From Guillardia theta CCMP2712 (lineage: Eukaryota; Protista; Cryptophyta): a DNA stretch of 64,000 nucleotides. Of the stretch, positions 1 to 64,000 are shown in pieces. Under the pieces are notes generated by a model. That model had not been told where the DNA came from, ran no database searches, and saw only the letters and a program-made list of their open reading frames with translations. Positions within the stretch are counted from its first letter, which is position 1. Each line of letters opens with the position of its first letter. The translations under genes and the position numbers were made by a program. The stretch spans positions 235,826-299,825 of the forward strand of contig NW_005434595.1 of the NCBI RefSeq assembly GCF_000315625.1, written 5' to 3'.

Positions 1-13
1 AAAAGAACATTAT

Positions 14-1417
14 CAGCTTGGAGAATACATTCGCAGTAAGCAACTGTTGAGATCCCGTCCTTGTAAACCAGCGCACACCAACTTCAAAGGACATTTACCT
101 GATTGACCTTGTACGTCAACAGATCTTGGAATTCCGCATAGGATTCTGTAATTCTGCCAGATCAAGTCAACACTTTGACTCGAATAATTCTTTTCACACT
201 CACCTCTCTGGGATTTTCAGAGCTGCAAAGATCCCCTTGCATGCAAAGTGAGGAGAGGACGACTTCTTCTAAAGTTTGCTACCTTCCATTCTGTCGCCCT
301 GTAAACGAGGCTGTCTGCCACGATATCTTGCCTGAACAAGACGGTAACCAAGAGGCTAGTATTTGCCAAGGAGAAGGATGAAAGACGAGATAGATTCAGA
401 AGGAGCACGAGATAGATTCATCTTGATCGCAGACAGGATGGTGCGATTGTTACCTCGCGGAAAAAGCTAGGCCATCGGGGATGGCAACCTTCAGGAGTCA
501 AGAAAACAATAAACAATATCAGTAGAGGCATAAAGCATTTCATTTGGTACATGAAGAATTTCATTTGGTACATGGCAAACGATTCACAGGCCTGGATGAA
601 ATTCCTACCTTTCTGCCAAGTGGTGATCCAACCACTGATGTCCTCTGAAACCATCGCCGGAGGAAACTATCATTCGGAACAAACCACCACAAAGCTTATG
701 AAAGGAAGTAGTCATACCACAGAAGAAATTTCCTCCGAAGGGAATTCCTTGAGAGCTCAAGTCAGCTATGGGCACCTGACTTTCGTCTGCTTCTCATCCT
801 CCCATCCGTGTGCTATCTACCTCTTCGGAAAATTGATTCCTCACCTTGAAAGCCGCCGAAACCGATGAAGGCTGCGAGGGCGTTACTTTGTGGAAGGAAA
901 TATGGTATGCATCTACCTTAAACCCGACACTCAGCAACATGAGTGCAATGGAAAGAACAAGTCTTGGTACACTGAAGGCAAGTGTCTTTGACCTGGGTGG
1001 ATTAACGAGAGGAGAAGACGTGAGTTGATGGCAGTCGGCAGGAACTTCTCATTACCTGACCATTTTCGATTCTTCAACACCATGTACATGCTTAGAAAAG
1101 GCGCTACATGCCAGGTTGTGAAGGCCTGCTACCCGCGGGTGATTCTTCAGTGTAAGAGAAGCAGCGATCTTCCTCTGGGTGAGGAGCGGAGGAGCAGGGA
1201 GAAACCCTGTGCACAATAATCAGTGTTATCCTCCTTGTTCCAAACTTGTTTCTCCTCTTCAATGGTATCTGAAGCCCCACACATCTTATAGCTCGCTCTG
1301 GCTTCGAATACGGCACGTACGCACTTGTTCTATTACTGCATACTCGCCTTTTCTTGATCTTTGAGTGAGTGACACATTATGAGATCTCCTTTGAATCACT
1401 ATCAGAGCGTCTGCCAT
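14..1417 (-). CDS. Multi-exon hypothetical protein with one probable hydrophobic helix; exon boundaries approximate
   Basis: From ATG at 1417, successive short GT-AG introns give a largely continuous frame: ...SKTLAFSVPRLVLSIALMLLSVGFK|PSSVSAAFK...VPIADLSSQGIPFGGNFFC|EDISGWITTWQK|GCHPRWPSFFRE|PLGYRLVQARYRGRQPRLQGDRME|GDLCSSENPRE|NYRILCGIPRSVDVQ. One junction near 1100-1200 is unresolved. No family recognised. Confidence 0.5.
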
Positions 1418-1449
1418 CTCCCTTCTTCCTCACCTCTCGTTACATCTCT

Positions 1450-2950
1450 GCTCCCCCCACCCCCTTCCCCTTGTTGACTCACCTGCACCTTTCACAACCA
1501 ACATGGAAGGAGATCCGGCACAACCCGTTCACCCCCACCCTCTATCACTCATTTACTACCCTCCAAAAATCAGTTTAGTACCCACCCTTTGCTATGGTAG
1601 ATAATCTGACCTGATCTTTCCACCCACCCATTTTCATCACCCCGATGCGCCTCTGGGTACTCATTTCGGATTCCTTGGTAAATTTGTAACGGTTGTAACA
1701 TCTATACGTTACTTCCGTTGTGATGAAGGTTGCAGGGCAACCAAGGACCCCTACCTTCCCCCAAAATTTGAAAGGTACGGTCCCATATGTATCTCAGAGG
1801 GTACCCAGCCTACCCCACCCATGGCGAGACCCTCCACGACCCACCCACCCCCATGAACGAACAACACCTGAAGTTAGAGATCACCTACCCCTTTCCCAAC
1901 ACACCAATATTTCTTGCAATTCACCCCCATGACCCTACCCATACACCAATTTTCTACCCCATGGTGAATCATAGTGGTCGGAAGCCAAGTACCCCTGTGG
2001 GTAGGCAACCCCTTCTTATCCACTACCCCTACCCTCATTTCAAGCTCTGTTGAAGTTCAACACCGCAAACCCACCCCAGGTTCGACCACCCAGTCGCCCA
2101 TAGATCGAGTACCGGGTCGTTTTAAATTGTTTTTGAGGAGATCTGGAGGGTACTTGTACCCACCTCATGTAGTTGACCCACCCTTTCAACGATTTCTACA
2201 GTCTACGGAGCTAGTAATAGTAGCAGGGGTAGAGGGAAGGAAGGTGGTAGGGTAGATGGGGTAGAGATTTTATCTCAGAAGATGGTGGGTATGCTTCTCA
2301 AGGTGGGGTGACCTCATGAAGGAGGAATTCACATCAGGGGTGGGGTACAATCAGCCAGGGTGTGCAAACCATTTAACATCACAAGCAGGGTGGGTACAAG
2401 CCATTTGGTTCCCAGTTGTGATGAGGGTCCGGGAGTATAAGGCAATTTTCAAGAAAGTGTGGTAAATGGGAGGGTAGGGGTACAATATGAAGTAGTGCGG
2501 TAGAGGACTGATAGGGTTTGTCTGGGTGATCGGGTTGAGGGGTGGGTATCAGGAGAAGTGGTGGTGCAAATCTGAATTAAAAGAGGGGTAGGTGATATGG
2601 ATATCACCAATGGGTGGGGTAGCAGAAGTGTAGTCTTGTTCAAATGCAAGGGGGTGGGTGCTAATCCTGTGGGGGGGTTGGGGGTAAAGCACGCATCCTG
2701 ACGGTATGCCGAGAGGAAGCTGAAAGTGGGAAAGATGCAGGAATGAATAATGGTCAACGTAGATGACGAAGAGAATAGGGCAGAAGAGGAATGAAGTCAA
2801 GATAAGGGGAATGAGAAGCAATGCTATGTGAAGAAGTATGGCATGATGGGTTGAAGAGGGAGAGATACGAAGGAATCGCTCTCATTGGGGGGGGGGGGGT
2901 TAAGAAATGGGACAGGGGATCGGGGAGAAATGATGTCGCTGCTAGCAACG
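1450..2950. repeat. Non-coding GGGT/ACCC/GGTACC motif mosaic in a divergent spacer
   Basis: Dense accc/taccc/ggtacc words at ~1450-2190 switch to gggt/ggggt words at ~2220-2950. Poly-G at 2887-2899. ORFs here are P/T/H-rich noise. Confidence 0.65.
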
Positions 2951-3379
2951 ATTGAAGTATCGTATCACTTCTATGGAAAGAATAATCGCCGATCAAGAAA
3001 TTACTATAGTTGACATGAAATATGTTATTGGAAAACTTTGCGTTCGGAAACTCTTGTACATGTGATGGGGTTCGTTTAAGATGACGAGTATGCTGTTGAA
3101 TGCTGGAGAGATAAGCCTACATCAAGTACAGGACATGTTGATGGGAAGATTAGGTTTTAATGTGGCTCCTAGATCTGGGGATTCGATGAGCTGAATGAGC
3201 CGGTAATGGGCGTAGCCAAACAGGAAAGCCAAAGCACCGAAAGTTATCTGAGAATAGGCATATTTTCATTTGTTTGTAGAAGTTCAAGCCGAATCCGCAT
3301 AGTTTGGAATTGGAGAGTTTATGCTGTGAATCTCATCTAATCGATTGTGCCATGTGCTAGCTCCTGCAATTCTTGGAAC

Positions 3380-6300
3380 ATGTTCTGGCGGGGGTTCGCG
3401 TCTACGTCAACCGTGGACCTGGTGATTCCTGGACATTCTTTGATGAGCGCGAGTGGCTGATTTACATGCTTCAAGCTGCTTGATAGCGAGAATTGCACGC
3501 TGGAAGAATTGTTGAAAGACCAGGATCTTATACAGGTGATGACGGGAGGATGTGAAACAAAATTGAAAGGCCTGCCAGGAATGCAAGCAAAGAAATCAAA
3601 AACTTTTGAATTTGTAAGTCAGAGTTCTTTCGAACTTGAAATTTTGTGTAGTTGGACTTTGTTTTGAACACAATCTTAAAAATGTGTATGCTCTGACGAA
3701 TTTTCAAAGTTTATCGAATCCTACGGAGCTTGAAGCTTTGGTGGGATATGTCGTAGACCCTGCTCCTGAAGATGCGGATGAACTCAGAAGAATTGTATTT
3801 CCCTGCAAGGTTTGCATTTTGGATCCATCTTGGGAGCATTTCTTTCTTACGAGTGGTCAGGCATCGGAGATCTTGTCATTGAACTCTGCATTACAAGTTT
3901 TGCTCTTGAATGACGAATCTTTAACTTCAAAGCTTATGAATATGATTGCACAAGGGGTAAGATTCATTTATTTGGAATTTGTTTTCTTGGACTGTGAAGA
4001 CCTGTATCGTTGACTCGTCACTGTCCAGGATGACAAATTTAACGAATTCACGGCCTCGAATTACAGCAAGGTAGACAAGAATTCGATTGGACTACAAGTT
4101 ATCTTCTTGCCTTGTGATGCCAAACATCAGATTCTATGCTCTATACTCAACTTTCGTCCTGACAAAGCAATTATTGCTGTACATTCCGCTGGTTGTCGTA
4201 TGTGGAAATTTTGTGGATGAAGTAATGATTATCAATTCAGGAATTGCACAGCATATCTTCGAATACCTGCACTTAAGCTCTATTCTTGATTTGCTGCTTG
4301 CAGTATGATACTCGTTATATCTTGTTACCTTGTTTTGAATAGTAAGATAGATAATTCATGAGTCGGATGCTATGCTTTCTCGGGGCAATCTTGAAGGTAT
4401 TTACGGTTGTGAGTTTGCATCTGACGTTTGTGCTTGATTAAGACGACATCCCAAATCTGATAACGGAGGCAAATATGGTGCAAAGATTGATTTCCAGATT
4501 GAGTCCAGAGTATCCAGTTGAGGTAGGTGTTTATCTAAATTGTGCGGTGTGGTCATTTTACCACACAATAATTCAATGTGACAGGTTCACGAGAATTCGA
4601 GTTTGGCTTTGGTCACCCTTGTCTGTGCTGTAAGCATTCTCGTGGTGTCTTTACGAGTCATTTACTGCTGGCATGCAGGAGGCATGCTCTGGAGATATCT
4701 TCTTGCCGGAAAATGTTCGATCATTTCTTTCTATCAGGAACGTGTTTTGTCCTGTTCCTGATCGAAATATATCTTAGGTGGATTTTTTGTTGAGTAAGAC
4801 ATTGGGGGAAAATGAAAGTTTAGCGGACTGCGATGAGAAGAGAGCATCTGTTTTAAAATGTGGATTGCAAGTTGTGCTTGAATTCGTGCGACAAGGTTAA
4901 TTGGGTATGATTTGAATGATGCAGAATTGATGTGGTGTGGCAGGACATAAATTGAATGAGGGCCAGGACGACGAACCGTTTAACTTTGAGTTTGATGTAT
5001 TGCATGTTGGTCAATTGTGGACTACTTTGAACTTCCCTTTCCTAGGATGTCTTCTGCCGCACTCCAAGTAGTATTCCGAAGAAGCAAGTGGTATCTTGAA
5101 ATTGATTGTTGTCATTAAGCGTTTGACTCAAATGTAATGAAAGCGAGGGGATACCGGGGGCGTGCAGAAATCACAAGCATTCAACGTTGCATTGAAGCAG
5201 GTTCAATTTCACGAAGTTTGCAACTTTTAGTTATTTATTTGTAATTTCACTTGCCAGATTATGTTGAGAATTAGAGATGTGATCCTGATTTTGAAGAATC
5301 CACCAAGACTTCAGAAGATTGTGAATTCGGTTACAACTATAGATCCACCCTTGGGTTCTGTCAGATTCAAAATCGTCGAGCTGATCCATCTTCTTGTACT
5401 TCTGGACAACATTGATGTTTATTCTGCTTTGGCCGAACATGAAGCTATCCCAATATGTTTGCAATTATTCTTTCAGTATGAGTGGCACAACATGTTGCAT
5501 AATTTGGTGCAGAAGATTTTGGAATTCGTGGTACACTCCGAGGAATGTCTTATCTTACAGAGGACTATCTTTGAAGAAGCGGACTTTTTGAATCGCGTTG
5601 TAAAGGCCTACGCACTGAACGAATCCTATTCTAAACAGCCGAAGACCTCAAGAAAGGTCAAAAGACATTCCGCTGCAAAGTCGTACCCAGTTGTAAAGTG
5701 AATGTACAGGGATACATGGGCCATCTGCGAGTGATATGCAACATGATTATGCAAGCGTCATCGTCGAATAGAATGATTGAATCGCATGTTAGTGAGGTGT
5801 ACCATTCCCACATCGATTGCTTCACAGTTTTGACGTAAATCATTTGTAGCCGTTTTGGAAGAAATTTCTAGAAGAAAATCCTGAGATTCTCGTCGACTTC
5901 AAGGATTCAAAGCAGGTGGGATGTACCCTTGGCCCAAGCAAGCAAGCTAAAACCTTTCAGGGGTTGGCACCGAACAGCATCGAAAGAGAAGTTGATGGGC
6001 AGGAGCTAGAGGTAATGCGAGAATTCTACATTTTGTAATTTGTAGAAGTTTGTTGGTAACAGTTTGCAGGACGGTGACTTCGAGTCCGGGGTTGCTTCAG
6101 CCGCAAGTCTGACAGAAGCGTTCGACAACGAGGTATCGCAACTAGCCGCAAGTTCTCGTTTCCCGCTCGCCCTCTCTCATCTTTTTCGCAGGACTCAGTC
6201 GTTATCGAAGATCAGATTGAAGAGCAGCGGTCTGATATGCATGCAGAATGTGAGGGAATTAAGTGCTTGTTCTCCATGCATGACTTAGTGCAGCGTACTG

Positions 6301-6834
6301 CCCTGCATCTGATCCCAGCAACATGGTGGATGACATAGCTCAGCCTCACGCCCCTCATAACTATGGTGATGCACGTTCAGCATTTTTCTCTTTTCTTTAG
6401 CGACTTACATTGACATAAGGAGAGAGCGTCGAGAATTCAGTTGAATCCAACAGACATGCAGAAGATCTCGGTAAGAACCTTGTTCTGACAAGTAACTCTC
6501 ATCGCTCACTGTACTTGCGCCTTCTTCCTCAGCAATTCATCAAGCTGTGGATGGGATGAAGACGGTCTTACAGTCTTGTTGCTAGTCTTCGTTGCTGAGT
6601 AGGTTGCAGGGCAAGATCGCAGCGAAAGTTGAAATCGCAGTGAGAATGGATGGTGATATGCCTGTTGCTACAGCTCAGGTATAGTTCGAATTTTACTCCC
6701 TTCATTCTGTCTATTCTTTCCCTTCAACGTAGTGCGATGTATCAATGCTCTTCTCAAAGCATGGCAGATTCAAGTCGGCTATCACTAACAGGTGGAGTGT
6801 TTTGGGGAGATGTACATACAACCTACGCTTCTAG
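3380..6834 (+). CDS. SAPS: SIT4/PP6 phosphatase-associated (SAPS domain) regulatory subunit, intron-rich; 3' end approximate
   Basis: The spliced N-terminus MFWRGFASTSTVDL|LLDSENCTLEELLKDQDLIQ|ECKQRNQKLLNF|LSNPTELEALVGYVVDPAP...FPCK|ASEILS and the later PPLGSVRFKIVELIHLL...LFFQYEWHNMLHNLV...GYMGHL are hallmark SAPS/PPP6R motifs. Acidic tail. Confidence 0.9.
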
Positions 6835-7011
6835 GACGTAGGAATTGCTGGCCATGGGTTATTTCGAGGGTTGGAAGGGCTGAGGGAGAAATGAGGGGAG
6901 ATGAGACTGAAAATGTTTTTTACACGCTCAAAACGTCTTGTCCTTTTCATTCTCTGGGTATTTTTTTCGAACCATACACACTTTTCCGCATTTGGTATCC
7001 TAATGCACACC

Positions 7012-7968
7012 TTAGAAGTTTCCTGACTTGGGGCAGAAAGCTTTGGAAGGGCAGGACACCGCGTCGCCGAAGCCTGGATGTACTAGTCATACCGGGAGGC
7101 AAGTGCAGTACAGGAGATCACCAGTGTTATAGAAGCCCCATCCACCCTCAGGGGGCTCGTTCCAGTTGTCCTCCGCGTTGCCATCAGCACAAACCTGTCA
7201 GGGAGGATCAGCTCGACTCTAACCGTCAGGGTCGCCAAAGCCTTACCTCGACCCCTCCCTCGGTTCTCTTGTACTTAGCAAGGCAGTCGGCCAAGGGCGA
7301 AACGCCCATGCCGAGGCCTCCGCCCGAAGAAAAGCCGGTGGCAGCCAGAGAGGCAAATTCACGGATATCTAGATCACAAGGTGGTCAAGGGCGTTGGAGA
7401 TCATGCGCAATGTGCGAACAGTTTATGCATATGAACAAGCCCTGCTGCTAACTAATCATCGTTTTCATCATATGTGACTGAAATGAGAGATAATTCACAC
7501 AAGGCCACGATTTCTAGCGACCTTTCTTCCTCACTTACGACCTGAACACGAGACCCGACCTTCACGATATTGAGCAGTGACGGTGAACCACCATCTCATT
7601 TCTATGATTTCTGACTAAATGGAGCAATATTCTTTCTTTGTTCTTTTCTGTGCTGAAATTCACATTGGACGTCTGGAAGAACAACACGATGTCTTGTCTG
7701 TAGACGATATCCTCCCCCGTCCGATCCTACCGCAACTTCTTGTCTCCCCTATCCCAATTCACTTCTTGCCTAGTTTCGTCTTCGTCTTCGTCTTCGTCTT
7801 CGTCTCCCTGTTCCTGTTCCTGTTCCTCTTCCTTCGTATCCTCCCCCTCTTCTCTCCTCCCCCTCTTCTCTCCTCCTCTTCTCTCCTCATGTTGCTTTTG
7901 CCTGGCGAGCCATACCTGCGAACATCGCTGCTCTATTTCGGGCCCACCAACCTACCGTGACTGCTCAT
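7012..7968 (-). CDS. Small spliced hypothetical protein; last three exons supported, 5' part uncertain
   Basis: Exons 7368-7247, 7194-7122 and 7073-7012 are joined by GT-AG introns of 52 and 48 nt. They read DIREFASLAATGFSSGGGLGMGVSPLADCLAKYKRTEGGVE|VCADGNAEDNWNEPPEGGWGFYNT|GFGDAVSCPSKAFCPKSGNF*. An acidic stretch at 7740-7915 may be an upstream exon. Confidence 0.5.
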
Positions 7969-8278
7969 GCCCGGCCGGCGCCGCTCAGTGCGGCGGTGGG
8001 CCGCGGGCCAGGCCCGGCGGAAGTGCGGAACGGGCCCGGGACTCCGCCGGGAGTTTTCAGTGACTGAAGCTAGAGGTGAGCTCACCTCAGAGCCTGTGAC
8101 AGGTTGTGGCTATGGCAGAAGCGGAAGCAGGGGGCAACGAGGATCAAGGTGAGGGCGGGGGGGGATGGGGGGGAAGAACACAGACACGTGATGGAAGTCT
8201 TGTTGGATGAGAAGATCTCTGTGATGTTTCATTGAGCTTGCACTTTCAAACTGAATGCACATCTGGTGACTGACGCAC

Positions 8279-10954
8279 ATGGCAGCCCCAGCCAAAGTCC
8301 TCAACATTAATGTAGGTGTGATGGGACATGTCGACAGGTGAAGTGATGCGAAGCGAACATGATTTTCATACATATTGCAGTGGGAAAACAAGTCTTGTTC
8401 GGGCGCTTTCAAAAACTCTTTCGACGGCAGCTCTCGACAAACATCCTCAGAGCCAAGAGAGGGGCATCACGCTGGACCTCGGGTTCTCATCATTCACTGT
8501 GCCTATACCGGATCACATGAAGACGGAAGCGCAGGATTATGACGTCCTTCAGTTCACTCTAGTTGATTGCCCTGGTCATGCTTCCTTGATCAAGACCATC
8601 ATCGGAGGAGCTCAAATCATAGATATGATGATACTAGTGATAGACGTGACCAAGGGTGTCCAAACTCAGACGGCTGAGTGCCTTGTCATCGGCGAGATTC
8701 TCATGGAGAAGATTCTGATAGTACTGAACAAGATCGATCAGATCCCCGAAGAGACAAGAACCGAAAAAGTCGAGAAAGTGAAGAAAGGGCTAGAAAAGGT
8801 CGTTCCATATTTACAAACTCTCAGCTGTCCAACCATGCAGCAGGTCTTCGCCTCCACCAAGTTTAAGAATCCAGACATGGTTGCTGTTTCCGCCACGGGC
8901 GGCAGCGCCGATGCCCCAGCAGGTCTCAACATTGGTACTGCATGAAATGTGTATGATTGCTTTTTGCTTGACGATTCTTTCTAGATGTTCTTGTGGACAA
9001 GCTGAAAGGGATTTCTCGTTTCCCGCAGCGCATTATCACTGGACCATTTTACTTTTCCGTCGACCATTGCTTCCCTATCAAGGGCAAAGGGACCGTGTTG
9101 ACAGGCACTGTTCTTAGCGGCTCGGTGCGACGAACCCCTTGCTGTGACCCGTTTGACAAGAGCTGCAGGTTCGTGTGAACGATGAGGTAGAACTTCCAGA
9201 TCTTCGTTTGCAGAAGAAGGAATACAAGGATGCATGTTGAGACCTCTCATCTAAAACTTCGACAGATCAAGTCGATTCAAATGTTTAAGAAACCAGTCAA
9301 CAAGATAGCTCAAGGAGATCGAGCTGGAATCCTTGTTACCCAGGTTTCATTTCTTACTTCCAGTGACTGATCAAGTTGACTTGTATCTTCTATGTGAGTA
9401 GCTCGATGCGAAGTTGATAGAGAGAGGGGTCCTGGCCACTCCTGGTTCTGTTCCAAGTTTCAGTGCAATCGTGGCTTCTGTTGAGAGAGTCCGATTCTTC
9501 AAGGTACCAGTCCTGCCTGAGTCCATGATAAGTGTGATGGGTTGTAAGGGAACTGCTGGAAGCAAAAGGAAGTATCACATAACGATTGGACACTCGACCA
9601 TCATGGCGACAGGTTGTTCTCCCTGTGCCAGTCTTTCCTGCCATGACTTGCATGTCTAGCCATCTTTTTCCGACAACCAAACCTCGAGCCAGCAACGGTA
9701 CGTGACGCTCTGCTGCAACTGCTGTTTCTTTGATCTTGCAATACCATCTCCTGAAAAGACCTTGTTTTTCTCTGCCTTCCAGCCTCTCTCCTTTAGTGTC
9801 AAACTTGCTCCCAGTTGTGCGTTGAGAAAGTTTCCATTGCTTTCCCTGCTGGCCTGCTCATCACAGAATTCCTATGCAATTTGTGATAGATTCTTTTCAA
9901 ATATAGTCCTACCTTCACTTTTGGTATTCATATTTCTGAGGATGGTTTTTCAAATTTCACAGTTTGATATAACTAAAGAATATCTGGTATCAGAAGAGCT
10001 GATTCAGGTCCTATGCCCCATCCAATTTCTGTGGAAGCGTCATGACTGTATTTATTCAGTCTGGAGCTGACTGTGAGAGCGGCTCACAATGGGTTCTCCT
10101 CCTTTTTGAGAAGGTTGATGCCACTGGATCCTGTTGTCGTGCTGACTCGAATCAGGTCGTGACGGCGCCAAAAGACTCAATGCTCATCGGCTCCCTTCTC
10201 GACACAGTTAGCCTCCTCAATTCGAGGCTTCAAAAATGATGGCATGAGGCAGGACATTCACAGCAACACTTGCAGAATTGTGTTTTTTGGGAAAGCTCTC
10301 ATTGTGATGGATAAGGATAACAAAGATGAATTGAGCAGGTGTGAGGGAATCATGTCTCCTGCAACTCACCATGAGAAACTTTCAATGTTTCCAGGTTGAG
10401 ATTGTTTAAGCCGAAGCAAAAGGTCGGGCATGTAAAACGAGTGGTCGACGAAAGTGTTGTGATCGGTGAGACATATTAGCAACTTGTCTGACAACAAACT
10501 TAAATTGCTTTCTGCAGGGAAGGATTTGTTCAAGAAGGAAACAGATATTTCCAAATTTATGAACCTCAAGATCACCTTGGAAAAAGAGACAGAGAAGGCA
10601 AGTCTTGTCCTATTTTCTTGTCTCGCTTTCTCTCACCGAATGCCCCTCAGCTGCCTGGGTACATCGAAGGATCCTTCGGGTCCAGCGGACAGTATAAAGT
10701 GCGTGCTCGTCCTCGCTCCTCCCCCGCTAAGACTCCTCAGGTCAGATGCACACAGCCTCACGGGCTCCCTGTGAGCCGAGGGAAGGGGAAAGGAAAGGCT
10801 AAAGGGGAAGACGAAGACGAAGACACAAACTTGGTATTCGTGTAATGTCATGAATGAGATCTAATTTGAGATGCAGGCGATGTGTAAGATCGTGCTGAGT
10901 TTCAAGAAGTTCATGTTCGATAGTACAAACGAACGAGGAAGGATAATACAGTGA
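8279..10954 (+). CDS. EEFSEC: Selenocysteine-specific translation elongation factor (eEFSec/SelB), multi-exon
   Basis: MAAPAKVLNINVGVMGHVDS|GKTSLVRALS..STAALDKHPQSQERGITLDLGFSSF; FTLVDCPGHASLIKTIIGGAQIID; NKID; FSVDHCFPIKGKGTVLTGT; YHITIGHSTIMA; GYIEGSFGSSGQYK; C-terminus LSFKKFMFD...IIQ*. Confidence 0.95.
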
Positions 10955-11129
10955 TACACTGTGGCATGACCATGAACAAACACATCAATGTACAAATTTT
11001 TTTGACATGCTTGTCTTCTGCGCTCGAAGGAGTTACGTCGAGAAATCCATTGTTCTTCAGCAGCTTGAAGTAATCTTTCCTTGTTCTCAAGGGCCTCATC
11101 ATCCTATGAAATAAAGCCTCCAGCATTTT

Positions 11130-12044
11130 TTACTCTTCAATCTTGGGACGAGAAATAGAGTCCCCATTCACATAAGTGTATGTTCCAAGAACAGCTTCAG
11201 CAAGGCCAAGAGCATTCACCATCCAGTCGGCAAGAGCAAACCTGCAAGAAATGAGACGAGAAGGGGATGTAAAGTAAGTCGACTTGCTCTTCTCATCTAA
11301 CGTCCAGTGAATAGCGTTGGGAAGGTACAAGACGAGACGCAAGGTGTAACGGATTAGCGATCTTCTGCTCCGTTCGATCTTGGCCTAATGACAAGATTCA
11401 AGGATAAGAAAGACAATCACCAGGGAGCATGCAGCTTGAGTCTCTCACTTTGTTGTTAGCTGTAAGCGATCCGTTCATCTTTAGCTTTGTCTCCATCCGT
11501 TTCAATTCTTGCCATCTTCGATGTGTTGCGTATATGTCAATCACAATCCAAAGCACCCAAAATACGCAAGAAAGCCGGGAAAGAGTTGCCACGTCAAGAG
11601 GGAAGAGCTTGGGTGCAATAGTTCCCGCCCAAACTGCATGCTCCAGGGGGTAGTATCCCAGCATGGTGTATGATTGGAGGATAACGCATCGTCGGATGAC
11701 ATTGTCTTTCCAACCACCCACCCTGCCCAGTTGTTTAGATTTCTTGAACAACGGTAAAGTTTATACCAGCTGCTGTTAATAATGTTGTCAAGCTCTGATG
11801 GAAGGCCGAAGGGGCTGCCTCCCAGCCTTGTCGTCACCCGGTACATAGAGAAGTGGCTTCCGAAGAGCTTCAGCGCCTCTGAAGCCTCTCATCATTCTTC
11901 TGGAATCTACTTCTCACACTGACCTTTGAGAGTCTGAAGGCGATGAGGGCAAGTCTGAGCGACTAGAGGCAACAGGTAGGACGCTATCTTCATCGCCTTG
12001 TCGTAGCCCCACACGCTTCCACTCCGATCCAGCCATGCCGACAT
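11130..12044 (-). CDS. PEX11: Peroxisomal biogenesis factor 11 family protein (PEX11 gamma/C-like), 5 exons
   Basis: Spliced: MSAWLDRSGSVWGYDKAMKIASYLL...|EASEALKLFGSHFSMYRVTTRLGG...YYPLEHAVWAG...LSRLSCVFWVLWIV...YLPNAIHWT...NALGLAEAVLG. DK-x-x-K/R, R-x-x-x-RL, YYPLEH-x-x-W and LPNAIHW are PEX11 features. Confidence 0.85.
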
Positions 12045-12099
12045 TGCCCTGCGCACAGGTTGGGATGGCCCGTTGCACTTTCATCTCCGAGGCTCCGAG

Positions 12100-13260
12100 C
12101 ATTCGCGGCTGGGCCGGGGCCCGGACCGTACCGTGGGCCGCCTCCGAGGCTCGGAGCCCGCCGGCCCGGGGAGTCCGGGCCGCACGCCGGTCCGCCGGGC
12201 GCCGGTCGGCCCATGCTCGATCACAGGCTCAGTGAGTCATCGACTACTGACTCGGGTCGGACTCAGTCACTCGGATGATTTTAATAGCGACCCGCCGGGT
12301 ACCGTACAGTGAACTTAGTATCATGGCTGGAGCCTCCGAGGCCGATGCCGGCGGCCGCGTCCTGCCATGGCATGATGGCCGCCTCACTGGCGGTTACTAA
12401 TCCTGCCAGGCGGCGGAGGCTCCGTGGCCGCCGCCGCAGTGCCCGGCTGGCCGGGCCGCCGAGTGCTTTCCGAAGTTCTAAGTTTACAGTAGTCACGGCC
12501 CGGGTCAGTGACGCCCGAGGGGCTCCTCACACTGACCTTTGAGAGTCTGAAGGCCGCATGAGGCGCTGGCCCAAGTCCGGCCGGGCCCGGCGTCCCAGTG
12601 AACGAACCGCACGGTCCGTGCTTGAACCGTCGGTGAGCGACTCAGTAGAGGCAACAGGCCCTAGTAAAGTAGGACGTTAGGCTCGGGTCATGCCGATATT
12701 GCCCTGCGAACAGGTTGGGATGGCCCGCTGCACTTTCGCTGAGATGATCCGAGTCTGGGCCCCGGCCTAGCCGAATCAGGCTCCGACGGCGGCCCGGCGG
12801 GAGTCCCGGCGTGCGGGCCCAGCCGGGCCATGCTTGAAATTAAAAATCAGTACGAGGACAATCAGGAGAGTGACTCAGACTTACTGATCCTGGCCCGCGG
12901 CCACTCAGCGGCTCGCCCCATGCCGTTGGTCCGAGGTCCCAGTACCGTCACCGACGGTACACTGAGTGACGGAACCGTTCGGAACAGCGGCGGCTGGCAG
13001 TCACGTACGGTCACGCCGAGCCTGATCGGACGCCGGCCCGGCGGGGGCCCAGAGGCCCAGCCTCCAGCGACGGCGCGCCAAGCCACCGCGTGAGGCGCCG
13101 GCGCCGCAGTCCAACCCGGCCGCGGGCGGCCGCGCCGGGCGGGCCGGCCCGGGGCCGGGCCGGGCCGCAGCGCGGCGCGGCGGCCGGCCGCCGCTCACGT
13201 CGTTTACCCCTATCGTGTTCCGAAGTTCGAATGAAAGTTTTACTCAAGGTTAAGTGCGAG
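12100..13260. repeat. Very GC-rich CCGG/GGCC/GACTC/CAGT motif mosaic upstream of PEX11 (probable promoter region)
   Basis: Concatenated short palindromic words (ccgg, ggcc, gggccc, cggtacgg, gactcagt). The same vocabulary occurs at 7965-8110 and 61915-61960. Confidence 0.7.
12526..12835 (-). pseudogene. Degenerate tandem duplicate of PEX11 exon 1 and its 5' flank
   Basis: 12526-12554 is identical (29 nt) to 11913-11941. 12689-12737 matches 12034-12082 at 46/49 with the ATG mutated to ATA. Between the anchors there are insertions of ~56, 4 and 11 nt and a ~50-nt replacement/deletion. Confidence 0.9.
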
Positions 13261-14890
13261 TTTGACTGTTCGCATTCCCCGGGCCGTGACTACCGGTACC
13301 CTCCCCTGAGTCACAATAGTAACTTCACTCAGCGAGGCTACATTCAACAACTTATTGCAGTTAGCCTAGAATGACAGGGGGTGGGGTGGGGTTACGATTC
13401 GGAATCTTCGTACTTCGATTAGGGTACGTGTCGTCGTGCAAAGTTGAAAATCTTGAATCAAAAGGTAGGGTACTCGCCATCGGTTACTACGGGACTCTCC
13501 GAGCAGTACTCCGCCAGTACAAATTAAAACGAGTTGAGTGTCTCATTAGGGCAACATGCCAAGAAAACTTGTTTGGAGGGTAGGGTAGTCTTGCAGGTCA
13601 GGCTTCTCCTTAGGAACATATTATATTTAAAAAAAAAAGGAACTGCCGGCACCTGCCAGGGTGAGAAAAGGGGGTCAAATGCAAATGATGCCAACCACCC
13701 TTCCTATGCCCTGCAGTGAAGGCCATGTGTAGGGTGGAATAAAAGAAATATACAGGGCAACTCCGTGTCATCGTGTAAAAAATTCAGAGATTTTTTACTC
13801 AATGACACCCGAAATAGCGAAAGGACATGAGAAGTAGTAGTAGTAGTGTGTGAGAGTAGTTTTCAGAGCGGCAAAAAAAATATGTTTTCAAGCCCAGCCT
13901 GAGGACGGTCACATGGTAAGCTTCGGAGGTTCCTTTAAATATACCGCCGCCTCCGAGTTCACTACTCCTTTTTGCAGCAGTACGAAGTCTCTCTGTACCA
14001 GGTCATTCAGTCAGCCCTTGTACATATGGCAAAATTCTCGCTTTTCACTACTGTAGGAATTGTATGTCACCAGTACATCTTTTGTACCTCCCCGTAGTAC
14101 AGTTGTTGCGGTATTTCACTACCATTCATACGACCTCACCTTTTCTAGTACCATACTCCCTTCCTCACTACCACAAGGCTGCTGACAGAGCCCCCGTACC
14201 CTCTACCTTTGCCCCTCAGGGTGACCACAAATGGTAACTTCCTCAGGGGGTAGGGTCCCTTCTGCCTGGGGCATTGCCTGTCAGAGAACCGGTACCTCTG
14301 ACTTATCAGAAGCTTCCTTGTAGGGTGGGTGGGTTACACCTCTAAGGAGATGGATCAAGAGGGGTGGGTAGTAGAAGGTGAAGAGGCAGATCGATGACTC
14401 CTCGAGAAGGGCCTACTAGAGGGTCTTCGACGATCCGCCCATTAACCTCCTTAACCTTATCCTCATCCACCCCTACCTCGTTCTTACCCTACCCACCCTC
14501 TCACAACATTTCCCTTTGTTACACTGGGGTTACCCTTGTACCCCATCCCACCTCTCGGAAATCCCTTGCCGTGCCTCGATTGTACTCGGACCCCACATTA
14601 CGACCACCCACCCCAGGGCAGAGAGCCAGTTTCTACCCGAGGATATTCTCTGACCCTGCCTTTCCTCTGTTAACTGTAGATCACCCCACCCACCACCGAA
14701 CTACCCACACCCCAGATCTCCATAGGGCCTAAAGGATCTGGTCCTTGCAACCCCAATTCATTGGGGTACCCCTTAGTATTTTTTTTCGTCCCGACCCCTA
14801 CATTTTCCCACTTTTAACCCACCCTTCACAAGCAGAATTTGGACCCTACCCCTTCCGTTCTACCCATCACCATCCCACATTTCCTAGCCC
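13260..14890. repeat. GGGT/ACCC/GTAC motif mosaic upstream of the giant gene
   Basis: Words ggggt, ggtacc, agtac, taccc and cacccc dominate. No coherent ORF. Same vocabulary as 1450-2950, 55080-55260 and 62000-62420. Confidence 0.65.
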
Positions 14891-15034
14891 TTCCAGCATG
14901 CCGCGCACAGGATGGCAAGCTGCTGGTCGATGTGCTTCCCTGGTTTGATTTTGTAGGTGCAAGCAGTGAGAAACAGTCTACTTGAGCTTAGCCAACTTTC
15001 TTCCTATTCTGCTCTAGCTTCCGTCATTGGAGAC

Positions 15035-18000
15035 ATGCGCTCGCTTTCCTGTCAATCTCTCGTTTTCGGACTGACGGTTGTCATCTTTCTTTCATGTAAA
15101 TGTGCATATCAAACACGTCCTGTCTCTGATTAGAATTCTGCAGCATATGCGCGTGGGGCTCCCCTATCTGGAGGTGAGAATCTGGGATCCCTCTTCTTGT
15201 TTTGGACCAGGTTTCGATCTGACCGACCATAACAGCCCAGTGTCTGCAAACTGCTCCTCCGAATGCACAGATGGTCATCACCAATAAGGGAGGTTGGTTT
15301 CTTTGCATGTTACAGTTGTAAAACTTCCTGACAAACACTTGTAGTGATACCGTTTGTCTGCGATAATATCTCGACATGTCTGGACGGCTTCGGAAACCCC
15401 CCATCTGTGGAACAGTGTGTTGCTTTGGGAAAAGTAACGGCCGACTCGATCAAGTTGGACTACAATGCAACAAGTCCCGGTTCGAACAAGGTCCAAGTGT
15501 TGATTTCAACGCCCAGCGCCACGCTCTCATATTACATCTCCATCAACGATGTATTTTTGTGGGTTCGAAAGGCGAGGGAATACCTCAACGTATGTCGACA
15601 ATATTCAGCATCGACGAATTTCACGTAAGTCAATACACCTGTTTTGCAGCGATATTTCGTTTTTTCTCTTACTTTTGGTGTGTAGGACATTTGGCTCTAG
15701 TCAAATTTTGCAAAATCTATGCCAGCGTTACCGAGACCCATCAACTGGTCTGAACACTTGCGAAAGTTTAGTCATGGATTCAAGATGCAAAACCAATGTT
15801 AACGAGGATATCTACACAATATTGTCATCAGCTCTTTGCTTGAATTCCAACAATGTGTGTTCCAACGAACAAATGTACCAGCAAACTTTCTGTTCATGCC
15901 CCTGTTGGTCAGAGATACGCCATGTCTTTAATGGAATTTTTCATCAATTGAAAGATTCGTTTCCACTTCTGGCTACAAAGTTGGACGGTCTGTCAAATCT
16001 TTGCCTGGCCAATCAACAGCAGAGCCTGCAAGTAAACGTTGTGGAAACGAGCGATGTACAATGTGCTACGAATGATGTCGTTTTCACGTTGAGTTCTACG
16101 TCTCGTATTCCAAAAGGGACCAATATCACAATCCGTGGCTTAAACGCCGACCTTCTTGTGGACTATCCTATCGTTGACAACTTACAAGTGGAGTTACCAT
16201 GGAAGTTCATTCCTGCCAAATGCCACTCTTGGTGTGACATGACAAGCGTTCCATACTTAATGTATAACAAACCTGAATGCGTTGAATGGTGCGATGAAGA
16301 CTCAATCATTAGTGTTCGTATGTTGTCAGATATTCCTCCGATTGGGCAGTTCACTCTCAAATTCAGATTCATTAATTCACCCTATTCAAGGATTGAAAGA
16401 AAGTTGAGCGTTGCAGCTTCAGGCCCAGAATTCAATTCTCCGATCACATCTGTCATTTACCAAGCTGGCATGCAAGGCGTTTTGGCTTCGAAGCACTCTC
16501 CAACATTCACAGCTGCTTCAGTACAAATTCCACCAAGTTCTTCCGATTTCTTTGATGGCAATGTATGGAGAGGAAGTTCTTGGGGAATGACCGTAAGCTT
16601 CCACTACAGCGTCACACCAAACATCGATCTACCTGCTGGATCCATGATAACAATCACGGGGTTCTTCACAGCGAAAGCTGACGTGCCTTCTCCTGTTCTA
16701 TCAGGCCAATCGATCAAATTGCTCCGCACGACATCTTGGGATCCAAATGCTGGGGTCTTGTTGCTCGAGGTCCTCCCGGAAGGAACGTTGCCTGCCGGGT
16801 TGGCAACTCAATTTTCTCTAGAGCTTGACACCTCGAATCTTCATATGATGGACCTGGTGATGTTTCAATCGATTTCTGCAACGCTGCCTCAGAATGAAAT
16901 GAATCAGTGGTGTTCACTTCCGCTAAAGAACTTCTCCCTCCCTCAGCTGACCTACACTTCCAACCCAGTCATCAGGAACCCCTCGTTGGACTCTTCGACT
17001 TGCGATCCTGGTGTCTGCTCCACTTTCGTGTTGAAATTTGCTGTGTCTGGATACTTGAACAGTTCGACCTACACGTCCATCGTCCTGGAGGGATTATTCA
17101 ACACCAGTAGATCTGATTCGTGCATCTCCGTTGGAAGCGCTTGCTCTTCAGAGACGTCGATTCCTTTGCTAGATGATGGTAAGATTTTCCTTTCAATTTG
17201 ACTCGTGCTAATTAGATTTTCAGGTCATGGTGGTAATAGTTTGTTTCAGGGGTCAGATGGACAATTATCCACTGCTTCATGGAATCCATCGACGAATGGC
17301 ATCGAGTTGTTCTTAGCCAAGCAGACAACAATCTTTCCATTCGTCGAGTATCAAGTGTCTTTCAAGCTTCAGAACGGTTTCGTCGGGAAATCTTTCAACA
17401 ATTCAAAAATCCTTTTGAGGGCTTTGAAATCGATAAACTGCAGCGGTGCTTGTCAGGATTCTGCCCCAACTCCAGTAAAAGGCCCAGCAAAGATTTGCTC
17501 TCCAGCCTTTCTTCTTCCGCAAACAAAGGTCTCCTTCCAGCATTACAATCCGTCTTGTTATGATCCAGCAGCTTGCGATGGGACAAACTCGGTAGCTACC
17601 TGTGTAAACAATCAAATCTACCTCGATCTTTACGCGAATTTCAAAGTGGTGAAGAGTTCAAGCATTACGGTAGAAGGCCTCGCTGGATTCTCGTATTTGA
17701 AACTTGTCAATGAGAGTTTCGGGACCGCTTCCTTCTCCAGTGGGGTTCTTGTTCTAAACTTGCAAGTTGATTTGGAATCTTTCTCACTCTACCAGCTTGT
17801 TTTTGATGCAAGGAGCCCCACACTTGGTGTGAAGTTTGACGCTATTCGTCTCAAGATGCAGGATCCCTTGTTTTCCTTCAATCAAAGCATCGACACGGGT
17901 TTCAGCACATCGCAATTGCTATTTGCTCCCGACCTCGTTGTGCATTCTTGGCAATCAAATCCCCTTCCTCAAGCAAGCAATACAATACATCTAAAGCTTG

Positions 18001-21000
18001 TGGCTAACTTACCTTTATCCGTCGGAACTAATGTGACCATCTCGAATCTGCCTTCTGATGCAAATCTGAATTTGGTAGAAGGAAGCTCATTCCAGATTAC
18101 GTCTTCGAAAGCAGGAACTTTGTTGCTTACTTCAACAATTCAATTTGACACCAACAACGAGATCATGATAGTATTTAATACCACAAACCCAATTACTTGC
18201 AGAAATCATGCAGATATCTTGGTTACAGCGGTGTCAGATTCGTCTTCCTGCCCGTATTCTGTTGGACCCAATCTAGCAAGCGTTGTATTCGATTCATCAC
18301 TCAGTGGGCCATGCTACAGTTGCCTCTCGACCCTCAGTTGTGACAGCTGCTACTCATGCGGGTCATCGTGCAATCCATCCTATGATGCCAGGCCGTTCAG
18401 CGTCCATTCACCTCAGTTCTGGATCAAAGAGATTTCTCAGCTGACCTCGTGGCCAGCTGCAGCCAATCAAATAGATCTGACCTTGACTCCAAATTTCCTT
18501 TTGCCGGCTGGATCGAATATAACCGTGTCTGGTCTATACGCACACTCGATGCCTCAACTTTTCTTCAAGTCCGCTAGCTTTCAGGAAAAATCCTTCTTCA
18601 TCGATTCTTCTACAAAGTCGGTCATTGTGACTTTGAATGAGGATATTCCCGTGTCTGCACAAAGTAACTTATCCATTGGATTTCAAAACCCATCCGTCGG
18701 TCAACTTCCAGTCACGGTGTGGGTGTCTGCATCAGGTGAGACCTCCAGCTGTCCAATAAGATTGCAGAGTTGCAAACTGGATCAACCGACAGACATGTAC
18801 CATAAGCCTTTCTTTGTGGAGGCCCCTTCCTTCAATGTTGCCACAATCTCGCAAAGCCAAGTCGACTCAGGCTGTAATTCGTACGCCGTCAAAAATCAGA
18901 TTACTGTTTCGTTGTCTGCCAACGTAGCACTCAATGCTACAGACAGGATCACTGTGTTTGGTCTGATTGGAAGTATCAGTGAAAGCAGCAGCTATTTTGA
19001 GATTTCCTCTAACAACCTTCTGAGTAATGAAGGGGTCTGGAGTGCTGAAAACGGATCTGTGGCAGTGCGTATCTTGACTGAGATTCTGCCGAACACTACT
19101 TTCAGCTTCTCTTTTTACCTGCTTAATCCAGCTGCACCTCAGCTAGTCTCCCAACTGGCTGTGAAGACCGACAGAATTGCACCCCAGGCCTTGCACATCG
19201 AAAACCCGCTGTCAAATCCTTTTGATTTCTCTCAATGGCCGAAACTGGTTGGATTCTCCATCACTCAGTCAACAGCAATGCCAGGTGCACTCAATTCCAT
19301 TCAGATTTCCTTTCAGCCGAACATGAAGATTCAGCCAAGCGTCGACACGCGATTGTCAATCTTGGGTCTGCAAGGAGCGTCAGCCATTGATGGGCCAATT
19401 GCGCTGTATGGCAACGACACGTCTATCTCTGTGTTTCGCTCTTCCGTTGACGGATCACCAGGAACTGGCTACTGGGACGATTGCAACAAGTCGCTCACGT
19501 TGCACCTCACTCAGCCTCTGGAGGCGAATACCATCTATGCTTTCTCTTTCAGAGTTATCAACCCCCTCTGCTTACAGATGGGGCCCTCGCTCCAAGTGCA
19601 GACTGAAGGTCTCTTTTGCTCCAAGTTCTCTTGTGCAAAAGACTTTTCTCCCAGCAAGGTTGAAGACGTCTCGTTCACCGTAGGGAGCGGAGATCTGTTT
19701 CCGCTCAAAGTTTATGCTCCAGCATTTGACGTCAGACAAGTTTCTGAATGCACCAAAGTTGCAGGTGCGCAGAACACAATCTCTGTTTCTATCCAGCCCA
19801 ACGTGAATCTGCCAAATGGAACTTCAATCCAGATCTCAAATCTGACTGGTGTAATTTTCCCTTCATCACAGATTGCTCTCGGTGGTATCAGTGCTCCTTA
19901 TTTTACAAGCGCTGTCTGGGATTCTATTACGTCCAGTGTTGTGTTGACGACGAGCGCTGAGATTTATGCTGGCAGCCTGCTGACCTTCTCGTTCAATGTG
20001 TTGAACTCAGTGACCCCGCGGAGTCCGGTGCAGCCATCGATCGGAGCCACGTCCCCTTCCATCATTGTAGGGGTTGCGTCCATGTCAGGCAGCATTCTAT
20101 CGAGCTCAGAGTCGCCCAGCATCACGTTTGCCCGAGTGTCAGAAAGCAGTGGGGTTCTTGACTCTGTCAACACGCTGATGTTCGTTGTCCGGGCCAACAT
20201 TCCCCTCAGATTTAACTACACTTTGAATGTGTCTGGTATGTCAGGAGCTGAAATTCCCGCGAACCAATCGTTGAAGGGGTTCCATGCGGGTTACTTCCAG
20301 AAGGAGTTTGGTACGGACAGCTACTCGAACAGCGCTCTCTTCCGCGTGACTTCTGAGATCCCAGCCAACACCAAGATTATGCTTGCATTCGACGTTATCA
20401 ACCAGAAGAGGCAAGCCAGCTCTCCAGTGTTGCAGGCCTCCATCAACTGCTCGACTGAGTGCAGCTCTCTCTTGAAGGGGGCCGTTATGAATTATGCCGG
20501 ACCGATTCTGCTCTCCCAGATCAATCCTTCCTTCTCCGTCGCAACTATCTCCCAAGAGACTTCTTCACCATTCCAGAACAACATTTTGTTTGTCACTTTG
20601 GCAACCAACGCCTATCTTCCATTTAACCCTGATTCCAAAAAGCGTGTGACAATCACTGGATTACTAGGAGCCAATGCCAGCTCCGGGTCGATCTCGTTGG
20701 GAGGAGCCAGTCCCTTCACCAACGCCAACTGGAACATAGATTGCGCTGCATGCCTCTCCATGGAAGTCAACGACCAGCTGCTGCCAGGCATGAACTATGT
20801 CTTCTTCTTCTACGTCCGAAATCCGTCAGCTCCTCAAGCTGCCCCGACCATTCAGATTTCCAGTACCTTCACATCTTCAGTGCAGAACATGACTTTGGGT
20901 GTTGGAGACTCAGCTCCATTGTACGTGAAGAAGTTTGATTTTCTCCAGATAAGCGCGGTGCAAAATACATCTGCACCGTGCACGCAGAACAGAATCTGTT

Positions 21001-24000
21001 TTCAACTTACTGCAAACGATCTTATTCTTCCTTCGTACCAGTTCAAGATCGCACCATTCGTGAATGCCATCATACCCACGGACTCAAACCATCAAGTTTC
21101 GTTGTCTTCCACGTCGTTTCGGGCACATTGGAGTCAAAGTGATGAAGCCTTGTACGTCACGAGTACTTGTGTCTTGCCGGCAGGAGAGCAGAAATTTTGC
21201 TTTGACTTGAACAATCCCACCATAGCGCAAGTGGCTCCAGTCTTGCGGATATCTGAAAGGAACATCAAACTGAACTACACGATTCCTACAGACGTATTTT
21301 CAATGTCGTCACCACTTTACATCTCTGATGATCTGTTCTCCGCTGAATGGTCCAGCATAGAGCAATCTTCGTTCAAGCCTTGCACAAACAACTCAATTCA
21401 CGTCAACCTGCTTCCGAACTATGATTTGTCAGTGTCATGCAAACTCAACCTTACCTTCAGCGGGCTCATGGGAACAGCGTACACTAGTTCTAAGATGACT
21501 GTAGCGATTTCACCCAAATCAAACAATTTTCCATTTTCACAGTCAGCTTACTTTGATGCCTCAATTGGGGAATTGATTGTGGATATGTCCAGTGACATCA
21601 AAGCTCATGAAGTGATAAGTTTCGATATCACATTGTTGAACAGCAATATGAGCCAGATGCAACATGAAATTCAATTGAGCTCGGCACAGCATGTTTTCAA
21701 AAGCTTTCCCCTTATTTGCAGTTCGGTCAACAATAAGTTCTGCCCCATCTACATCGAGAAACCCGAGCTTTTGGTCAACTACATAGGTCAGGATAATTCA
21801 TGGCCATCAGGCACTAACAAAATTCAATTGTCTCTCACTTTGAACTTTGGGCTTAGTGGACACCACAATGGAAAACTTGTTTTGAGTGGTTTTCCTCCTC
21901 AAAGCCTGGTAGATAGATATGTTGTAGACGACTCTTTCAGTCAGATTATCTGTAGCGCTGAGAACATAAATCAAGAAATCTACTTCAGTATGCAACCAAT
22001 CTCAGCAAGGTTCGGAATACAGAATGCTGAATTGTCTACTCATTTCATCTGTACTAAAGAATCTGGTACATATTTTTACAATGGAACTGGTTGGATGTCC
22101 TTCAATTTGCAGGAAAATGACGTTCATGTTGCTACCATTGCTGCAGAGCATACGATTGACTCGTTATTATATGGAACTTCCAGTGACATTCGCTTCTTCA
22201 AAAGCAATTCATCTCAAAAGATTTGTTCCACAACAAACTTGATTGTTGCTTTCGACGGAAATTTCTTAAATTTGACTTCAAGGGTGTATGACCTCAACAA
22301 AGATGTAAGCTCTTCTTTCAAGTCAGTACAGCAATCTGCCAATGGGGATATCATTCTTGAAGTCCAGGATGGGGTGACATTTTCAGAGGGCAGCTTCTAC
22401 TTTTACATTTTGAACCCACCGTTTGCGCGCAATCCTTCGGAGATCCGAGCATCTTTCATTTCTGACTGTGTCTCGTTACACAACCAGCCTCTGATCAGTC
22501 CTTCACCTCTTCAGGCACCCTTGATGGTTGATAGTCCAAAGCTAGATCTAGTGGTGGAGCAAACCCAGCCATTCCCTTGCTCGTCCAATACCATCTACCT
22601 GACATTCTACACGAATGTTCACTTGCAAGGGAGTAGCGGTGTGACATTCACCCTCTCCGGGCTCTCTGGCTACACAATGTACAGCCCGATTCAAATCTAC
22701 GACACGTCTTCCTTTTCACAAAGCAATCGGAATCTGTTTCAGGGAGGTTCTGCACAGAAATCTGGTCAAAATTTGATTTTTACCCTCGATGCAGCAAGGA
22801 ACTTGATTGCTGGGAGATATTATGTCTTCTTCTTTGACGTCAACAACCCGATCCAAAGCCCTTCCTCTCCTACATCAGTGACTCTCTCCTCATCTGTCTC
22901 GATCACCCCAAATGTGTCGTTTCCAATTACTTCGTCGGAGTTGTGTGCTAACAATGATCCACACGACCGATCTCCCTTGTTCATCTACCAGCCAAAGTTC
23001 CGTGTTGCTAAATTTTCTCAGAGCTCGATGGTTCCGTGCCAGAATGACACGATCACGCTTGAGATCGAGTCTAACGTGCCTCTTTGCTCGAAGCAATGTT
23101 TCAACTCTATCGTAATCACCGGGTTGTCTCTAGTGTTTCCTTCCAATGTTGTGCAGTTGAAGCCGGGGGTTGACGGAGGACAAGACCACCTTACCTTCAT
23201 CTCGAGCAATGGCGGACCAGCTTTGGGTGATTGGAACGAGCAGACAGGAGAGCTGACCTTTCTCTTCGCATGCTGTCTAGAATGTGGAAGAATATACAAT
23301 GTCACATTTGAAGCTCAAAACCCTTCTTATTCTACTCACTTTCCCCCTGCCACCATCTCTGCACGAAATGATAATGGGGTTGTCACGATTCCGATTCAAA
23401 ACATGAGCAATCTTGCGGGTGGTAACTCTTTACACCTCATCCAGCCACAACTGACAACCAAATCAATCGAGTATAGTTCAGACTTGATATGCGCAGAGAA
23501 CACAATCACCATTTCAATCGAAAGCAATCTAGAGTTGTCAGGTGGCTTGCCGTTTACTGTCTCTGGTCTCGACAACTTCAAAGCTGATAGCTTCAGTGGC
23601 TTCACTTCGGATTGCTTTACTGAGCAATCTTTCAGCAGTGGAACGCTGTCGCTGAAACTCAAGACAACTGGTCTTCAAGTGAACAACCCTTGTAAGACTA
23701 CTTTCACTGTGATCAATCCGTCAAATGAAGTGACGATTCCATTACCAACCATTCAATTCACTTCATGCAATTATCATCCCTCGGATGTGATGACTGGGAA
23801 CGAACTCAAAGTTGGTCTGAACTTGAATGCGACGGGTTCCCAAAGTAGCAGTAATCCCTGTGATACCAACACAATCACGATCATTGTCAACTTCACTGTA
23901 GCAATGGCAGATACATGTGGATTGAACATATCGATTTCTAACCTTCAGAATGCGATCTACTCATCAAATAGTTTGACAGTGGATGGCACCTCGTTTGATG

Positions 24001-27000
24001 GATCATGGACAAATAATGCGCTGTCCTTCCAATTGACACACAGCTCGCTCGCAGGTTTGCAATATCCGCACTCGTTAGTGATCAGCTTTGATGTAACCAA
24101 TCCCACCTTTGGACAGACAGCTCCATCTGTCTCGTTGATCGTCCAGAGCGGATTATTCCAGAGGTCCTTTGCGGTTGATTCAAATTCGGGAATCCTTGCT
24201 GTGCAGACCCCGAGCTTTACCACCTTTACACCATCAGACACAGGCAAACATAATCCATGTGAGACCAACATCGTAAACATCCATTTGAATCCCAACGTTC
24301 CTTTCAGTTGCGCAACCAACTTGACTATCACTGGGTTTGGCAGCAACACATTGAGTGGTACACCACAACTCGATTCAACAGATGTGTCATATTACACGTT
24401 TGAGGGGGGCACCTTGAAATTCCTCGTGCCAGCTGGCACTGACACCAATACTCATGTACTTGGACTTTCGTTTTTGAACGGCGCGAGTGTTCAAAATGGG
24501 CAGAAGGACTTCACTGTTTCGAGTGGAGGCAACAACGGCATACAATTCACTTCAAGCTCAGTATCCCTTTCAACAGCCATCCTGACAGTGTTAGACTTGA
24601 AGATCCAGAGCGTCACCCTCGATCAATCATCGGTAACCCCATGCGCAGCAAACAATTTGAGCTTTGTTGTGCAAACTTCTGTAAACTTGCAATATGCATC
24701 AAATGTATATTTGAATGTCTCAGGGCTCAATTTCCTTTCGACTGCCAAAACTATTGATGTGTACTTTGACGGAGCAGTGGTTCAAGCTACATGGTCTCAG
24801 GGAACCGTACAGATAACTTCTTTCCCGCACACTGGGAGCTCATTGTCCTTCTGGTTCACCATAGATAACCCCGTACAGTCACCTCAAAACAACATCGAGG
24901 TTGCTCTCAAGATTGAATGTTCTAGCACTTCACACGCGAGCGATCAGCTCAGTATTCACGGTCTGAATGTCTCTGACTTCAGCTGGACTCTTGCAAGCAT
25001 TGGTCAAAGTTCGCCATATCCTTGCGATTACGTTGCAATCACTGTCTCGCTGATTCCCTCAGTGGAACTTCTTCCTAATTGCGCGTCAAAGATCACGATT
25101 ACGGGATTATCACACACGTTGAGCTCCAGCAACAACGCCTTGCCGTTGTCTTTGTCTGGCCCTTTCGAGTCAACTGCTGACTACAGTCTGAGTCAAGGGT
25201 CCCTCATCCTTACCTTGACAAATTCGCTTACTACTCAAGGTGCTACCATCCAATTCAACCTGTACAATGACGTGTACAACAAGCAAGCTGATACGATTTC
25301 CTTGTCCACCACGTTGCAATACGTCGGTTACACATCCACCAAGTCTGCCCCCGCGACCTTCACAACTCTTCCTTCCTTTTTCCCTGCTCTCCAGGTGCAG
25401 GACTTGGTCTTCAGCACCAAAGTTGTCGGCCAAAGCAATCCTTATCCAGGCTGTTCGAACAGCATCGTCGCTACTCTAACAGTGAATGTTGACCTTGCCG
25501 TGAACGACAAATGTAAACCTTCGTTCGTTTTCAGCAGTCCTGGCTTCACCAATGTGGTGATGAGCCCCAGCGTGCCGTTGGTGGCCTCAACGGGTTGCGG
25601 CTTTCGAAATGATTCATACGAGATCTTTGAGTCGACTGATCAGCTTGTCGGGTATGGCTCCTATTCTGCTAACTCCATCACTGTGAACCTCATCAGCGGT
25701 AAACGGATCTCAGCCAACCAGACCTTCTACATTCAATTTGATGTTCAAAACCCCATAACAGGACTGGATAAGTATTTTCCCACTGGAATCTCGAGCTCTA
25801 CAGCAACGATTCAATACTATCCAATCAACGGCAATTACTTGCATTATTCGCCTGTCACCATGGATTTACCTGTTGTGAAGCCTTGCTGTCTATGCAACGG
25901 TTCTTCATCTGTTTCTGATTCGGAGCCATTTCGAGTCACCACGCCAGGAGTGTGCTCGGCTTCAATCTACCAAAGCAACTATTTCCCGTGTGGCAACAAC
26001 ACATTGACCGTCGCGTTTACTTTCAAGACTGTTGTCCCTGCAGGTTTCAGTATCATCATTTCGAACATTCAAGGAGCAGTAGCAGCACCTGGATCGATAA
26101 TGTTGTTGGAGGCAAATGCAGGGCCGAATCAGAACATGCTCTTTGCAGACAATAGCTTGCAACCAGGTCATGGAGAATGGAATAATGACCAAAAGAGTCT
26201 GACTCTCAAGGTCCTCCAGAACCTAACCTGCGAGAAGGAATACAGGTTTCAATTCGAGGTTACCAATCCTACTTCTGGACAGGATCCTCCTTCAATTTCT
26301 CTTGCAGTGCATACTGACAGTGACCAGATATTCATCAACAGCCGGGTAATGATGGAAGGAACAGCTTCCTCAGATTACTATGCTATGTTTGTCACCAACG
26401 TGCAACTTCAAAGCTATATTCGACAAACAACGAATGTTCCGTGCGACTTGAACACCATTCAGGTCAGCATAAAGTCCAACGTCAATCTTTACACGAAATG
26501 CAAACTTCAGATTACGATCGATGGTTTGTCAGGATCTATGACGGAAGACACAGACTCCTTGGCAATCGCCTACAGCGGATCGAACGCAAACTTCCTTGGA
26601 GCTAGCGGGTACTGGAGGCAGCAGCTAGGAAAGTTCTGGTCGTCTCTAGATGCCGACATTGAGCAAGGCACCTGGTATGAATTCGAGTTCAAGATTCGGA
26701 ACCCGCCACAGCAGCGCACGGGGGTCGTTTCCAACATCACCGTCGGAGGCGGCATCCAGCTGAAGCAGATCCTCTCCGTAGCTCAAGGCAACGATCAACC
26801 GCTCACAGTCGCGGACGTCGAGATCAGGTTGGGATACTCGGGGCAGAGCTCGCCTTGGCCCTGCGACGTGAACACCATCAGGATCGAAGTCGGATTCTCT
26901 CAGCCCCTGTTACCTTCTTGCAACCGAAGCATACTGTTCCAAGGGTTCAACCACTGGGACTTGGCGTCGCTTTCGCCGTCTTACCTCGTGAACAATTCAG

Positions 27001-30000
27001 AGGTTCCGTCTGGGTATGTGACCGTGCTGCATGCTCATGACCTGTTGTTCAACCTTGGATTCCTGACAGACTCAGTGTATAACTTCACGGTTCAATTCAA
27101 TGTTCATAATCCCGTGTCTAGTTCGTCGGCACTGATGCTTTACGCGAGTGCGAACTTGTCTTACTCCATGAACAACCAGTACGAGCAGAAGCGCATGGCC
27201 CAGTATCAATTACAGCCCTACGATGATGTGTCGCTTGTATCCAGCGCTTTCAGTGTTGGCTCCACCGTCACCTCAGATATCTCTGCTACCGCAACTGACA
27301 CGCATGTTGGGTATGTGCGAGGCTTAGATTACACTCTTTTGCATGTGCAACAAACCTCCGACATGTCATCTCCTACGAATCCTTGTACGAATATTGTGAT
27401 CAATCTAACATTCGCTGCCACAGTCCCTTTGTTCGCCAGTTGTCATGTCAACTTGACTTTTGAAGGACTTGTCTCACAATATAATCCGTTCCAAGTTTTC
27501 GTTCCAGTCGAAACCACAGATAGTTTGAGTTACGCTTTTGACTCATGGAATGCCGCTAGTGGATCGTGGGCGATGGCAGTCGTGAAAGATGTTGTTGCTG
27601 GGGAAGCATACACGATTGTGATCAACAAAACTCAAGATGTTCGACAATCCAATGGCATCCAATCCATGCACATGAATACGATCTTTGTCGGGAAAACATA
27701 CACGAATACTGTAAACATCGGGCAAGGTGACCTGAAACCCTTGTATGTCGAACAACTTGCTTTCCAAGGTCTCTTCATGAATCAGAGTACAGCGTATCCT
27801 TGTGATCAGAATGCTATTCAAGTACTGTTTTCTCTCGCTAACGGAATGTGGATAATGAACGGTTGTCAACTCAACATCACCATCTCCAATCTGATCGGGT
27901 CGCTGACTCCCGATGGCAGTCTTGCCGTTGAGGGCCTGCATGGAACCACGAATGGCATGTGGCAGCAGTTGACTGGTGACCTCAAGTACGTGCTTCCATC
28001 CGATAGGATGCAAAACGAGTTTGATCTTCGCTTCACCTTGATGAACCCCAACTCGCACCACGACTATGTTGTTCCCAAGATTCAAGGTCAGGTGTCAAAC
28101 GGGCTCCACGCTGCCGATGTCACAACAAGTGCCTTTAACCTAGACCATCAGAGTTACAGTTATGGTTGTAATTCTACCGGAACCATCCGCTTGCCCCTGT
28201 ATGTTGTTCCTTCTACCCTCCATTCCGTGGAGATGAGTCAAACTTCAACGATTCCTTGCGACAACAACGTCCTTGAGACGGTCATCAAGACATCCACACC
28301 CATACAGATCAACAACCAGTACGGCTGCTCGGCTTCGATTACGTTGGCTGGCCTCACTGGAAGCCAACAACCAAATACAAACAGCTTCTCGATCCAACAG
28401 CCAAGTTCAACGCAGATGTTCAGCAGCAATCAAAATGTCTGGACGAATGGAGTTCTTGTGGTAAAGGTAGCTCAATCCCTTGACGTCTGCACACCGTACA
28501 ACATCAACGTGTCATTGGTGAACGGGGCTCAAGGACAATTCTCTCCGCCCATCTCGTACTCATACGGGTCCCAGACACAACAACCAGTCATTCGCGGTTA
28601 CGGTGACTCTGCTCCTTTGTACATCATGAATGTCTCTTTTGTGACCAAGAATATCGGACAGACCAACCCTTATCCCGGTTGCATGAATACCATCATCATC
28701 ACCCTCGCTTTCAATGTTCCTTTGAAGGCTAGTTGCCCAACTTCCTTCAACATCTCAGGTTTGACTGACGCTTCTGTGTCAACCTACAGTTCCAACATCT
28801 TGCAGAATGCTGCAGCGTCATATCCTATGGCCGGTTCAATCTCGTTGACAGGAGAGAAGCACTTGTACGAGAACGTTTCGCTGAATGAATCATGGTGGGC
28901 CCCAGGATCATGTCCGGCTGGCAACGCAAGGATCTCCTCGCAATTCTTCATGGACCAGTGCCACCCAAGAGCTGGACGATGCACAGTGCAAGGAACCAGC
29001 GGGAAGGGTTTCTGGGAGAGAGGCTACGTGAGTTCGTTCCATGGCTCAGCATCTGGCAGTAGGTTTGATACAATAGCGGGTTACGGGTCGCCTTTGTCTG
29101 CTTTCAATGCATCCTTCACGGACTTGACATGCAACAAGCTGATCTCGGAAGGGATCGGGTACTCGTCTGGAGGCAAGTTGTCCTCAGGCCTTGAGTTCTC
29201 TGTCGATAACCGCTTGATTCTTTGGCTGGCTCAAGACACAGTCGCTCAGCAGGAGTACGTGATTGAATTCCAGATATCAAACCCGATCCAAGCACAGAGC
29301 TCACCAACCGTAAAGATCGAAGGGTTGATAGGAGATGGCTCAAGCTTGCAGCGTTCTCAATTCATTAGAGACACCAACGGGCATCTCTCTCCTTCAACGG
29401 ATGTATGCGGGAAAGAAACTTCGAAATATGATATGAACAAGGACTCTTCCACGCTGCTCTGCTGTGTTTCATGCACGGACACAGGATCTGGAGCGGTTCT
29501 AGGAGATGCTGAACCTCTGAAGATTCACACTCCAACATTCTGTGTGAAGCAAGTCGTGCAAGAGATTCCATACCCATGCCAGCAAAACAAACTGACTATC
29601 ACCTTCATGGCAAACACCTACTTCTCAGCAAATGGAAGTGTCATCATCATTTCGAATTTGATTGGAGCTATGGCAGAAACTGGACCGATCCAGTTAATTG
29701 ATGGAAATTCAGGTGTGGGTCATCATCTTTTGTTCGCCTCCTCTGAGAACGCCACATCCTCTAAGGGCTATGGCCTCTGGAACAACCAGAGCAAAACTTT
29801 GCTCTTGTATGTTGCCGAGAATTTGGATTGCTCAAGTGAGTACTCGGTATCGTTCATGGTCTGGAACCAAAGGTACTCTCAGCAGCCTCCTGAGATCTCA
29901 ATCAGTGCAAATTGGACTGCCAACAGCAAGATGATCTTCAAGACTCCAGTTGTCATTCCACCAACAGCAATGAGAACACCTCAAAACTATCAGGCAGCTC

Positions 30001-33000
30001 TGATGATATATGCTCTGGAATTGAGCTCGCTTGCGATCACTCAATCCAAGAAATATCCCTGTGATGATGATGTCATCACTATCAGCTTTCAGTCCAATGT
30101 GCCGATCTCCAATAACTCATACTGCTCCCCTTATTTGCTTCTGCGTGGCTTTCAAAATGCTCTTGTTACTCCATCGCAGTCAGTGACGTCATCACAGAGC
30201 ACGTTTGAACTGGCAGGCTCCTGGTCGACATCGTCTTCCTACCACTCTCTGCATCTCCAAGTCATAGGCTCCATCCAAGCAAATATGCCTTACTCGTTTG
30301 ACGTCTCTGTCAAAAACCCGCCGTTTGCTCAGGCCTGTTCGATTGTGAACATTAGTGGGGTAGGTTTGGGTGAGCCTTGCTATGGATGTGCCGCTACCGT
30401 CTTCAATGCCGGATGCTCATTGGAGGTCTCTGAATTGAAGATTTCTGCGCAGATCTATCAAACGTCTCCTTTCCCTTGCGACTCGAATGACATCGTGGTA
30501 ATGCTCTCGAGCAACATGCCCGTCCTTTGTCACGGTAGCATCACCTTGTCGGGTCTGCAAGGCGCCAGCAGTCCAGCCTCAGGTCAGGTTGCTCTCAGCG
30601 GGTCTGAGGTGTTCACCTCACCAGGGCAGTGGAGTCTGACGCAGGGTCATTTGCTAGTGAATTGGACCTCCTTGTGGCCTACTGATAGTCAAAACTTCAG
30701 CTTCCAGATCGGAAATCCATACTCTAGTTCAGTGACCTCTCTGACTGCACACGTCGATCTGACGATGTATGAGAGCTCTTTCCCCACCATTCAAACAGCT
30801 TACGCTGCATCCATGAGCGTCATGAATGAGAGTACCATTCGTAACATCTCTGGAAAGGCTGTGAATCTCGAATTCTATTACCAGGACTATATCCCCTTGT
30901 ACATCAGGACGCCAGGCTTCGTGTCGATATCTTATTCGGCTCTCAGCAGCACTCCATGTGATCAGACCATCTTGTCAGTTGTGTTTTCGATGAACGTTCC
31001 TTTCATCAAATCGAATGTCAGCCAGTGCGATCCCACGTTGGTCATCGAGGGACTCAACTTCTCCACAGTACATGATTACAATCCTTACATGACAGATTCG
31101 AGTGTGACTGTCGACATGACTAGTCTCAATGCATATGATGTATTCCGCTTCTCTGTTCCTCTCCTCGCTGGCGACACGTACACTCTCAACGTGAATGTCA
31201 GTCTTCCTTTTATGATACCCGACGGTGAACTAATTGCAAAACTTTGGCACAACCCTATGCCCTATTTAGTCGTCAAATTCAAGGACTTGATTGATACCTT
31301 CGATTACTCCTTTTCTTCCTTTTTGACTTCTTCGAATTCTCCATGTGATTCAAATACTCTGTCGTTTGTTCTGAACCTCAATAGTTCGCTTGCTCACCGA
31401 TGTACGGTCCATCTTAGATTGAGTTATCAACACAACCTTTCTTACACAGATTACCTATCGTCCGAATTTCAGCTTTTGAGTGCATTGGGAAATGCATTTG
31501 AATATTCATGGGATTCTACTTATTCCAATCTGGCACGAGTGCAGAATTTTGGCTTTAATCTTTCAAATCCTGCCAATTCACTAGAGGAAATGATTTATGC
31601 AGAGATGATTGTTACTGAAAGATGGGGTCAGGAACACAAATACGGTATCAATCGCAGCGCAATGTTTCCGATCACAATCTTGCAGCTTTCGATCCATGCG
31701 GAAGTCATCCAATCTTCTTCCTTTCCGTGCAGCACGAATTACATTTCTATCAATTTTCATACAAACATAAATCTGAAACAATCTTGCTTGCACAATCTGG
31801 AGTTCTTGAATTTCTCGAATGCTTGGTCAACAAATGCGTTCATGAACTTTACTGAAGGAAGCGGAGCCGTGGATCTGTTCATGGCACAATGGATACAACC
31901 GTCGCAAACCCTCGTGCTGTATCCACAATCAGATCTCACAGCTGGTGATTACAATCTGACTTTTGCCGTTGTAAATCCGTTGCCACCACAACAAGGAAAT
32001 CAGGTCGAGATTCTTGTCCATGGAAATTTTGTTCCGAACCGCTTCAAAACATCTTCAACTGTTATGAATGTGACATCTCTGGATGTATTAGATGTTGTTT
32101 TCAACCAGTCGTCTTCTGTCCCTTGTGACAACAACACGATCAGCGTTTATTTCAAGACAAATGTTCCCCTCTACCCGAGATGTCACTTTCAAGCAAGCTT
32201 CTTCGGATCGTATCCCTGGAGTCAGACTAAATGGTCTAGATCCATATCGCTTCCCAGCGAAGTTGCTGCCGACGAACAGGTCTCCCTCTCCTTCGGAATT
32301 CAAAATGAGCGTTTCTGGGGCCCGTCCGAAGTGATCATCATGAACTTGTCCGGGACTAGTTGGGATGGGAAGGTATATGGCTTCGTTGCACCGTATAATT
32401 CTCCTTCTCTTCACTGGCCACTCACCGTTAGCAATAATTCTTGGATCGTAGCAAACATCTCTCAGAGCAATGCTATACCATGTGCTCAGAATGTGTTTGA
32501 AGTCTACCTTCGACCGTCAGTGGACCTGCTGGTCCCATGCGGGTCTCCAACATTCACAATATCAGGACTTCCTCTTTCATCAAGTCTGAGCAGCCTGACG
32601 CTCCAGTCCTGCTCCAACTCTGCTGGACTACAGTTCGCTTCGACTGCCAGTGTCCAAAGTGGCTTACTCAGTCTCACGCTGCAGTCGAACATGTTGAGCT
32701 CCGATTTGAGCTGCTTCAAGTTCATCATCACCAACGCGCAAACGAGTTCCAGTGGAACATCAGGCTTGAATATCGCAGGTCGTGAGTTCAGTGGCTCGCT
32801 GACTCAGAACGATCTGATAGCAAACACTTACACTTGTGCATCAACTAAGCAATACGTCATTGGAGAGGTTCAAAATGCCTCCTTCCTTGTCCGAAGTGTC
32901 ACGCAAGACAATGAATTTCCTTGCGGCTTAAACAAGATCTCCTTGCAGATCCAACCGAATACTGATCTGCCGTCGGGTTCAAGGATCACAATCTCAGGGT

Positions 33001-36000
33001 TAATCAATACCAACTCTCCGGACAACAACGCCATGGAGATCTCTGGGAACGATGCCAGTCAATTTTCTGGTTCCAAGGGAATGTGGTATCAAAATACCGG
33101 TACTCTTGTTCTTCAAGTGGCAAATGATATCTCTAGCTGCTCAGTCCTGGAGTTCTCATTCTCCGTTTTCAATCCCACAGTCAGCAGCTGTTCATCGACA
33201 AGCAATCCTAATCTTCTTCACTGTCCGGTATCGCTGACCATCAACGCGTCTGAGGGAGTCTGCTATCCAACCGAGTACATGGTTAATGGGAACGGGCCGT
33301 TAGCACCACTGTACGTCTTGCGTCCACAATGGACTTACACCGAGATCTTTCAGGCCAGCGCCTATCCGAATGCAATCAATACCATCACAGTTAGATTCAG
33401 GACAAACGTCCCATTGTATTCAGATTGTCCCAGTTCCGTGTACGTGGTGATTTCAGGTTTGAACGACAAATCTTGGAGTGACAGTAGTGCAACCCTGAAT
33501 ACTCAGATTTCTTGGCAGACGATGGAAAGTGAACATCTGGTGATCCCCTCGACAGGTCCTATTCTCCTCCTGCCCCCGGCGTCTCTGGTGTGCGGAAACG
33601 GACAGCAGAGTCTGGGACCTTCATACTTTCAGGATCAGCAGAAGACTGTCTCTCAAGGAGACTGGAACAACGGATTCAGCAATGTCAAGCAACCGACGAA
33701 TCAAGACAGGACCCTGACCGTATACCCCCGAATGAACCTTGACAACGACACCATCTACTCCTTCTCCTTCAAGCTTGAAAACCCTGTCGTGCCTCAAAAT
33801 GCAGTGCCTGTTTCGATCGCGGCCTATGGAATTCCAATACCAAAGACACTGATGAACGTCTCGCTTGCAAGGCCCTGCTGCTATCAGTGCGGCAAGCAAG
33901 GCCAGATCAACGAGACTTTCTCAGCTCCTCTCAAGGTCATCGACCCTTACTTCTGTGCCAAGACGATCGCTCAGTCTAGCACCACTCCCTGCAGCATCAA
34001 CACCCTCACTGTTACATTGGCAGCAAATGTCCCGCTTCTAAGAAACCAGAGTCGCATCAAAATCTCGAATTTGTTGGGTGCGGAGTATGAAACAGGAGAG
34101 ATTCCATTGGTTGATGCTTCGGGGGGAGCCAAGCACAATGAGTTCTTTGGCAGCAGCTTCACATCATCAGTTGGAACCGCCTCATGGAACAACGAGACGA
34201 AGGAGCTAGAGCTTTACGTCCTTGCAGATACAGAAATAAGCTCCCAGTACATGATCGCTTTCAATGTCTACAACGCACCGAATGCACAAGGTGCTGTGAA
34301 GGTTCAGATTGAAGCCATCGATGTAGGAAACAGCGGTTATGTGTTCCAGAACGGTGTTTCCATAGCCAAATATGAAATGGATTACCCTGTTTATCCACAA
34401 ACAAACACATATTTGTATTATCCGTTGTACATCCTACCGATCAATTTTACGTTGCTCGACGTTTCATCTAGCAGCACATACCCTTGCGTTGAAAACTACA
34501 TTTCTATTGCTTTCCAGACTGATGCAGATGTAAATCTAAGGTGCTCACCTTCTTTGACCTTCAGCGGCTTTCCAAATCCATACGTGCTTGTTGACTCAAC
34601 TCTCCGTGGACCGAATGCAGGAAGCTTTAGTTTTCAGAGCTGGGTAAGCAATGATGCTGCTTTGTCTGTAAGCCTTACGGAAACTTTGACTGCGAATACG
34701 CTCTACAACTTCAGCATCGCAGTTTACAACCCTGTGACCGGGGCCAGCAGAAGCAACGTCACTGCGTATCTATCGCATTTGAGCTCAACGATGCGGCGAG
34801 AAGCTACCAATGTCTTGTTTACAGAAGCTGTCATCACGAGTACGCAAGTGTATCAGAGTAGTTCTATTCCTTGTGACGACAACAACACTCTGACAATCCA
34901 ATATCAAATGAACGTTCCATTGTTTCAAGCATGCAATGCTGTCGTGAATCTGAAGAACCTGAAGGGCACAGTCTCTCCAACTTCTAATCAGTCCACAGTT
35001 CTCTACTCCTTCGATCAAAACCCAGCAGTAGACGGATTGTCAGCCACATGGACAGGACAGAACGTACAGATTGAAGTGGGAAATGAAATGCAAACTGCGA
35101 ATATTGCTGAAGCTACCAGTTTCATGCTGCACATCAGAATAATTAATGGTTATGCCAGTCAAGCGTCTCAGACCATCTCCTTTGAGCTAATCCTTGCTTC
35201 CAGCAATTACAGCGCAACTAAGTCATTAACGCCTGCATTGACGGCAGATGCTAATTCAAATCACATTTATTCCAGCGCCATGTACAGTGAGGTGAGCAGC
35301 ACTGATTCCCTTCCTCTATACATCAGAGGAACATCTTTCACCTACACCTGGATCAACCAGAGCACCTCGTACCCCTGTGCTGAGAGCACCATCACCTTCG
35401 AGCTGACTCCCTCCGTCGATGTCCTCACCAACACCTACTGCCACACACAGGTCACCGTTGCTGGCCTCAACGGATACCAGACACCAACCGACTACAACTT
35501 CACTGTCAGCAACCTGGCTGGAGACTTCTACAGCAACGGCCAGTGGACCAACGACGACACAGGCATGCTCGCGTTCTCGATCCAAGGAACACTCACAGCC
35601 TCGGAGAGGTACGGTTTTACCGTCAAGCTCCAGAACCCTGTCTACGCGCAGATGGCTCCCTCGGCTCCGACGCTCAAGATCACGCCGCAGATGGCAACGG
35701 CAGTCAGCTTCCAAGAGCCGAGTATGTCCACGTACAAGCCAGGATACTTCGAGAACATCACCTTCTCCTTGTTCGTGAACCAGAGCTCGGCGTACCCCTG
35801 CGACCCCTTGAACCGTATCACGGTGCTCCTCGAGTCCAACGTGCCCATACCTAACACGTGCAAGCTCGCCAATGACAACATGACTTACACGCCGCTGATC
35901 ACCCTGAGCGGTCTGATCAACTCCGACACCAACGAGACGTCGATCACTCTCTCGGGAGACAACACGTTCAACTCCCAGATAGCGACGTGGACTCGGACCA

Positions 36001-39000
36001 CGGGTGAGCTGGTTCTTCCTAAGGTCGAGCTCAACGCCAACGAGGTCTACTCGTTCGATTTCACCTTGAAGAACCCAGCGACTCCTCAGAACGCCCCGCC
36101 AGTGTATGTCACCGCGAGCATCCTTGAGATAGCCAAGGGCGGGGCCCACCCTCGCGCAGACAATAACGGTCTAGTGCATCATCAGTTGACGGAGATGTCA
36201 TATCCTTTGTACATCATGACGCCCAACATCACGTACTTGGATATCAAGCAGAGCTCACCATATCCTTGCGCATCGAATACTCTGACCGCTTCGTTGCAGT
36301 CGAACGTGATGCTGTACACTACCTGCTCACCGGAGTTGACGATCGCTGGTTTGCAGGGCAGCACTAGTGCGCAAGCTGACATACAAGTCACCTCCTCGGA
36401 AGTCGGGTTAGTTTCGTGGGACTACACGTCAGGACAGCTGGTGGTCAACGTGACTGCAGATGCCAAGGATCTGAGCATCACGGTCATCCTGACAAACGGA
36501 CCATCCAGCAAATCTTTGACAAGCATTGAAGTGTCGGGGTCGTTCACCGGCTACCACTGGGAAAACAAGCGATCTCAAACTTACAACGCCTTGGACGGCA
36601 GCAGCGGACAAGTGAGCGATTTTGCAGTGGTGGCGAGCTCCATTCCCAATTATGACTACCCGATGTACATCATGCAGCCCACGATAAAGCAAGCGATCGC
36701 CAACCAATCCTCCCACGTTCCTTGCGATACAAACACCATCACTGTATCCCTCACCCTGAACGTCCACCTGTTCCAGAGCTGCTACCCCTTGATCACGTTG
36801 AAAGGTCTGGAAGGAATCAAAGGCAACATCACATCAATCTCGTACAGCTTGCCTGATGTCGACACATTGAGCAGCTCTGGCGGTCAACTCGTCTTGAACC
36901 TCACCGATGGAGATCCGTCCGTAGACCCTCTGCTACAGAGCAATCTATCATTCAGCTTCCAAGTAACCAATCCGTCGACGAGTGCTCCTGCGGACCTCTC
37001 ACTTGACCTCCATTATGCAAGTCAAAGGTCGTCTTACACCATCCCTCAAACAGGAGGATACACATGGCCGTTGTACTTGATGAACCTGGACTTCACCTAC
37101 ACCTGGATCAACCAGAGCACCTCGTACCCCTGTGCTGAGAGCACCATCACCTTCGAGCTGACTCCCTCCGTCGATGTCCTCACCAACACCTACTGCCACA
37201 CACAGGTCACCGTTGCTGGCCTCAACGGATACCAGACACCAACCGACTACAACTTCACTGTCAGCAACCTGGCTGGAGACTTCTACAGCAACGGCCAGTG
37301 GACCAACGACGACACAGGCATGCTCGCGTTCTCGATCCAAGGAACACTCACAGCCTCGGAGAGGTACGGTTTTACCGTCAAGCTCCAGAACCCTGTCTAC
37401 GCGCAGATGGCTCCCTCGGCTCCGACGCTCAAGATCACGCCGCAGATGGCAACGGCAGTCAGCTTCCAAGAGCCGAGTATGTCCACGTACAAGCCAGGAT
37501 ACTTCGAGAACATCACCTTCTCCTTGTTCGTGAACCAGAGCTCGGCGTACCCCTGCGACCCCTTGAACCGTATCACGGTGCTCCTCGAGTCCAACGTGCC
37601 CATACCTAACACGTGCAAGCTCGCCAATGACAACATGACTTACACGCCGCTGATCACCCTGAGCGGTCTGATCAACTCCGACACCAACGAGACGTCGATC
37701 ACTCTCTCGGGAGACAACACGTTCAACTCCCAGATAGCGACGTGGACTCGGACCACGGGTGAGCTGGTTCTTCCTAAGGTCGAGCTCAACGCCAACGAGG
37801 TCTACTCGTTCGATTTCACCTTGAAGAACCCAGCGACTCCTCAGAACGCCCCGCCAGTGTATGTCACCGCGAGCATCCTTGAGATAGCCAAGGGCGGGGC
37901 CCACCCTCGCGCAGACAATAACGGTCTAGTGCATCATCAGTTGACGGAGATGTCATATCCTTTGTACATCATGACGCCCAACATCACGTACTTGGATATC
38001 AAGCAGAGCTCACCATATCCTTGCGCATCGAATACTCTGACCGCTTCGTTGCAGTCGAACGTGATGCTGTACACTACCTGCTCACCGGAGTTGACGATCG
38101 CTGGTTTGCAGGGCAGCACTAGTGCGCAAGCTGACATACAAGTCACCTCCTCGGAAGTCGGGTTAGTTTCGTGGGACTACACGTCAGGACAGCTGGTGGT
38201 CAACGTGACTGCAGATGCCAAGGATCTGAGCATCACGGTCATCCTGACAAACGGACCATCCAGCAAATCTTTGACAATCATTGAAGTGTCGGGGTCGTTC
38301 ACCGGCTACCACTGGGAAAACAAGCGATCTCAAACTTACAACGCCTTGGACGGCAGCAGCGGACAAGTGAGCGATTTTGCAGTGGTGGCGAGCTCCATCC
38401 CCAATTATGACTACCCGATGTACATCATGCAGCCCTCGATAAAGCAAGCGATCGCCAACCAATCCTCCCACGTTCCTTGCGATACAAACACCATCACTGT
38501 ATCCCTCACCCTGAACGTCCACCTGTTCCAGAGCTGCTACCCCTTGATCACGTTGAAAGGTCTGGAAGGAATCAAAGGCAACATCACATCAATCTCGTAC
38601 AGCTTGCCTGATGTCGACACATTGAGCAGCTCTGGCGGTCAACTCGTCTTGAACCTCACCGATGGAGATCCGTCCGTAGACCCTCTGCTACAGAGCAATC
38701 TATCATTCAGCTTCCAAGTAACCAATCCGTCGACGAGTGCTCCTGCGGACCTCTCACTTGACCTCCATTATGCAAGTCAAAGGTCGTCTTACACCATCCC
38801 TCAAACAGGAGGATACACATGGCCGTTGTACTTGATGAACCTGGACTTCACCTACACCTGGATCAACCAGAGCACCTCGTACCCCTGTGCTGAGAGCACC
38901 ATCACCTTCGAGCTGACTCCCTCCGTCGATGTCCTCACCAACACCTACTGCCACACACAGGTCACCGTTGCTGGCCTCAACGGATACCAGACACCAACCG

Positions 39001-42000
39001 ACTACAACTTCACTGTCAGCAACCTGGCTGGAGACTTCTACAGCAACGGCCAGTGGACCAACGACGACACAGGCATGCTCGCGTTCTCGATCCAAGGAAC
39101 ACTCACAGCCTCGGAGAGGTACGGTTTTACCGTCAAGCTCCAGAACCCTGTCTACGCGCAGATGGCTCCCTCGGCTCCGACGCTCAAGATCACGCCGCAG
39201 ATGGCAACGGCAGTCAGCTTCCAAGAGCCGAGTATGTCCACGTACAAGCCAGGATACTTCGAGAACATCACCTTCTCCTTGTTCGTGAACCAGAGCTCGG
39301 CGTACCCCTGCGACCCCTTGAACCGTATCACGGTGCTCCTCGAGTCCAACGTGCCCATACCTAACACGTGCAAGCTCGCCAATGACAACATGACTTACAC
39401 GCCGCTGATCACCCTGAGCGGTCTGATCAACTCCGACACCAACGAGACGTCGATCACTCTCTCGGGAGACAACACGTTCAACTCCCAGACAGCGACGTGG
39501 ACTCGGACCACGGGTGAGCTGGTTCTTCCTAAGGTCGAGCTCAACGCCAACGAGGTCTACTCGTTCGATTTCACCTTGAAGAACCCAGCGACTCCTCAGA
39601 ACGCCCCGCCAGTGTATGTCACCGCGAGCATCCTTGAGATAGCCAAGGGCGGGGCCCACCCTCGCGCAGACAATAACGGTCTAGTGCATCATCAGTTGAC
39701 GGAGATGTCATATCCTTTGTACATCATGACGCCCAACATCACGTACTTGGATATCAAGCAGAGCTCACCATATCCTTGCGATCACAATAACATCTCCTTC
39801 CACCTGGAACTCAATACGCTTCTTTTTGCAAGCTGTCCGACCTCTTTCAATTTCTCAGGACTTGACGGAACTCTTACGAGCAGCTCTTCTTCGATGACTC
39901 TGTACGACCTGAGTGGTGTTGATGTTGCTGAGTCCTTATTTGACAACGGTAAGGGTCTCTTGCAGATCAAGACAAACCAAGATACGACTGACAAGGTGTT
40001 CACGTTTGTGTTGATGTTACGCAATCAGCAAGTTGCGAAAATGGCAAGTGGCATTCAGATTTCATCAAGATTTTACAGCAGTGCTCGAGATGCATATGTT
40101 TCCTGGCCACAGCGCGTACAAGCTCCCAAGATGAATGTTGAAGATCCTATGTACATCATTCAACCGCAGTTCAATCTTTCATTTGCACAAACCAATCCGT
40201 ACCCTTGTGATTACAATATGATTTACCTCAAGTATTCTCTTAACGTGCCACTGTTTGTAGCTTGTAAACCAAAATTCTATCTAAGTGGATTGACTGGAAG
40301 TGCTACCTGGCAAGACGTTCTCGATCTCCAGACGCAGGATTCCACGACGGGAATATCAGCTGATGGCGAGACAAACTTTAACAATCAAATTTACTGGCAC
40401 TATCCGAGTGGTGCTGTGAATTTCACAATATCCCAGGACGTTGGCAGTACAGTGCAGGTTGTTTTTCAACTCAAGAATGGAGTGAATGCACAAGTAAAGG
40501 CATTGACAGACTTTGCCGTCTCGTTGTTTTACACTGAAGCAGGACTGCCTGTCAATGAAAGCTTGGCCATTCAGTATGAGCAACAGTCCTTTACGCTGCT
40601 CGATCGCCTAACAGACACGTCTCATACAATGTCGACTTCCCAATCAAACTCGATATACATGCCAACCACTAGTGAATACATTCCCATGACAATTCGGTTG
40701 TTGACGTTCAACTCCTATTCTTTGATTCAAAGCTCATCACTTCCAACCTCTTTGAATACAATTACAGTCAGTTTCAACCTCAACGTAGACCTCTTTCCCT
40801 CTTGCTTCCCCACAATGGCATTGTACAATTTAATTGGAGCATGCAATACCAACGAGACGATGTACACCAACACTGTGCAACTGAGTGGTGATTCATCCAA
40901 GTTCATGAGTTTGCAAAATGTTACCGGCTATGCCGATTGGTATCAGAAGTCTGAGACTCTAAAGATGCATGCATGGAATGACAACTCTGTTACTATTCTT
41001 GCCAACACAACCTACACGTTCTCCTTCAATGTCAGAAATCCAGCTCAGGCGCAAGGAAGCCCCTCGGTGACCCTATGTGTGAACTTTCTTGATCAGATCA
41101 ACACTGCTGCAACCTGTCAGGTCGATGTGCCAACAAGCAATGTAGAAACAAGTGTCCTTTACACACAAGGCCCCGTGTTCTTGGAGACCAGCGTCTCACA
41201 GACCACATCCTACCCCGGGCAGCTCAACTACGTCCAGATGAATCTCTCAGCAAATGTGGAGTTGAAGTATCCGGTCACGTTCACAATCTCAGGGTTTGCT
41301 GATGTCTCGGTATTTGACACCATGACGGCATGGATAGAAATGGGTTCTAACAACTACACGGCTGCGAGGTTTCCGGATCGTAACAATGGCAAGTTGGTCC
41401 TGATTGTAGAGAGCCAGGAATTCGCCATGCCTGCGTCTGAGTATTTCTTGATTCTCCTGCGTTTCCACAATCCTGGATGCGATGCTCCTAGTGCGCTGTG
41501 TGTACGAGCAAGTAACATCAAGAACTCCGTATGCAAGCTTGCGCACATTCCTCGCACCCCCTTGAAGATTATTGGAGATTCTCCACTTCATATCATGAAC
41601 GCAAACTTGACCAATGGAAAGATCAACTCTTCCTCTGTATTCCCTTGCGACCACAACACCATCACTGTGCAGCTATCTACCAACTTCCCCTTGGTATCTG
41701 GCATTCATAAAATCACCATCTCTGGATTGCGAGGGAACATACCAATGGGCCCGATGTCTGGCGATGTCCCTGTTTCTAGTTCCGGAGATGTCCTTGAAGC
41801 AACCGGGCAGTGGAATCAGGACACTGGAATGCTTATAGTTGGTGTTCAAGGATCATGGGAGAAGGACACAGAATATACTCTCTCCTTCACCTTGATAAAT
41901 CCATCATCTTCACAGGTACCATTTATTTCATGCTTGCTTGATTATGACTTTATTGTTTGCAGAGCTGTCTAGACACCTACGTTCAGATTGGACAAGTCTG

Positions 42001-45000
42001 CAACGCGAAACGGAAACTTGAGTCTCTGACGTCACCTGACTATCATGCTTCTTGCGGCCAGAGTTCGATTCAAGCTTGTCCGTTGTTTGTCCAGCAACCT
42101 GAAATCTCATTCTGGATTTCGCAGCTGACCGCCAGTCCATGTTGGAACAATACAGTCTCGATTCAGCTGGAGTCCAACGTTCCTCTTGGCTTGTGCACTT
42201 CCTTGGTCACAATCTCAGGACTTCCCGAGGGTTTATCAGCGGAGCAGAGCTACACCATTCAGACGCTGAATCAAGCCCTAGTCGTTGATGCTGCGAATGT
42301 GTTTCCAACATCGCCATGTACAAACTTCAGCATAAGCTTGAATTATGAGAATCTGCCTTACAACACATCAATGAGCGTGGTCAATGTCAACCTGTTGAAT
42401 AGTTCTAATGGCTTCAGTGTATCAGCCGCTCGTGCCAACGACCTCTATGTGGACACAGTGGTCTTCACCAAGAAGAGCATCGGGCAATCAAACCCTTGGC
42501 CAGGGGCAAACAACACCATAACAGTGACTCTAGCATTCAACGTTCCCTTGCATTCCAACTGCACCTTGATCAAAATTTCAAATTTGATCGGCGCCTGCAT
42601 TCTTGACACCAAGGTTGCGCTGCACTCCCAGGACTCGAGCATGTTCATGTCTCAAGCCCAAGAGCAAGGCTATGCGGACTGGAGCGCAAACGTTGTTGAT
42701 GGAGTGTCACATGGAGCGATCACGTTGAGACCGTCGCAGACTCTCGATGCCTTCACTCAGTACGTGTTCTCATTCGACTTCGTGAACCCATCGCAGGCTC
42801 AGAACTCACCGAGCATTGGAATTCAGACCTACATCAATGGCTACTCGAACGACCTCATCCCGATGGATCCTGATTCAACTTCGACACCAGCCTCTGCCTG
42901 CACCACCTTGAGCAGCTGCAAGTTTGTTCAGGGTGATGCATTGCCTCTGCAAATCTACGCACCCATGTTCCTCGTCAAGAATATCACTCAAGACACCGCT
43001 TATCCCTTGGTTGAAAATCAGTTGTCTGTGATTCTCATGACAAATATTCCGTTGTCTGCTCAATCAAGAGTCACAATCACTGATTTGAAAACAAATGAGA
43101 CTTCTTCGGGAGAGATTAGTTTAACAGGAACCGACGCCGGCAAGTTTGGGAGTGTAGGTTACTGGAACAATGAGTCTGATCGCATGACAGTAACAGTGAC
43201 GGAGAGGATCGAAGCAGGACAGGTAGTCATGTTCACCTTCACGCTGAAGAATCCCAACTGCCCACAACCATCTCCAGGAGTTTGTATCAGGGCAAGCATG
43301 ATCCGCAACCCTTGTGATGTGAATGCTGTCACAATTTACCGCCAGCCAATGGACAAGGATGTTGTGGCTTGCCTCGACTTTGCTGCAAGGTACAGTCAGA
43401 CAGCTGACAATGCAACTTGCTCAGCATTACCACGACTTCCGATGCAGCAAGGATATGCTGCTCCACTCAAGATTTTGCCATCTGAGCTTCATGTCTTGTA
43501 CCTGAACGGCTCTGTGATTGATAACTCCTTTGAGATAACGATGTCCTTCTACACAAATGTGCCAATTCTAAATGGATCTGCTTTAGTGGTGACTGGATTG
43601 CCCTACTTGAGCTCATCGCAAGCGATGGTAGAAATGCCATTCACAGGAAGTTGGATGGTTGACAAGGATTCCCTTGTCTTTACTTTGAGTGGCAACACTA
43701 CTCCCGGAGTACCTTATTCAGCCAAGATAACGATCAGTCATGCAATTTGCTCATCGATGTACCTCAACATCACCCTTAGCATCACAAAGATGTGCTTTGC
43801 TCCTGTCACGAACTTAGTGGCTTTGCAGGTCCATACATGGTTGCTCCAATCAGTCTCTGTCAACCAATCGTCTGCAATGGCACTTGGTGAGAACATGATT
43901 TATTTCGAAGTCACTTTGAACGAGCCACTTATTCTGGGAATGAACCTTTTGATCAAAGGACTGCCAACGGAGTATTTGACTGGTGGCTATTCTCTACACA
44001 ATGTTGGCGGTAATATCAACAGTGAGTTCATGCTCGAGTCAAACGTCATCAACATCAGTGCAACATCATCAACTGGCAACCAAGTCTATATGTTCTCATT
44101 CAAGGCCAAGAATCCGCTTTGTTGTCACTCATTCGCAAATATGACAGTTGAAATCGTCAGATGCCAAAAAATCCTTGACATGCAATACGCACATGTTCCA
44201 GAGAATGTGCTATACCGACCGTTCCAGACTTACTGTCCCTCTGTGCTCTATGGACCAATTCTATCTAACACTTCTAGATTGCCGTGCTCCGCTGAGAACT
44301 TCACAGTGAATGTATCTTTTACAGTACCCTTGTTTTCAGGTACAACCTTTCACTTGATTGGTCTTGAGAAGTTAAATTACACCGAACTCAGACTCAGCGG
44401 TCTCTCGTATGCCCCGTGCTCATCCTCGATGTATTGTGTGGAGCTGACAGAAGATATTGCACAAGAACAGGAAGTGATTGTTGAGCTGACGGCAATCACT
44501 GGAACTGAGTCGTCCTGGTGGACAAGCTCTGTGCAGCTGTTGGTGAATGGTACATGTCCTTTGCTCGATCATACAATCATCAAACCGGGACAAGTGTTCC
44601 CAGTTGTCGAGCCTCTCAAGCTAACAGTACAGAACATAGCTCAGCAGACATACTTGCCGGGAGCTTTCAACGAACTCACTGTCACTATCGCCACCAACTT
44701 TGCGGTCCCGCGAATGTACTGCCCCTCGCTGATGGTCTACATCAGCGGTTTGCAAGGAGCTTGCGTGCGAAATCCACCAACCTACACGAGCGAGGAGATC
44801 GCAAGCGCCAATTGGCAAGGAAATGGAGTCATTGAGATGGAGATTACAAAGCTCTTTGTGCTCAATACCTCTGATTTCGTTTTCTCGTTTGTGGTTCAAA
44901 ATCCCGGGTTTGCACAAAAAGCGGCAGCTGTAAGCATCGAGGTGTCTGGAGGGTTGAATTTGCCGAGACAAAAGATGAACTTCGGCACAAGCGACCTGAT

Positions 45001-48000
45001 GCTGTATCCTCTTGTGGTGACTGGTCCGACCTTTGTGACCTCTGAGATTGGTCAGTCCACAAGTTTCCCTTCATACAACAATCAGATCACTGTAACATTC
45101 AGCGCCAATATCAAGTTGACGGAGGGCTCCATCATCACCCTGTCTTCTCTAGGAAAGAATGTGACTGCTTCATGGATGCCTCTTGACACAGTGAATCTGA
45201 CTGGCGACTCCTCATACTTCTCTGATAGCCCCGGTGGAAGCGATTCTAAAGGCATTCTGAACAGCCTCACGGAGACGCTCAAGCTGTTCGTTCTCAAACC
45301 CATCGATGCGTTCCAAACCATCGTGATCTCCTTCAACGTCACCAATCCGGGATGTTTCCGTCCTGCTGCTGATGTGTGTATTGCGGCCAGTAACATCTTG
45401 ACAGAGAATTGTCCGCACAACGCAACGATCGAACGATCGCAGATCAAGGTTCGAAATGATCCATTCCTTACCCTCCGACCCGAGATCCTGAGCAGCACGA
45501 TTGAACATTCGAACCCCTGGCCCTTACAGGCGAACACCATTACTTTGAATTTCAAACTGAATGTCGATGCAATGCAAACAGTGACAAACATTTCTATTCT
45601 CAGCCTTGAGCCTTTGGTGGGCATTCAAAGCATAAGCGATGTTCAGTCCAATCCTTCCTTGGGCACCCTAAATGCTCTCGTCACAGGAAACGCTTTCATC
45701 TTCACCACCACAGAGAGCATCATGCACGACACAGACTATCAGATATCATTCACCATCAACAACAGCTATTGTCAGGGCATGCTTCACAACTTGTCCCTTG
45801 CGATATCTGCTTTCCCTGGTTGTTCGCCATCCTTGCCAATTCAGCAAATCAAATTGAACAGCTGCAACTCAATGACATACCCATTCCAAGTTTTGGGAAG
45901 CACATGTTCTGGAATCAGCACGATGAACTTTACTCAAGCGCAGATTTCACAATCAAACTCAAAGCCAGGATGCAGCAACGAGATCACGCTGACCTTTCAG
46001 TCCATGCTCTCCTTGGCCGCGGACAAGACAGCTATCAAAGTGACCTTTACGCAAGACCTGCCTCTAAACAGTGACTTCACAATCTCTGGACCAAACGCAT
46101 CTAACTTTGCTAACACCGCAACGTATTCATCACGAACGATTGAGTTAAAGGTCAAAGAGACGTTACAAGCTTGCTCTCCCGTCACAATCTCGTTTGCGTT
46201 TAACAACCCGATGACCTACACAATGCCTGGCAAGGTTTCCATCGAGGCTATCGGCACTGTGAGCAACGTCAATGAAGTGATTCTGCCTCCATATGCGATC
46301 TCACCATCTTCGGTTCTGACGATTGACCGGTGGAGGGTAGGAAAGAGTCTTATGTCTCAGAGTAGCCCATACCCAGGTGACCTCAACAACCTTACAGTCA
46401 CCTTGTCGTTCGAAGGCAGTCTTAAGCAGAACAGTGTAGTGTACTTGTACGCCATCGATGGTGCAGACCATCAGGAAGGTACCGTCGAGCTGAACTGGAT
46501 CAGCGCTGCGCCAGCTTTCGAAGCCACGTGGTACAACTGTCAGAAGGTCCTCAAGTTGACAGCCAACAGAGACGTGGTCTGCAGCGAAGTGCTGCAGTTC
46601 TCCTTCCAAATTCGCAACCCCTTGATGCCTCAGCTTCAGGCGATGGTGGACATGAACATCTCCGACCCTCAGGGAGTGATGCTTCTCAACAAGTCAGCTG
46701 TCTCTTGCGATTACTCTGCCCCGATGAGCATCAAGGCTGCTGTACAGGAAGACTACTGCCCGATGACCGTCTGGCCGGCCGTGTTCCTTACCAAGAAGGT
46801 TGCACAGTCCTCCTCAATCCCCTGCGACGAGAACCTCATCACCTTCTCGTTTGCTACCAACGTCCCCATCTTCCCAACAGTGAGTTATACTGCTGAAGCA
46901 TACACCGCCGCCAAACTTGTGATTGAAGGATTTCCATTCAACAATCAATCGACGGTGCAGCTGGAAAACATACAAGCTTACAAATTCTGTGATGGCCAAG
47001 TATTGGAGACTATGCCTACGTTCTTTGATTCTACTTCTGTACAAGTAGTTCAGGGCTCTGTGACCTTAATTTTGAATCCGGCGACTAATCCCAACATTAC
47101 GAGCTACAACTTGGGAATGGAAGATGTGGTGATCTCGTTCAGCTTTAAGGTCAAGAATCCTTTACCTTTCTCGCATGATTCGACGTCTGGAGTCTTTGCT
47201 TCAATCATTATGGTCGGAAACAATCCATTCACCATGATTGAAAGGACTATGCTGTACGTTGAAACTATGAATGGCCTAATTCCTTATGTCTCATCTCCTC
47301 AATTCACAGTTCGAAGTGTTTCCCAGAACAGCTCGGTGCCTTGCGATGACAACACAATTACCATTTCTCTGCAGATGGATCAGAACATTCTGAAGTGCTC
47401 AACAGATGCCGAGTTGATCATCAGCTCGCTCGAGGTTGATCTTCCAGCTCAGCCAGCCATAGTCAGCTCAAGTTCGTACATCGCCAACAGCGGTCTTTGG
47501 AACAGCATGACGAGATCGCTGACAGTGAGCATCACCGAGTCATGGACTGCAAGTCAAACTCTTGTGTTCTCAGTCTCAACGGTCAACCCTCATTATCCAC
47601 AGAGCAATGTGAGTCAACCCATGGTGACCATCAAAGATTATACCGCCTTCCCTACCGCTCTACAGTCGCCCGACGGCATTTACCCCACCTCAGTCGCCAT
47701 TCCTGGCATCGTCCTGTCCAACATCGTGCAGTCAACCTCCATCCCTGGAGCACAGAACATGCTGACCGTGACTCTGATGTCAAATCTGACCATCTCTAAC
47801 AAGTGCGGAACCATCCTGACGATCTCTGGGTTGTCAGGTATCTGTCCCTCCTCAGTGATTGATCTTTCTGGCAACGGGTCCTCAATCTTCGGTGGCAAAG
47901 CACACTGGATGAATGCTTCAAATGCTGTGACCATGACAATCAGTGAGAGCATGATGGCGAATGTGATCTACCAGATCTCCTTCACAGTCCTCAACCCAAG

Positions 48001-50593
48001 CACTCCACAGCCATCTCCACGCATCTTGCTTCAGTACTTCTTGTATCAACCTATCACACAAAACATGACCAAGGTGATGACATCAGCTGGAGCCGCTCTA
48101 GAGATCACTGGAAACCTCAAATTCAATGTGGCGACTGTCACTCAAACCGAGGCGGCAGCAGGCAGCACGAACAAGATTACCTTCACTTTCCAGACGAACG
48201 TGCCCCTCTACTCAATGGCCAGCTTGACCATCTCCGGGCTGAAATCAGACCATGCCTTGGAGTCTGTCCAGTATCAGGCCCCTTTGAACGGAGAGTTCAA
48301 CTCCCAGGCTGGGCTGCTGGTGCTCAACATCAGCTCTTCGCTGTCCGAGGGTGTGAACTACACTGTTAGCTTCAACATGGTCAACCCGAGACAAGCGAGA
48401 CTGCCGCAGAGAGTGTTCATTGAGTCTGGCGGAGTCATCCTGCCAAAGGTCGAGATGACACCTGCGACAGGGGACCTTGCTCCTTTCGTGGTGCTGCCTC
48501 CCTACTTCAACACCTCCTCGGCTTCTCAGAACGTTCACAACTCGTCGACTAAGCCTGGGCAGCTCAACTCGCTGTCCCTGTCGTTCTCCGCGTCGGTCAA
48601 GTTGATTGCTAACGAGAGCGTCTGGTTCTCTGTCACAAACCTGCATGGCGTGAAGCTTGCATCGCAAGTCGCCGATTCAGTGTCAGGCCCCAGCATGGAC
48701 AAGTTCTCTAAGTGGATCTGGAACTCGACGAACAGTACACTTTCCTTCCAGCTGGGTCAAGACTTGAATGCCTTCGAGGTGTTGGACTTCAGCCTGCAGC
48801 TCACCAACGGAGTCTACGGGCAGGACGGGCAGCAGCTTTACCTCCAAGTGTTCTCATATGGGTCTGGAGTGTTCATCCCTTACACCCCCTTGCAGTCTGA
48901 TCCGAACCTGCTGCTCATCGAGTCTTCCGTCTCCTTCCTCGAGAAGAGTATCGGGCAGAGCTCATGGCTCCCTGGAGCCACCAACACCTTGTCGGTGACT
49001 CTCAAGCCAGAGTTCCCGCTCAAGCAAGGAGACTCAGTCACTGTACACGGGCTGCTGGGATTTCAAAGAAATGACGGCATCCTGACCCTTCTAAATGCTG
49101 GCCCTGGCTTTGAGCCGAATGCAACCTGGTCAAGATCTGCTGGCAGAGTGATTCTGACGGTGGCTGAGAATTCAGAGATCTCAAACACCACTGAAGTGAG
49201 CTTTGACCTTCAAAACCCCCTCTACCCGCATGCCTGCCTTGAGAACATTCAGATCTCTGCGACATCCAACGTACCTTACCTGAAGGCTCCAATGAGCACA
49301 GGGCCGGACAAGAGCTGCCCGCTCTACATTGTTGCTGCTGGTTTCTCGAACCTGTCCATCTCTTCATCTTCCATCGTTGCGGACACCACTAACGACGTCT
49401 CGATCATGTTTCAAACCAACATGAACATCTTTGCTTACTCAAGCACGACCATCTCCGTCCAGGGGCTCATCGGGACAGCAACTCCTTCCCAGGATTTCAT
49501 CCCAGTAACTGTCGATCCAGTGTCGCTGGGTAAAGACTTTGCGCCTCAAGCAGAGCTGATTGAGGTGGGCTTTGCTCCTTCATGCACGCTATCCAACCAG
49601 CAAGTGGTGCTGACCAACTTGAACGGCAACGGAACTCTCAAGGGCGCCAACATGTACTTCACTTGCCAGAAGCAGACTCCCATTCAGATTTCCGCCTACG
49701 ATTGGGCTTCCAAGTGCGCTAACTTGTCTTCTCTGCCGTCTTGCACTCTGGGTCAGGTTGAGTACGTCACTGTTGTGGATGGAGGCCTTGGATACCTTTC
49801 AGGGCCCTTCGAGGTGGCATCTGGTTCCCAGGTGTCAGGCTTGTCAGGAAACTGCACAGTCAACACGGCAGGAGCCATCACAGGCATCGTCATCATCACC
49901 AAGGGTCAAGGCTTCTCTCCTGGTGACAAGATCGTCTGTCCGGGCAACAACATCACTCGCCCAGCTGTATTCCAGTACACGACCAGCAACGACACGGCCT
50001 CCGTGTCGGCCGCCAAGTGGAACCAAGACTTTGGCCGTCTGGAGCTCAACTATCTCGGAGAGGCGTTGGAGGAAAGCATGCAGTACAAGTTCTCTGTAAG
50101 CTTGTTGAACGGGATCAGGCCGCAAGCTGCTCAGACGGCATCCATCTCCATCCAGTCTCCTGTGCCTTTCGGTACTCAAACGTTCCAGCAAAAGGCCATG
50201 GAGATCCTTCAGTTTGCGTCGGTTTACACAAGAGCGTCGACAGCAGCACCCAACACAGCAGAGAGCACGCAGGTGTTGTTCAAGGGGATGCAGTGCCAGC
50301 AGTCGTCAGTCTACCTCATCTCTGCCGACGTTCAGTGCAACACTCCCATCTCTACCTTATCCCTCATGATGAATGGTGAGACCACCACCGTCAACAACCC
50401 CCTCCAGAGTTGCTCCACCTACTGCACCCAGTATGCTAGGGTGGTCGACCGCAAGCAGTACTCGTACGGGTCTCTGAACCTGGACACAGCTGCCTTCTAT
50501 GGCATTCTCAACACCACGCAAGCATCGGAAAGTATGGTTGACGTGTGTGGAAACAAAGAGCGATTGAAGATTATCTTCACATTAGAGTGTTAG
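15035..50593 (+). CDS. Giant (11,747 aa) secreted Ser/Thr/Asn/Cys-rich tandem beta-domain repeat protein, 7 exons
   Basis: Exons 15035-15095, 15144-15173, 15236-15292, 15345-15624, 15686-17178, 17224-41915 and 41963-50593. All six introns are GT-AG, 45-62 nt, and keep the frame. Total 35,244 nt = 11,748 codons. Signal peptide MRSLSCQSLVFGLTVVIFLSSYARG. Recurrent module: xQSxxxPCxxNxIxxxxxxNVPL...IxIxGLxG...WxxxxGxLxL...YxFxFxxxNPxxxQxxP...PLY. Confidence 0.92.
35337..39780 (+). repeat. Near-perfect in-frame tandem repeat, 1755-bp (585 aa, four modules) unit, ~2.5 copies
   Basis: Units start at 35337, 37092 and 38847; the third ends at 39780. Only a few substitutions were seen (LTSIE/LTIIE, QPTIK/QPSIK, silent att/atc, SQIAT/SQTAT). 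Confidence 0.97.
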
Positions 50594-50798
50594 ATGTGAT
50601 GTTTTGATGTAAAGAACTCCTAAGTTCCATTTGAGTATTTTGAATAAATTAAAGCAGATACTTGATTTCTGCTCCTGCTCTCGCTCCCTTGCCTCAACCC
50701 CTCCTCTCAATGCTCCTCCTGCCGCAGATCTTTCGCTCTCGTCAAGTATCGTAACTTAACAGTCTCGAGTGAGTGTCAAGTAACAAGCCAAGAACATG

Positions 50799-53700
50799 TC
50801 ACCTTCCAATAGACTCCACTGCCCCAATGCCCTCAAACCCCAGGACCTGTGGGAGACTTTCAGCTACTGGGCACACTAGCACATGCTCTCAACGTTCTCG
50901 GCGAACGTGCTTGCCATGAAGTCTTCTCGCCTGCTTCGAGGTGAGCTTGCGACCAACAGCAACTTTGACGTTACCCGCTCAGACTCGATCCTGTCAGTCG
51001 GGCGATCGCTGTTTGTATCTCGCTCTCCGACAGAGATTCTCCCATCCGCATCAACATCATTCGCAGCTGCTCCCATTTCAGGATCCCTGTCACTGGCTCT
51101 GCTCCGAGGTGATGGAAGGCCTGGTATGTAGACATGAGGGAGGAGGAGGGTGGCAGTATCAAACCACCTGCTGAATCTCTTCCAGGCTGACATCGTTGAC
51201 AGGCTTGTGATTGACAAACAATTTGATCTGATAGAAACTCAGGGCTGACAACAGCAAGAGTCCTTCCAAACCAAGTCTGAGAAGGTTACAGAATCCTTTC
51301 CCTTCCTTCTGACTTCATGAACCATATCGCGGATCTCGAACTTGGAGGGATAATACCCAAATGCCTGAAGGACTGGTGAGAGAAAAGGGAAGAGTCCTGG
51401 TCAATCTTAACCTGCATCAACTCTGGTACGGCTTCGACGGGGGCCAGCCCTGTAACTTTCCTCTCTTCGGTCGTGTCCTCTCCCTATCACTTCACGTAAG
51501 TCACACCAACGCCGAGAGAGGAGCGGGACCTGAGCTCTTAGCTGAGCCAGGTAGAAATAATCCAGCATCTCGTCGTACAGCTCTCCCCCTTTCCCCCCCG
51601 GGATCAACGCTTCAAACGGCTCGATCCCCGACCCCCCCAGCGCTGCCGATGCCTCTAAGGCGGAGGGGTCCACCTCCCACAAAAAGATCCCACAGTCTGA
51701 CCCTCCTGTTGTCAGCACCAGCTTCCCATCATGTGACGCGCACATCTCCGCCACCTCCCCAGCATGCGCTATCAGCCCCATGCTGCAGTTGGGGTTCCCG
51801 TCCAGTGGCAGCTTGATGAGCCCGACGACCTTGTGAGGGGTCGCGTAGACGACATACTGCTTGCCCTGCTCGTCGGGCGGGAGAGTGAGGAGACGATGAG
51901 GGGGAGGGCCGAAGGTTGGGCCCAAGAGAGTCTGCAGGCAGTGCGAATCTTGTTCCTCGAGCGGTCGATTGTCATGCACGCCGGTCAGACCGATGATATC
52001 CAACACCTGCAGCGAGTGAAAGTGAGAGGAGGAGGAGAAACGAAAGGAGTACGAGGAAAAGGAGGAGGGAGAGGAGGAGGGAGGGGAGGAGACCTTGAGT
52101 TTGCTTTCACTGTTAGCTGATACCAGGAAGATCTTGTTGGGATCTTCTCCTTGCTGACATCCAGGTGGGAGCTGATAAGCTCAAGTCAGTTTAGCAGCTT
52201 TTGCTTCATCTTCTCACCTGTAGGAGGGCTGTGGGCACCGCCGTCTCCTCAATCGTGATCGCACATCGAACGACGACACCTTAGACGAGTGAGGAAGGAG
52301 AAGGAGGGAGGGGAAGGAGAGCGACGATGACTTAAAAAAGGAGACAGGGGGGGTGGGGGGGGCGGAGAAAAGGTGGGAGGTGGTTGAAGGAGATGAGATC
52401 AGGACCTGTGGCTGCCATCGAGCTGGACAAGTCATACTCCACTATCACTCTGTCCTGCGCGAGGGAAACTAGCCGAATGATCCCAGCAGCCTTGTCAAGG
52501 ATGAACTGTAGCCCTACGATCCTGCCGTGATGAGACCTGCCGGTACAGTCACGCAAGGCAGGCGAACTCTCCCGTCTTCACCTGTATCTTCCCACGTACA
52601 GCCATGGCACCTCCTTGCCGCTCTCGAGCACCTGCAAGAGGGTGAGGTAGAGCTGGAGAGACGTCGACTTACATTTCTCTCTCTGCGGAAGATCCCAACG
52701 CAGTTGTGGGCATCTGCAACCGCCACGTGCATGCCATCGGGAGCGAACTGAACCGACGTGATCTCGCAGTCAATCTGGTGGGAAGGGATGAGGAGAGGAA
52801 GCCGCGCGAGGTTGATCCACTTCACCTGAGACATGCGCTGGATGAGCTCGAGGTCCGAGACCCCGATGATCAGCACGGAGCCGTCGGTGCATCCGATGAC
52901 TAGCTCCTGCCCGTTGGGGTTGACGCAGATGCAGGTGGGAGTTCTCTTCTCCAGCACTTTCTGCTGAAGCCAAGCTTGAGACTCGAAGTCCAGCACTCGC
53001 AGCATCCCGCTCGTGGTCACCACGAAGAGCTTGGAGGAAGAGGGATAGGCGCACATAGCGGAGATGGGGGACTCAAAGCCCTGGACGAGAACCTCTCCCT
53101 TTCTCTCCTCCTTGGAGTACTGCTCGAAGATAGCTGCGTTCACCAACGCAATCTTGCCTGCCTTGGTGGCCACAATGAAGTTTGGGATGCGAACCTCGCC
53201 CTCCAGGTAGCCTCCATCCTTAGGAGTCGCGCGGGGAGATGTGAAGGTGAGCGACGCGATGGGTCCGACGTCGAGGTCTTCGTACCAAGCAAGGAGGCGG
53301 AACTTGAGGTCATAGAAGCGCACGAAGCCGTCGGCGCCTGCGGTGACGAGGAAGCTGTCGAAGACGGAGATGAAGGTGATGGCGTGACCATCGTGAAGCT
53401 TGAGCAGCTTGACGGCACATCGGTCCGAGGGCCTCGCGTCAAGAGCAGGGAGAAGAACTTGATCCCAGAGAAGGAGGTCACCGTCCTCTGTCGCCGAGAC
53501 AGCCTGGTTGGAGAAGGGGATGAAGACACTCTGTGTGAACTTGCCGACAGGGGATGAGAACTCCTTGGAGGACAGGGCAGGCGAGTAGAACTTCAACTTG
53601 TCGTCTGTGGAAGAAAGTCACAGGAAGACGAGGAGGGAAACAGAGTGGCAGGAGGAGGAGGAGGAGGAGGAGGAGGAGGAGGAGGAGGAGGAGGAGGAGG

Positions 53701-54319
53701 AGGAGGAGTTTAGAAACCAGTTCTACCTTCCCAGCTCCAAAAGATCACTCTCTGCGATCCATTCGTCATGATTTCTCTCACGTCATCGCGGCGGAATTTG
53801 ACGCATGTCTGCAAGTCCCGGCTGATGACGTCATGCTGAGCCGCTGGAGTCTCTTCGGGGCTAGTCCATCTCCACACCGCAATCGTCTGCTTCGGACCTG
53901 CTCCTATGGAGGCGATGTACTTGGCATCCGGCGTCATGTCCAAGTCAACCACACCCCCTATGTGAGGGTCGAAGATGGATCGGACAGGCACCCCAGTCCG
54001 AGCGTTCCACACGATGATCATGGCGTCTTTCTCGCCCATGTCGCCTGTCGCCAGCCACTTCTTGTCATCGCTCGTCGCCGCGCATGTGATGGTATTGGTG
54101 TGTCCTTGGAGTAGGCGCTGCTGTCGCATCTCGTAGTCAAAGATCACTCCTGTATGTCCAATAGCATAGAACATAGCTAGATGCCCCTCGGCTGTCAGGT
54201 CGACCAGCACCATCGACTGAAAGACATGTCAACTAGTTGCATCTCCAAGGAAGCGTCTCCACTACCTCAAGATTGAAGCCGAAGGTCCACCTGAGGTTCA
54301 TCGCGTTCCGGTCCACCAT
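50799..54319 (-). CDS. CFAP251: Cilia- and flagella-associated protein 251 (WDR66), WD40 repeats plus C-terminal EF-hand-like region, multi-exon; 3' end approximate
   Basis: MVDRNAMNLRWTFGFNLE; HTGVIFDY..QQRLLQGHTNTITC..SDDKKWLATGD; TAGADGFVRFYDLKFRLLAWYE; VVGLIKLPLDGNPNCSMGLIAHAGEV; GGKGGELYDEMLDYFYLAQLRAQ; GYYPSKFEIRDMVHEV; LFVNHKPV; FAENVLGFE. Confidence 0.9.
53650..53708. repeat. (GGA)n microsatellite in a CFAP251 intron
   Basis: Uninterrupted gga run of about 19 units. Confidence 0.95.
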
Positions 54320-54817
54320 CTGACACAGAGGTCATCAACCTATGTTTGGCTCACTCGCCTGAGTTTCCCTCTGATACGTTTGAACAGATTCATCTTGACC
54401 TCAAATCTCCATCCATGGCTAATGCTCACTATCCACATAATTTCTCTGGTTTCTGCCTGACACTTTCGCTTGCTAGCTTTTTCTTTCCAACCTCTTTCGG
54501 CTGCATGCTGAGGACCTACTTTTGTAATGCCCCTCCTCGCTCATCCCGTATCATCAGGTCTCACCCCTTGTTCCCCAATGCTTTGTCTCGACATCGTCTG
54601 CTCTCATGCACAACGTTTGTTGTCCCATGTCCTCACCTGATATCCTCGTCTCCCTTCCTGTCTCTCCTCCAACTTCCATCCTCTGTCCCTCTCTTCTCTC
54701 TCTGTCCCTCGTTCCTCCTTCTATCCTCCCTCCTCTTCCTCTTTCTCCTCGCTCTCCTTCTCCCTCCTCTCTGTCTCTGTCTCTGTCTCTTCTCTCCCTC
54801 TTCCCCCCCCCCCCCCC

Positions 54818-54917
54818 NNNNNNNNNNNNNNNNNNNNNNNNNNNNNNNNNNNNNNNNNNNNNNNNNNNNNNNNNNNNNNNNNNNNNNNNNNNNNNNNNNN
54901 NNNNNNNNNNNNNNNNN
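54818..54917. other. Assembly gap (100 N) flanked by poly-C, (GTCTCT)n and (CCT)n simple repeats
   Basis: N run. Poly-C at 54803-54817, gtctct array at 54918-54968, cct array at 54970-55010. Confidence 0.98.
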
Positions 54918-55545
54918 GTCTCTGTCTCTGTCTCTGTCTCTGTCTCTGTCTCTGTCTCTGTCTCTGTCGCCTCCTCCTCCTCCTCCTCCTCCTCCTCCTC
55001 CTCCTCCTCCTGCATCCCCTTGTCTGCCTCACGGCATTGCGTCATGTCCGTTGATTGCCTCATCCCCGCTCAACTCTCACTCCTCTTCACTACCCCCACA
55101 CCTGCCACCAACCTACCACTACCACCCTACCTCAATACGGCATATTATCCCCTGGATAGCCTAACTCTGATAACCCCTACCCCCTAGGACACCTCTCTTT
55201 TCGTGGTAAAGTACCGGTCATTCACACTACCCCTACATCCCTTTGGACCCTTCCCGGTTTGAATTTCGCGCCACGCCTGGAGAAGCACCAGGCAAGTGGC
55301 GTGCGAGTTGCGAAATGAGGGGCGGGGAAGGAAGCGGAGGAGAGGAGAGAAGCGAGAGAAGACGAACATGCGCTGAGAACTGAACTTGAAGGTTGCCACC
55401 ACGAGGGCAGGTAAGCATTGACTGCTATCGTGATGAGAAAGGTGATGGTTCTGACTACATAACCCAGTCACTCGCAGTGTGCCCCCCGTCACTTTTTGCA
55501 GACAATCTCATCAAACCCCTTGTGACCAGCAGGAAGATATCAAGA

Positions 55546-58500
55546 ATGACATGCTGGTCTTCTGTATATATCAAGATCATTCTCGTGTTTGCCTTTGCAA
55601 ATGGATCAAGGACTTTCATCACAGAGACTGTGTCTCCACACATCAGTACCTTTTCTCGTTACAGTGTAGAACGAAATTCTCTTGGCTTTTCCGTTTGTTG
55701 TCTTCGAGGAGGATTGGATGGAGTCGAGAGCAACCTTCCAAATCGGATAAGTAGTACGATGAAGGCCCAAACAAGGCTTGATGCTCAGGATAGCGTGAAA
55801 GGCATTTCAAAAGTTGCGAAGATACGAAAGTTTACATCGTCTTCCAAATCTTTGAAGGATAAGAGGTTCGAGATTAAGTTGGTACTGACAAGCAGATACA
55901 AGTTTGCTGCAGTATCGAGTTTTCCGCCTCGAACAGTTACAGATCTATACAAGAAAATGATGGGCAAGTTCGAGATTGAGAACAAGCGATGGGTGTTTCC
56001 TTTGTGCCAGTATTACAAACTCGTGAATGAGATCTCAAGAATGAATGCGACTCAGCCAGCAAATTCCACCTTCAGCCTCACTCCAGTGCCAGAAAACGTC
56101 TTCAAGGTCCTCAAGAACGACCCTTCGGTCTCCACCTTGAACCACACGAAAGCGAAGATGCTGTTGGAGGCCCTACCGTTGACCATCAGCAAGAAGCTGC
56201 TCCCTTTCCAGCGAGAGGGAGTTCTCTTCGGACTAGCAAGAGAGGGGCGAGTGCTCATCGGAGATGAGATGGGGTTAGGGAAGACTGTACAGGCGATCGC
56301 CATTGCAGCAGCATACCTGGATGAGTGGCCTCTGTTAATTGTATGCCCCTCCTCAATGCGGTGTATGTGGGCACAGGAGCTGGTGAATTGGCTTCCAGGC
56401 GAGCTGACCCCTCAAGACGTTAACACCATCTTCAGCGGGAGGGATGTCGTCGGGAATCAGCTTGTCACCATCATATCCTACGACCTCTTCTGCAAGTTTG
56501 CGCCGGAGATCAGCTCGATGCAGTTCAAAGTGATCATCGGCGATGAGAGCCACTATCTCAAGAACCCCAACGCGAAGAGGAGTAAGACCATCCTCCCCTT
56601 CATCCGCTCGGCCAGAAGATCGATCTTGCTCACCGGAACGCCTGCGCTCTCAAGACCCGTCGAACTGTTCAACCTCTTGAATTCCCTTCACCCTCGTCTC
56701 TTTAACAATTTCTTGGAATTCGCATATCGTTACTGTGATGCCCACCAGGGCCCCTTCGGCCTGGAGACCAGCGGGGCATCAAACTTGGAGGAGCTTCACG
56801 TGCTCTTGGATCAACACACGATGGTTCGAAGGCTCAAGAAGGACGTTCTCACCCAGCTGCCCGCCAAGAGAAGGCAGAAGATTTTGATCAAGATCTCAGA
56901 AGCTGAGAGCAAGAGATTTGCTACGGAGATGGATAAGCTGAAAGAGCTGGAGCGTGTTACTCAGGATGAGGAGGAGGACAGCGAAGCTCGATTTCGGGCG
57001 CAGTCACGCAAGAAGGCGCTGATCATGAAGATGTATGTGGACACTGGAGTTGCCAAACTTCAAGCGATCCAGGAGTATGTTGCCGACCTGATCGAATGCG
57101 GAGCAAAGTTTCTGGTGCAAACTCTCTTTTTTTCGCCTACCACCCTGCCCCACTCCCTCCTCAAACTCGCCTTCCTTCTCCTCTTCCCCGTCCTCTTCTC
57201 CTTCCCGTCTCTTCCTCCGCATACCAGCCCCCGCATACCAGCCTCTTTGCCTCCTACTGATGGCTGTACTCAGGTGTTCGCTCATCACATGGAGATTCTG
57301 GATGGGCTGGAGGACGTCGTCTCCAAGAAGAAAGTGCAGTACATCAGAATCGATGGCTCCACCCCCTCCCGGGAACGGCAGCTGAGAGTCTCTTCCTTCC
57401 AGGAGTCCAGCTCTGTCCGAGTAGCCATCCTCTCAGTCACAGCAGCTGGGACAGGGCTGACCCTCACGGCCGCAAACTTGGTAAGGGCGAACAACTTAGC
57501 TGGGTTTTGACTGAACTCTTCTCAGGTGGTTTTTGCTGAGCTCCACTGGACCCCAGGGATTCTGCTGCAGGCAGAGGACAGGGCTCACAGGATCGGTCAG
57601 CAGTCGTCGGTGAACGTGATGTACCTGGTGGGTCAGGGGACGTGCGACGAGCTGATATGGGACAGCATCTCCTACAAGGTCAAAGTGATAGGAAGAGCCC
57701 TGGACGGAATGCGAACAAGCTTCAATGCTGCGAGGATGGAAGTGAACCGTTCCTCCGCTCCTCCTCCTCCTGCTCCTTGTGCAGATGACGAGTGGCCTGC
57801 AGAGGAAGACAAGCTCAGTGCTCTCCTACAACACCCGGTCATCATCGCAGCCATGCAGAATCCCCTCCTCGATCAGATCCTTGACAAAGTCCTCCAAGAC
57901 CCTTCCCTTGCCAACGATGAGAGCGTGCTGGAGCGCTATGGCAGCAACCCTGAGATTCGCGAGGTCTTCGCGGTCATCAAGGAGTTCATGAAGAGCAGAG
58001 GAGGGGAGGAGAAGGAGGAGGCGCCGGACAGCGGGAACACCAGCAGGTGCCGAGGGAGAGCAGCAGGTTGCGGGGTGAGGAGTGAGCCCTTCAAGATGCA
58101 GAGGAGCTGCGCCATGAGCCTCCGAGGGGGAGGAGGAGGAGGAGGAGGAGACATTATCACGATGAAGGATGACGCTGGTCTGTTCTCAAGGGATTTCATG
58201 GAGAATTGTAGGCTAAAGGACGAGCTGAGAAGGATGCAGTCGGAACTCGAGAGGAGCAGGAGAGAAATCGAAGTGCTGCGAACAAGGAAGTTTGACCCAG
58301 TCTGCTCGAGCGTATCAGATGGCGAGTCTTTGGGGTATAAGCTTTGCTCCTCCGGCTCGCCTCCTCCTTTCTCTCGTCGAGATGATGTCCCTTCCATCGA
58401 GAGCAGTAGGGGTAGCAGGGAGCAAGAAAATCAGCTCTCAAGCGTCTCGAGAGGTCCCAATGAGATTCAATCCTTCACCACGAGCAGGGGGAATCTCGTT

Positions 58501-59310
58501 AAGATCGAAGAGCTTCCGGATGACGCTGAAGTCGATGGCTGGGAAGAGGAGGAAGGGCGGAACGGATTTGTTCTCGCTGAGGTGCCACCACTGACAGGAG
58601 GTTTATCAGATGGAGCAACAGCGGGAGCAGCAGAAGAGGCGGGGGCGGAGGGAGGAGGAGCTTCGCGAGTGCTGGACGAGCTCAACTCGCTCGCACGAGA
58701 GTTTCCTTCCTGCGTGCAGTACCTGAAGCGCGAGTTTGACAACCGACGGCTGCTGACGGAGACAGGGCGATCGATCAACGAGGAGAGGCTCAAGGGCATC
58801 ATGAAGCGGGTGGCGAGAAAGAGCGGCAATCCTGACGTGAAGCTCATGGCGCTCTACATCGGAGCCAAGTTGGGAGGGGAGGACACTGCCGGGCCCTCTC
58901 GCATCATCCCGACTGACCTGCAGCCGCTGGAGGGGGGCGACAAGGAGCAAGACAGCTTGCTGCGCTCGTGCAGCTGCAGCCTGTCCAACTCCATGAAGTG
59001 CACTTGCCATCAGCGCGGCAAGGGCCACAACCCCTTGCAGCCGTCGCTGGCCAGCAGGAAGAGCACAGTCATCCGCAGGACGTGGGGGGAGGTGGTTGTG
59101 ACCCCCCAGCAGGTCTGCGAGCAAGTGGAGAGGATGGGGGGCATGGAGGCTGTGGATGGGAGGCAGGGGACGAAGGGGAAGGGATGGAAGGGAGTCGCAA
59201 AGGCCCTGGGAATCGACACGGAGAAGTACCGAGACGCAGGATATCAGATGAGAAAGATCTACTATATGGAGACTTCGGGCTTCGATACGCGGAGGAAGAG
59301 AAGGAAATGA
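55546..59310 (+). CDS. SMARCAL1: SNF2-family SMARCAL1/ZRANB3-like annealing helicase with N-terminal signal-like leader and C-terminal STI1-like and ARID-like domains, 3 exons
   Basis: Introns 57115-57273 and 57481-57525. HARP-like segment (GKFEIENKRWVFPLCQYYKLV); LLPFQREGV..GRVLIGDEMGLGKTVQAI; DESH; LLTGTPALSRPVELF; KFL|VFAHH; IRIDGSTP; VAILSVTAAGTGLTLTAANL|VVFAELHWTPGILLQAEDRAHRIGQ. Confidence 0.9.
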
Positions 59311-59363
59311 AACAAGTCAAGCCAGCAGCATGGCCCCTCTCGGCCCCTCTCCTCCCCCTTCCC

Positions 59364-61887
59364 TCATGGCTGGACGCGGCCCTTGGCCCAGTCTTTCATC
59401 TCCTCCTCCTCCTTGCTCGTGGACGCGAACGCTCGACCCGAGTCGACCGCTCGCTCCTTCCTCGCCATCTTCACAGCCTCATCGAACTTGCTCTTCGCAA
59501 GCCCGTTGGTGGGGTCCAGCCGGAAAGCCTCCCAGAAAGATGCGGCTGCTTCCGTGGGGTCCTTGAGCCCCAGATACGCCTGCCACCATTCTCAGCTGAC
59601 CTGCTGGGGATCAGCTCAAGCGCAGCACCTGCCCTTCCCGGAAGCAAGCCTTTGCCCAGCTGCTGTCCATGGCCTTCGCTGTCTGCCACAAAGAGCTCAG
59701 CACCTCCTTGGCAAGATGAAGGAGCAAGTACCTGTGCGTCGGCCAGTGCTTCTTCATGACGCTGGAGGGCGAGGAGAGCTGCGCATCGGTTGGAGAAGAA
59801 CTCTTTCCTGCTGGGGTCCAGTAGGATAGCTTCAGTGTAGAACGCGTACGCTTCCTCCATCTTGTTGCTACGAAGAGCCTCGTTGCCTTTCTCCTTGAAA
59901 ACGACAGCCTGTGAAGTAAATGAGACTCTGCCGAGCTTCACACTCTCTCGCCTTCTCAGCTCGTGACAATTGCTGGCTGCTACCCGACGTCTGCGCCGGT
60001 CCTCCAGTCTGCACAGTGCCGCTGTTTCCCGTGCTCGACATGGTAGGAGCAGGCTCGGGCTCGGAAGAATCTTCATCCTCTTCCTCCTCATCACTATCAC
60101 CGCACAGCTCTGAATCGCTCAGATTCCTCCCCAAGGAGATGAGAATGTCGCGCATATTCTGATACCTCTGCGACTTCCTCCAGCGGTAGCGTGCAAGTTG
60201 CAACGGCGTCTGCCCAACATCGTCAACAGCGCGCCGCCTCCTCTTATCCCCACAAGGCCAGACCTTGCCATGCACGTTTTTCGCCGCTACGTCGCATCCC
60301 CTCTCGACCAGCAGTCGAAACAGGTCTACGTTGCCAGTCTCAGCTGCGAAGTGAAGCGCCGTGAATCCCTCCTGCCGCGACAATGAGCCGAGAAGCGGGC
60401 ACGAGGCTGCACCTGATCGCACAGGGACAAGTTTGCTCCTGCCCCAACGTAGAGCTCGCACATCTGAGGTAGAGGTGAGGGTCTGCTGAGTTATCGGCAT
60501 TCCAAGCTCACCCTGTGCTGGTTCATCGAAGCTGCCATCACGAGAGGTGGAGGTACCTTCCTCCCTCCCTCGTCCGAGGGCAGAACGTTGGGATCCGCCC
60601 CCAAGGTAATCAGCAACTTCACTGCCTCCTCGCACTCCGACATCGCAGCCCACTGGAAGGAGCGAGTGAGGCGATCGAAGTGGAGGAAGATGGAGGAGAG
60701 GAAGAAGAGGAGGATGCACGGGACAAGGAGCGAGGGGAGGGAGAGGGAGAGTTGTCAACCTGAAGAGCAGATCCAAGAATGGAGGTAGCATTCACGTTTG
60801 CGTTCATCAGCATGAGCATGTGAATCATCTGCAGGTCGCCGTTGCCAGCAGCGTGATGAAGGGGTGTAGCTCTCAGCCCAGCGTCTTTCTCGTTGACATC
60901 CACAGAGACATTTCGAGCTACAAGTCTCGCAGCCTCCATGCGCTTGTTCACAACTGCAATGAAGAACGGACTCTGACCATTCTCATCCCTTGCCTTCATG
61001 TCGGCTCCCGCCCTCATAGCAAGCTTTATCACCTCAACATGACCCTCTGCTGCTGCCCAGTGGACCACTCCTCGAGCATTGGCATCCTTGAACGCGTCGA
61101 GAATCACGTTAGGCGGCTCTGAACGAGCCTTGCACTCATGCTCTAGAGCCTTTTCTAGTTCAGCGAGTCTATTTTCCTTGGCAGCTACAAGCAGTCGCTC
61201 AAGCGCTTGCCGTTCGATCATCATCGTCTTAACCTTGGAGGAGGACTCAAGATCTTGGAAGCTTTTGTCTCGTTTGTCTTGCCTGTTATCTTCTGTCGGA
61301 TCCGGCTCTGTTGAATTTTCCCCCTCCAATCCGTCCGCTCCATCCGCGTCATCGTGCCACGAAGCTGGAAAGGTGGGAATATCTTCAAGAACGAGCTTGG
61401 AAACTTTCTGAAGTTTCGGCCAAAGAACATCTATATCAGCTTTGGGGAGGCGAATGAGAATGTATTTGTCTTTGATCTTGAAAGTTGCTCTAGACGCGTC
61501 GATTTCGAAGAACAGCTCACTGATAGTAAGATCCCACCGTGAGCACACGAGTGAGAACCCTGTAGTTCTTGCTTGGAAACTGAAATCATCTGCAGAGAGC
61601 TTTCGTTCAGATGTCTTGTTCTCCTTCGATTCATCATCAAACACAAAAATTTGCACCTCTCCGGCTGTCTGGTCCCATCCATACCTGGGGATTTCAGTCC
61701 CCCCCCGCAAGCGAATTGCCAAGTTCCTGCTCGTTCCAAGAGAACAACCATGGAGGGACAAGGCAGGAGCTGCTGCTCTTACTCTTGTGTGTGATCCTCC
61801 TGCCATCATCCTTCCTCCTGCCATCCAGCCAACCGCAAGCAGCATTCCTGCCAGCAGCCGCTGTTGTCCCCCGAATCCTGCTGCCAT
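59364..61887 (-). CDS. CS (p23/NudC-like) + ankyrin repeat + TPR co-chaperone-like protein with N-terminal leader, multi-exon (alternative start 62004)
   Basis: PRYGWDQTAGEVQIFV...LFFEIDASRATFKIKDKYILIRLPKA (CS). VHWAAAEGHVEVIK, ATPLHHAAGNGD, FTALHFAAETGN (ANK). FKEKGNEALRSNKMEEAYAFYTEAILLDP...FFSNRCAA and AYLGLKDPTEAAASFWEAFRLDPTN (TPR). Confidence 0.85.
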
Positions 61888-61999
61888 TGCCGATCTCCAG
61901 AGTAATAAACCCTCAAGTCGCCGACCCGGCCCGGGCCGGGCCTCGGACTGGCGGCCGCCTCTAAAAAATAGTAAAACAAAACAAATTAGATAACTTGGT

Positions 62000-62420
62000 G
62001 CCATGAAACCCGCCTCGGGATGTCAATAACAGGGGTGGGGTACACATGTCCTGCAAGGGGTACATATCAAGCCATAGATTCATACCACCGGTAGTCTTTG
62101 GGGTACCCTCCATCACCCTACCAATGTCCCACCTACTGGTACCCACGTGAACTAGCTGATGCTTGCAACCCTCACCAATCATATGACCCTACCTAGGTAG
62201 AATCTTTGATCACCCTGGTCCTATGTCTGAAATCTATCGAGAGGGTGGGGTACTTGCACCGGGGGTTAGGTGGTGTTCTAGAGTGAGCAGTATTTTACCA
62301 CAAATGGTCTTCGTGAATCACCAGTTTCATATTGAGCCTTCCTGCAACTGAATTTTATAACTTGAGTAAATATTTTATAATACAAAAGCTGTGGTTTGGG
62401 GTACTACTATCAATATATAG
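62000..62420. repeat. GGGT/ACCC/GGTACC motif mosaic in a divergent spacer
   Basis: ggggtggggtac, ggggtaccc, ctggtacccac, gggtggggtac. Confidence 0.6.
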
Positions 62421-63204
62421 GACATATGTTGGCAAGTCATCGAAAAATGAAAAAAAAGCAGTGAGCACAGGGGGTAGGTAGAATGGAATGCAGACGATGC
62501 CCGGAAATGAAGCGAGGGGGAGGCGAGGAGAGGCGAAGGAGAAGGAGCGAGATCGAGCGAAAGAAATGTAGCTGCAATGAAAGGGGAGAGGAAGAGCAGG
62601 AGCAGGAGGGTGAAGTCTTGGGAGAGGGAGTCGGGTGGGACGACCGGAAAGTAGCACAAGATTGACTGGAGGCAGTAAAAACAATTCATGCATGCTCAAG
62701 GGAGAAGCAAGGTTGAAGAAGCAACAAGGATTAGCATGAAGAGGCAATTGAAGATGTGTTTCGTTTTGTGTCTGAGGATTTAGTGTAAACGAGGTGCACA
62801 TTTTTATACCTGTAGGCTTTTGCGCCACAAGATTAGTGGAATGTTGTAAAACCAGTGATAATCGGACCTGAGGCCATGAAATCTGGTCTGAACAGGTGTC
62901 AAGTAGACGTAGCTTGAGATATCAAGATGAATCTCCCCTTCCTCTTTGGAAGGTTCGAATATGAACGTTCAAATGACAGGTTCGGCCTTCGACTGCTGAT
63001 ACGTAGGATGGTTTGATTGCAACGTCCAATGACGATACAAGAAGTTGACGTTGGACTCAAAACGACGTAAAATGTCGGTTTTCAGGAGCTCCAAGACGAA
63101 TTTAGGTGAATTCTCATCATTCTTTTACGTTTTGATGAACTGATCTCTTGTTGTTTGAAATTCACAACCCTCTCCCTGATGGCTGTTCCAAAGGTGCCTG
63201 TGTC

Positions 63205-64000
63205 ATGGTGAAAGAAGAGAAGTCGTTCGTTGCTCCACCCTCGCCATTGCAGGATTGCTGGCCTCGATGCAGGAGAGGCCACAACGTCTGTACCTCCCTC
63301 TTGGATCGTGAATGCGGAGGGAGGTCTCTGAGATCATTCAAACAATTCCCTCAAAGCATGGTCACCCGGCTGGACAAGGAGTACGACTCGATCCCAGGGT
63401 TGGTTGCTTCTCTGAATGACGCATATGTTGCCGGAGACGTGGGACGGCTGAAAGAATTGTTGAAGAGAGCGTGGAGAAATGTCATTGCGTATGAAAGCGA
63501 ATCGAACATGCAGAGAGATAATTTCATCGTTTACGGGGGTTCTAATGTGTTGATTCGCATTCTTTTCCTTCCTTTCGACTTGATTGGAGCAAGAAACAGT
63601 GGATGGAGGGGCCAAGTTGTTGAACACGATCTATGGGAACTGAAGAAGCCTTGCATTCAATTGCTGAAGGAACTTTGCTACTTCACGCCATTTTTGGCTG
63701 AAGAACTTGGAAATTCGACAAAGCTGATTGTGCAGCTCTTCACTCTCATGAAAAACCGATCGATATTCGAGGACGTGATTACTCTCACTGAAGATATCAT
63801 AGCTTGTTCGAGAGAGATCTTCAATCTTGCCCTTGTACCTGATTTCGAAGGACTGCTGAATTCCTATTCGAAAAGACAGCTTGCTTGCTTCTGCCGCATT
63901 CTTGCTCTTGTTGTTTTCGAAACAGAAGATAGAACAAATGACGATTGCAAGGTTGTGAATGCTGCAGATCTGTTAACAATCCGACGAGAACAAGCACTTT
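63205..64000 (+). CDS. TRPC4AP: TRPC4-associated protein (TRUSS)-like, 5' part; runs off the window, so absent from the ORF track
   Basis: Open frame from ATG 63205 to the window end: ...CIQLLKELCYFTPFLAEEL...LIVQLFTLMKNRSIFEDVITLTEDII...IFNLALVPDFEGLLNSYSKRQLACFCRILALVVFE. This resembles the QLAxFCRILA region of TRPC4AP. Confidence 0.75.
   Translation, partial: MVKEEKSFVAPPSPLQDCWPRCRRGHNVCTSLLDRECGGRSLRSFKQFPQSMVTRLDKEYDSIPGLVASLNDAYVAGDVGRLKELLKRAWRNVIAYESESNMQRDNFIVYGGSNVLIRILFLPFDLIGARNSGWRGQVVEHDLWELKKPCIQLLKELCYFTPFLAEELGNSTKLIVQLFTLMKNRSIFEDVITLTEDIIACSREIFNLALVPDFEGLLNSYSKRQLACFCRILALVVFETEDRTNDDCKVVNAADLLTIRREQAL

What the first reader, a model, noticed from the sequence alone, without database searches (positions are those of the whole stretch)
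15035..50593. One gene encodes an ~11,750-aa secreted protein made of ~80 copies of an unrecognised beta-rich module
Seen: the separate ORFs splice cleanly into a single 35,244-nt CDS. It has a signal peptide, no catalytic motifs, no transmembrane helix or GPI-type tail, very many N-x-S/T sequons, and a ~145-aa module (QSxxxPCxxN..NVPL..IxGL..W..GxL..YxFxF..NP..Q..PLY). The period comes from 4 modules per 585-aa unit; the copy number is estimated from length, not counted. Inference: alternating hydrophobic strands suggest Ig-like beta-sandwiches with a disulfide. That would make a >1 MDa glycosylated filament hundreds of nm long, a candidate building block or molecular ruler for a cryptophyte surface structure (periplast fibrils, scales, flagellar hairs, mucilage). 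I cannot assign it to a named family.
Basis: partly seen in the sequence, partly recalled or inferred. Interest (0 to 1): 0.92.

Follow-up and report, generated by a model that had tools for sequence, protein, structure and literature searches.

The report
Giant secreted beta-module protein of a cryptophyte
One expressed, seven-exon gene of a cryptophyte alga (very probably Guillardia theta) encodes an 11,747-residue secreted protein made of 78 tandem beta-sandwich modules of a family that no domain database recognises; it is most likely a long extracellular rod of the cell covering, and it belongs to a large, so far undescribed family rather than being a one-off.

Summary
RNA contigs from two studies splice out five of the six proposed introns, including the one that removes the in-frame stop at 17199-17201. 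The sixth (41916-41962) has indirect support only. The CDS is 35,244 nt and encodes 11,747 aa (1.27 MDa, pI 4.8). It has a signal-peptide-like N-terminus and no hydrophobic tail. An HMM built on the protein itself counts 78 modules, with a period of about 145 aa and about 20% mutual identity. No module reaches a Pfam threshold. An AlphaFold model of one module is confident (pLDDT 88.8) and shows a nine-strand beta-sandwich with only generic matches to solved structures (best Z 7.5).

- The gene is not unique. The genome has at least 15 loci with the module, including two other giant genes. Public data hold 2,115 related cluster representatives.
- The 585-aa "unit" is only a recent 2.5-copy amplification, not a general super-repeat.
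- Sequons exceed the composition expectation only 1.2-fold.
- Only the Cys-rich N- and C-terminal domains and the end modules are conserved by position in relatives. The interiors turn over, which argues against a strict ruler.

Function is inferred, not shown: an extracellular rod or filament of the cell surface. Two earlier scan notes (s1-431891, s1-431892) cover this same stretch.

The parts
14865..15034 (+). 5' UTR (minimum extent), with short upstream ORFs
   Evidence: The RNA contig of X6 runs 35 nt beyond 14900, and that of X5 runs 15 nt beyond (record coordinates). The sequence was read.
15035..15095 (+). Exon 1: start codon and signal-peptide-like N-terminus (MRSLSCQSLVFGLTVVIFLS...)
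   Evidence: Assigned by sequence pattern only; no signal-peptide predictor was available.
15096..15143 (+). Intron 1 (48 nt, GT..AG)
   Evidence: Joint seen in the RNA contigs of X5 and X6.
15144..15173 (+). Exon 2
15174..15235 (+). Intron 2 (62 nt, GT..AG)
   Evidence: joint 15171>15234, cut +2.
15236..15292 (+). Exon 3
15293..15344 (+). Intron 3 (52 nt, GT..AG)
15345..15624 (+). Exon 4 (part of the N-terminal Cys-rich domain)
15625..15685 (+). Intron 4 (61 nt, GT..AG)
15686..17178 (+). Exon 5: the rest of the N-terminal Cys-rich domain (CxCxCW motif, to about 16049), then modules 1-3
   Evidence: The domain is conserved in P0023, P0180, P0035 and P0036. It has a weak paralogue at C165:50897-51190 (E 2.2e-5).
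17179..17223 (+). Intron 5 (45 nt, GT..AG), which contains the in-frame TGA at 17199-17201
   Evidence: Joint seen in the RNA contigs of X5 and X6; sequence.
17224..41915 (+). Exon 6 (24.7 kb): modules 3-59
   Evidence: The X6 contig is long enough to reach about 35,366 with no further gap.
35337..39780 (+). Recent in-frame tandem amplification: 2.53 copies of 1755 bp (585 aa, 4 modules), differing at a handful of positions
   Evidence: Modules 45-54 are 98-100% identical at offset 4.
41916..41962 (+). Intron 6 (47 nt, GTACCA..TTGCAG). Inferred, not seen as a joint.
   Evidence: Word share is 0.53 in RNA-like runs against 1.00 in DNA runs. Module 59 keeps its period across the junction.
41963..50593 (+). 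Exon 7: modules 59-78, the C-terminal block and the stop codon
   Evidence: A public 1,119-aa protein (P0053) is 100% identical to aa 10,629-11,747.
16050..50140 (+). Array of 78 beta-sandwich modules (aa 265-11,597): core of about 97 aa plus linker, period 113-207 aa with a mean of about 145
49742..49987 (+). Duplicated 'GGxGY ... G.C.VD..G.V..I....G.GY' motif domain, inside the conserved C-terminal block
   Evidence: Invariant Gly and Cys columns in A2. This is the best-modelled part of the C-terminal model (pLDDT 70-91).
50210..50590 (+). C-terminal cap domain (about 127 aa): jelly-roll-like beta-sandwich with conserved Cys (QCN, C..(x3)C, D.CG..LK)
   Evidence: It sits at the extreme C-terminus of relatives from at least 10 divergent clusters and is single-copy in this genome.
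50643..50648 (+). AATAAA, 50 nt after the stop codon; a candidate polyadenylation signal
   Evidence: Sequence only.

Best explanation
Shown. Window 15035-50593 (+) is a single transcribed seven-exon gene. Its product is an 11,747-aa, 1.27-MDa acidic protein rich in Ser, Thr and Asn. The parts, in order, are:
1. a cleavable-looking signal peptide;
2. a Cys-rich N-terminal domain of about 240 aa;
3. 78 tandem modules of about 145 aa, each predicted to be a nine-strand beta-sandwich;
4. a conserved 322-aa C-terminal block that ends in a Cys-containing jelly-roll-like cap.
There is no membrane anchor.

Inferred. The protein enters the ER. Many modules are pinned by a disulfide between two conserved Cys, and the protein is N-glycosylated. 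It is exported as a semi-rigid rod a few hundred nm long (78 modules at about 4-5 nm each; the per-module length is a general figure for beta-sandwich domains, not measured here). The conserved, unique terminal domains would attach or join the rod, to the cell surface or to other subunits. The interior modules would act as spacers, and their number changes by in-frame tandem amplification. The most likely role is as a structural or adhesive fibril of the cryptophyte cell covering (extracellular periplast layer or fibrillar coat). It is one member of an expanded family of such proteins.
For: - Gene model and expression: spliced RNA contigs from two studies, 10 and 20 kb long, at mean word depth 262 and 325. 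The RNA-like runs also hold both flanks of intron 6.
- Protein features.
- 78 modules. The fold is confident and all-beta (pLDDT 88.8, pTM 0.83).
- The nearest shapes are surface-protein beta-sandwiches: CBM3-like sensors, YweA/BslA, pilins, the alpha-2-macroglobulin receptor-binding domain and DUF11/CARDB. All are weak matches.
- Cys1 and Cys2 co-occur (28/17/6/21, p 0.0014).
- The termini are conserved and unique. The C-terminal block lies at the very end of relatives in at least 10 clusters, with 16 invariant columns including several Cys, and is single-copy in the genome. The N-terminal CxCxCW domain is conserved.
- The interior is variable. Only modules 1-3, 8-11 and 76-78 map by position in relatives, and there is a recent 1755-bp amplification here.
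- Some family members carry other extracellular domains (CUB, TIG, Fn3_assoc/CHB_HEX_C_1, DUF4215).
- Named relatives are cryptophytes: Teleaulax amphioxeia and Baffinella frigidus.
Against: - No localisation, peptide or glycan data exist for this protein.
- The signal peptide and the absence of an anchor rest on sequence inspection, not on a predictor.
- The residues after the predicted cleavage site carry net positive charge and no acidic residues, so a bipartite plastid or periplastid presequence is not formally excluded.
- The inter-module geometry was not modelled, so 'rod' is an analogy with other tandem beta-sandwich arrays.
- Sequons are only 1.2-fold enriched.
- 17 of 72 non-redundant modules have the first Cys without the second at the aligned position.
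- Intron 6 and the copy number of the 1755-bp repeat were not confirmed by reads that span them.
Confidence: 0.6

Rival explanations
1. This protein specifically is the secreted high-molecular-mass polypeptide that self-assembles into the surface periplast component (SPC) of cryptophytes. The terminal domains would drive the lattice or fibril assembly.
For: [quoted passage not shown] I found no gene for it in the held literature. The present protein is secreted by sequence, very large, well represented in RNA contigs, and has conserved orthologue-specific termini.
Against: The 1997 paper could not be read, so the mass and composition of that polypeptide are unknown to me. The genome has at least 15 loci with this module, including two other giant genes, so any of them, or an unrelated protein, could be the SPC subunit. 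In the held paper the Guillardia surface is described only as 'knobbly'.
Confidence: 0.17
2. It is a shed or loosely attached extracellular protein with a non-architectural role: mucilage or adhesive fibril, a decoy or barrier against grazers, bacteria or viruses, or a cell-cell recognition agglutinin. Such a role would select for fast-changing repeat numbers.
For: There is no anchor. The protein is acidic and rich in Ser, Thr and Asn. Array interiors turn over quickly and amplifications are recent, both here and in the paralogue on C18. The paralogue family is large. These are features shared, from general knowledge, with microbial adhesins and mucins.
Against: The strictly conserved, single-copy terminal domains suggest a defined assembly partner rather than a generic coat. 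The modules are folded and about 20% identical to each other, so most of the array is old rather than hypervariable.
Confidence: 0.15
3. It resides inside an endomembrane-derived compartment, for example as an ejectisome scaffold, an ER or Golgi matrix protein, or a periplastid-compartment protein imported through a bipartite presequence.
For: The signal peptide only shows entry into the ER. The 30 residues after the predicted cleavage site have net charge +2 and no acidic residue, which loosely resembles a transit-peptide-like extension.
Against: A folded, disulfide-bearing 1.27-MDa chain is an implausible substrate for plastid-envelope translocons (inference from general knowledge). The post-signal region is already part of a conserved Cys-rich domain. 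From memory, ejectisome ribbons are built of small polypeptides; this was not checked here.
Confidence: 0.06
4. The giant reading frame is an assembly or annotation artefact: a collapsed or expanded repeat, fused neighbouring genes, or a decaying pseudogene.
For: The 1755-bp copies are almost identical, so their number (2.53) cannot be checked with short contigs. Intron 6 is inferred. The public protein set holds only a 1,119-aa piece.
Against: There are 35 kb without a stop after six canonical short introns are removed. The 20-kb spliced RNA contig ends exactly where the repeat begins, as a k-mer assembler would break. The gene has no N run. The modules are diverged yet all keep the fold motif. 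Relatives are colinear over 4.8 kaa and reach the same C-terminus.
Confidence: 0.02

Closest known systems
Giant bacterial repeat adhesins built of tandem Ig-like extender domains (e.g. SiiE, LapA/Bap-type, the 1.5-MDa ice-binding adhesin MpIBP). Cited from general knowledge.
   Same: MDa-size secreted proteins. Dozens to more than 100 tandem beta-sandwich modules of about 100 aa act as a spacer. Distinct functional domains sit at the two ends. Repeat number changes by in-frame amplification.
   Different: This protein is eukaryotic and enters through an ER signal peptide. It has conserved Cys pairs and N-glycosylation sequons. Pfam reports no RTX, HemolysinCabind or Big_x match. The module is longer (about 145 aa, nine strands). 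No homology is detectable.
DUF11 / CARDB / DUF2808 prokaryotic surface beta-sandwich domains
   Same: They are the nearest annotated shapes in the ESM Atlas (TM 0.62 for a DUF2808 cluster, 0.53-0.56 for DUF11/CARDB/PKD clusters). One module touches DUF2808 at E 0.015 and four touch Big_5 at E >= 0.016.
   Different: All sequence matches are far below the Pfam thresholds. TM 0.5-0.6 is in the range of a shared general sandwich. Unannotated eukaryotic clusters are much closer (TM 0.73-0.77).
CBM3-like sensor modules, YweA/BslA, YcnI, the alpha-2-macroglobulin receptor-binding domain and Gram-positive pilin domains (solved structures)
   Same: These are the best structural alignments of the module: Z 7.1-7.5 over 112-117 residues at rmsd 2.8-4.2 (4b97, 5mkd, 3zqx, 7me6, 1ayo, 6ezr, 7ohz). 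All are extracellular beta-sandwiches.
   Different: Z below 8 is the tool's own 'common arrangement' range. Sequence identity is 5-12%. Foldseek finds nothing at E <= 1e-3. The consensus shows no conserved Lys/Asn isopeptide pattern and no sugar-binding platform.
Titin, twitchin and obscurin (giant intracellular Ig/Fn3 arrays). Cited from general knowledge.
   Same: Giant size, and a chain of about 100 small beta-sandwich domains.
   Different: Those are cytosolic, built of Pfam-recognised I-set and fn3 domains, with conserved super-repeats that act as rulers. Here there is a signal peptide, no I-set or fn3 match, no super-repeat beyond one recent amplification, and no positional conservation of interior modules.
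Gel-forming mucins, von Willebrand factor and SCO-spondin. Cited from general knowledge.
   Same: Very large secreted glycoproteins whose Cys-rich N- and C-terminal domains join subunits end to end. This is an analogy for what the conserved Cys-rich termini here might do.
   Different: Pfam finds no VWD, C8, TIL or CTCK domain. The centre here is made of folded modules, not a disordered Pro/Thr/Ser region. Self-association of the C-terminal cap could not be assessed (no verdict).
Paralogues in the same genome (C165:50.8-88.3 kb; C10:36.6-85.4 kb; C18 and others)
   Same: They carry the same module: 72 modules in about 12,650 aa of consecutive open frames on C165, 39 on C10, and at least 15 loci overall. 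C165 also has a weak homologue of the N-terminal domain. C18 shows its own tandem amplification with 1347-bp spacing.
   Different: A search of the genome with its last 150 residues (the cap) found only this gene. C10 carries long stretches with no module.

Membership tests
Any Pfam-A domain family (Ig-like: Big_5, TIG, PKD, I-set, fn3, DUF11, CARDB, DUF2808) | HMM match at or above the family's gathering score | tested here: not met
   Four long pieces, the termini and 70 single modules were scanned. The best hits were Big_5 in 4 of 70 modules at E >= 0.016, and TIG, K319L-like_PKD and DUF2808 in one module each at E 0.006-0.015. All are far below the cut-offs.
RTX/Bap-type giant adhesins | RTX nonapeptide (HemolysinCabind) repeats with a type-I secretion signal at the C-terminus, and Big-type extender domains | tested here: not met
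   No HemolysinCabind or Big_x match in exon 7 or in the last 419 aa. The C-terminus is a conserved Cys-containing beta domain.
Gel-forming mucin / vWF type | VWD-C8-TIL assemblies at the N-terminus, a CTCK domain at the C-terminus, and a disordered PTS-rich centre | tested here: not met
   No such Pfam domains were found. The centre consists of 78 folded modules.
Titin-like ruler proteins | Conserved super-repeat pattern and position-specific conservation of domains between species | tested here: not met
   Mean module identity is 0.20-0.21 at every offset except 4 and 8, and that excess comes only from modules 45-54. In relatives only the end modules map by position.
Solved beta-sandwich families (CBM3, BslA/YweA, pilin CnaB-like, macroglobulin RBD) | Structural match clearly above background (Z >= 8, or Foldseek E <= 1e-3), or a sequence-profile match | tested here: not met
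   Best Z is 7.5. The best Foldseek E is 1.2e-3 at TM 0.40. The module profile against PDB sequences gives a best E of 0.0036 to an unrelated capsid fusion.
New cryptophyte giant-module family (this work: profile A1) | Tandem modules of about 145 aa with the motif QSS..PC..N.I.V....N..L....C....SGL...W...L....F.F...NP...Q....PL | tested here: met
   78 modules in this protein. 2,115 cluster representatives at E <= 1e-3 and 486 at E <= 1e-30, with up to 30 modules each. 603 first-look candidates in this genome.
Orthologue group of this gene within that family | Conserved 322-aa C-terminal block (GGxGY duplication plus a Cys-containing cap) at the extreme C-terminus, and an N-terminal CxCxCW domain | tested here: met
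   The block aligns end to end in 37 fetched proteins from at least 10 clusters. In the 19-row alignment A2, 16 columns are invariant. Its last 150 residues match nowhere else in this genome. The N-terminal domain appears in P0023, P0180, P0035 and P0036.
Secreted high-molecular-mass surface-periplast polypeptide of cryptophytes (Perasso et al. 1997; title only) | Secreted, of very high mass, and self-assembling into the surface periplast component | not testable with these tools
   Secretion (signal peptide by sequence) and mass (1.27 MDa) are compatible. Localisation and self-assembly need experiments. The paper itself could not be read.

The most novel reading that the evidence does not exclude
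This orthologue group, defined by single-copy conserved Cys-rich N- and C-terminal domains flanking a variable array of a previously unrecognised beta-sandwich module, encodes the long-unidentified secreted high-molecular-mass polypeptide that self-assembles into the outer (surface) periplast layer or fibrillar coat of cryptophytes. The wider module family would then be the protein toolkit of cryptophyte cell coverings.
Probability: 0.17. Interest if true: 0.75.

Novelty: new variant of a known kind. Interest (0 to 1): 0.6.

Why it matters
The inner periplast layer of cryptophytes now has candidate proteins, the epiplastins (PMC6212826). I found no gene assigned to the extracellular layer in the held literature, although a 1997 title says that layer self-assembles from one secreted high-molecular-mass polypeptide.

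This report provides four usable things:
- a verified gene model, where the public protein set holds only a 1,119-aa fragment;
- a module profile that recovers more than 2,000 related cluster representatives;
- a confident fold for the module;
- two unique terminal domains that can serve as antigens.

Together these make the question directly testable by surface proteomics and immunogold labelling.

More generally, it adds a new eukaryotic beta-sandwich domain family that Pfam does not cover. It also shows that one small algal genome carries at least three genes with about 12,000 aa or more of consecutive open reading frame. These genes grow by in-frame tandem amplification, and standard annotation truncates at least this one.

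Tried and rejected
- Tandem Repeats Finder (period <= 500) found nothing in the gene. The modules are too diverged and the recent repeat too long.
- A brute-force search for ORF-preserving splice paths in the 5' region gave 1,048 solutions, so sequence alone could not fix the model. RNA contigs did.
- The raw-read RNA run X24 gave a single read on the stretch at 6% sampling. It was of no use for junctions or strand.
- Word-indexed protein searches were weak. The 1,412-aa query gave 19 hits with almost no names. The 4-module profile A3 gave only 3 hits. The taxonomic range beyond cryptophytes therefore remains unknown.
- The ESM Atlas feature search returned unannotated eukaryotic clusters. BslB appeared only at a sub-threshold score of 0.82.
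- Profile against PDB sequences: nothing meaningful.
- The C-terminal block model is only moderately confident (pLDDT 62.8). Its cap gives generic jelly-roll matches (Z <= 7.2: lambda gpJ, nucleoplasmin, FlhE, CBM35). I do not interpret these.
- Complex prediction on two copies of the C-terminal cap gave no verdict (score 0.00, the partner's own fold uncertain, alignment not used). This is not evidence either way.
- Considered and dropped: isopeptide-bonded pilin-like domains (no conserved Lys in the consensus), and Thr-Gln ester or Cys-Gln thioester cross-links (not testable without coordinates; the co-varying second Cys makes a disulfide the simpler reading).
- The Perasso 1997 paper is not held. 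One broad literature query was uninformative.

Full report
**1. What is in the sequence**

The + strand between 15.0 and 50.6 kb carries three very long open frames: 15504-17198, 17202-41969 and 41948-50590. The first two are separated by a single in-frame TGA. The last two are separated by a frame shift. Both breaks lie inside short sequences with canonical GT..AG ends and a pyrimidine-rich 3' part. The gene contains no N run; the only one in the window is at 54818-54917.

**2. The gene model tested with RNA**

Sequence alone could not fix the 5' exons, because 1,048 ORF-preserving paths exist.

I laid public runs on 14900-17400. Two RNA-derived contigs from different studies (X5, 10,098 nt; X6, 20,234 nt) each show five GT..AG joints. 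The introns are 15096-15143, 15174-15235, 15293-15344, 15625-15685 and 17179-17223. The last one removes the TGA at 17199-17201. DNA contigs (X2) are unspliced.

The share of sampled words held by these RNA-like runs in the run search was 0.83. That is what removing these five introns predicts.

The record coordinates place the 5' end of the X6 contig at about 14,865. Its 3' end, if there is no further gap, falls at about 35,366. That is 30 nt into the perfect tandem repeat that starts at 35,337, exactly where a 31-mer assembler must break. This is indirect evidence that 17,224-35,366 has no further intron.

Three observations support it:
- The same RNA-like runs hold 0.53 of the words of 41826-42052, against 1.00 in DNA runs. 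About 0.61 is expected if the intron is removed and both flanks are present, and about 0.3 if a transcript ended there.
- Splicing restores the frame.
- Module 59 keeps a normal 149-aa period across the junction.

The refutation criterion 'transcripts ending at 17201' is excluded. 'Ending at 41972' is unlikely but not formally excluded.

**3. The organism**

The assembly has 87,145,349 bases in 669 contigs. A published table gives the same assembly size (87.1 Mb) and scaffold count (669) for Guillardia theta (PMC6260743). I take the organism to be G. theta on that basis. No marker gene was compared.

**4. The protein**

- Mass 1.27 MDa, pI 4.8. Composition: S 13%, T 8.7%, N 7.3%, C 2.1% (247 Cys).
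- The N-terminus reads MRSLSC, then a 15-residue hydrophobic core, then SYA|RG. This is a signal peptide by pattern.
- Apart from the N-terminus, the highest 19-residue hydrophobicity windows (up to 1.74) lie in strand-like repeat segments and none reads as a membrane helix by eye; no transmembrane predictor was run. There is no hydrophobic C-terminal tail.
- There are 210 N-x-S/T sequons, against 175 +/- 11 in shuffles. The enrichment is modest.

**5. The modules**

An HMM iterated on the protein itself converges on 78 modules between residues 265 and 11,597. Spacing is 113-207 aa, about 145 on average.

Modules are about 20% identical to one another at every offset. The excess at offsets 4 and 8 comes only from modules 45-54, which belong to a 4,444-bp stretch (35337-39780) of 2.53 copies of a 1755-bp unit. 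Those copies differ at a handful of positions. So there is a very recent in-frame amplification of four modules, but no general super-repeat.

**6. Family assignment**

No Pfam-A model reaches threshold on long pieces, on the termini, or on any of 70 individual modules. The best results are sub-threshold touches of Big_5, TIG, PKD-like and DUF2808. The module profile finds nothing meaningful among PDB sequences.

**7. Fold**

The 70 modules served as an alignment for AlphaFold2. It models module 46 with pLDDT 88.8 and pTM 0.83 as an all-beta domain of nine strands.

- Foldseek against the PDB gives no hit at E <= 1e-3.
- The exhaustive structural search gives a best Z of 7.5: CBM3-like RsgI sensor modules, YweA/BslA, YcnI, the alpha-2-macroglobulin receptor-binding domain and many Gram-positive pilin domains. 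By the tool's own calibration this is the range of a common arrangement.
- In the ESM Atlas the closest shapes are unannotated eukaryotic clusters (TM 0.73-0.77), followed by DUF2808 (0.62) and DUF11/CARDB/PKD (about 0.53-0.56).

The two most conserved Cys columns co-occur across non-redundant modules (28 both, 21 neither, 17 and 6 single; Fisher p 0.0014). A disulfide would predict this. I could not inspect coordinates.

**8. It is a family, not a singleton**

The module profile, searched against 1.84 billion cluster representatives, finds 2,115 proteins at E <= 1e-3 and 486 at E <= 1e-30. They carry up to 30 modules in chains of up to 5,746 aa. Nearly all come from unnamed environmental assemblies. 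The named ones are cryptophytes: Teleaulax amphioxeia (EukProt, 4,350 aa) and Baffinella frigidus. A few relatives also carry CUB, TIG, Fn3_assoc/CHB_HEX_C_1 or DUF4215 domains, all typical of extracellular proteins.

In the window's own genome the profile has 603 first-look candidates on at least 15 contigs. I cut out and counted two loci:
- C165:50.8-88.3 kb has consecutive open frames of 169, 464, 7,474 and 4,549 aa, with 72 modules.
- C10:36.6-85.4 kb has frames of 1,934, 11,325 and 3,015 aa, with 39 modules and much other sequence.

The C18 locus shows its own tandem amplification with 1347-bp spacing.

The public protein collection holds, for the present gene, only a 1,119-aa piece identical to residues 10,629-11,747.

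**9. What is conserved between relatives**

Several environmental proteins align colinearly with the C-terminal part of this protein over up to 4,849 columns at about 26% identity, and end at the same residue.

The last 322 aa form a conserved block found at the extreme C-terminus of 37 fetched proteins from at least 10 clusters. In a 19-row alignment of these (A2), 16 columns are invariant, several of them Cys. The block contains:
- a duplicated GGxGY motif domain;
- a final module;
- a cap of about 127 aa with the motifs QCN, C...C and D.CG..LK.

A search of this genome with its last 150 residues (the cap) matched only this gene, so these proteins are probably orthologues.

The Cys-rich N-terminal domain (CxCxCW) is likewise conserved in other relatives. 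It has one weak paralogue, just upstream of the C165 array.

Module-by-module comparison shows positional correspondence only near the ends: modules 1-3 and 8-11 in an N-terminal relative, and 76-78 in C-terminal relatives. The interiors of relatives are repeated runs of a few module types.

The picture is therefore conserved ends with an interior that expands and turns over independently in each lineage.

The C-terminal block models only moderately well (pLDDT 62.8). Its cap resembles jelly-roll sandwiches at Z <= 7.2, with no specific match.

**10. How it most likely works**

Shown: one expressed gene; signal-peptide-like start; 78 folded beta modules; unique conserved Cys-rich ends; no anchor; a recent in-frame amplification.

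Inferred:
- The protein is translocated into the ER, forms disulfides and is N-glycosylated.
- It is exported as an extended rod a few hundred nm long. This assumes 78 modules at about 4-5 nm each, a general figure for such domains, and that the chain termini lie at opposite poles of each module.
- The terminal domains attach or join the rod, and the interior acts as a spacer.

By analogy with bacterial giant adhesins and with other secreted repeat proteins, I consider a structural or adhesive fibril of the cell covering the best explanation (0.6).

The specific identification with the 'secreted high-molecular-mass polypeptide' of the surface periplast component rests only on a paper title and on compatibility. 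I give it about 0.17.

A strict 'molecular ruler' is unlikely, given the interior turnover. Rivals placing the protein in an internal compartment, or treating it as an artefact, are weak (see the rival explanations).

**11. Novelty and score**

Giant secreted proteins made of tandem beta-sandwich modules are a known kind. What is new here:
- the module family, which Pfam does not cover and which has no specific structural relative;
- its expansion in cryptophytes;
- the verified 11,747-aa model, where public data hold a fragment;
- the end-conserved, interior-variable architecture.

I found no paper on it. It is not the largest algal protein known (from memory, the PKZILLA synthases are larger), and its open reading frames are matched or exceeded by those at two other loci in its own genome. 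I rate it 'new variant of a known kind', with interest 0.6.

**12. Limits**

- Nothing here concerns toxins or viruses.
- Two earlier first-stage notes lie on this same stretch. Note s1-431892 (recent 1755-bp amplification) agrees. Note s1-431891 (titin-like super-repeat grammar) is not borne out.

Noticed in passing
window 14898-14960: The 5' UTR covered by the RNA contigs contains short upstream ORFs before the main start at 15035. One example is the ATG at 14898, which opens a 16-codon ORF.
   Followed up: no
G000:C165:50837-88323 (L020-L024): A sister giant gene: consecutive + strand open frames of 169, 464, 7,474 and 4,549 aa with 72 modules of the same family. A weak homologue of this gene's N-terminal domain lies at 50897-51190. 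The fetched stretch contains 300 N.
   Followed up: partly
G000:C10:36598-85402 (L013-L018): Consecutive open frames of 1,934, 11,325 and 3,015 aa (about 48.8 kb). Only 39 modules were detected, so most of this even longer candidate gene is made of something else. It was not examined.
   Followed up: partly
G000:C18:182644-194268 (- strand): A paralogue with a 4,592-aa open frame. Module hits recur with identical scores at 1347-bp spacing, at least six times. This is a second, independent recent in-frame amplification, of three modules.
   Followed up: no
window 49742-49987: A duplicated 'V.V.dGG.GY.sG...' / 'G.C.VD..G.V..I....G.GY' motif domain, invariant across relatives. It has only a weak structural touch to the phage T4 tail-sheath fragment 3fo8 (Z 5.6, 22% identity over 74 residues). 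Another first-stage note (s1-430706) reports 'GSGY beta repeats' in a different giant secreted protein of this genome; the two may be related.
   Followed up: partly
runs X12, X16-X20: Freshwater and lake metagenome runs hold part of this gene. X12 holds the same 0.53 word share around intron 6 as the spliced RNA runs. That suggests cDNA-like or cross-sample material rather than a freshwater population of what is taken here to be G. theta, which I recall is a marine species. Not examined.
   Followed up: no
public protein P0053 (UniRef), = window 47237-50590: For this gene, the only protein in the searched collections that is identical to it is a 1,119-aa C-terminal fragment. The deposited annotation appears to miss about 90% of the coding sequence.
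   Followed up: partly
window 54818-54917: A run of 100 N (assembly gap) downstream of the gene, inside the neighbouring region.
   Followed up: no

What the first reader, a model, noticed from the sequence alone, without database searches (positions are those of the whole stretch)
55546..61887. Signal peptide + ubiquitin-tail mimic (LRGG / IRLRGG) on two adjacent nucleo-cytosolic-type proteins
Seen: the helicase starts MTCWSSVYIKIILVFAFANG, then a Ser/Arg-rich stretch, then CLRGG (55702-55713). The CS-ANK-TPR protein has a hydrophobic leader (RLLAGMLLAVGWMAGG), a basic/Ala-rich stretch, then IRLRGG (61699-61716) directly before the CS domain. Established: ubiquitin ends in LRLRGG and deubiquitinases cut after GG; algae with complex red plastids import proteins with bipartite leaders through the ERAD-derived, ubiquitin-dependent SELMA system. 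Inference: the motif is a presequence-processing site cut by a DUB-like protease in the periplastidal compartment. RGG motifs in algal presequences may have been noted before, so novelty is unverified.
Basis: partly seen in the sequence, partly recalled or inferred. Interest (0 to 1): 0.75.

Follow-up and report, generated by a model that had tools for sequence, protein, structure and literature searches.

The report
LRGG-ended periplastid import leaders
Two neighbouring genes of the alga Guillardia theta, a DNA-annealing helicase and a chaperone-helper protein, begin with an import leader for the relict endosymbiont cytoplasm and nucleus, and that leader ends in LRGG, ubiquitin's last four residues, a conserved and apparently undescribed mark that is probably where the leader is cut off.

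Summary
The window is Guillardia theta nuclear DNA (cryptophyte).

- **The two leaders.** A SMARCAL1-like SNF2 helicase (+ strand) and a CS-ankyrin-TPR protein (- strand) each start with a hydrophobic signal-like stretch and a 30-35 residue spacer. The spacer ends in LRGG at 55702-55713 in the helicase and in IRLRGG at 61699-61716 in the CS protein.
- **Not chance.** 10 of 12 CS-protein orthologues keep L-x-G-G just before the CS domain while the rest of the leader drifts. Hanusia phi keeps CCLRGGL in the helicase.
- **Genome-wide.** LRLRGG-coding DNA occurs 353 times, against 92 and 144 for the Gly-to-Ala variants. Of 20 unselected matches, 12 sit 20-70 residues after a signal-like start, against a 4.2% background (p about 3e-12).
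- **Link to the periplastid compartment.** The same leader type precedes eEF1A (abutting its mature N-terminus), three starch synthases and the leader-bearing Dre2 copy. One light-harvesting gene whose N-terminus I could read lacks it.
- **Not shown.** Cleavage after GG and a deubiquitinase-type enzyme are inferred only. The helicase mRNA 5' end is unresolved.

This scan has already noted the same motif many times elsewhere in this genome (63 notes). I found no paper describing it in the library searched. These two genes are further, well-conserved members of the class.

The parts
55546..55605 (+). Helicase leader, signal-peptide-like hydrophobic start (20 residues ending ...FAFANG)
   Evidence: Hydrophobic window score about 2.25. 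The FAFANG part is kept in Hanusia phi P0122.
55606..55701 (+). Helicase leader spacer (32 residues, Ser/Thr/Arg-rich)
   Evidence: Only 15 of 29 aligned residues are identical to Hanusia, in frame and without stops.
55702..55713 (+). LRGG motif of the helicase leader (context CCLRGGL)
   Evidence: 7 of 7 residues are identical in Hanusia, flanked by 52% and 36% identical segments.
55546..57729 (+). SMARCAL1-like annealing helicase gene. Exons are 55546-57114, 57274-57480 and 57526 onward (3' end not resolved); introns are 57115-57273 and 57481-57525. A HARP-like block lies at about 55867-56025 and the SNF2 domain at 56209-56973.
   Evidence: Pfam SNF2-rel_dom 2e-36 and Helicase_C. The annotated partial model P0121 fixes the two introns. 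Homologues are named SMARCAL1 by their sources.
61813..61887 (-). CS-ANK-TPR leader: start codon 61887-61885 and signal-like hydrophobic stretch (...RLLAGMLLAVGWMAGG)
   Evidence: This is the annotated start of GUITHDRAFT_143837 (P0001). Orthologues P0003, P0244, P0246 and P0250 have clear hydrophobic N-termini.
61699..61716 (-). IRLRGG motif, ending 3 residues before the CS domain
   Evidence: L, G, G are kept in 10 of 12 orthologues; position -3 is R x7, K, Q or S.
59376..61887 (-). CS-ankyrin-TPR gene. CS domain 61441-61689; ankyrin repeats 60784-61065 and in later exons; TPR 59810-59905. Seven introns: 60653-60759, 60464-60511, 60371-60411, 60210-60263, 59907-59949, 59683-59731, 59579-59627.
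   Evidence: Pfam. Spliced transcript contigs from three RNA-type runs show all seven joints with GT..AG on the minus strand. Contigs X9 record 14 and X8 record 13 run 813 and 834 nt beyond 61049, to about 61862 and 61883 if colinear.
61960..61962 (-). Candidate splice or spliced-leader acceptor (polypyrimidine tract + TAG), 73 nt before the start codon with no ATG between
   Evidence: Sequence. Spliced-leader trans-splicing is described for G. theta (PMC5619915). Use of this site is an inference.
55499..55501 (+). Candidate acceptor (..cactttttgcag) 44 nt before ATG 55546. A second candidate lies at about 55662-55663, inside the leader ORF.
   Evidence: Use of either site was not shown, because read depth was too low.

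Best explanation
Both genes encode proteins sent from the host cytosol into the periplastid compartment (PPC), the relict cytoplasm of the red-algal endosymbiont. The helicase probably goes on into the nucleomorph. Each leader has three parts: a signal peptide for entry into the ER, a variable basic and hydroxylated spacer (the transit-peptide-like part that carries the chain across the periplastid membrane), and a conserved L-x-G-G junction, here LRGG and IRLRGG. The junction is a selected functional element of cryptophyte PPC leaders. Most likely it is the site where the leader is removed once the protein has arrived, leaving a near-native N-terminus. What is shown: the motif, its conservation, its genome-wide enrichment behind signal-like starts, and its association with PPC-type cargo. 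What is inferred: PPC localisation of these two proteins, cleavage at the motif, and the kind of protease.
For: - **Organism and genes.** G. theta, with a SNF2/SMARCAL1-like helicase and a CS-ANK-TPR protein.
- **CS gene expression.** It is expressed and spliced. Transcript contigs run over the end of the laid stretch far enough to cover the motif and nearly reach the start codon.
- **CS protein conservation.** In 12 orthologues at 23-51% identity, 10 keep L-x-G-G 2-21 residues before the CS domain (A3). In the three orthologues found first, only 3 of 76 alignment columns upstream of the motif are invariant.
- **Helicase conservation.** CCLRGGL is 7/7 identical in Hanusia, inside a region that is 36-52% identical. 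The alternative Met at 55759 is not kept in Hanusia.
- **Genome-wide counts.** The LRLRGG-type pattern gives 353 matches, against 92 (LRLRGA-type) and 144 (LRLRAG-type).
- **Unselected sample.** 12 of the first 20 listed matches have a signal-like Met 20-70 aa upstream, against a 4.2% background (p=2.8e-12).
- **Protein-level selection.** Codons for L, R and G vary freely.
- **Junction position.** In L016 the motif is followed directly by GKEK..., and the GTP_EFTU model starts at residue 4 after GG.
- **Starch synthases.** Three GT5 starch-synthase loci carry signal-like start + LRGG. That cryptophyte starch is made in the PPC is my own knowledge (Deschamps 2006, which is not held).
- **Dre2.** Of the two CIAPIN1 (Dre2) loci, only the C8 locus has a signal-like start plus ...TLCLRGG upstream. 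G. theta PPC Dre2 leaders went to the PPC in a diatom (PMC6105332).
- **Plastid control.** One light-harvesting gene in L018 has the classic ...ASASA|F leader and no LRGG; the other's N-terminus lies outside the ORF I read.
Against: - No experiment or proteomic N-terminus shows cleavage after GG.
- Signal peptides were judged by hydrophobicity only.
- The helicase mRNA 5' end is unresolved. Read depth was too low, the annotated model is partial and starts downstream, and a candidate acceptor at about 55663 would cut the leader out.
- Hanusia P0122 retains an intron, so it may derive from unspliced RNA or DNA.
- Five more distant helicase homologues of unknown taxon have a hydrophobic start followed by ...MWLSG(R/K/N)xGGS, not LRGG.
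- Two CS orthologues (P0248, P0249) lack the motif, possibly because their N-termini are truncated or miscalled.
- In single ORFs of the Nbp35 loci I could not see a clean LRGG leader.
- Whether the signal + LRGG ORF and the CIAPIN1 match at the C8 locus belong to one gene is my inference.
Confidence: 0.6

Rival explanations
1. The motif is a recognition, sorting or retention signal rather than a cut site. It might keep cargo in the PPC instead of letting it pass on through the plastid envelope, or engage ubiquitin-handling parts of the SELMA import machinery. The leader would then be removed elsewhere or not at all.
For: The motif is specific to PPC-type cargo and absent from the one plastid light-harvesting leader I could read. 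In some members it lies well before the first recognisable domain: about 50 residues in the helicase and 73 in starch synthase L037.
Against: In eEF1A it abuts the native N-terminus exactly, and in the CS protein family it always lies 2-21 residues before the fold. This is what a junction or cut site predicts. A retention signal need not sit at the junction.
Confidence: 0.17
2. The leader is cut at or near the motif by a protease that is not ubiquitin-type. One candidate is an M16 processing peptidase (MPP/SPP-like) reading Arg at -2/-3; another is a different PPC endopeptidase. The likeness to ubiquitin's tail would then be convergent or coincidental.
For: Position -3 tolerates R, K, Q and S. 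No ubiquitin fold precedes the tail, and most deubiquitinases need that fold (established knowledge). ptDUP is absent from cryptophytes (PMC12412216).
Against: Both glycines are strictly needed: the Gly-to-Ala variants show no genome-wide excess. Leu at -4 is invariant. L-x-G-G is the classic minimal site of ubiquitin-type and papain-like viral proteases, not of M16 enzymes. The diatom stromal cleavage motif is [A/S]-L-x|[A/S/M] (PMC3774753).
Confidence: 0.2
3. For the helicase only: the leader is untranslated 5' sequence, and the protein starts at Met 55759 (MKAQ...) after splicing or trans-splicing at about 55663. Its LRGG would then be irrelevant.
For: There is a polypyrimidine + CAG acceptor-like site at about 55650-55663. 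The annotated model lacks the leader. No transcript contig covers 55450-55649.
Against: The frame is open from 55393 through the helicase domains. Hanusia keeps the frame and the motif and has no Met at the MKAQ position. A second acceptor-like site at 55501 would make ATG 55546 the first AUG.
Confidence: 0.12
4. A chance tetrapeptide plus chance hydrophobic ORF starts.
For: LRGG is short, and first-stage readers look at many windows.
Against: The motif is conserved in 10 of 12 orthologues. 12 of 20 unselected genome-wide matches have leaders, against a 4.2% background. The excess is specific to GG.
Confidence: 0.02

Closest known systems
Bipartite targeting signals of periplastid-compartment proteins in cryptophytes and diatoms (signal peptide + transit-peptide-like part with a non-aromatic first residue; Gould et al. 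2006, as summarised in PMC6105332 and PMC4494062)
   Same: A signal-like start followed by a basic, hydroxylated spacer on nucleo-cytosolic-type cargo. G. theta leaders of this kind reach the PPC in diatoms.
   Different: The published rule concerns only the residue after the signal-peptide cut. A conserved L-x-G-G at the far end of the leader is not mentioned in any paper I could search.
C-terminal tails of ubiquitin, NEDD8 and ISG15 (…LRLRGG / …LRGG), cut or deconjugated by USP, UCH and ULP-type proteases
   Same: The last 4-6 residues are identical (RLRGG in the CS protein), and both glycines are strictly required.
   Different: No beta-grasp fold lies upstream. Position -3 varies among orthologues. 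Cleavage was not shown.
L-x-G-G cleavage sites of papain-like viral proteases and clan CE proteases (coronavirus PLpro; adenovirus protease, (M/I/L)-x-G-G|x); cited from my own knowledge
   Same: The same minimal core (Leu at -4, Gly-Gly at -2/-1, free -3 and +1), read in an unfolded chain without a ubiquitin fold.
   Different: Those are viral polyprotein sites. No such protease has been tied to the cryptophyte PPC.
Stromal transit-peptide cleavage motif of diatoms ([A/S]-L-x|[A/S/M]; PMC3774753)
   Same: It marks the end of an import leader in an alga with a complex red plastid.
   Different: Different sequence, different compartment (stroma) and a known enzyme class (SPP). The one plastid light-harvesting leader I could read lacks LRGG.
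Double-glycine leader peptides of bacteriocins (cut by C39 peptidase domains); cited from my own knowledge
   Same: The leader ends in GG and is cut right after it.
   Different: Those are bacterial and Sec-independent, with a different upstream consensus. There is no evidence of a C39 enzyme here.

Membership tests
Cryptophyte PPC-directed bipartite leader | N-terminal ER signal peptide | tested here: met
   Both leaders have hydrophobic 10-residue windows of about 2.3-2.4, against a threshold of 1.9 that only 4.2% of ORF positions meet. Orthologues share hydrophobic starts. This is a heuristic only; no SignalP was available.
Cryptophyte PPC-directed bipartite leader | Transit-peptide-like spacer: net positive, Ser/Thr-rich, few acidic residues | tested here: met
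   Helicase spacer: 3 Arg, 2 Glu and many Ser/Thr. CS spacer: 4 Arg and no acidic residue (sequences).
Cryptophyte PPC-directed bipartite leader | First residue after the signal-peptide cut is not aromatic or Leu | tested here: inconclusive
   The cut site could not be predicted with the tools here. Plausible sites (after ...FAFA or ...FANG; after ...WMAGG) give N, S or R. The light-harvesting control shows ...ASASA|F.
Cryptophyte PPC-directed bipartite leader | Localisation in the PPC or nucleomorph | not testable with these tools
   Only indirect evidence: the same leader type sits on starch synthases, eEF1A and the leader-bearing Dre2 copy, and PMC6105332 reports localisation of G. theta CIA-factor leaders.
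Ubiquitin-like modifier tail processed by deubiquitinases | C-terminal-type sequence L-R-G-G (ubiquitin: LRLRGG) | tested here: met
   LRGG at 55702-55713; IRLRGG at 61699-61716.
Ubiquitin-like modifier tail processed by deubiquitinases | Beta-grasp ubiquitin fold preceding the tail | tested here: not met
   No Pfam family (ubiquitin included) matched 10 leaders at E<=10. The leaders are 35-63 residues long including the signal peptide.
Ubiquitin-like modifier tail processed by deubiquitinases | Hydrolysis after Gly-Gly by a ubiquitin-type cysteine protease | not testable with these tools
   No proteomic or biochemical data were available. ptDUP is reported absent from cryptophytes (PMC12412216).
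SMARCAL1/HARP annealing helicases | SNF2 ATPase core (SNF2-related domain + Helicase_C) | tested here: met
   PF00176 at 2e-36 and PF00271 at 8e-8. The best named homologues are SMARCAL1.
SMARCAL1/HARP annealing helicases | HARP domain upstream of the ATPase core | tested here: inconclusive
   PF07443 did not match at E<=0.01. However, a block conserved in all close homologues lies at about 55867-56025, where HARP lies in SMARCAL1.
CS-domain (p23/Sgt1-type) co-chaperone-like proteins | CS domain plus peptide-binding repeats | tested here: met
   PF04969 scores 22.5 bits (cut-off 21.3); ankyrin repeats 1.6e-12; TPR_1 3e-7. Any co-chaperone function is inferred from the domains only.

The most novel reading that the evidence does not exclude
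L-x-G-G is the cut site of a PPC-resident ubiquitin-type protease that also serves as the missing cryptophyte counterpart of the SELMA deubiquitinase. One enzyme would then both strip ubiquitin from imported chains and remove their leaders. This would be presequence processing by ubiquitin-tail mimicry, a mechanism not known for any organelle.
Probability: 0.25. Interest if true: 0.85.

Novelty: new variant of a known kind. Interest (0 to 1): 0.68.

Why it matters
How periplastid proteins are told apart from plastid proteins beyond the first transit-peptide residue is an open question, and so is how their leaders are removed. A strict, conserved L-x-G-G junction offers three things:

- a simple sequence rule for predicting the cryptophyte periplastid and nucleomorph proteome, estimated at a few hundred genes from the six-residue form alone;
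- a precise site to mutate;
- a concrete enzyme hypothesis, a ubiquitin-type protease, in a lineage where the known periplastid deubiquitinase is missing.

For this window it predicts two things. The nucleomorph imports a host-encoded SMARCAL1-type fork-repair helicase. The periplastid cytoplasm has a family of CS-ankyrin-TPR chaperone-adaptor proteins, which I found only in Guillardia, Hanusia and unnamed metagenome or transcriptome sequences.

Tried and rejected
- **Raw RNA reads (X20).** They gave one read on the stretch, and the helicase is too weakly expressed in the contig runs to fix its 5' end. Its presence in mRNA rests on contigs that run over the end.
- **Fragment search.** A word search with the CS N-terminal piece found nothing. 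The exhaustive search did find orthologues.
- **AlphaFold2 on P0001 1-210 without an alignment.** Mean pLDDT was 37, which is uninformative.
- **Ubiquitin-remnant test on leaders.** No match, so I reject the idea that leaders are decayed ubiquitin units.
- **Nbp35 (ParA family) loci.** No clean signal + LRGG in single ORFs. L029 shows ALRVRGG without a signal stretch in the same ORF. Inconclusive.
- **Nar1 loci.** Nothing seen.
- **Genome sampling.** So there is no unbiased estimate of how many genes carry the four-residue form, and no screen of deubiquitinase or ULP genes for the leader.
- **Reversed-pattern control.** The tool's reversed control for LRLRGG is inflated (255), so I used Gly-to-Ala variants as controls instead.
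- **Papers not available.** Deschamps 2006 (PPC starch) and the supplements of PMC6105332 are not held.
- **Spliced models.** All searches used single-exon references or database proteins.


Full report
**What is there.** The window is nuclear DNA of the cryptophyte Guillardia theta CCMP2712. The 461-aa ORF at 60622-62004 (-) is 100% identical to GUITHDRAFT_143837, and the helicase ORF matches GUITHDRAFT_76774. The window is contig C79:235826-299825 of the assembly. Two convergent genes fill 55.5-61.9 kb.

*Helicase (+ strand).* This is a SNF2 helicase (SNF2-rel_dom 2e-36, Helicase_C). Its named homologues are SMARCAL1, the annealing helicase. Comparison with the annotated partial model gives introns at 57115-57273 and 57481-57525.

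*CS-ankyrin-TPR protein (- strand).* Pfam finds a CS domain, ankyrin repeats and a TPR. Transcript contigs from three RNA-type runs confirm seven introns of 41-107 nt. Queries were single exons by reference or database proteins.

**The observation.**
- ATG 55546 opens a 20-residue hydrophobic start. A Ser/Thr/Arg-rich spacer follows, then CCLRGG, with LRGG at 55702-55713.
- On the minus strand, ATG 61887 (the annotated start) opens a hydrophobic stretch and a basic, Ala-rich spacer. IRLRGG follows at 61699-61716, three residues before the CS domain.
- Met-to-GG lengths are 56 and 63 residues.

**Are the leaders in the mRNA?**

*CS gene: yes, as far as contigs can show.* A 2,096-nt and a 1,098-nt spliced transcript contig run 813 and 834 nt beyond the end of the laid stretch (61049). 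If colinear, they reach about 61862 and 61883. A polypyrimidine + TAG acceptor-like site lies 73 nt before the start codon, with no ATG between. This fits the spliced-leader trans-splicing reported for at least a fifth of G. theta genes (PMC5619915).

*Helicase: unresolved.* Only pieces at 55837-56075 and 56329-56613 are listed, and the annotated model is partial. Two acceptor-like sites exist. One at 55501 would make ATG 55546 the first AUG. One at about 55663 would remove the leader.

The argument for translation is comparative. The Hanusia phi sequence P0122 keeps the frame through the leader and lacks a Met at the alternative start. Its identity to G. theta by segment is:

| Segment | Identical residues |
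|---|---|
| Spacer | 15/29 |
| CCLRGGL | 7/7 |
| Following linker | 18/50 |
| From the HARP-like block on | 64/76 |

P0122 retains an intron, so it is not proof of a mature mRNA.

**Is the motif more than chance?**

*Conservation in the CS family.* The word search gave Hanusia (GIRLRGG) and a metagenomic orthologue with a clear signal peptide (ALRLSGG). The exhaustive search added nine more relatives at 26-41% identity. In the 12-sequence alignment A3, 10 sequences have L-x-G-G 2-21 residues before the invariant ...WDQ start of the CS domain. Leu and both Gly are kept in all 10. Position -3 is R seven times and K, Q and S once each. Nothing else upstream is conserved (in the three orthologues found first, 3 of 76 columns). 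The two sequences without the motif begin only 25-40 residues before the domain and may be miscalled.

*Genome-wide counts.*

| DNA pattern encoding | Matches | Tool's reversed control |
|---|---|---|
| [L/F][R/S][L/F][R/S]GG | 353 | 255 |
| same with final Gly-to-Ala | 92 | 104 |
| same with penultimate Gly-to-Ala | 144 | 145 |

*Unselected sample.* I fetched 10 kb around the first 20 listed matches; the list runs in contig order and is not ranked. In 12 of them a Met followed by a hydrophobic, charge-free window lies 20-70 residues upstream in the same ORF, and two more are borderline. The background is 4.2% of all positions in ORFs of 50 aa or more in the same DNA (binomial p=2.8e-12). Both lines suggest roughly 200-260 loci for the six-residue form alone. 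Codons for Leu, Arg and Gly vary freely among members, so selection acts on the protein.

**What compartment?** The cargo is nucleo-cytosolic or otherwise PPC-type.
- **eEF1A.** In L016 the leader ends ...SM-LRLRGG and is followed directly by GKEK.... The GTP_EFTU model starts at residue 4 after GG, so the motif replaces the initiator Met exactly.
- **Starch synthases.** Three GT5 loci carry signal + LRGG (L037, L038, L044), and two more carry LRLRGG or LRLKGG without a visible signal exon. That cryptophyte starch is made in the PPC is my own knowledge; the paper was not held.
- **Dre2.** Of the two CIAPIN1 (Dre2) loci, only the C8 locus shows a signal + ...TLCLRGG leader upstream. That the leader ORF and the CIAPIN1 match belong to one gene is my inference. 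Grosche et al. 2018 found one cytosolic and one PPC Dre2, and showed that G. theta PPC CIA-factor leaders take GFP to the PPC of a diatom (PMC6105332).
- **Other cargo.** Others include a SAM methyltransferase and a RETICULATA-like membrane protein.
- **Plastid control.** Of the two light-harvesting genes in my sample, the one whose N-terminus I could read has the classic ...ASASA|F plastid leader and no LRGG. This negative control is very small.

**Mechanism.**

*Shown.* A three-part leader whose last part is a strictly conserved L-x-G-G at the junction with the mature protein.

*Inferred.* The motif is where the leader is cut off after SELMA-dependent entry into the PPC. The junction position, best seen in eEF1A, supports this.

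In its favour:
- both glycines are strictly required;
- Leu at -4 is invariant;
- -3 and +1 are free, which is the L-x-G-G logic of ubiquitin-type and papain-like proteases;
- no Pro occurs at +1 in 18 members, which is not significant;
- the cryptophyte PPC uses ubiquitin but lacks ptDUP, so an unidentified enzyme is expected (PMC12412216).

Against it:
- there is no ubiquitin fold upstream;
- no enzyme candidate was identified;
- no cleavage data exist.

A non-ubiquitin-type peptidase, or a sorting role without cleavage, cannot be excluded.

**Caveats specific to the helicase.** Five more distant homologues (48-49% identity, on high-GC metagenome contigs of unknown taxon) have a hydrophobic start followed by a conserved ...DDYASMRSMWLSG(R/K/N)xGGS block instead of LRGG. 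The metagenomic CS orthologue P0003, also on a high-GC contig of unknown taxon, has LRLSGG. The motif may be more degenerate in that lineage, or the block may be unrelated.

**Known or new?** The bipartite PPC leader is textbook. I found no paper that links LRGG, LRLRGG or an RGG motif to plastid, periplastid or cryptophyte leaders. The library lacks most subscription papers, including Gould 2006 and Patron & Waller 2007. Within this scan the same motif has been noted many times on other parts of this genome (63 notes), and earlier follow-ups reached the same reading. I treated those as leads and re-derived the enrichment, the Gly-specific control, the PPC link and the orthologue conservation independently.

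**Verdict.** These two genes are well-conserved further members of the class.

Noticed in passing
window 15549-50593 (+): Three abutting giant ORFs (550, 8255 and 2878 aa) form about 35 kb of almost uninterrupted reading frame. The product is Ser/Thr/Asn-rich, poor in charged residues, and has Cys-containing repeated modules. It has a hydrophobic signal-like start and no Pfam family. It looks like one secreted or surface repeat protein of more than 11,000 aa.
   Followed up: partly
window 58120-58131 (+): A third LRGG (...CAMS-LRGG-GGGGGGD...) lies in the ORF 57526-59310, downstream of the helicase core. No hydrophobic leader precedes it in the ORF. RNA contigs start near 58070, and a sub-threshold ARID match lies near the ORF's end. 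It may be a separate gene or the helicase's C-terminal extension.
   Followed up: partly
window 52514-53596 (-): A WD40 beta-propeller ORF.
   Followed up: no
window ~54700-54900: A 100-N assembly gap flanked by CT/GA microsatellite and poly-Pro/poly-Glu-coding repeats.
   Followed up: no
L017 (G000:C4:63102-73101), + strand, 4869-5549: A RETICULATA-like membrane protein carries a signal + LRLRGG leader. This suggests that membrane proteins of the periplastid or outer-envelope side use the same leader type.
   Followed up: partly
window 57481-57525 and the seven introns of the CS gene: The introns are very short (41-159 nt) with canonical GT..AG ends. Polypyrimidine + YAG acceptor-like sites lie just upstream of both start codons, in line with the reported spliced-leader trans-splicing.
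   Followed up: partly
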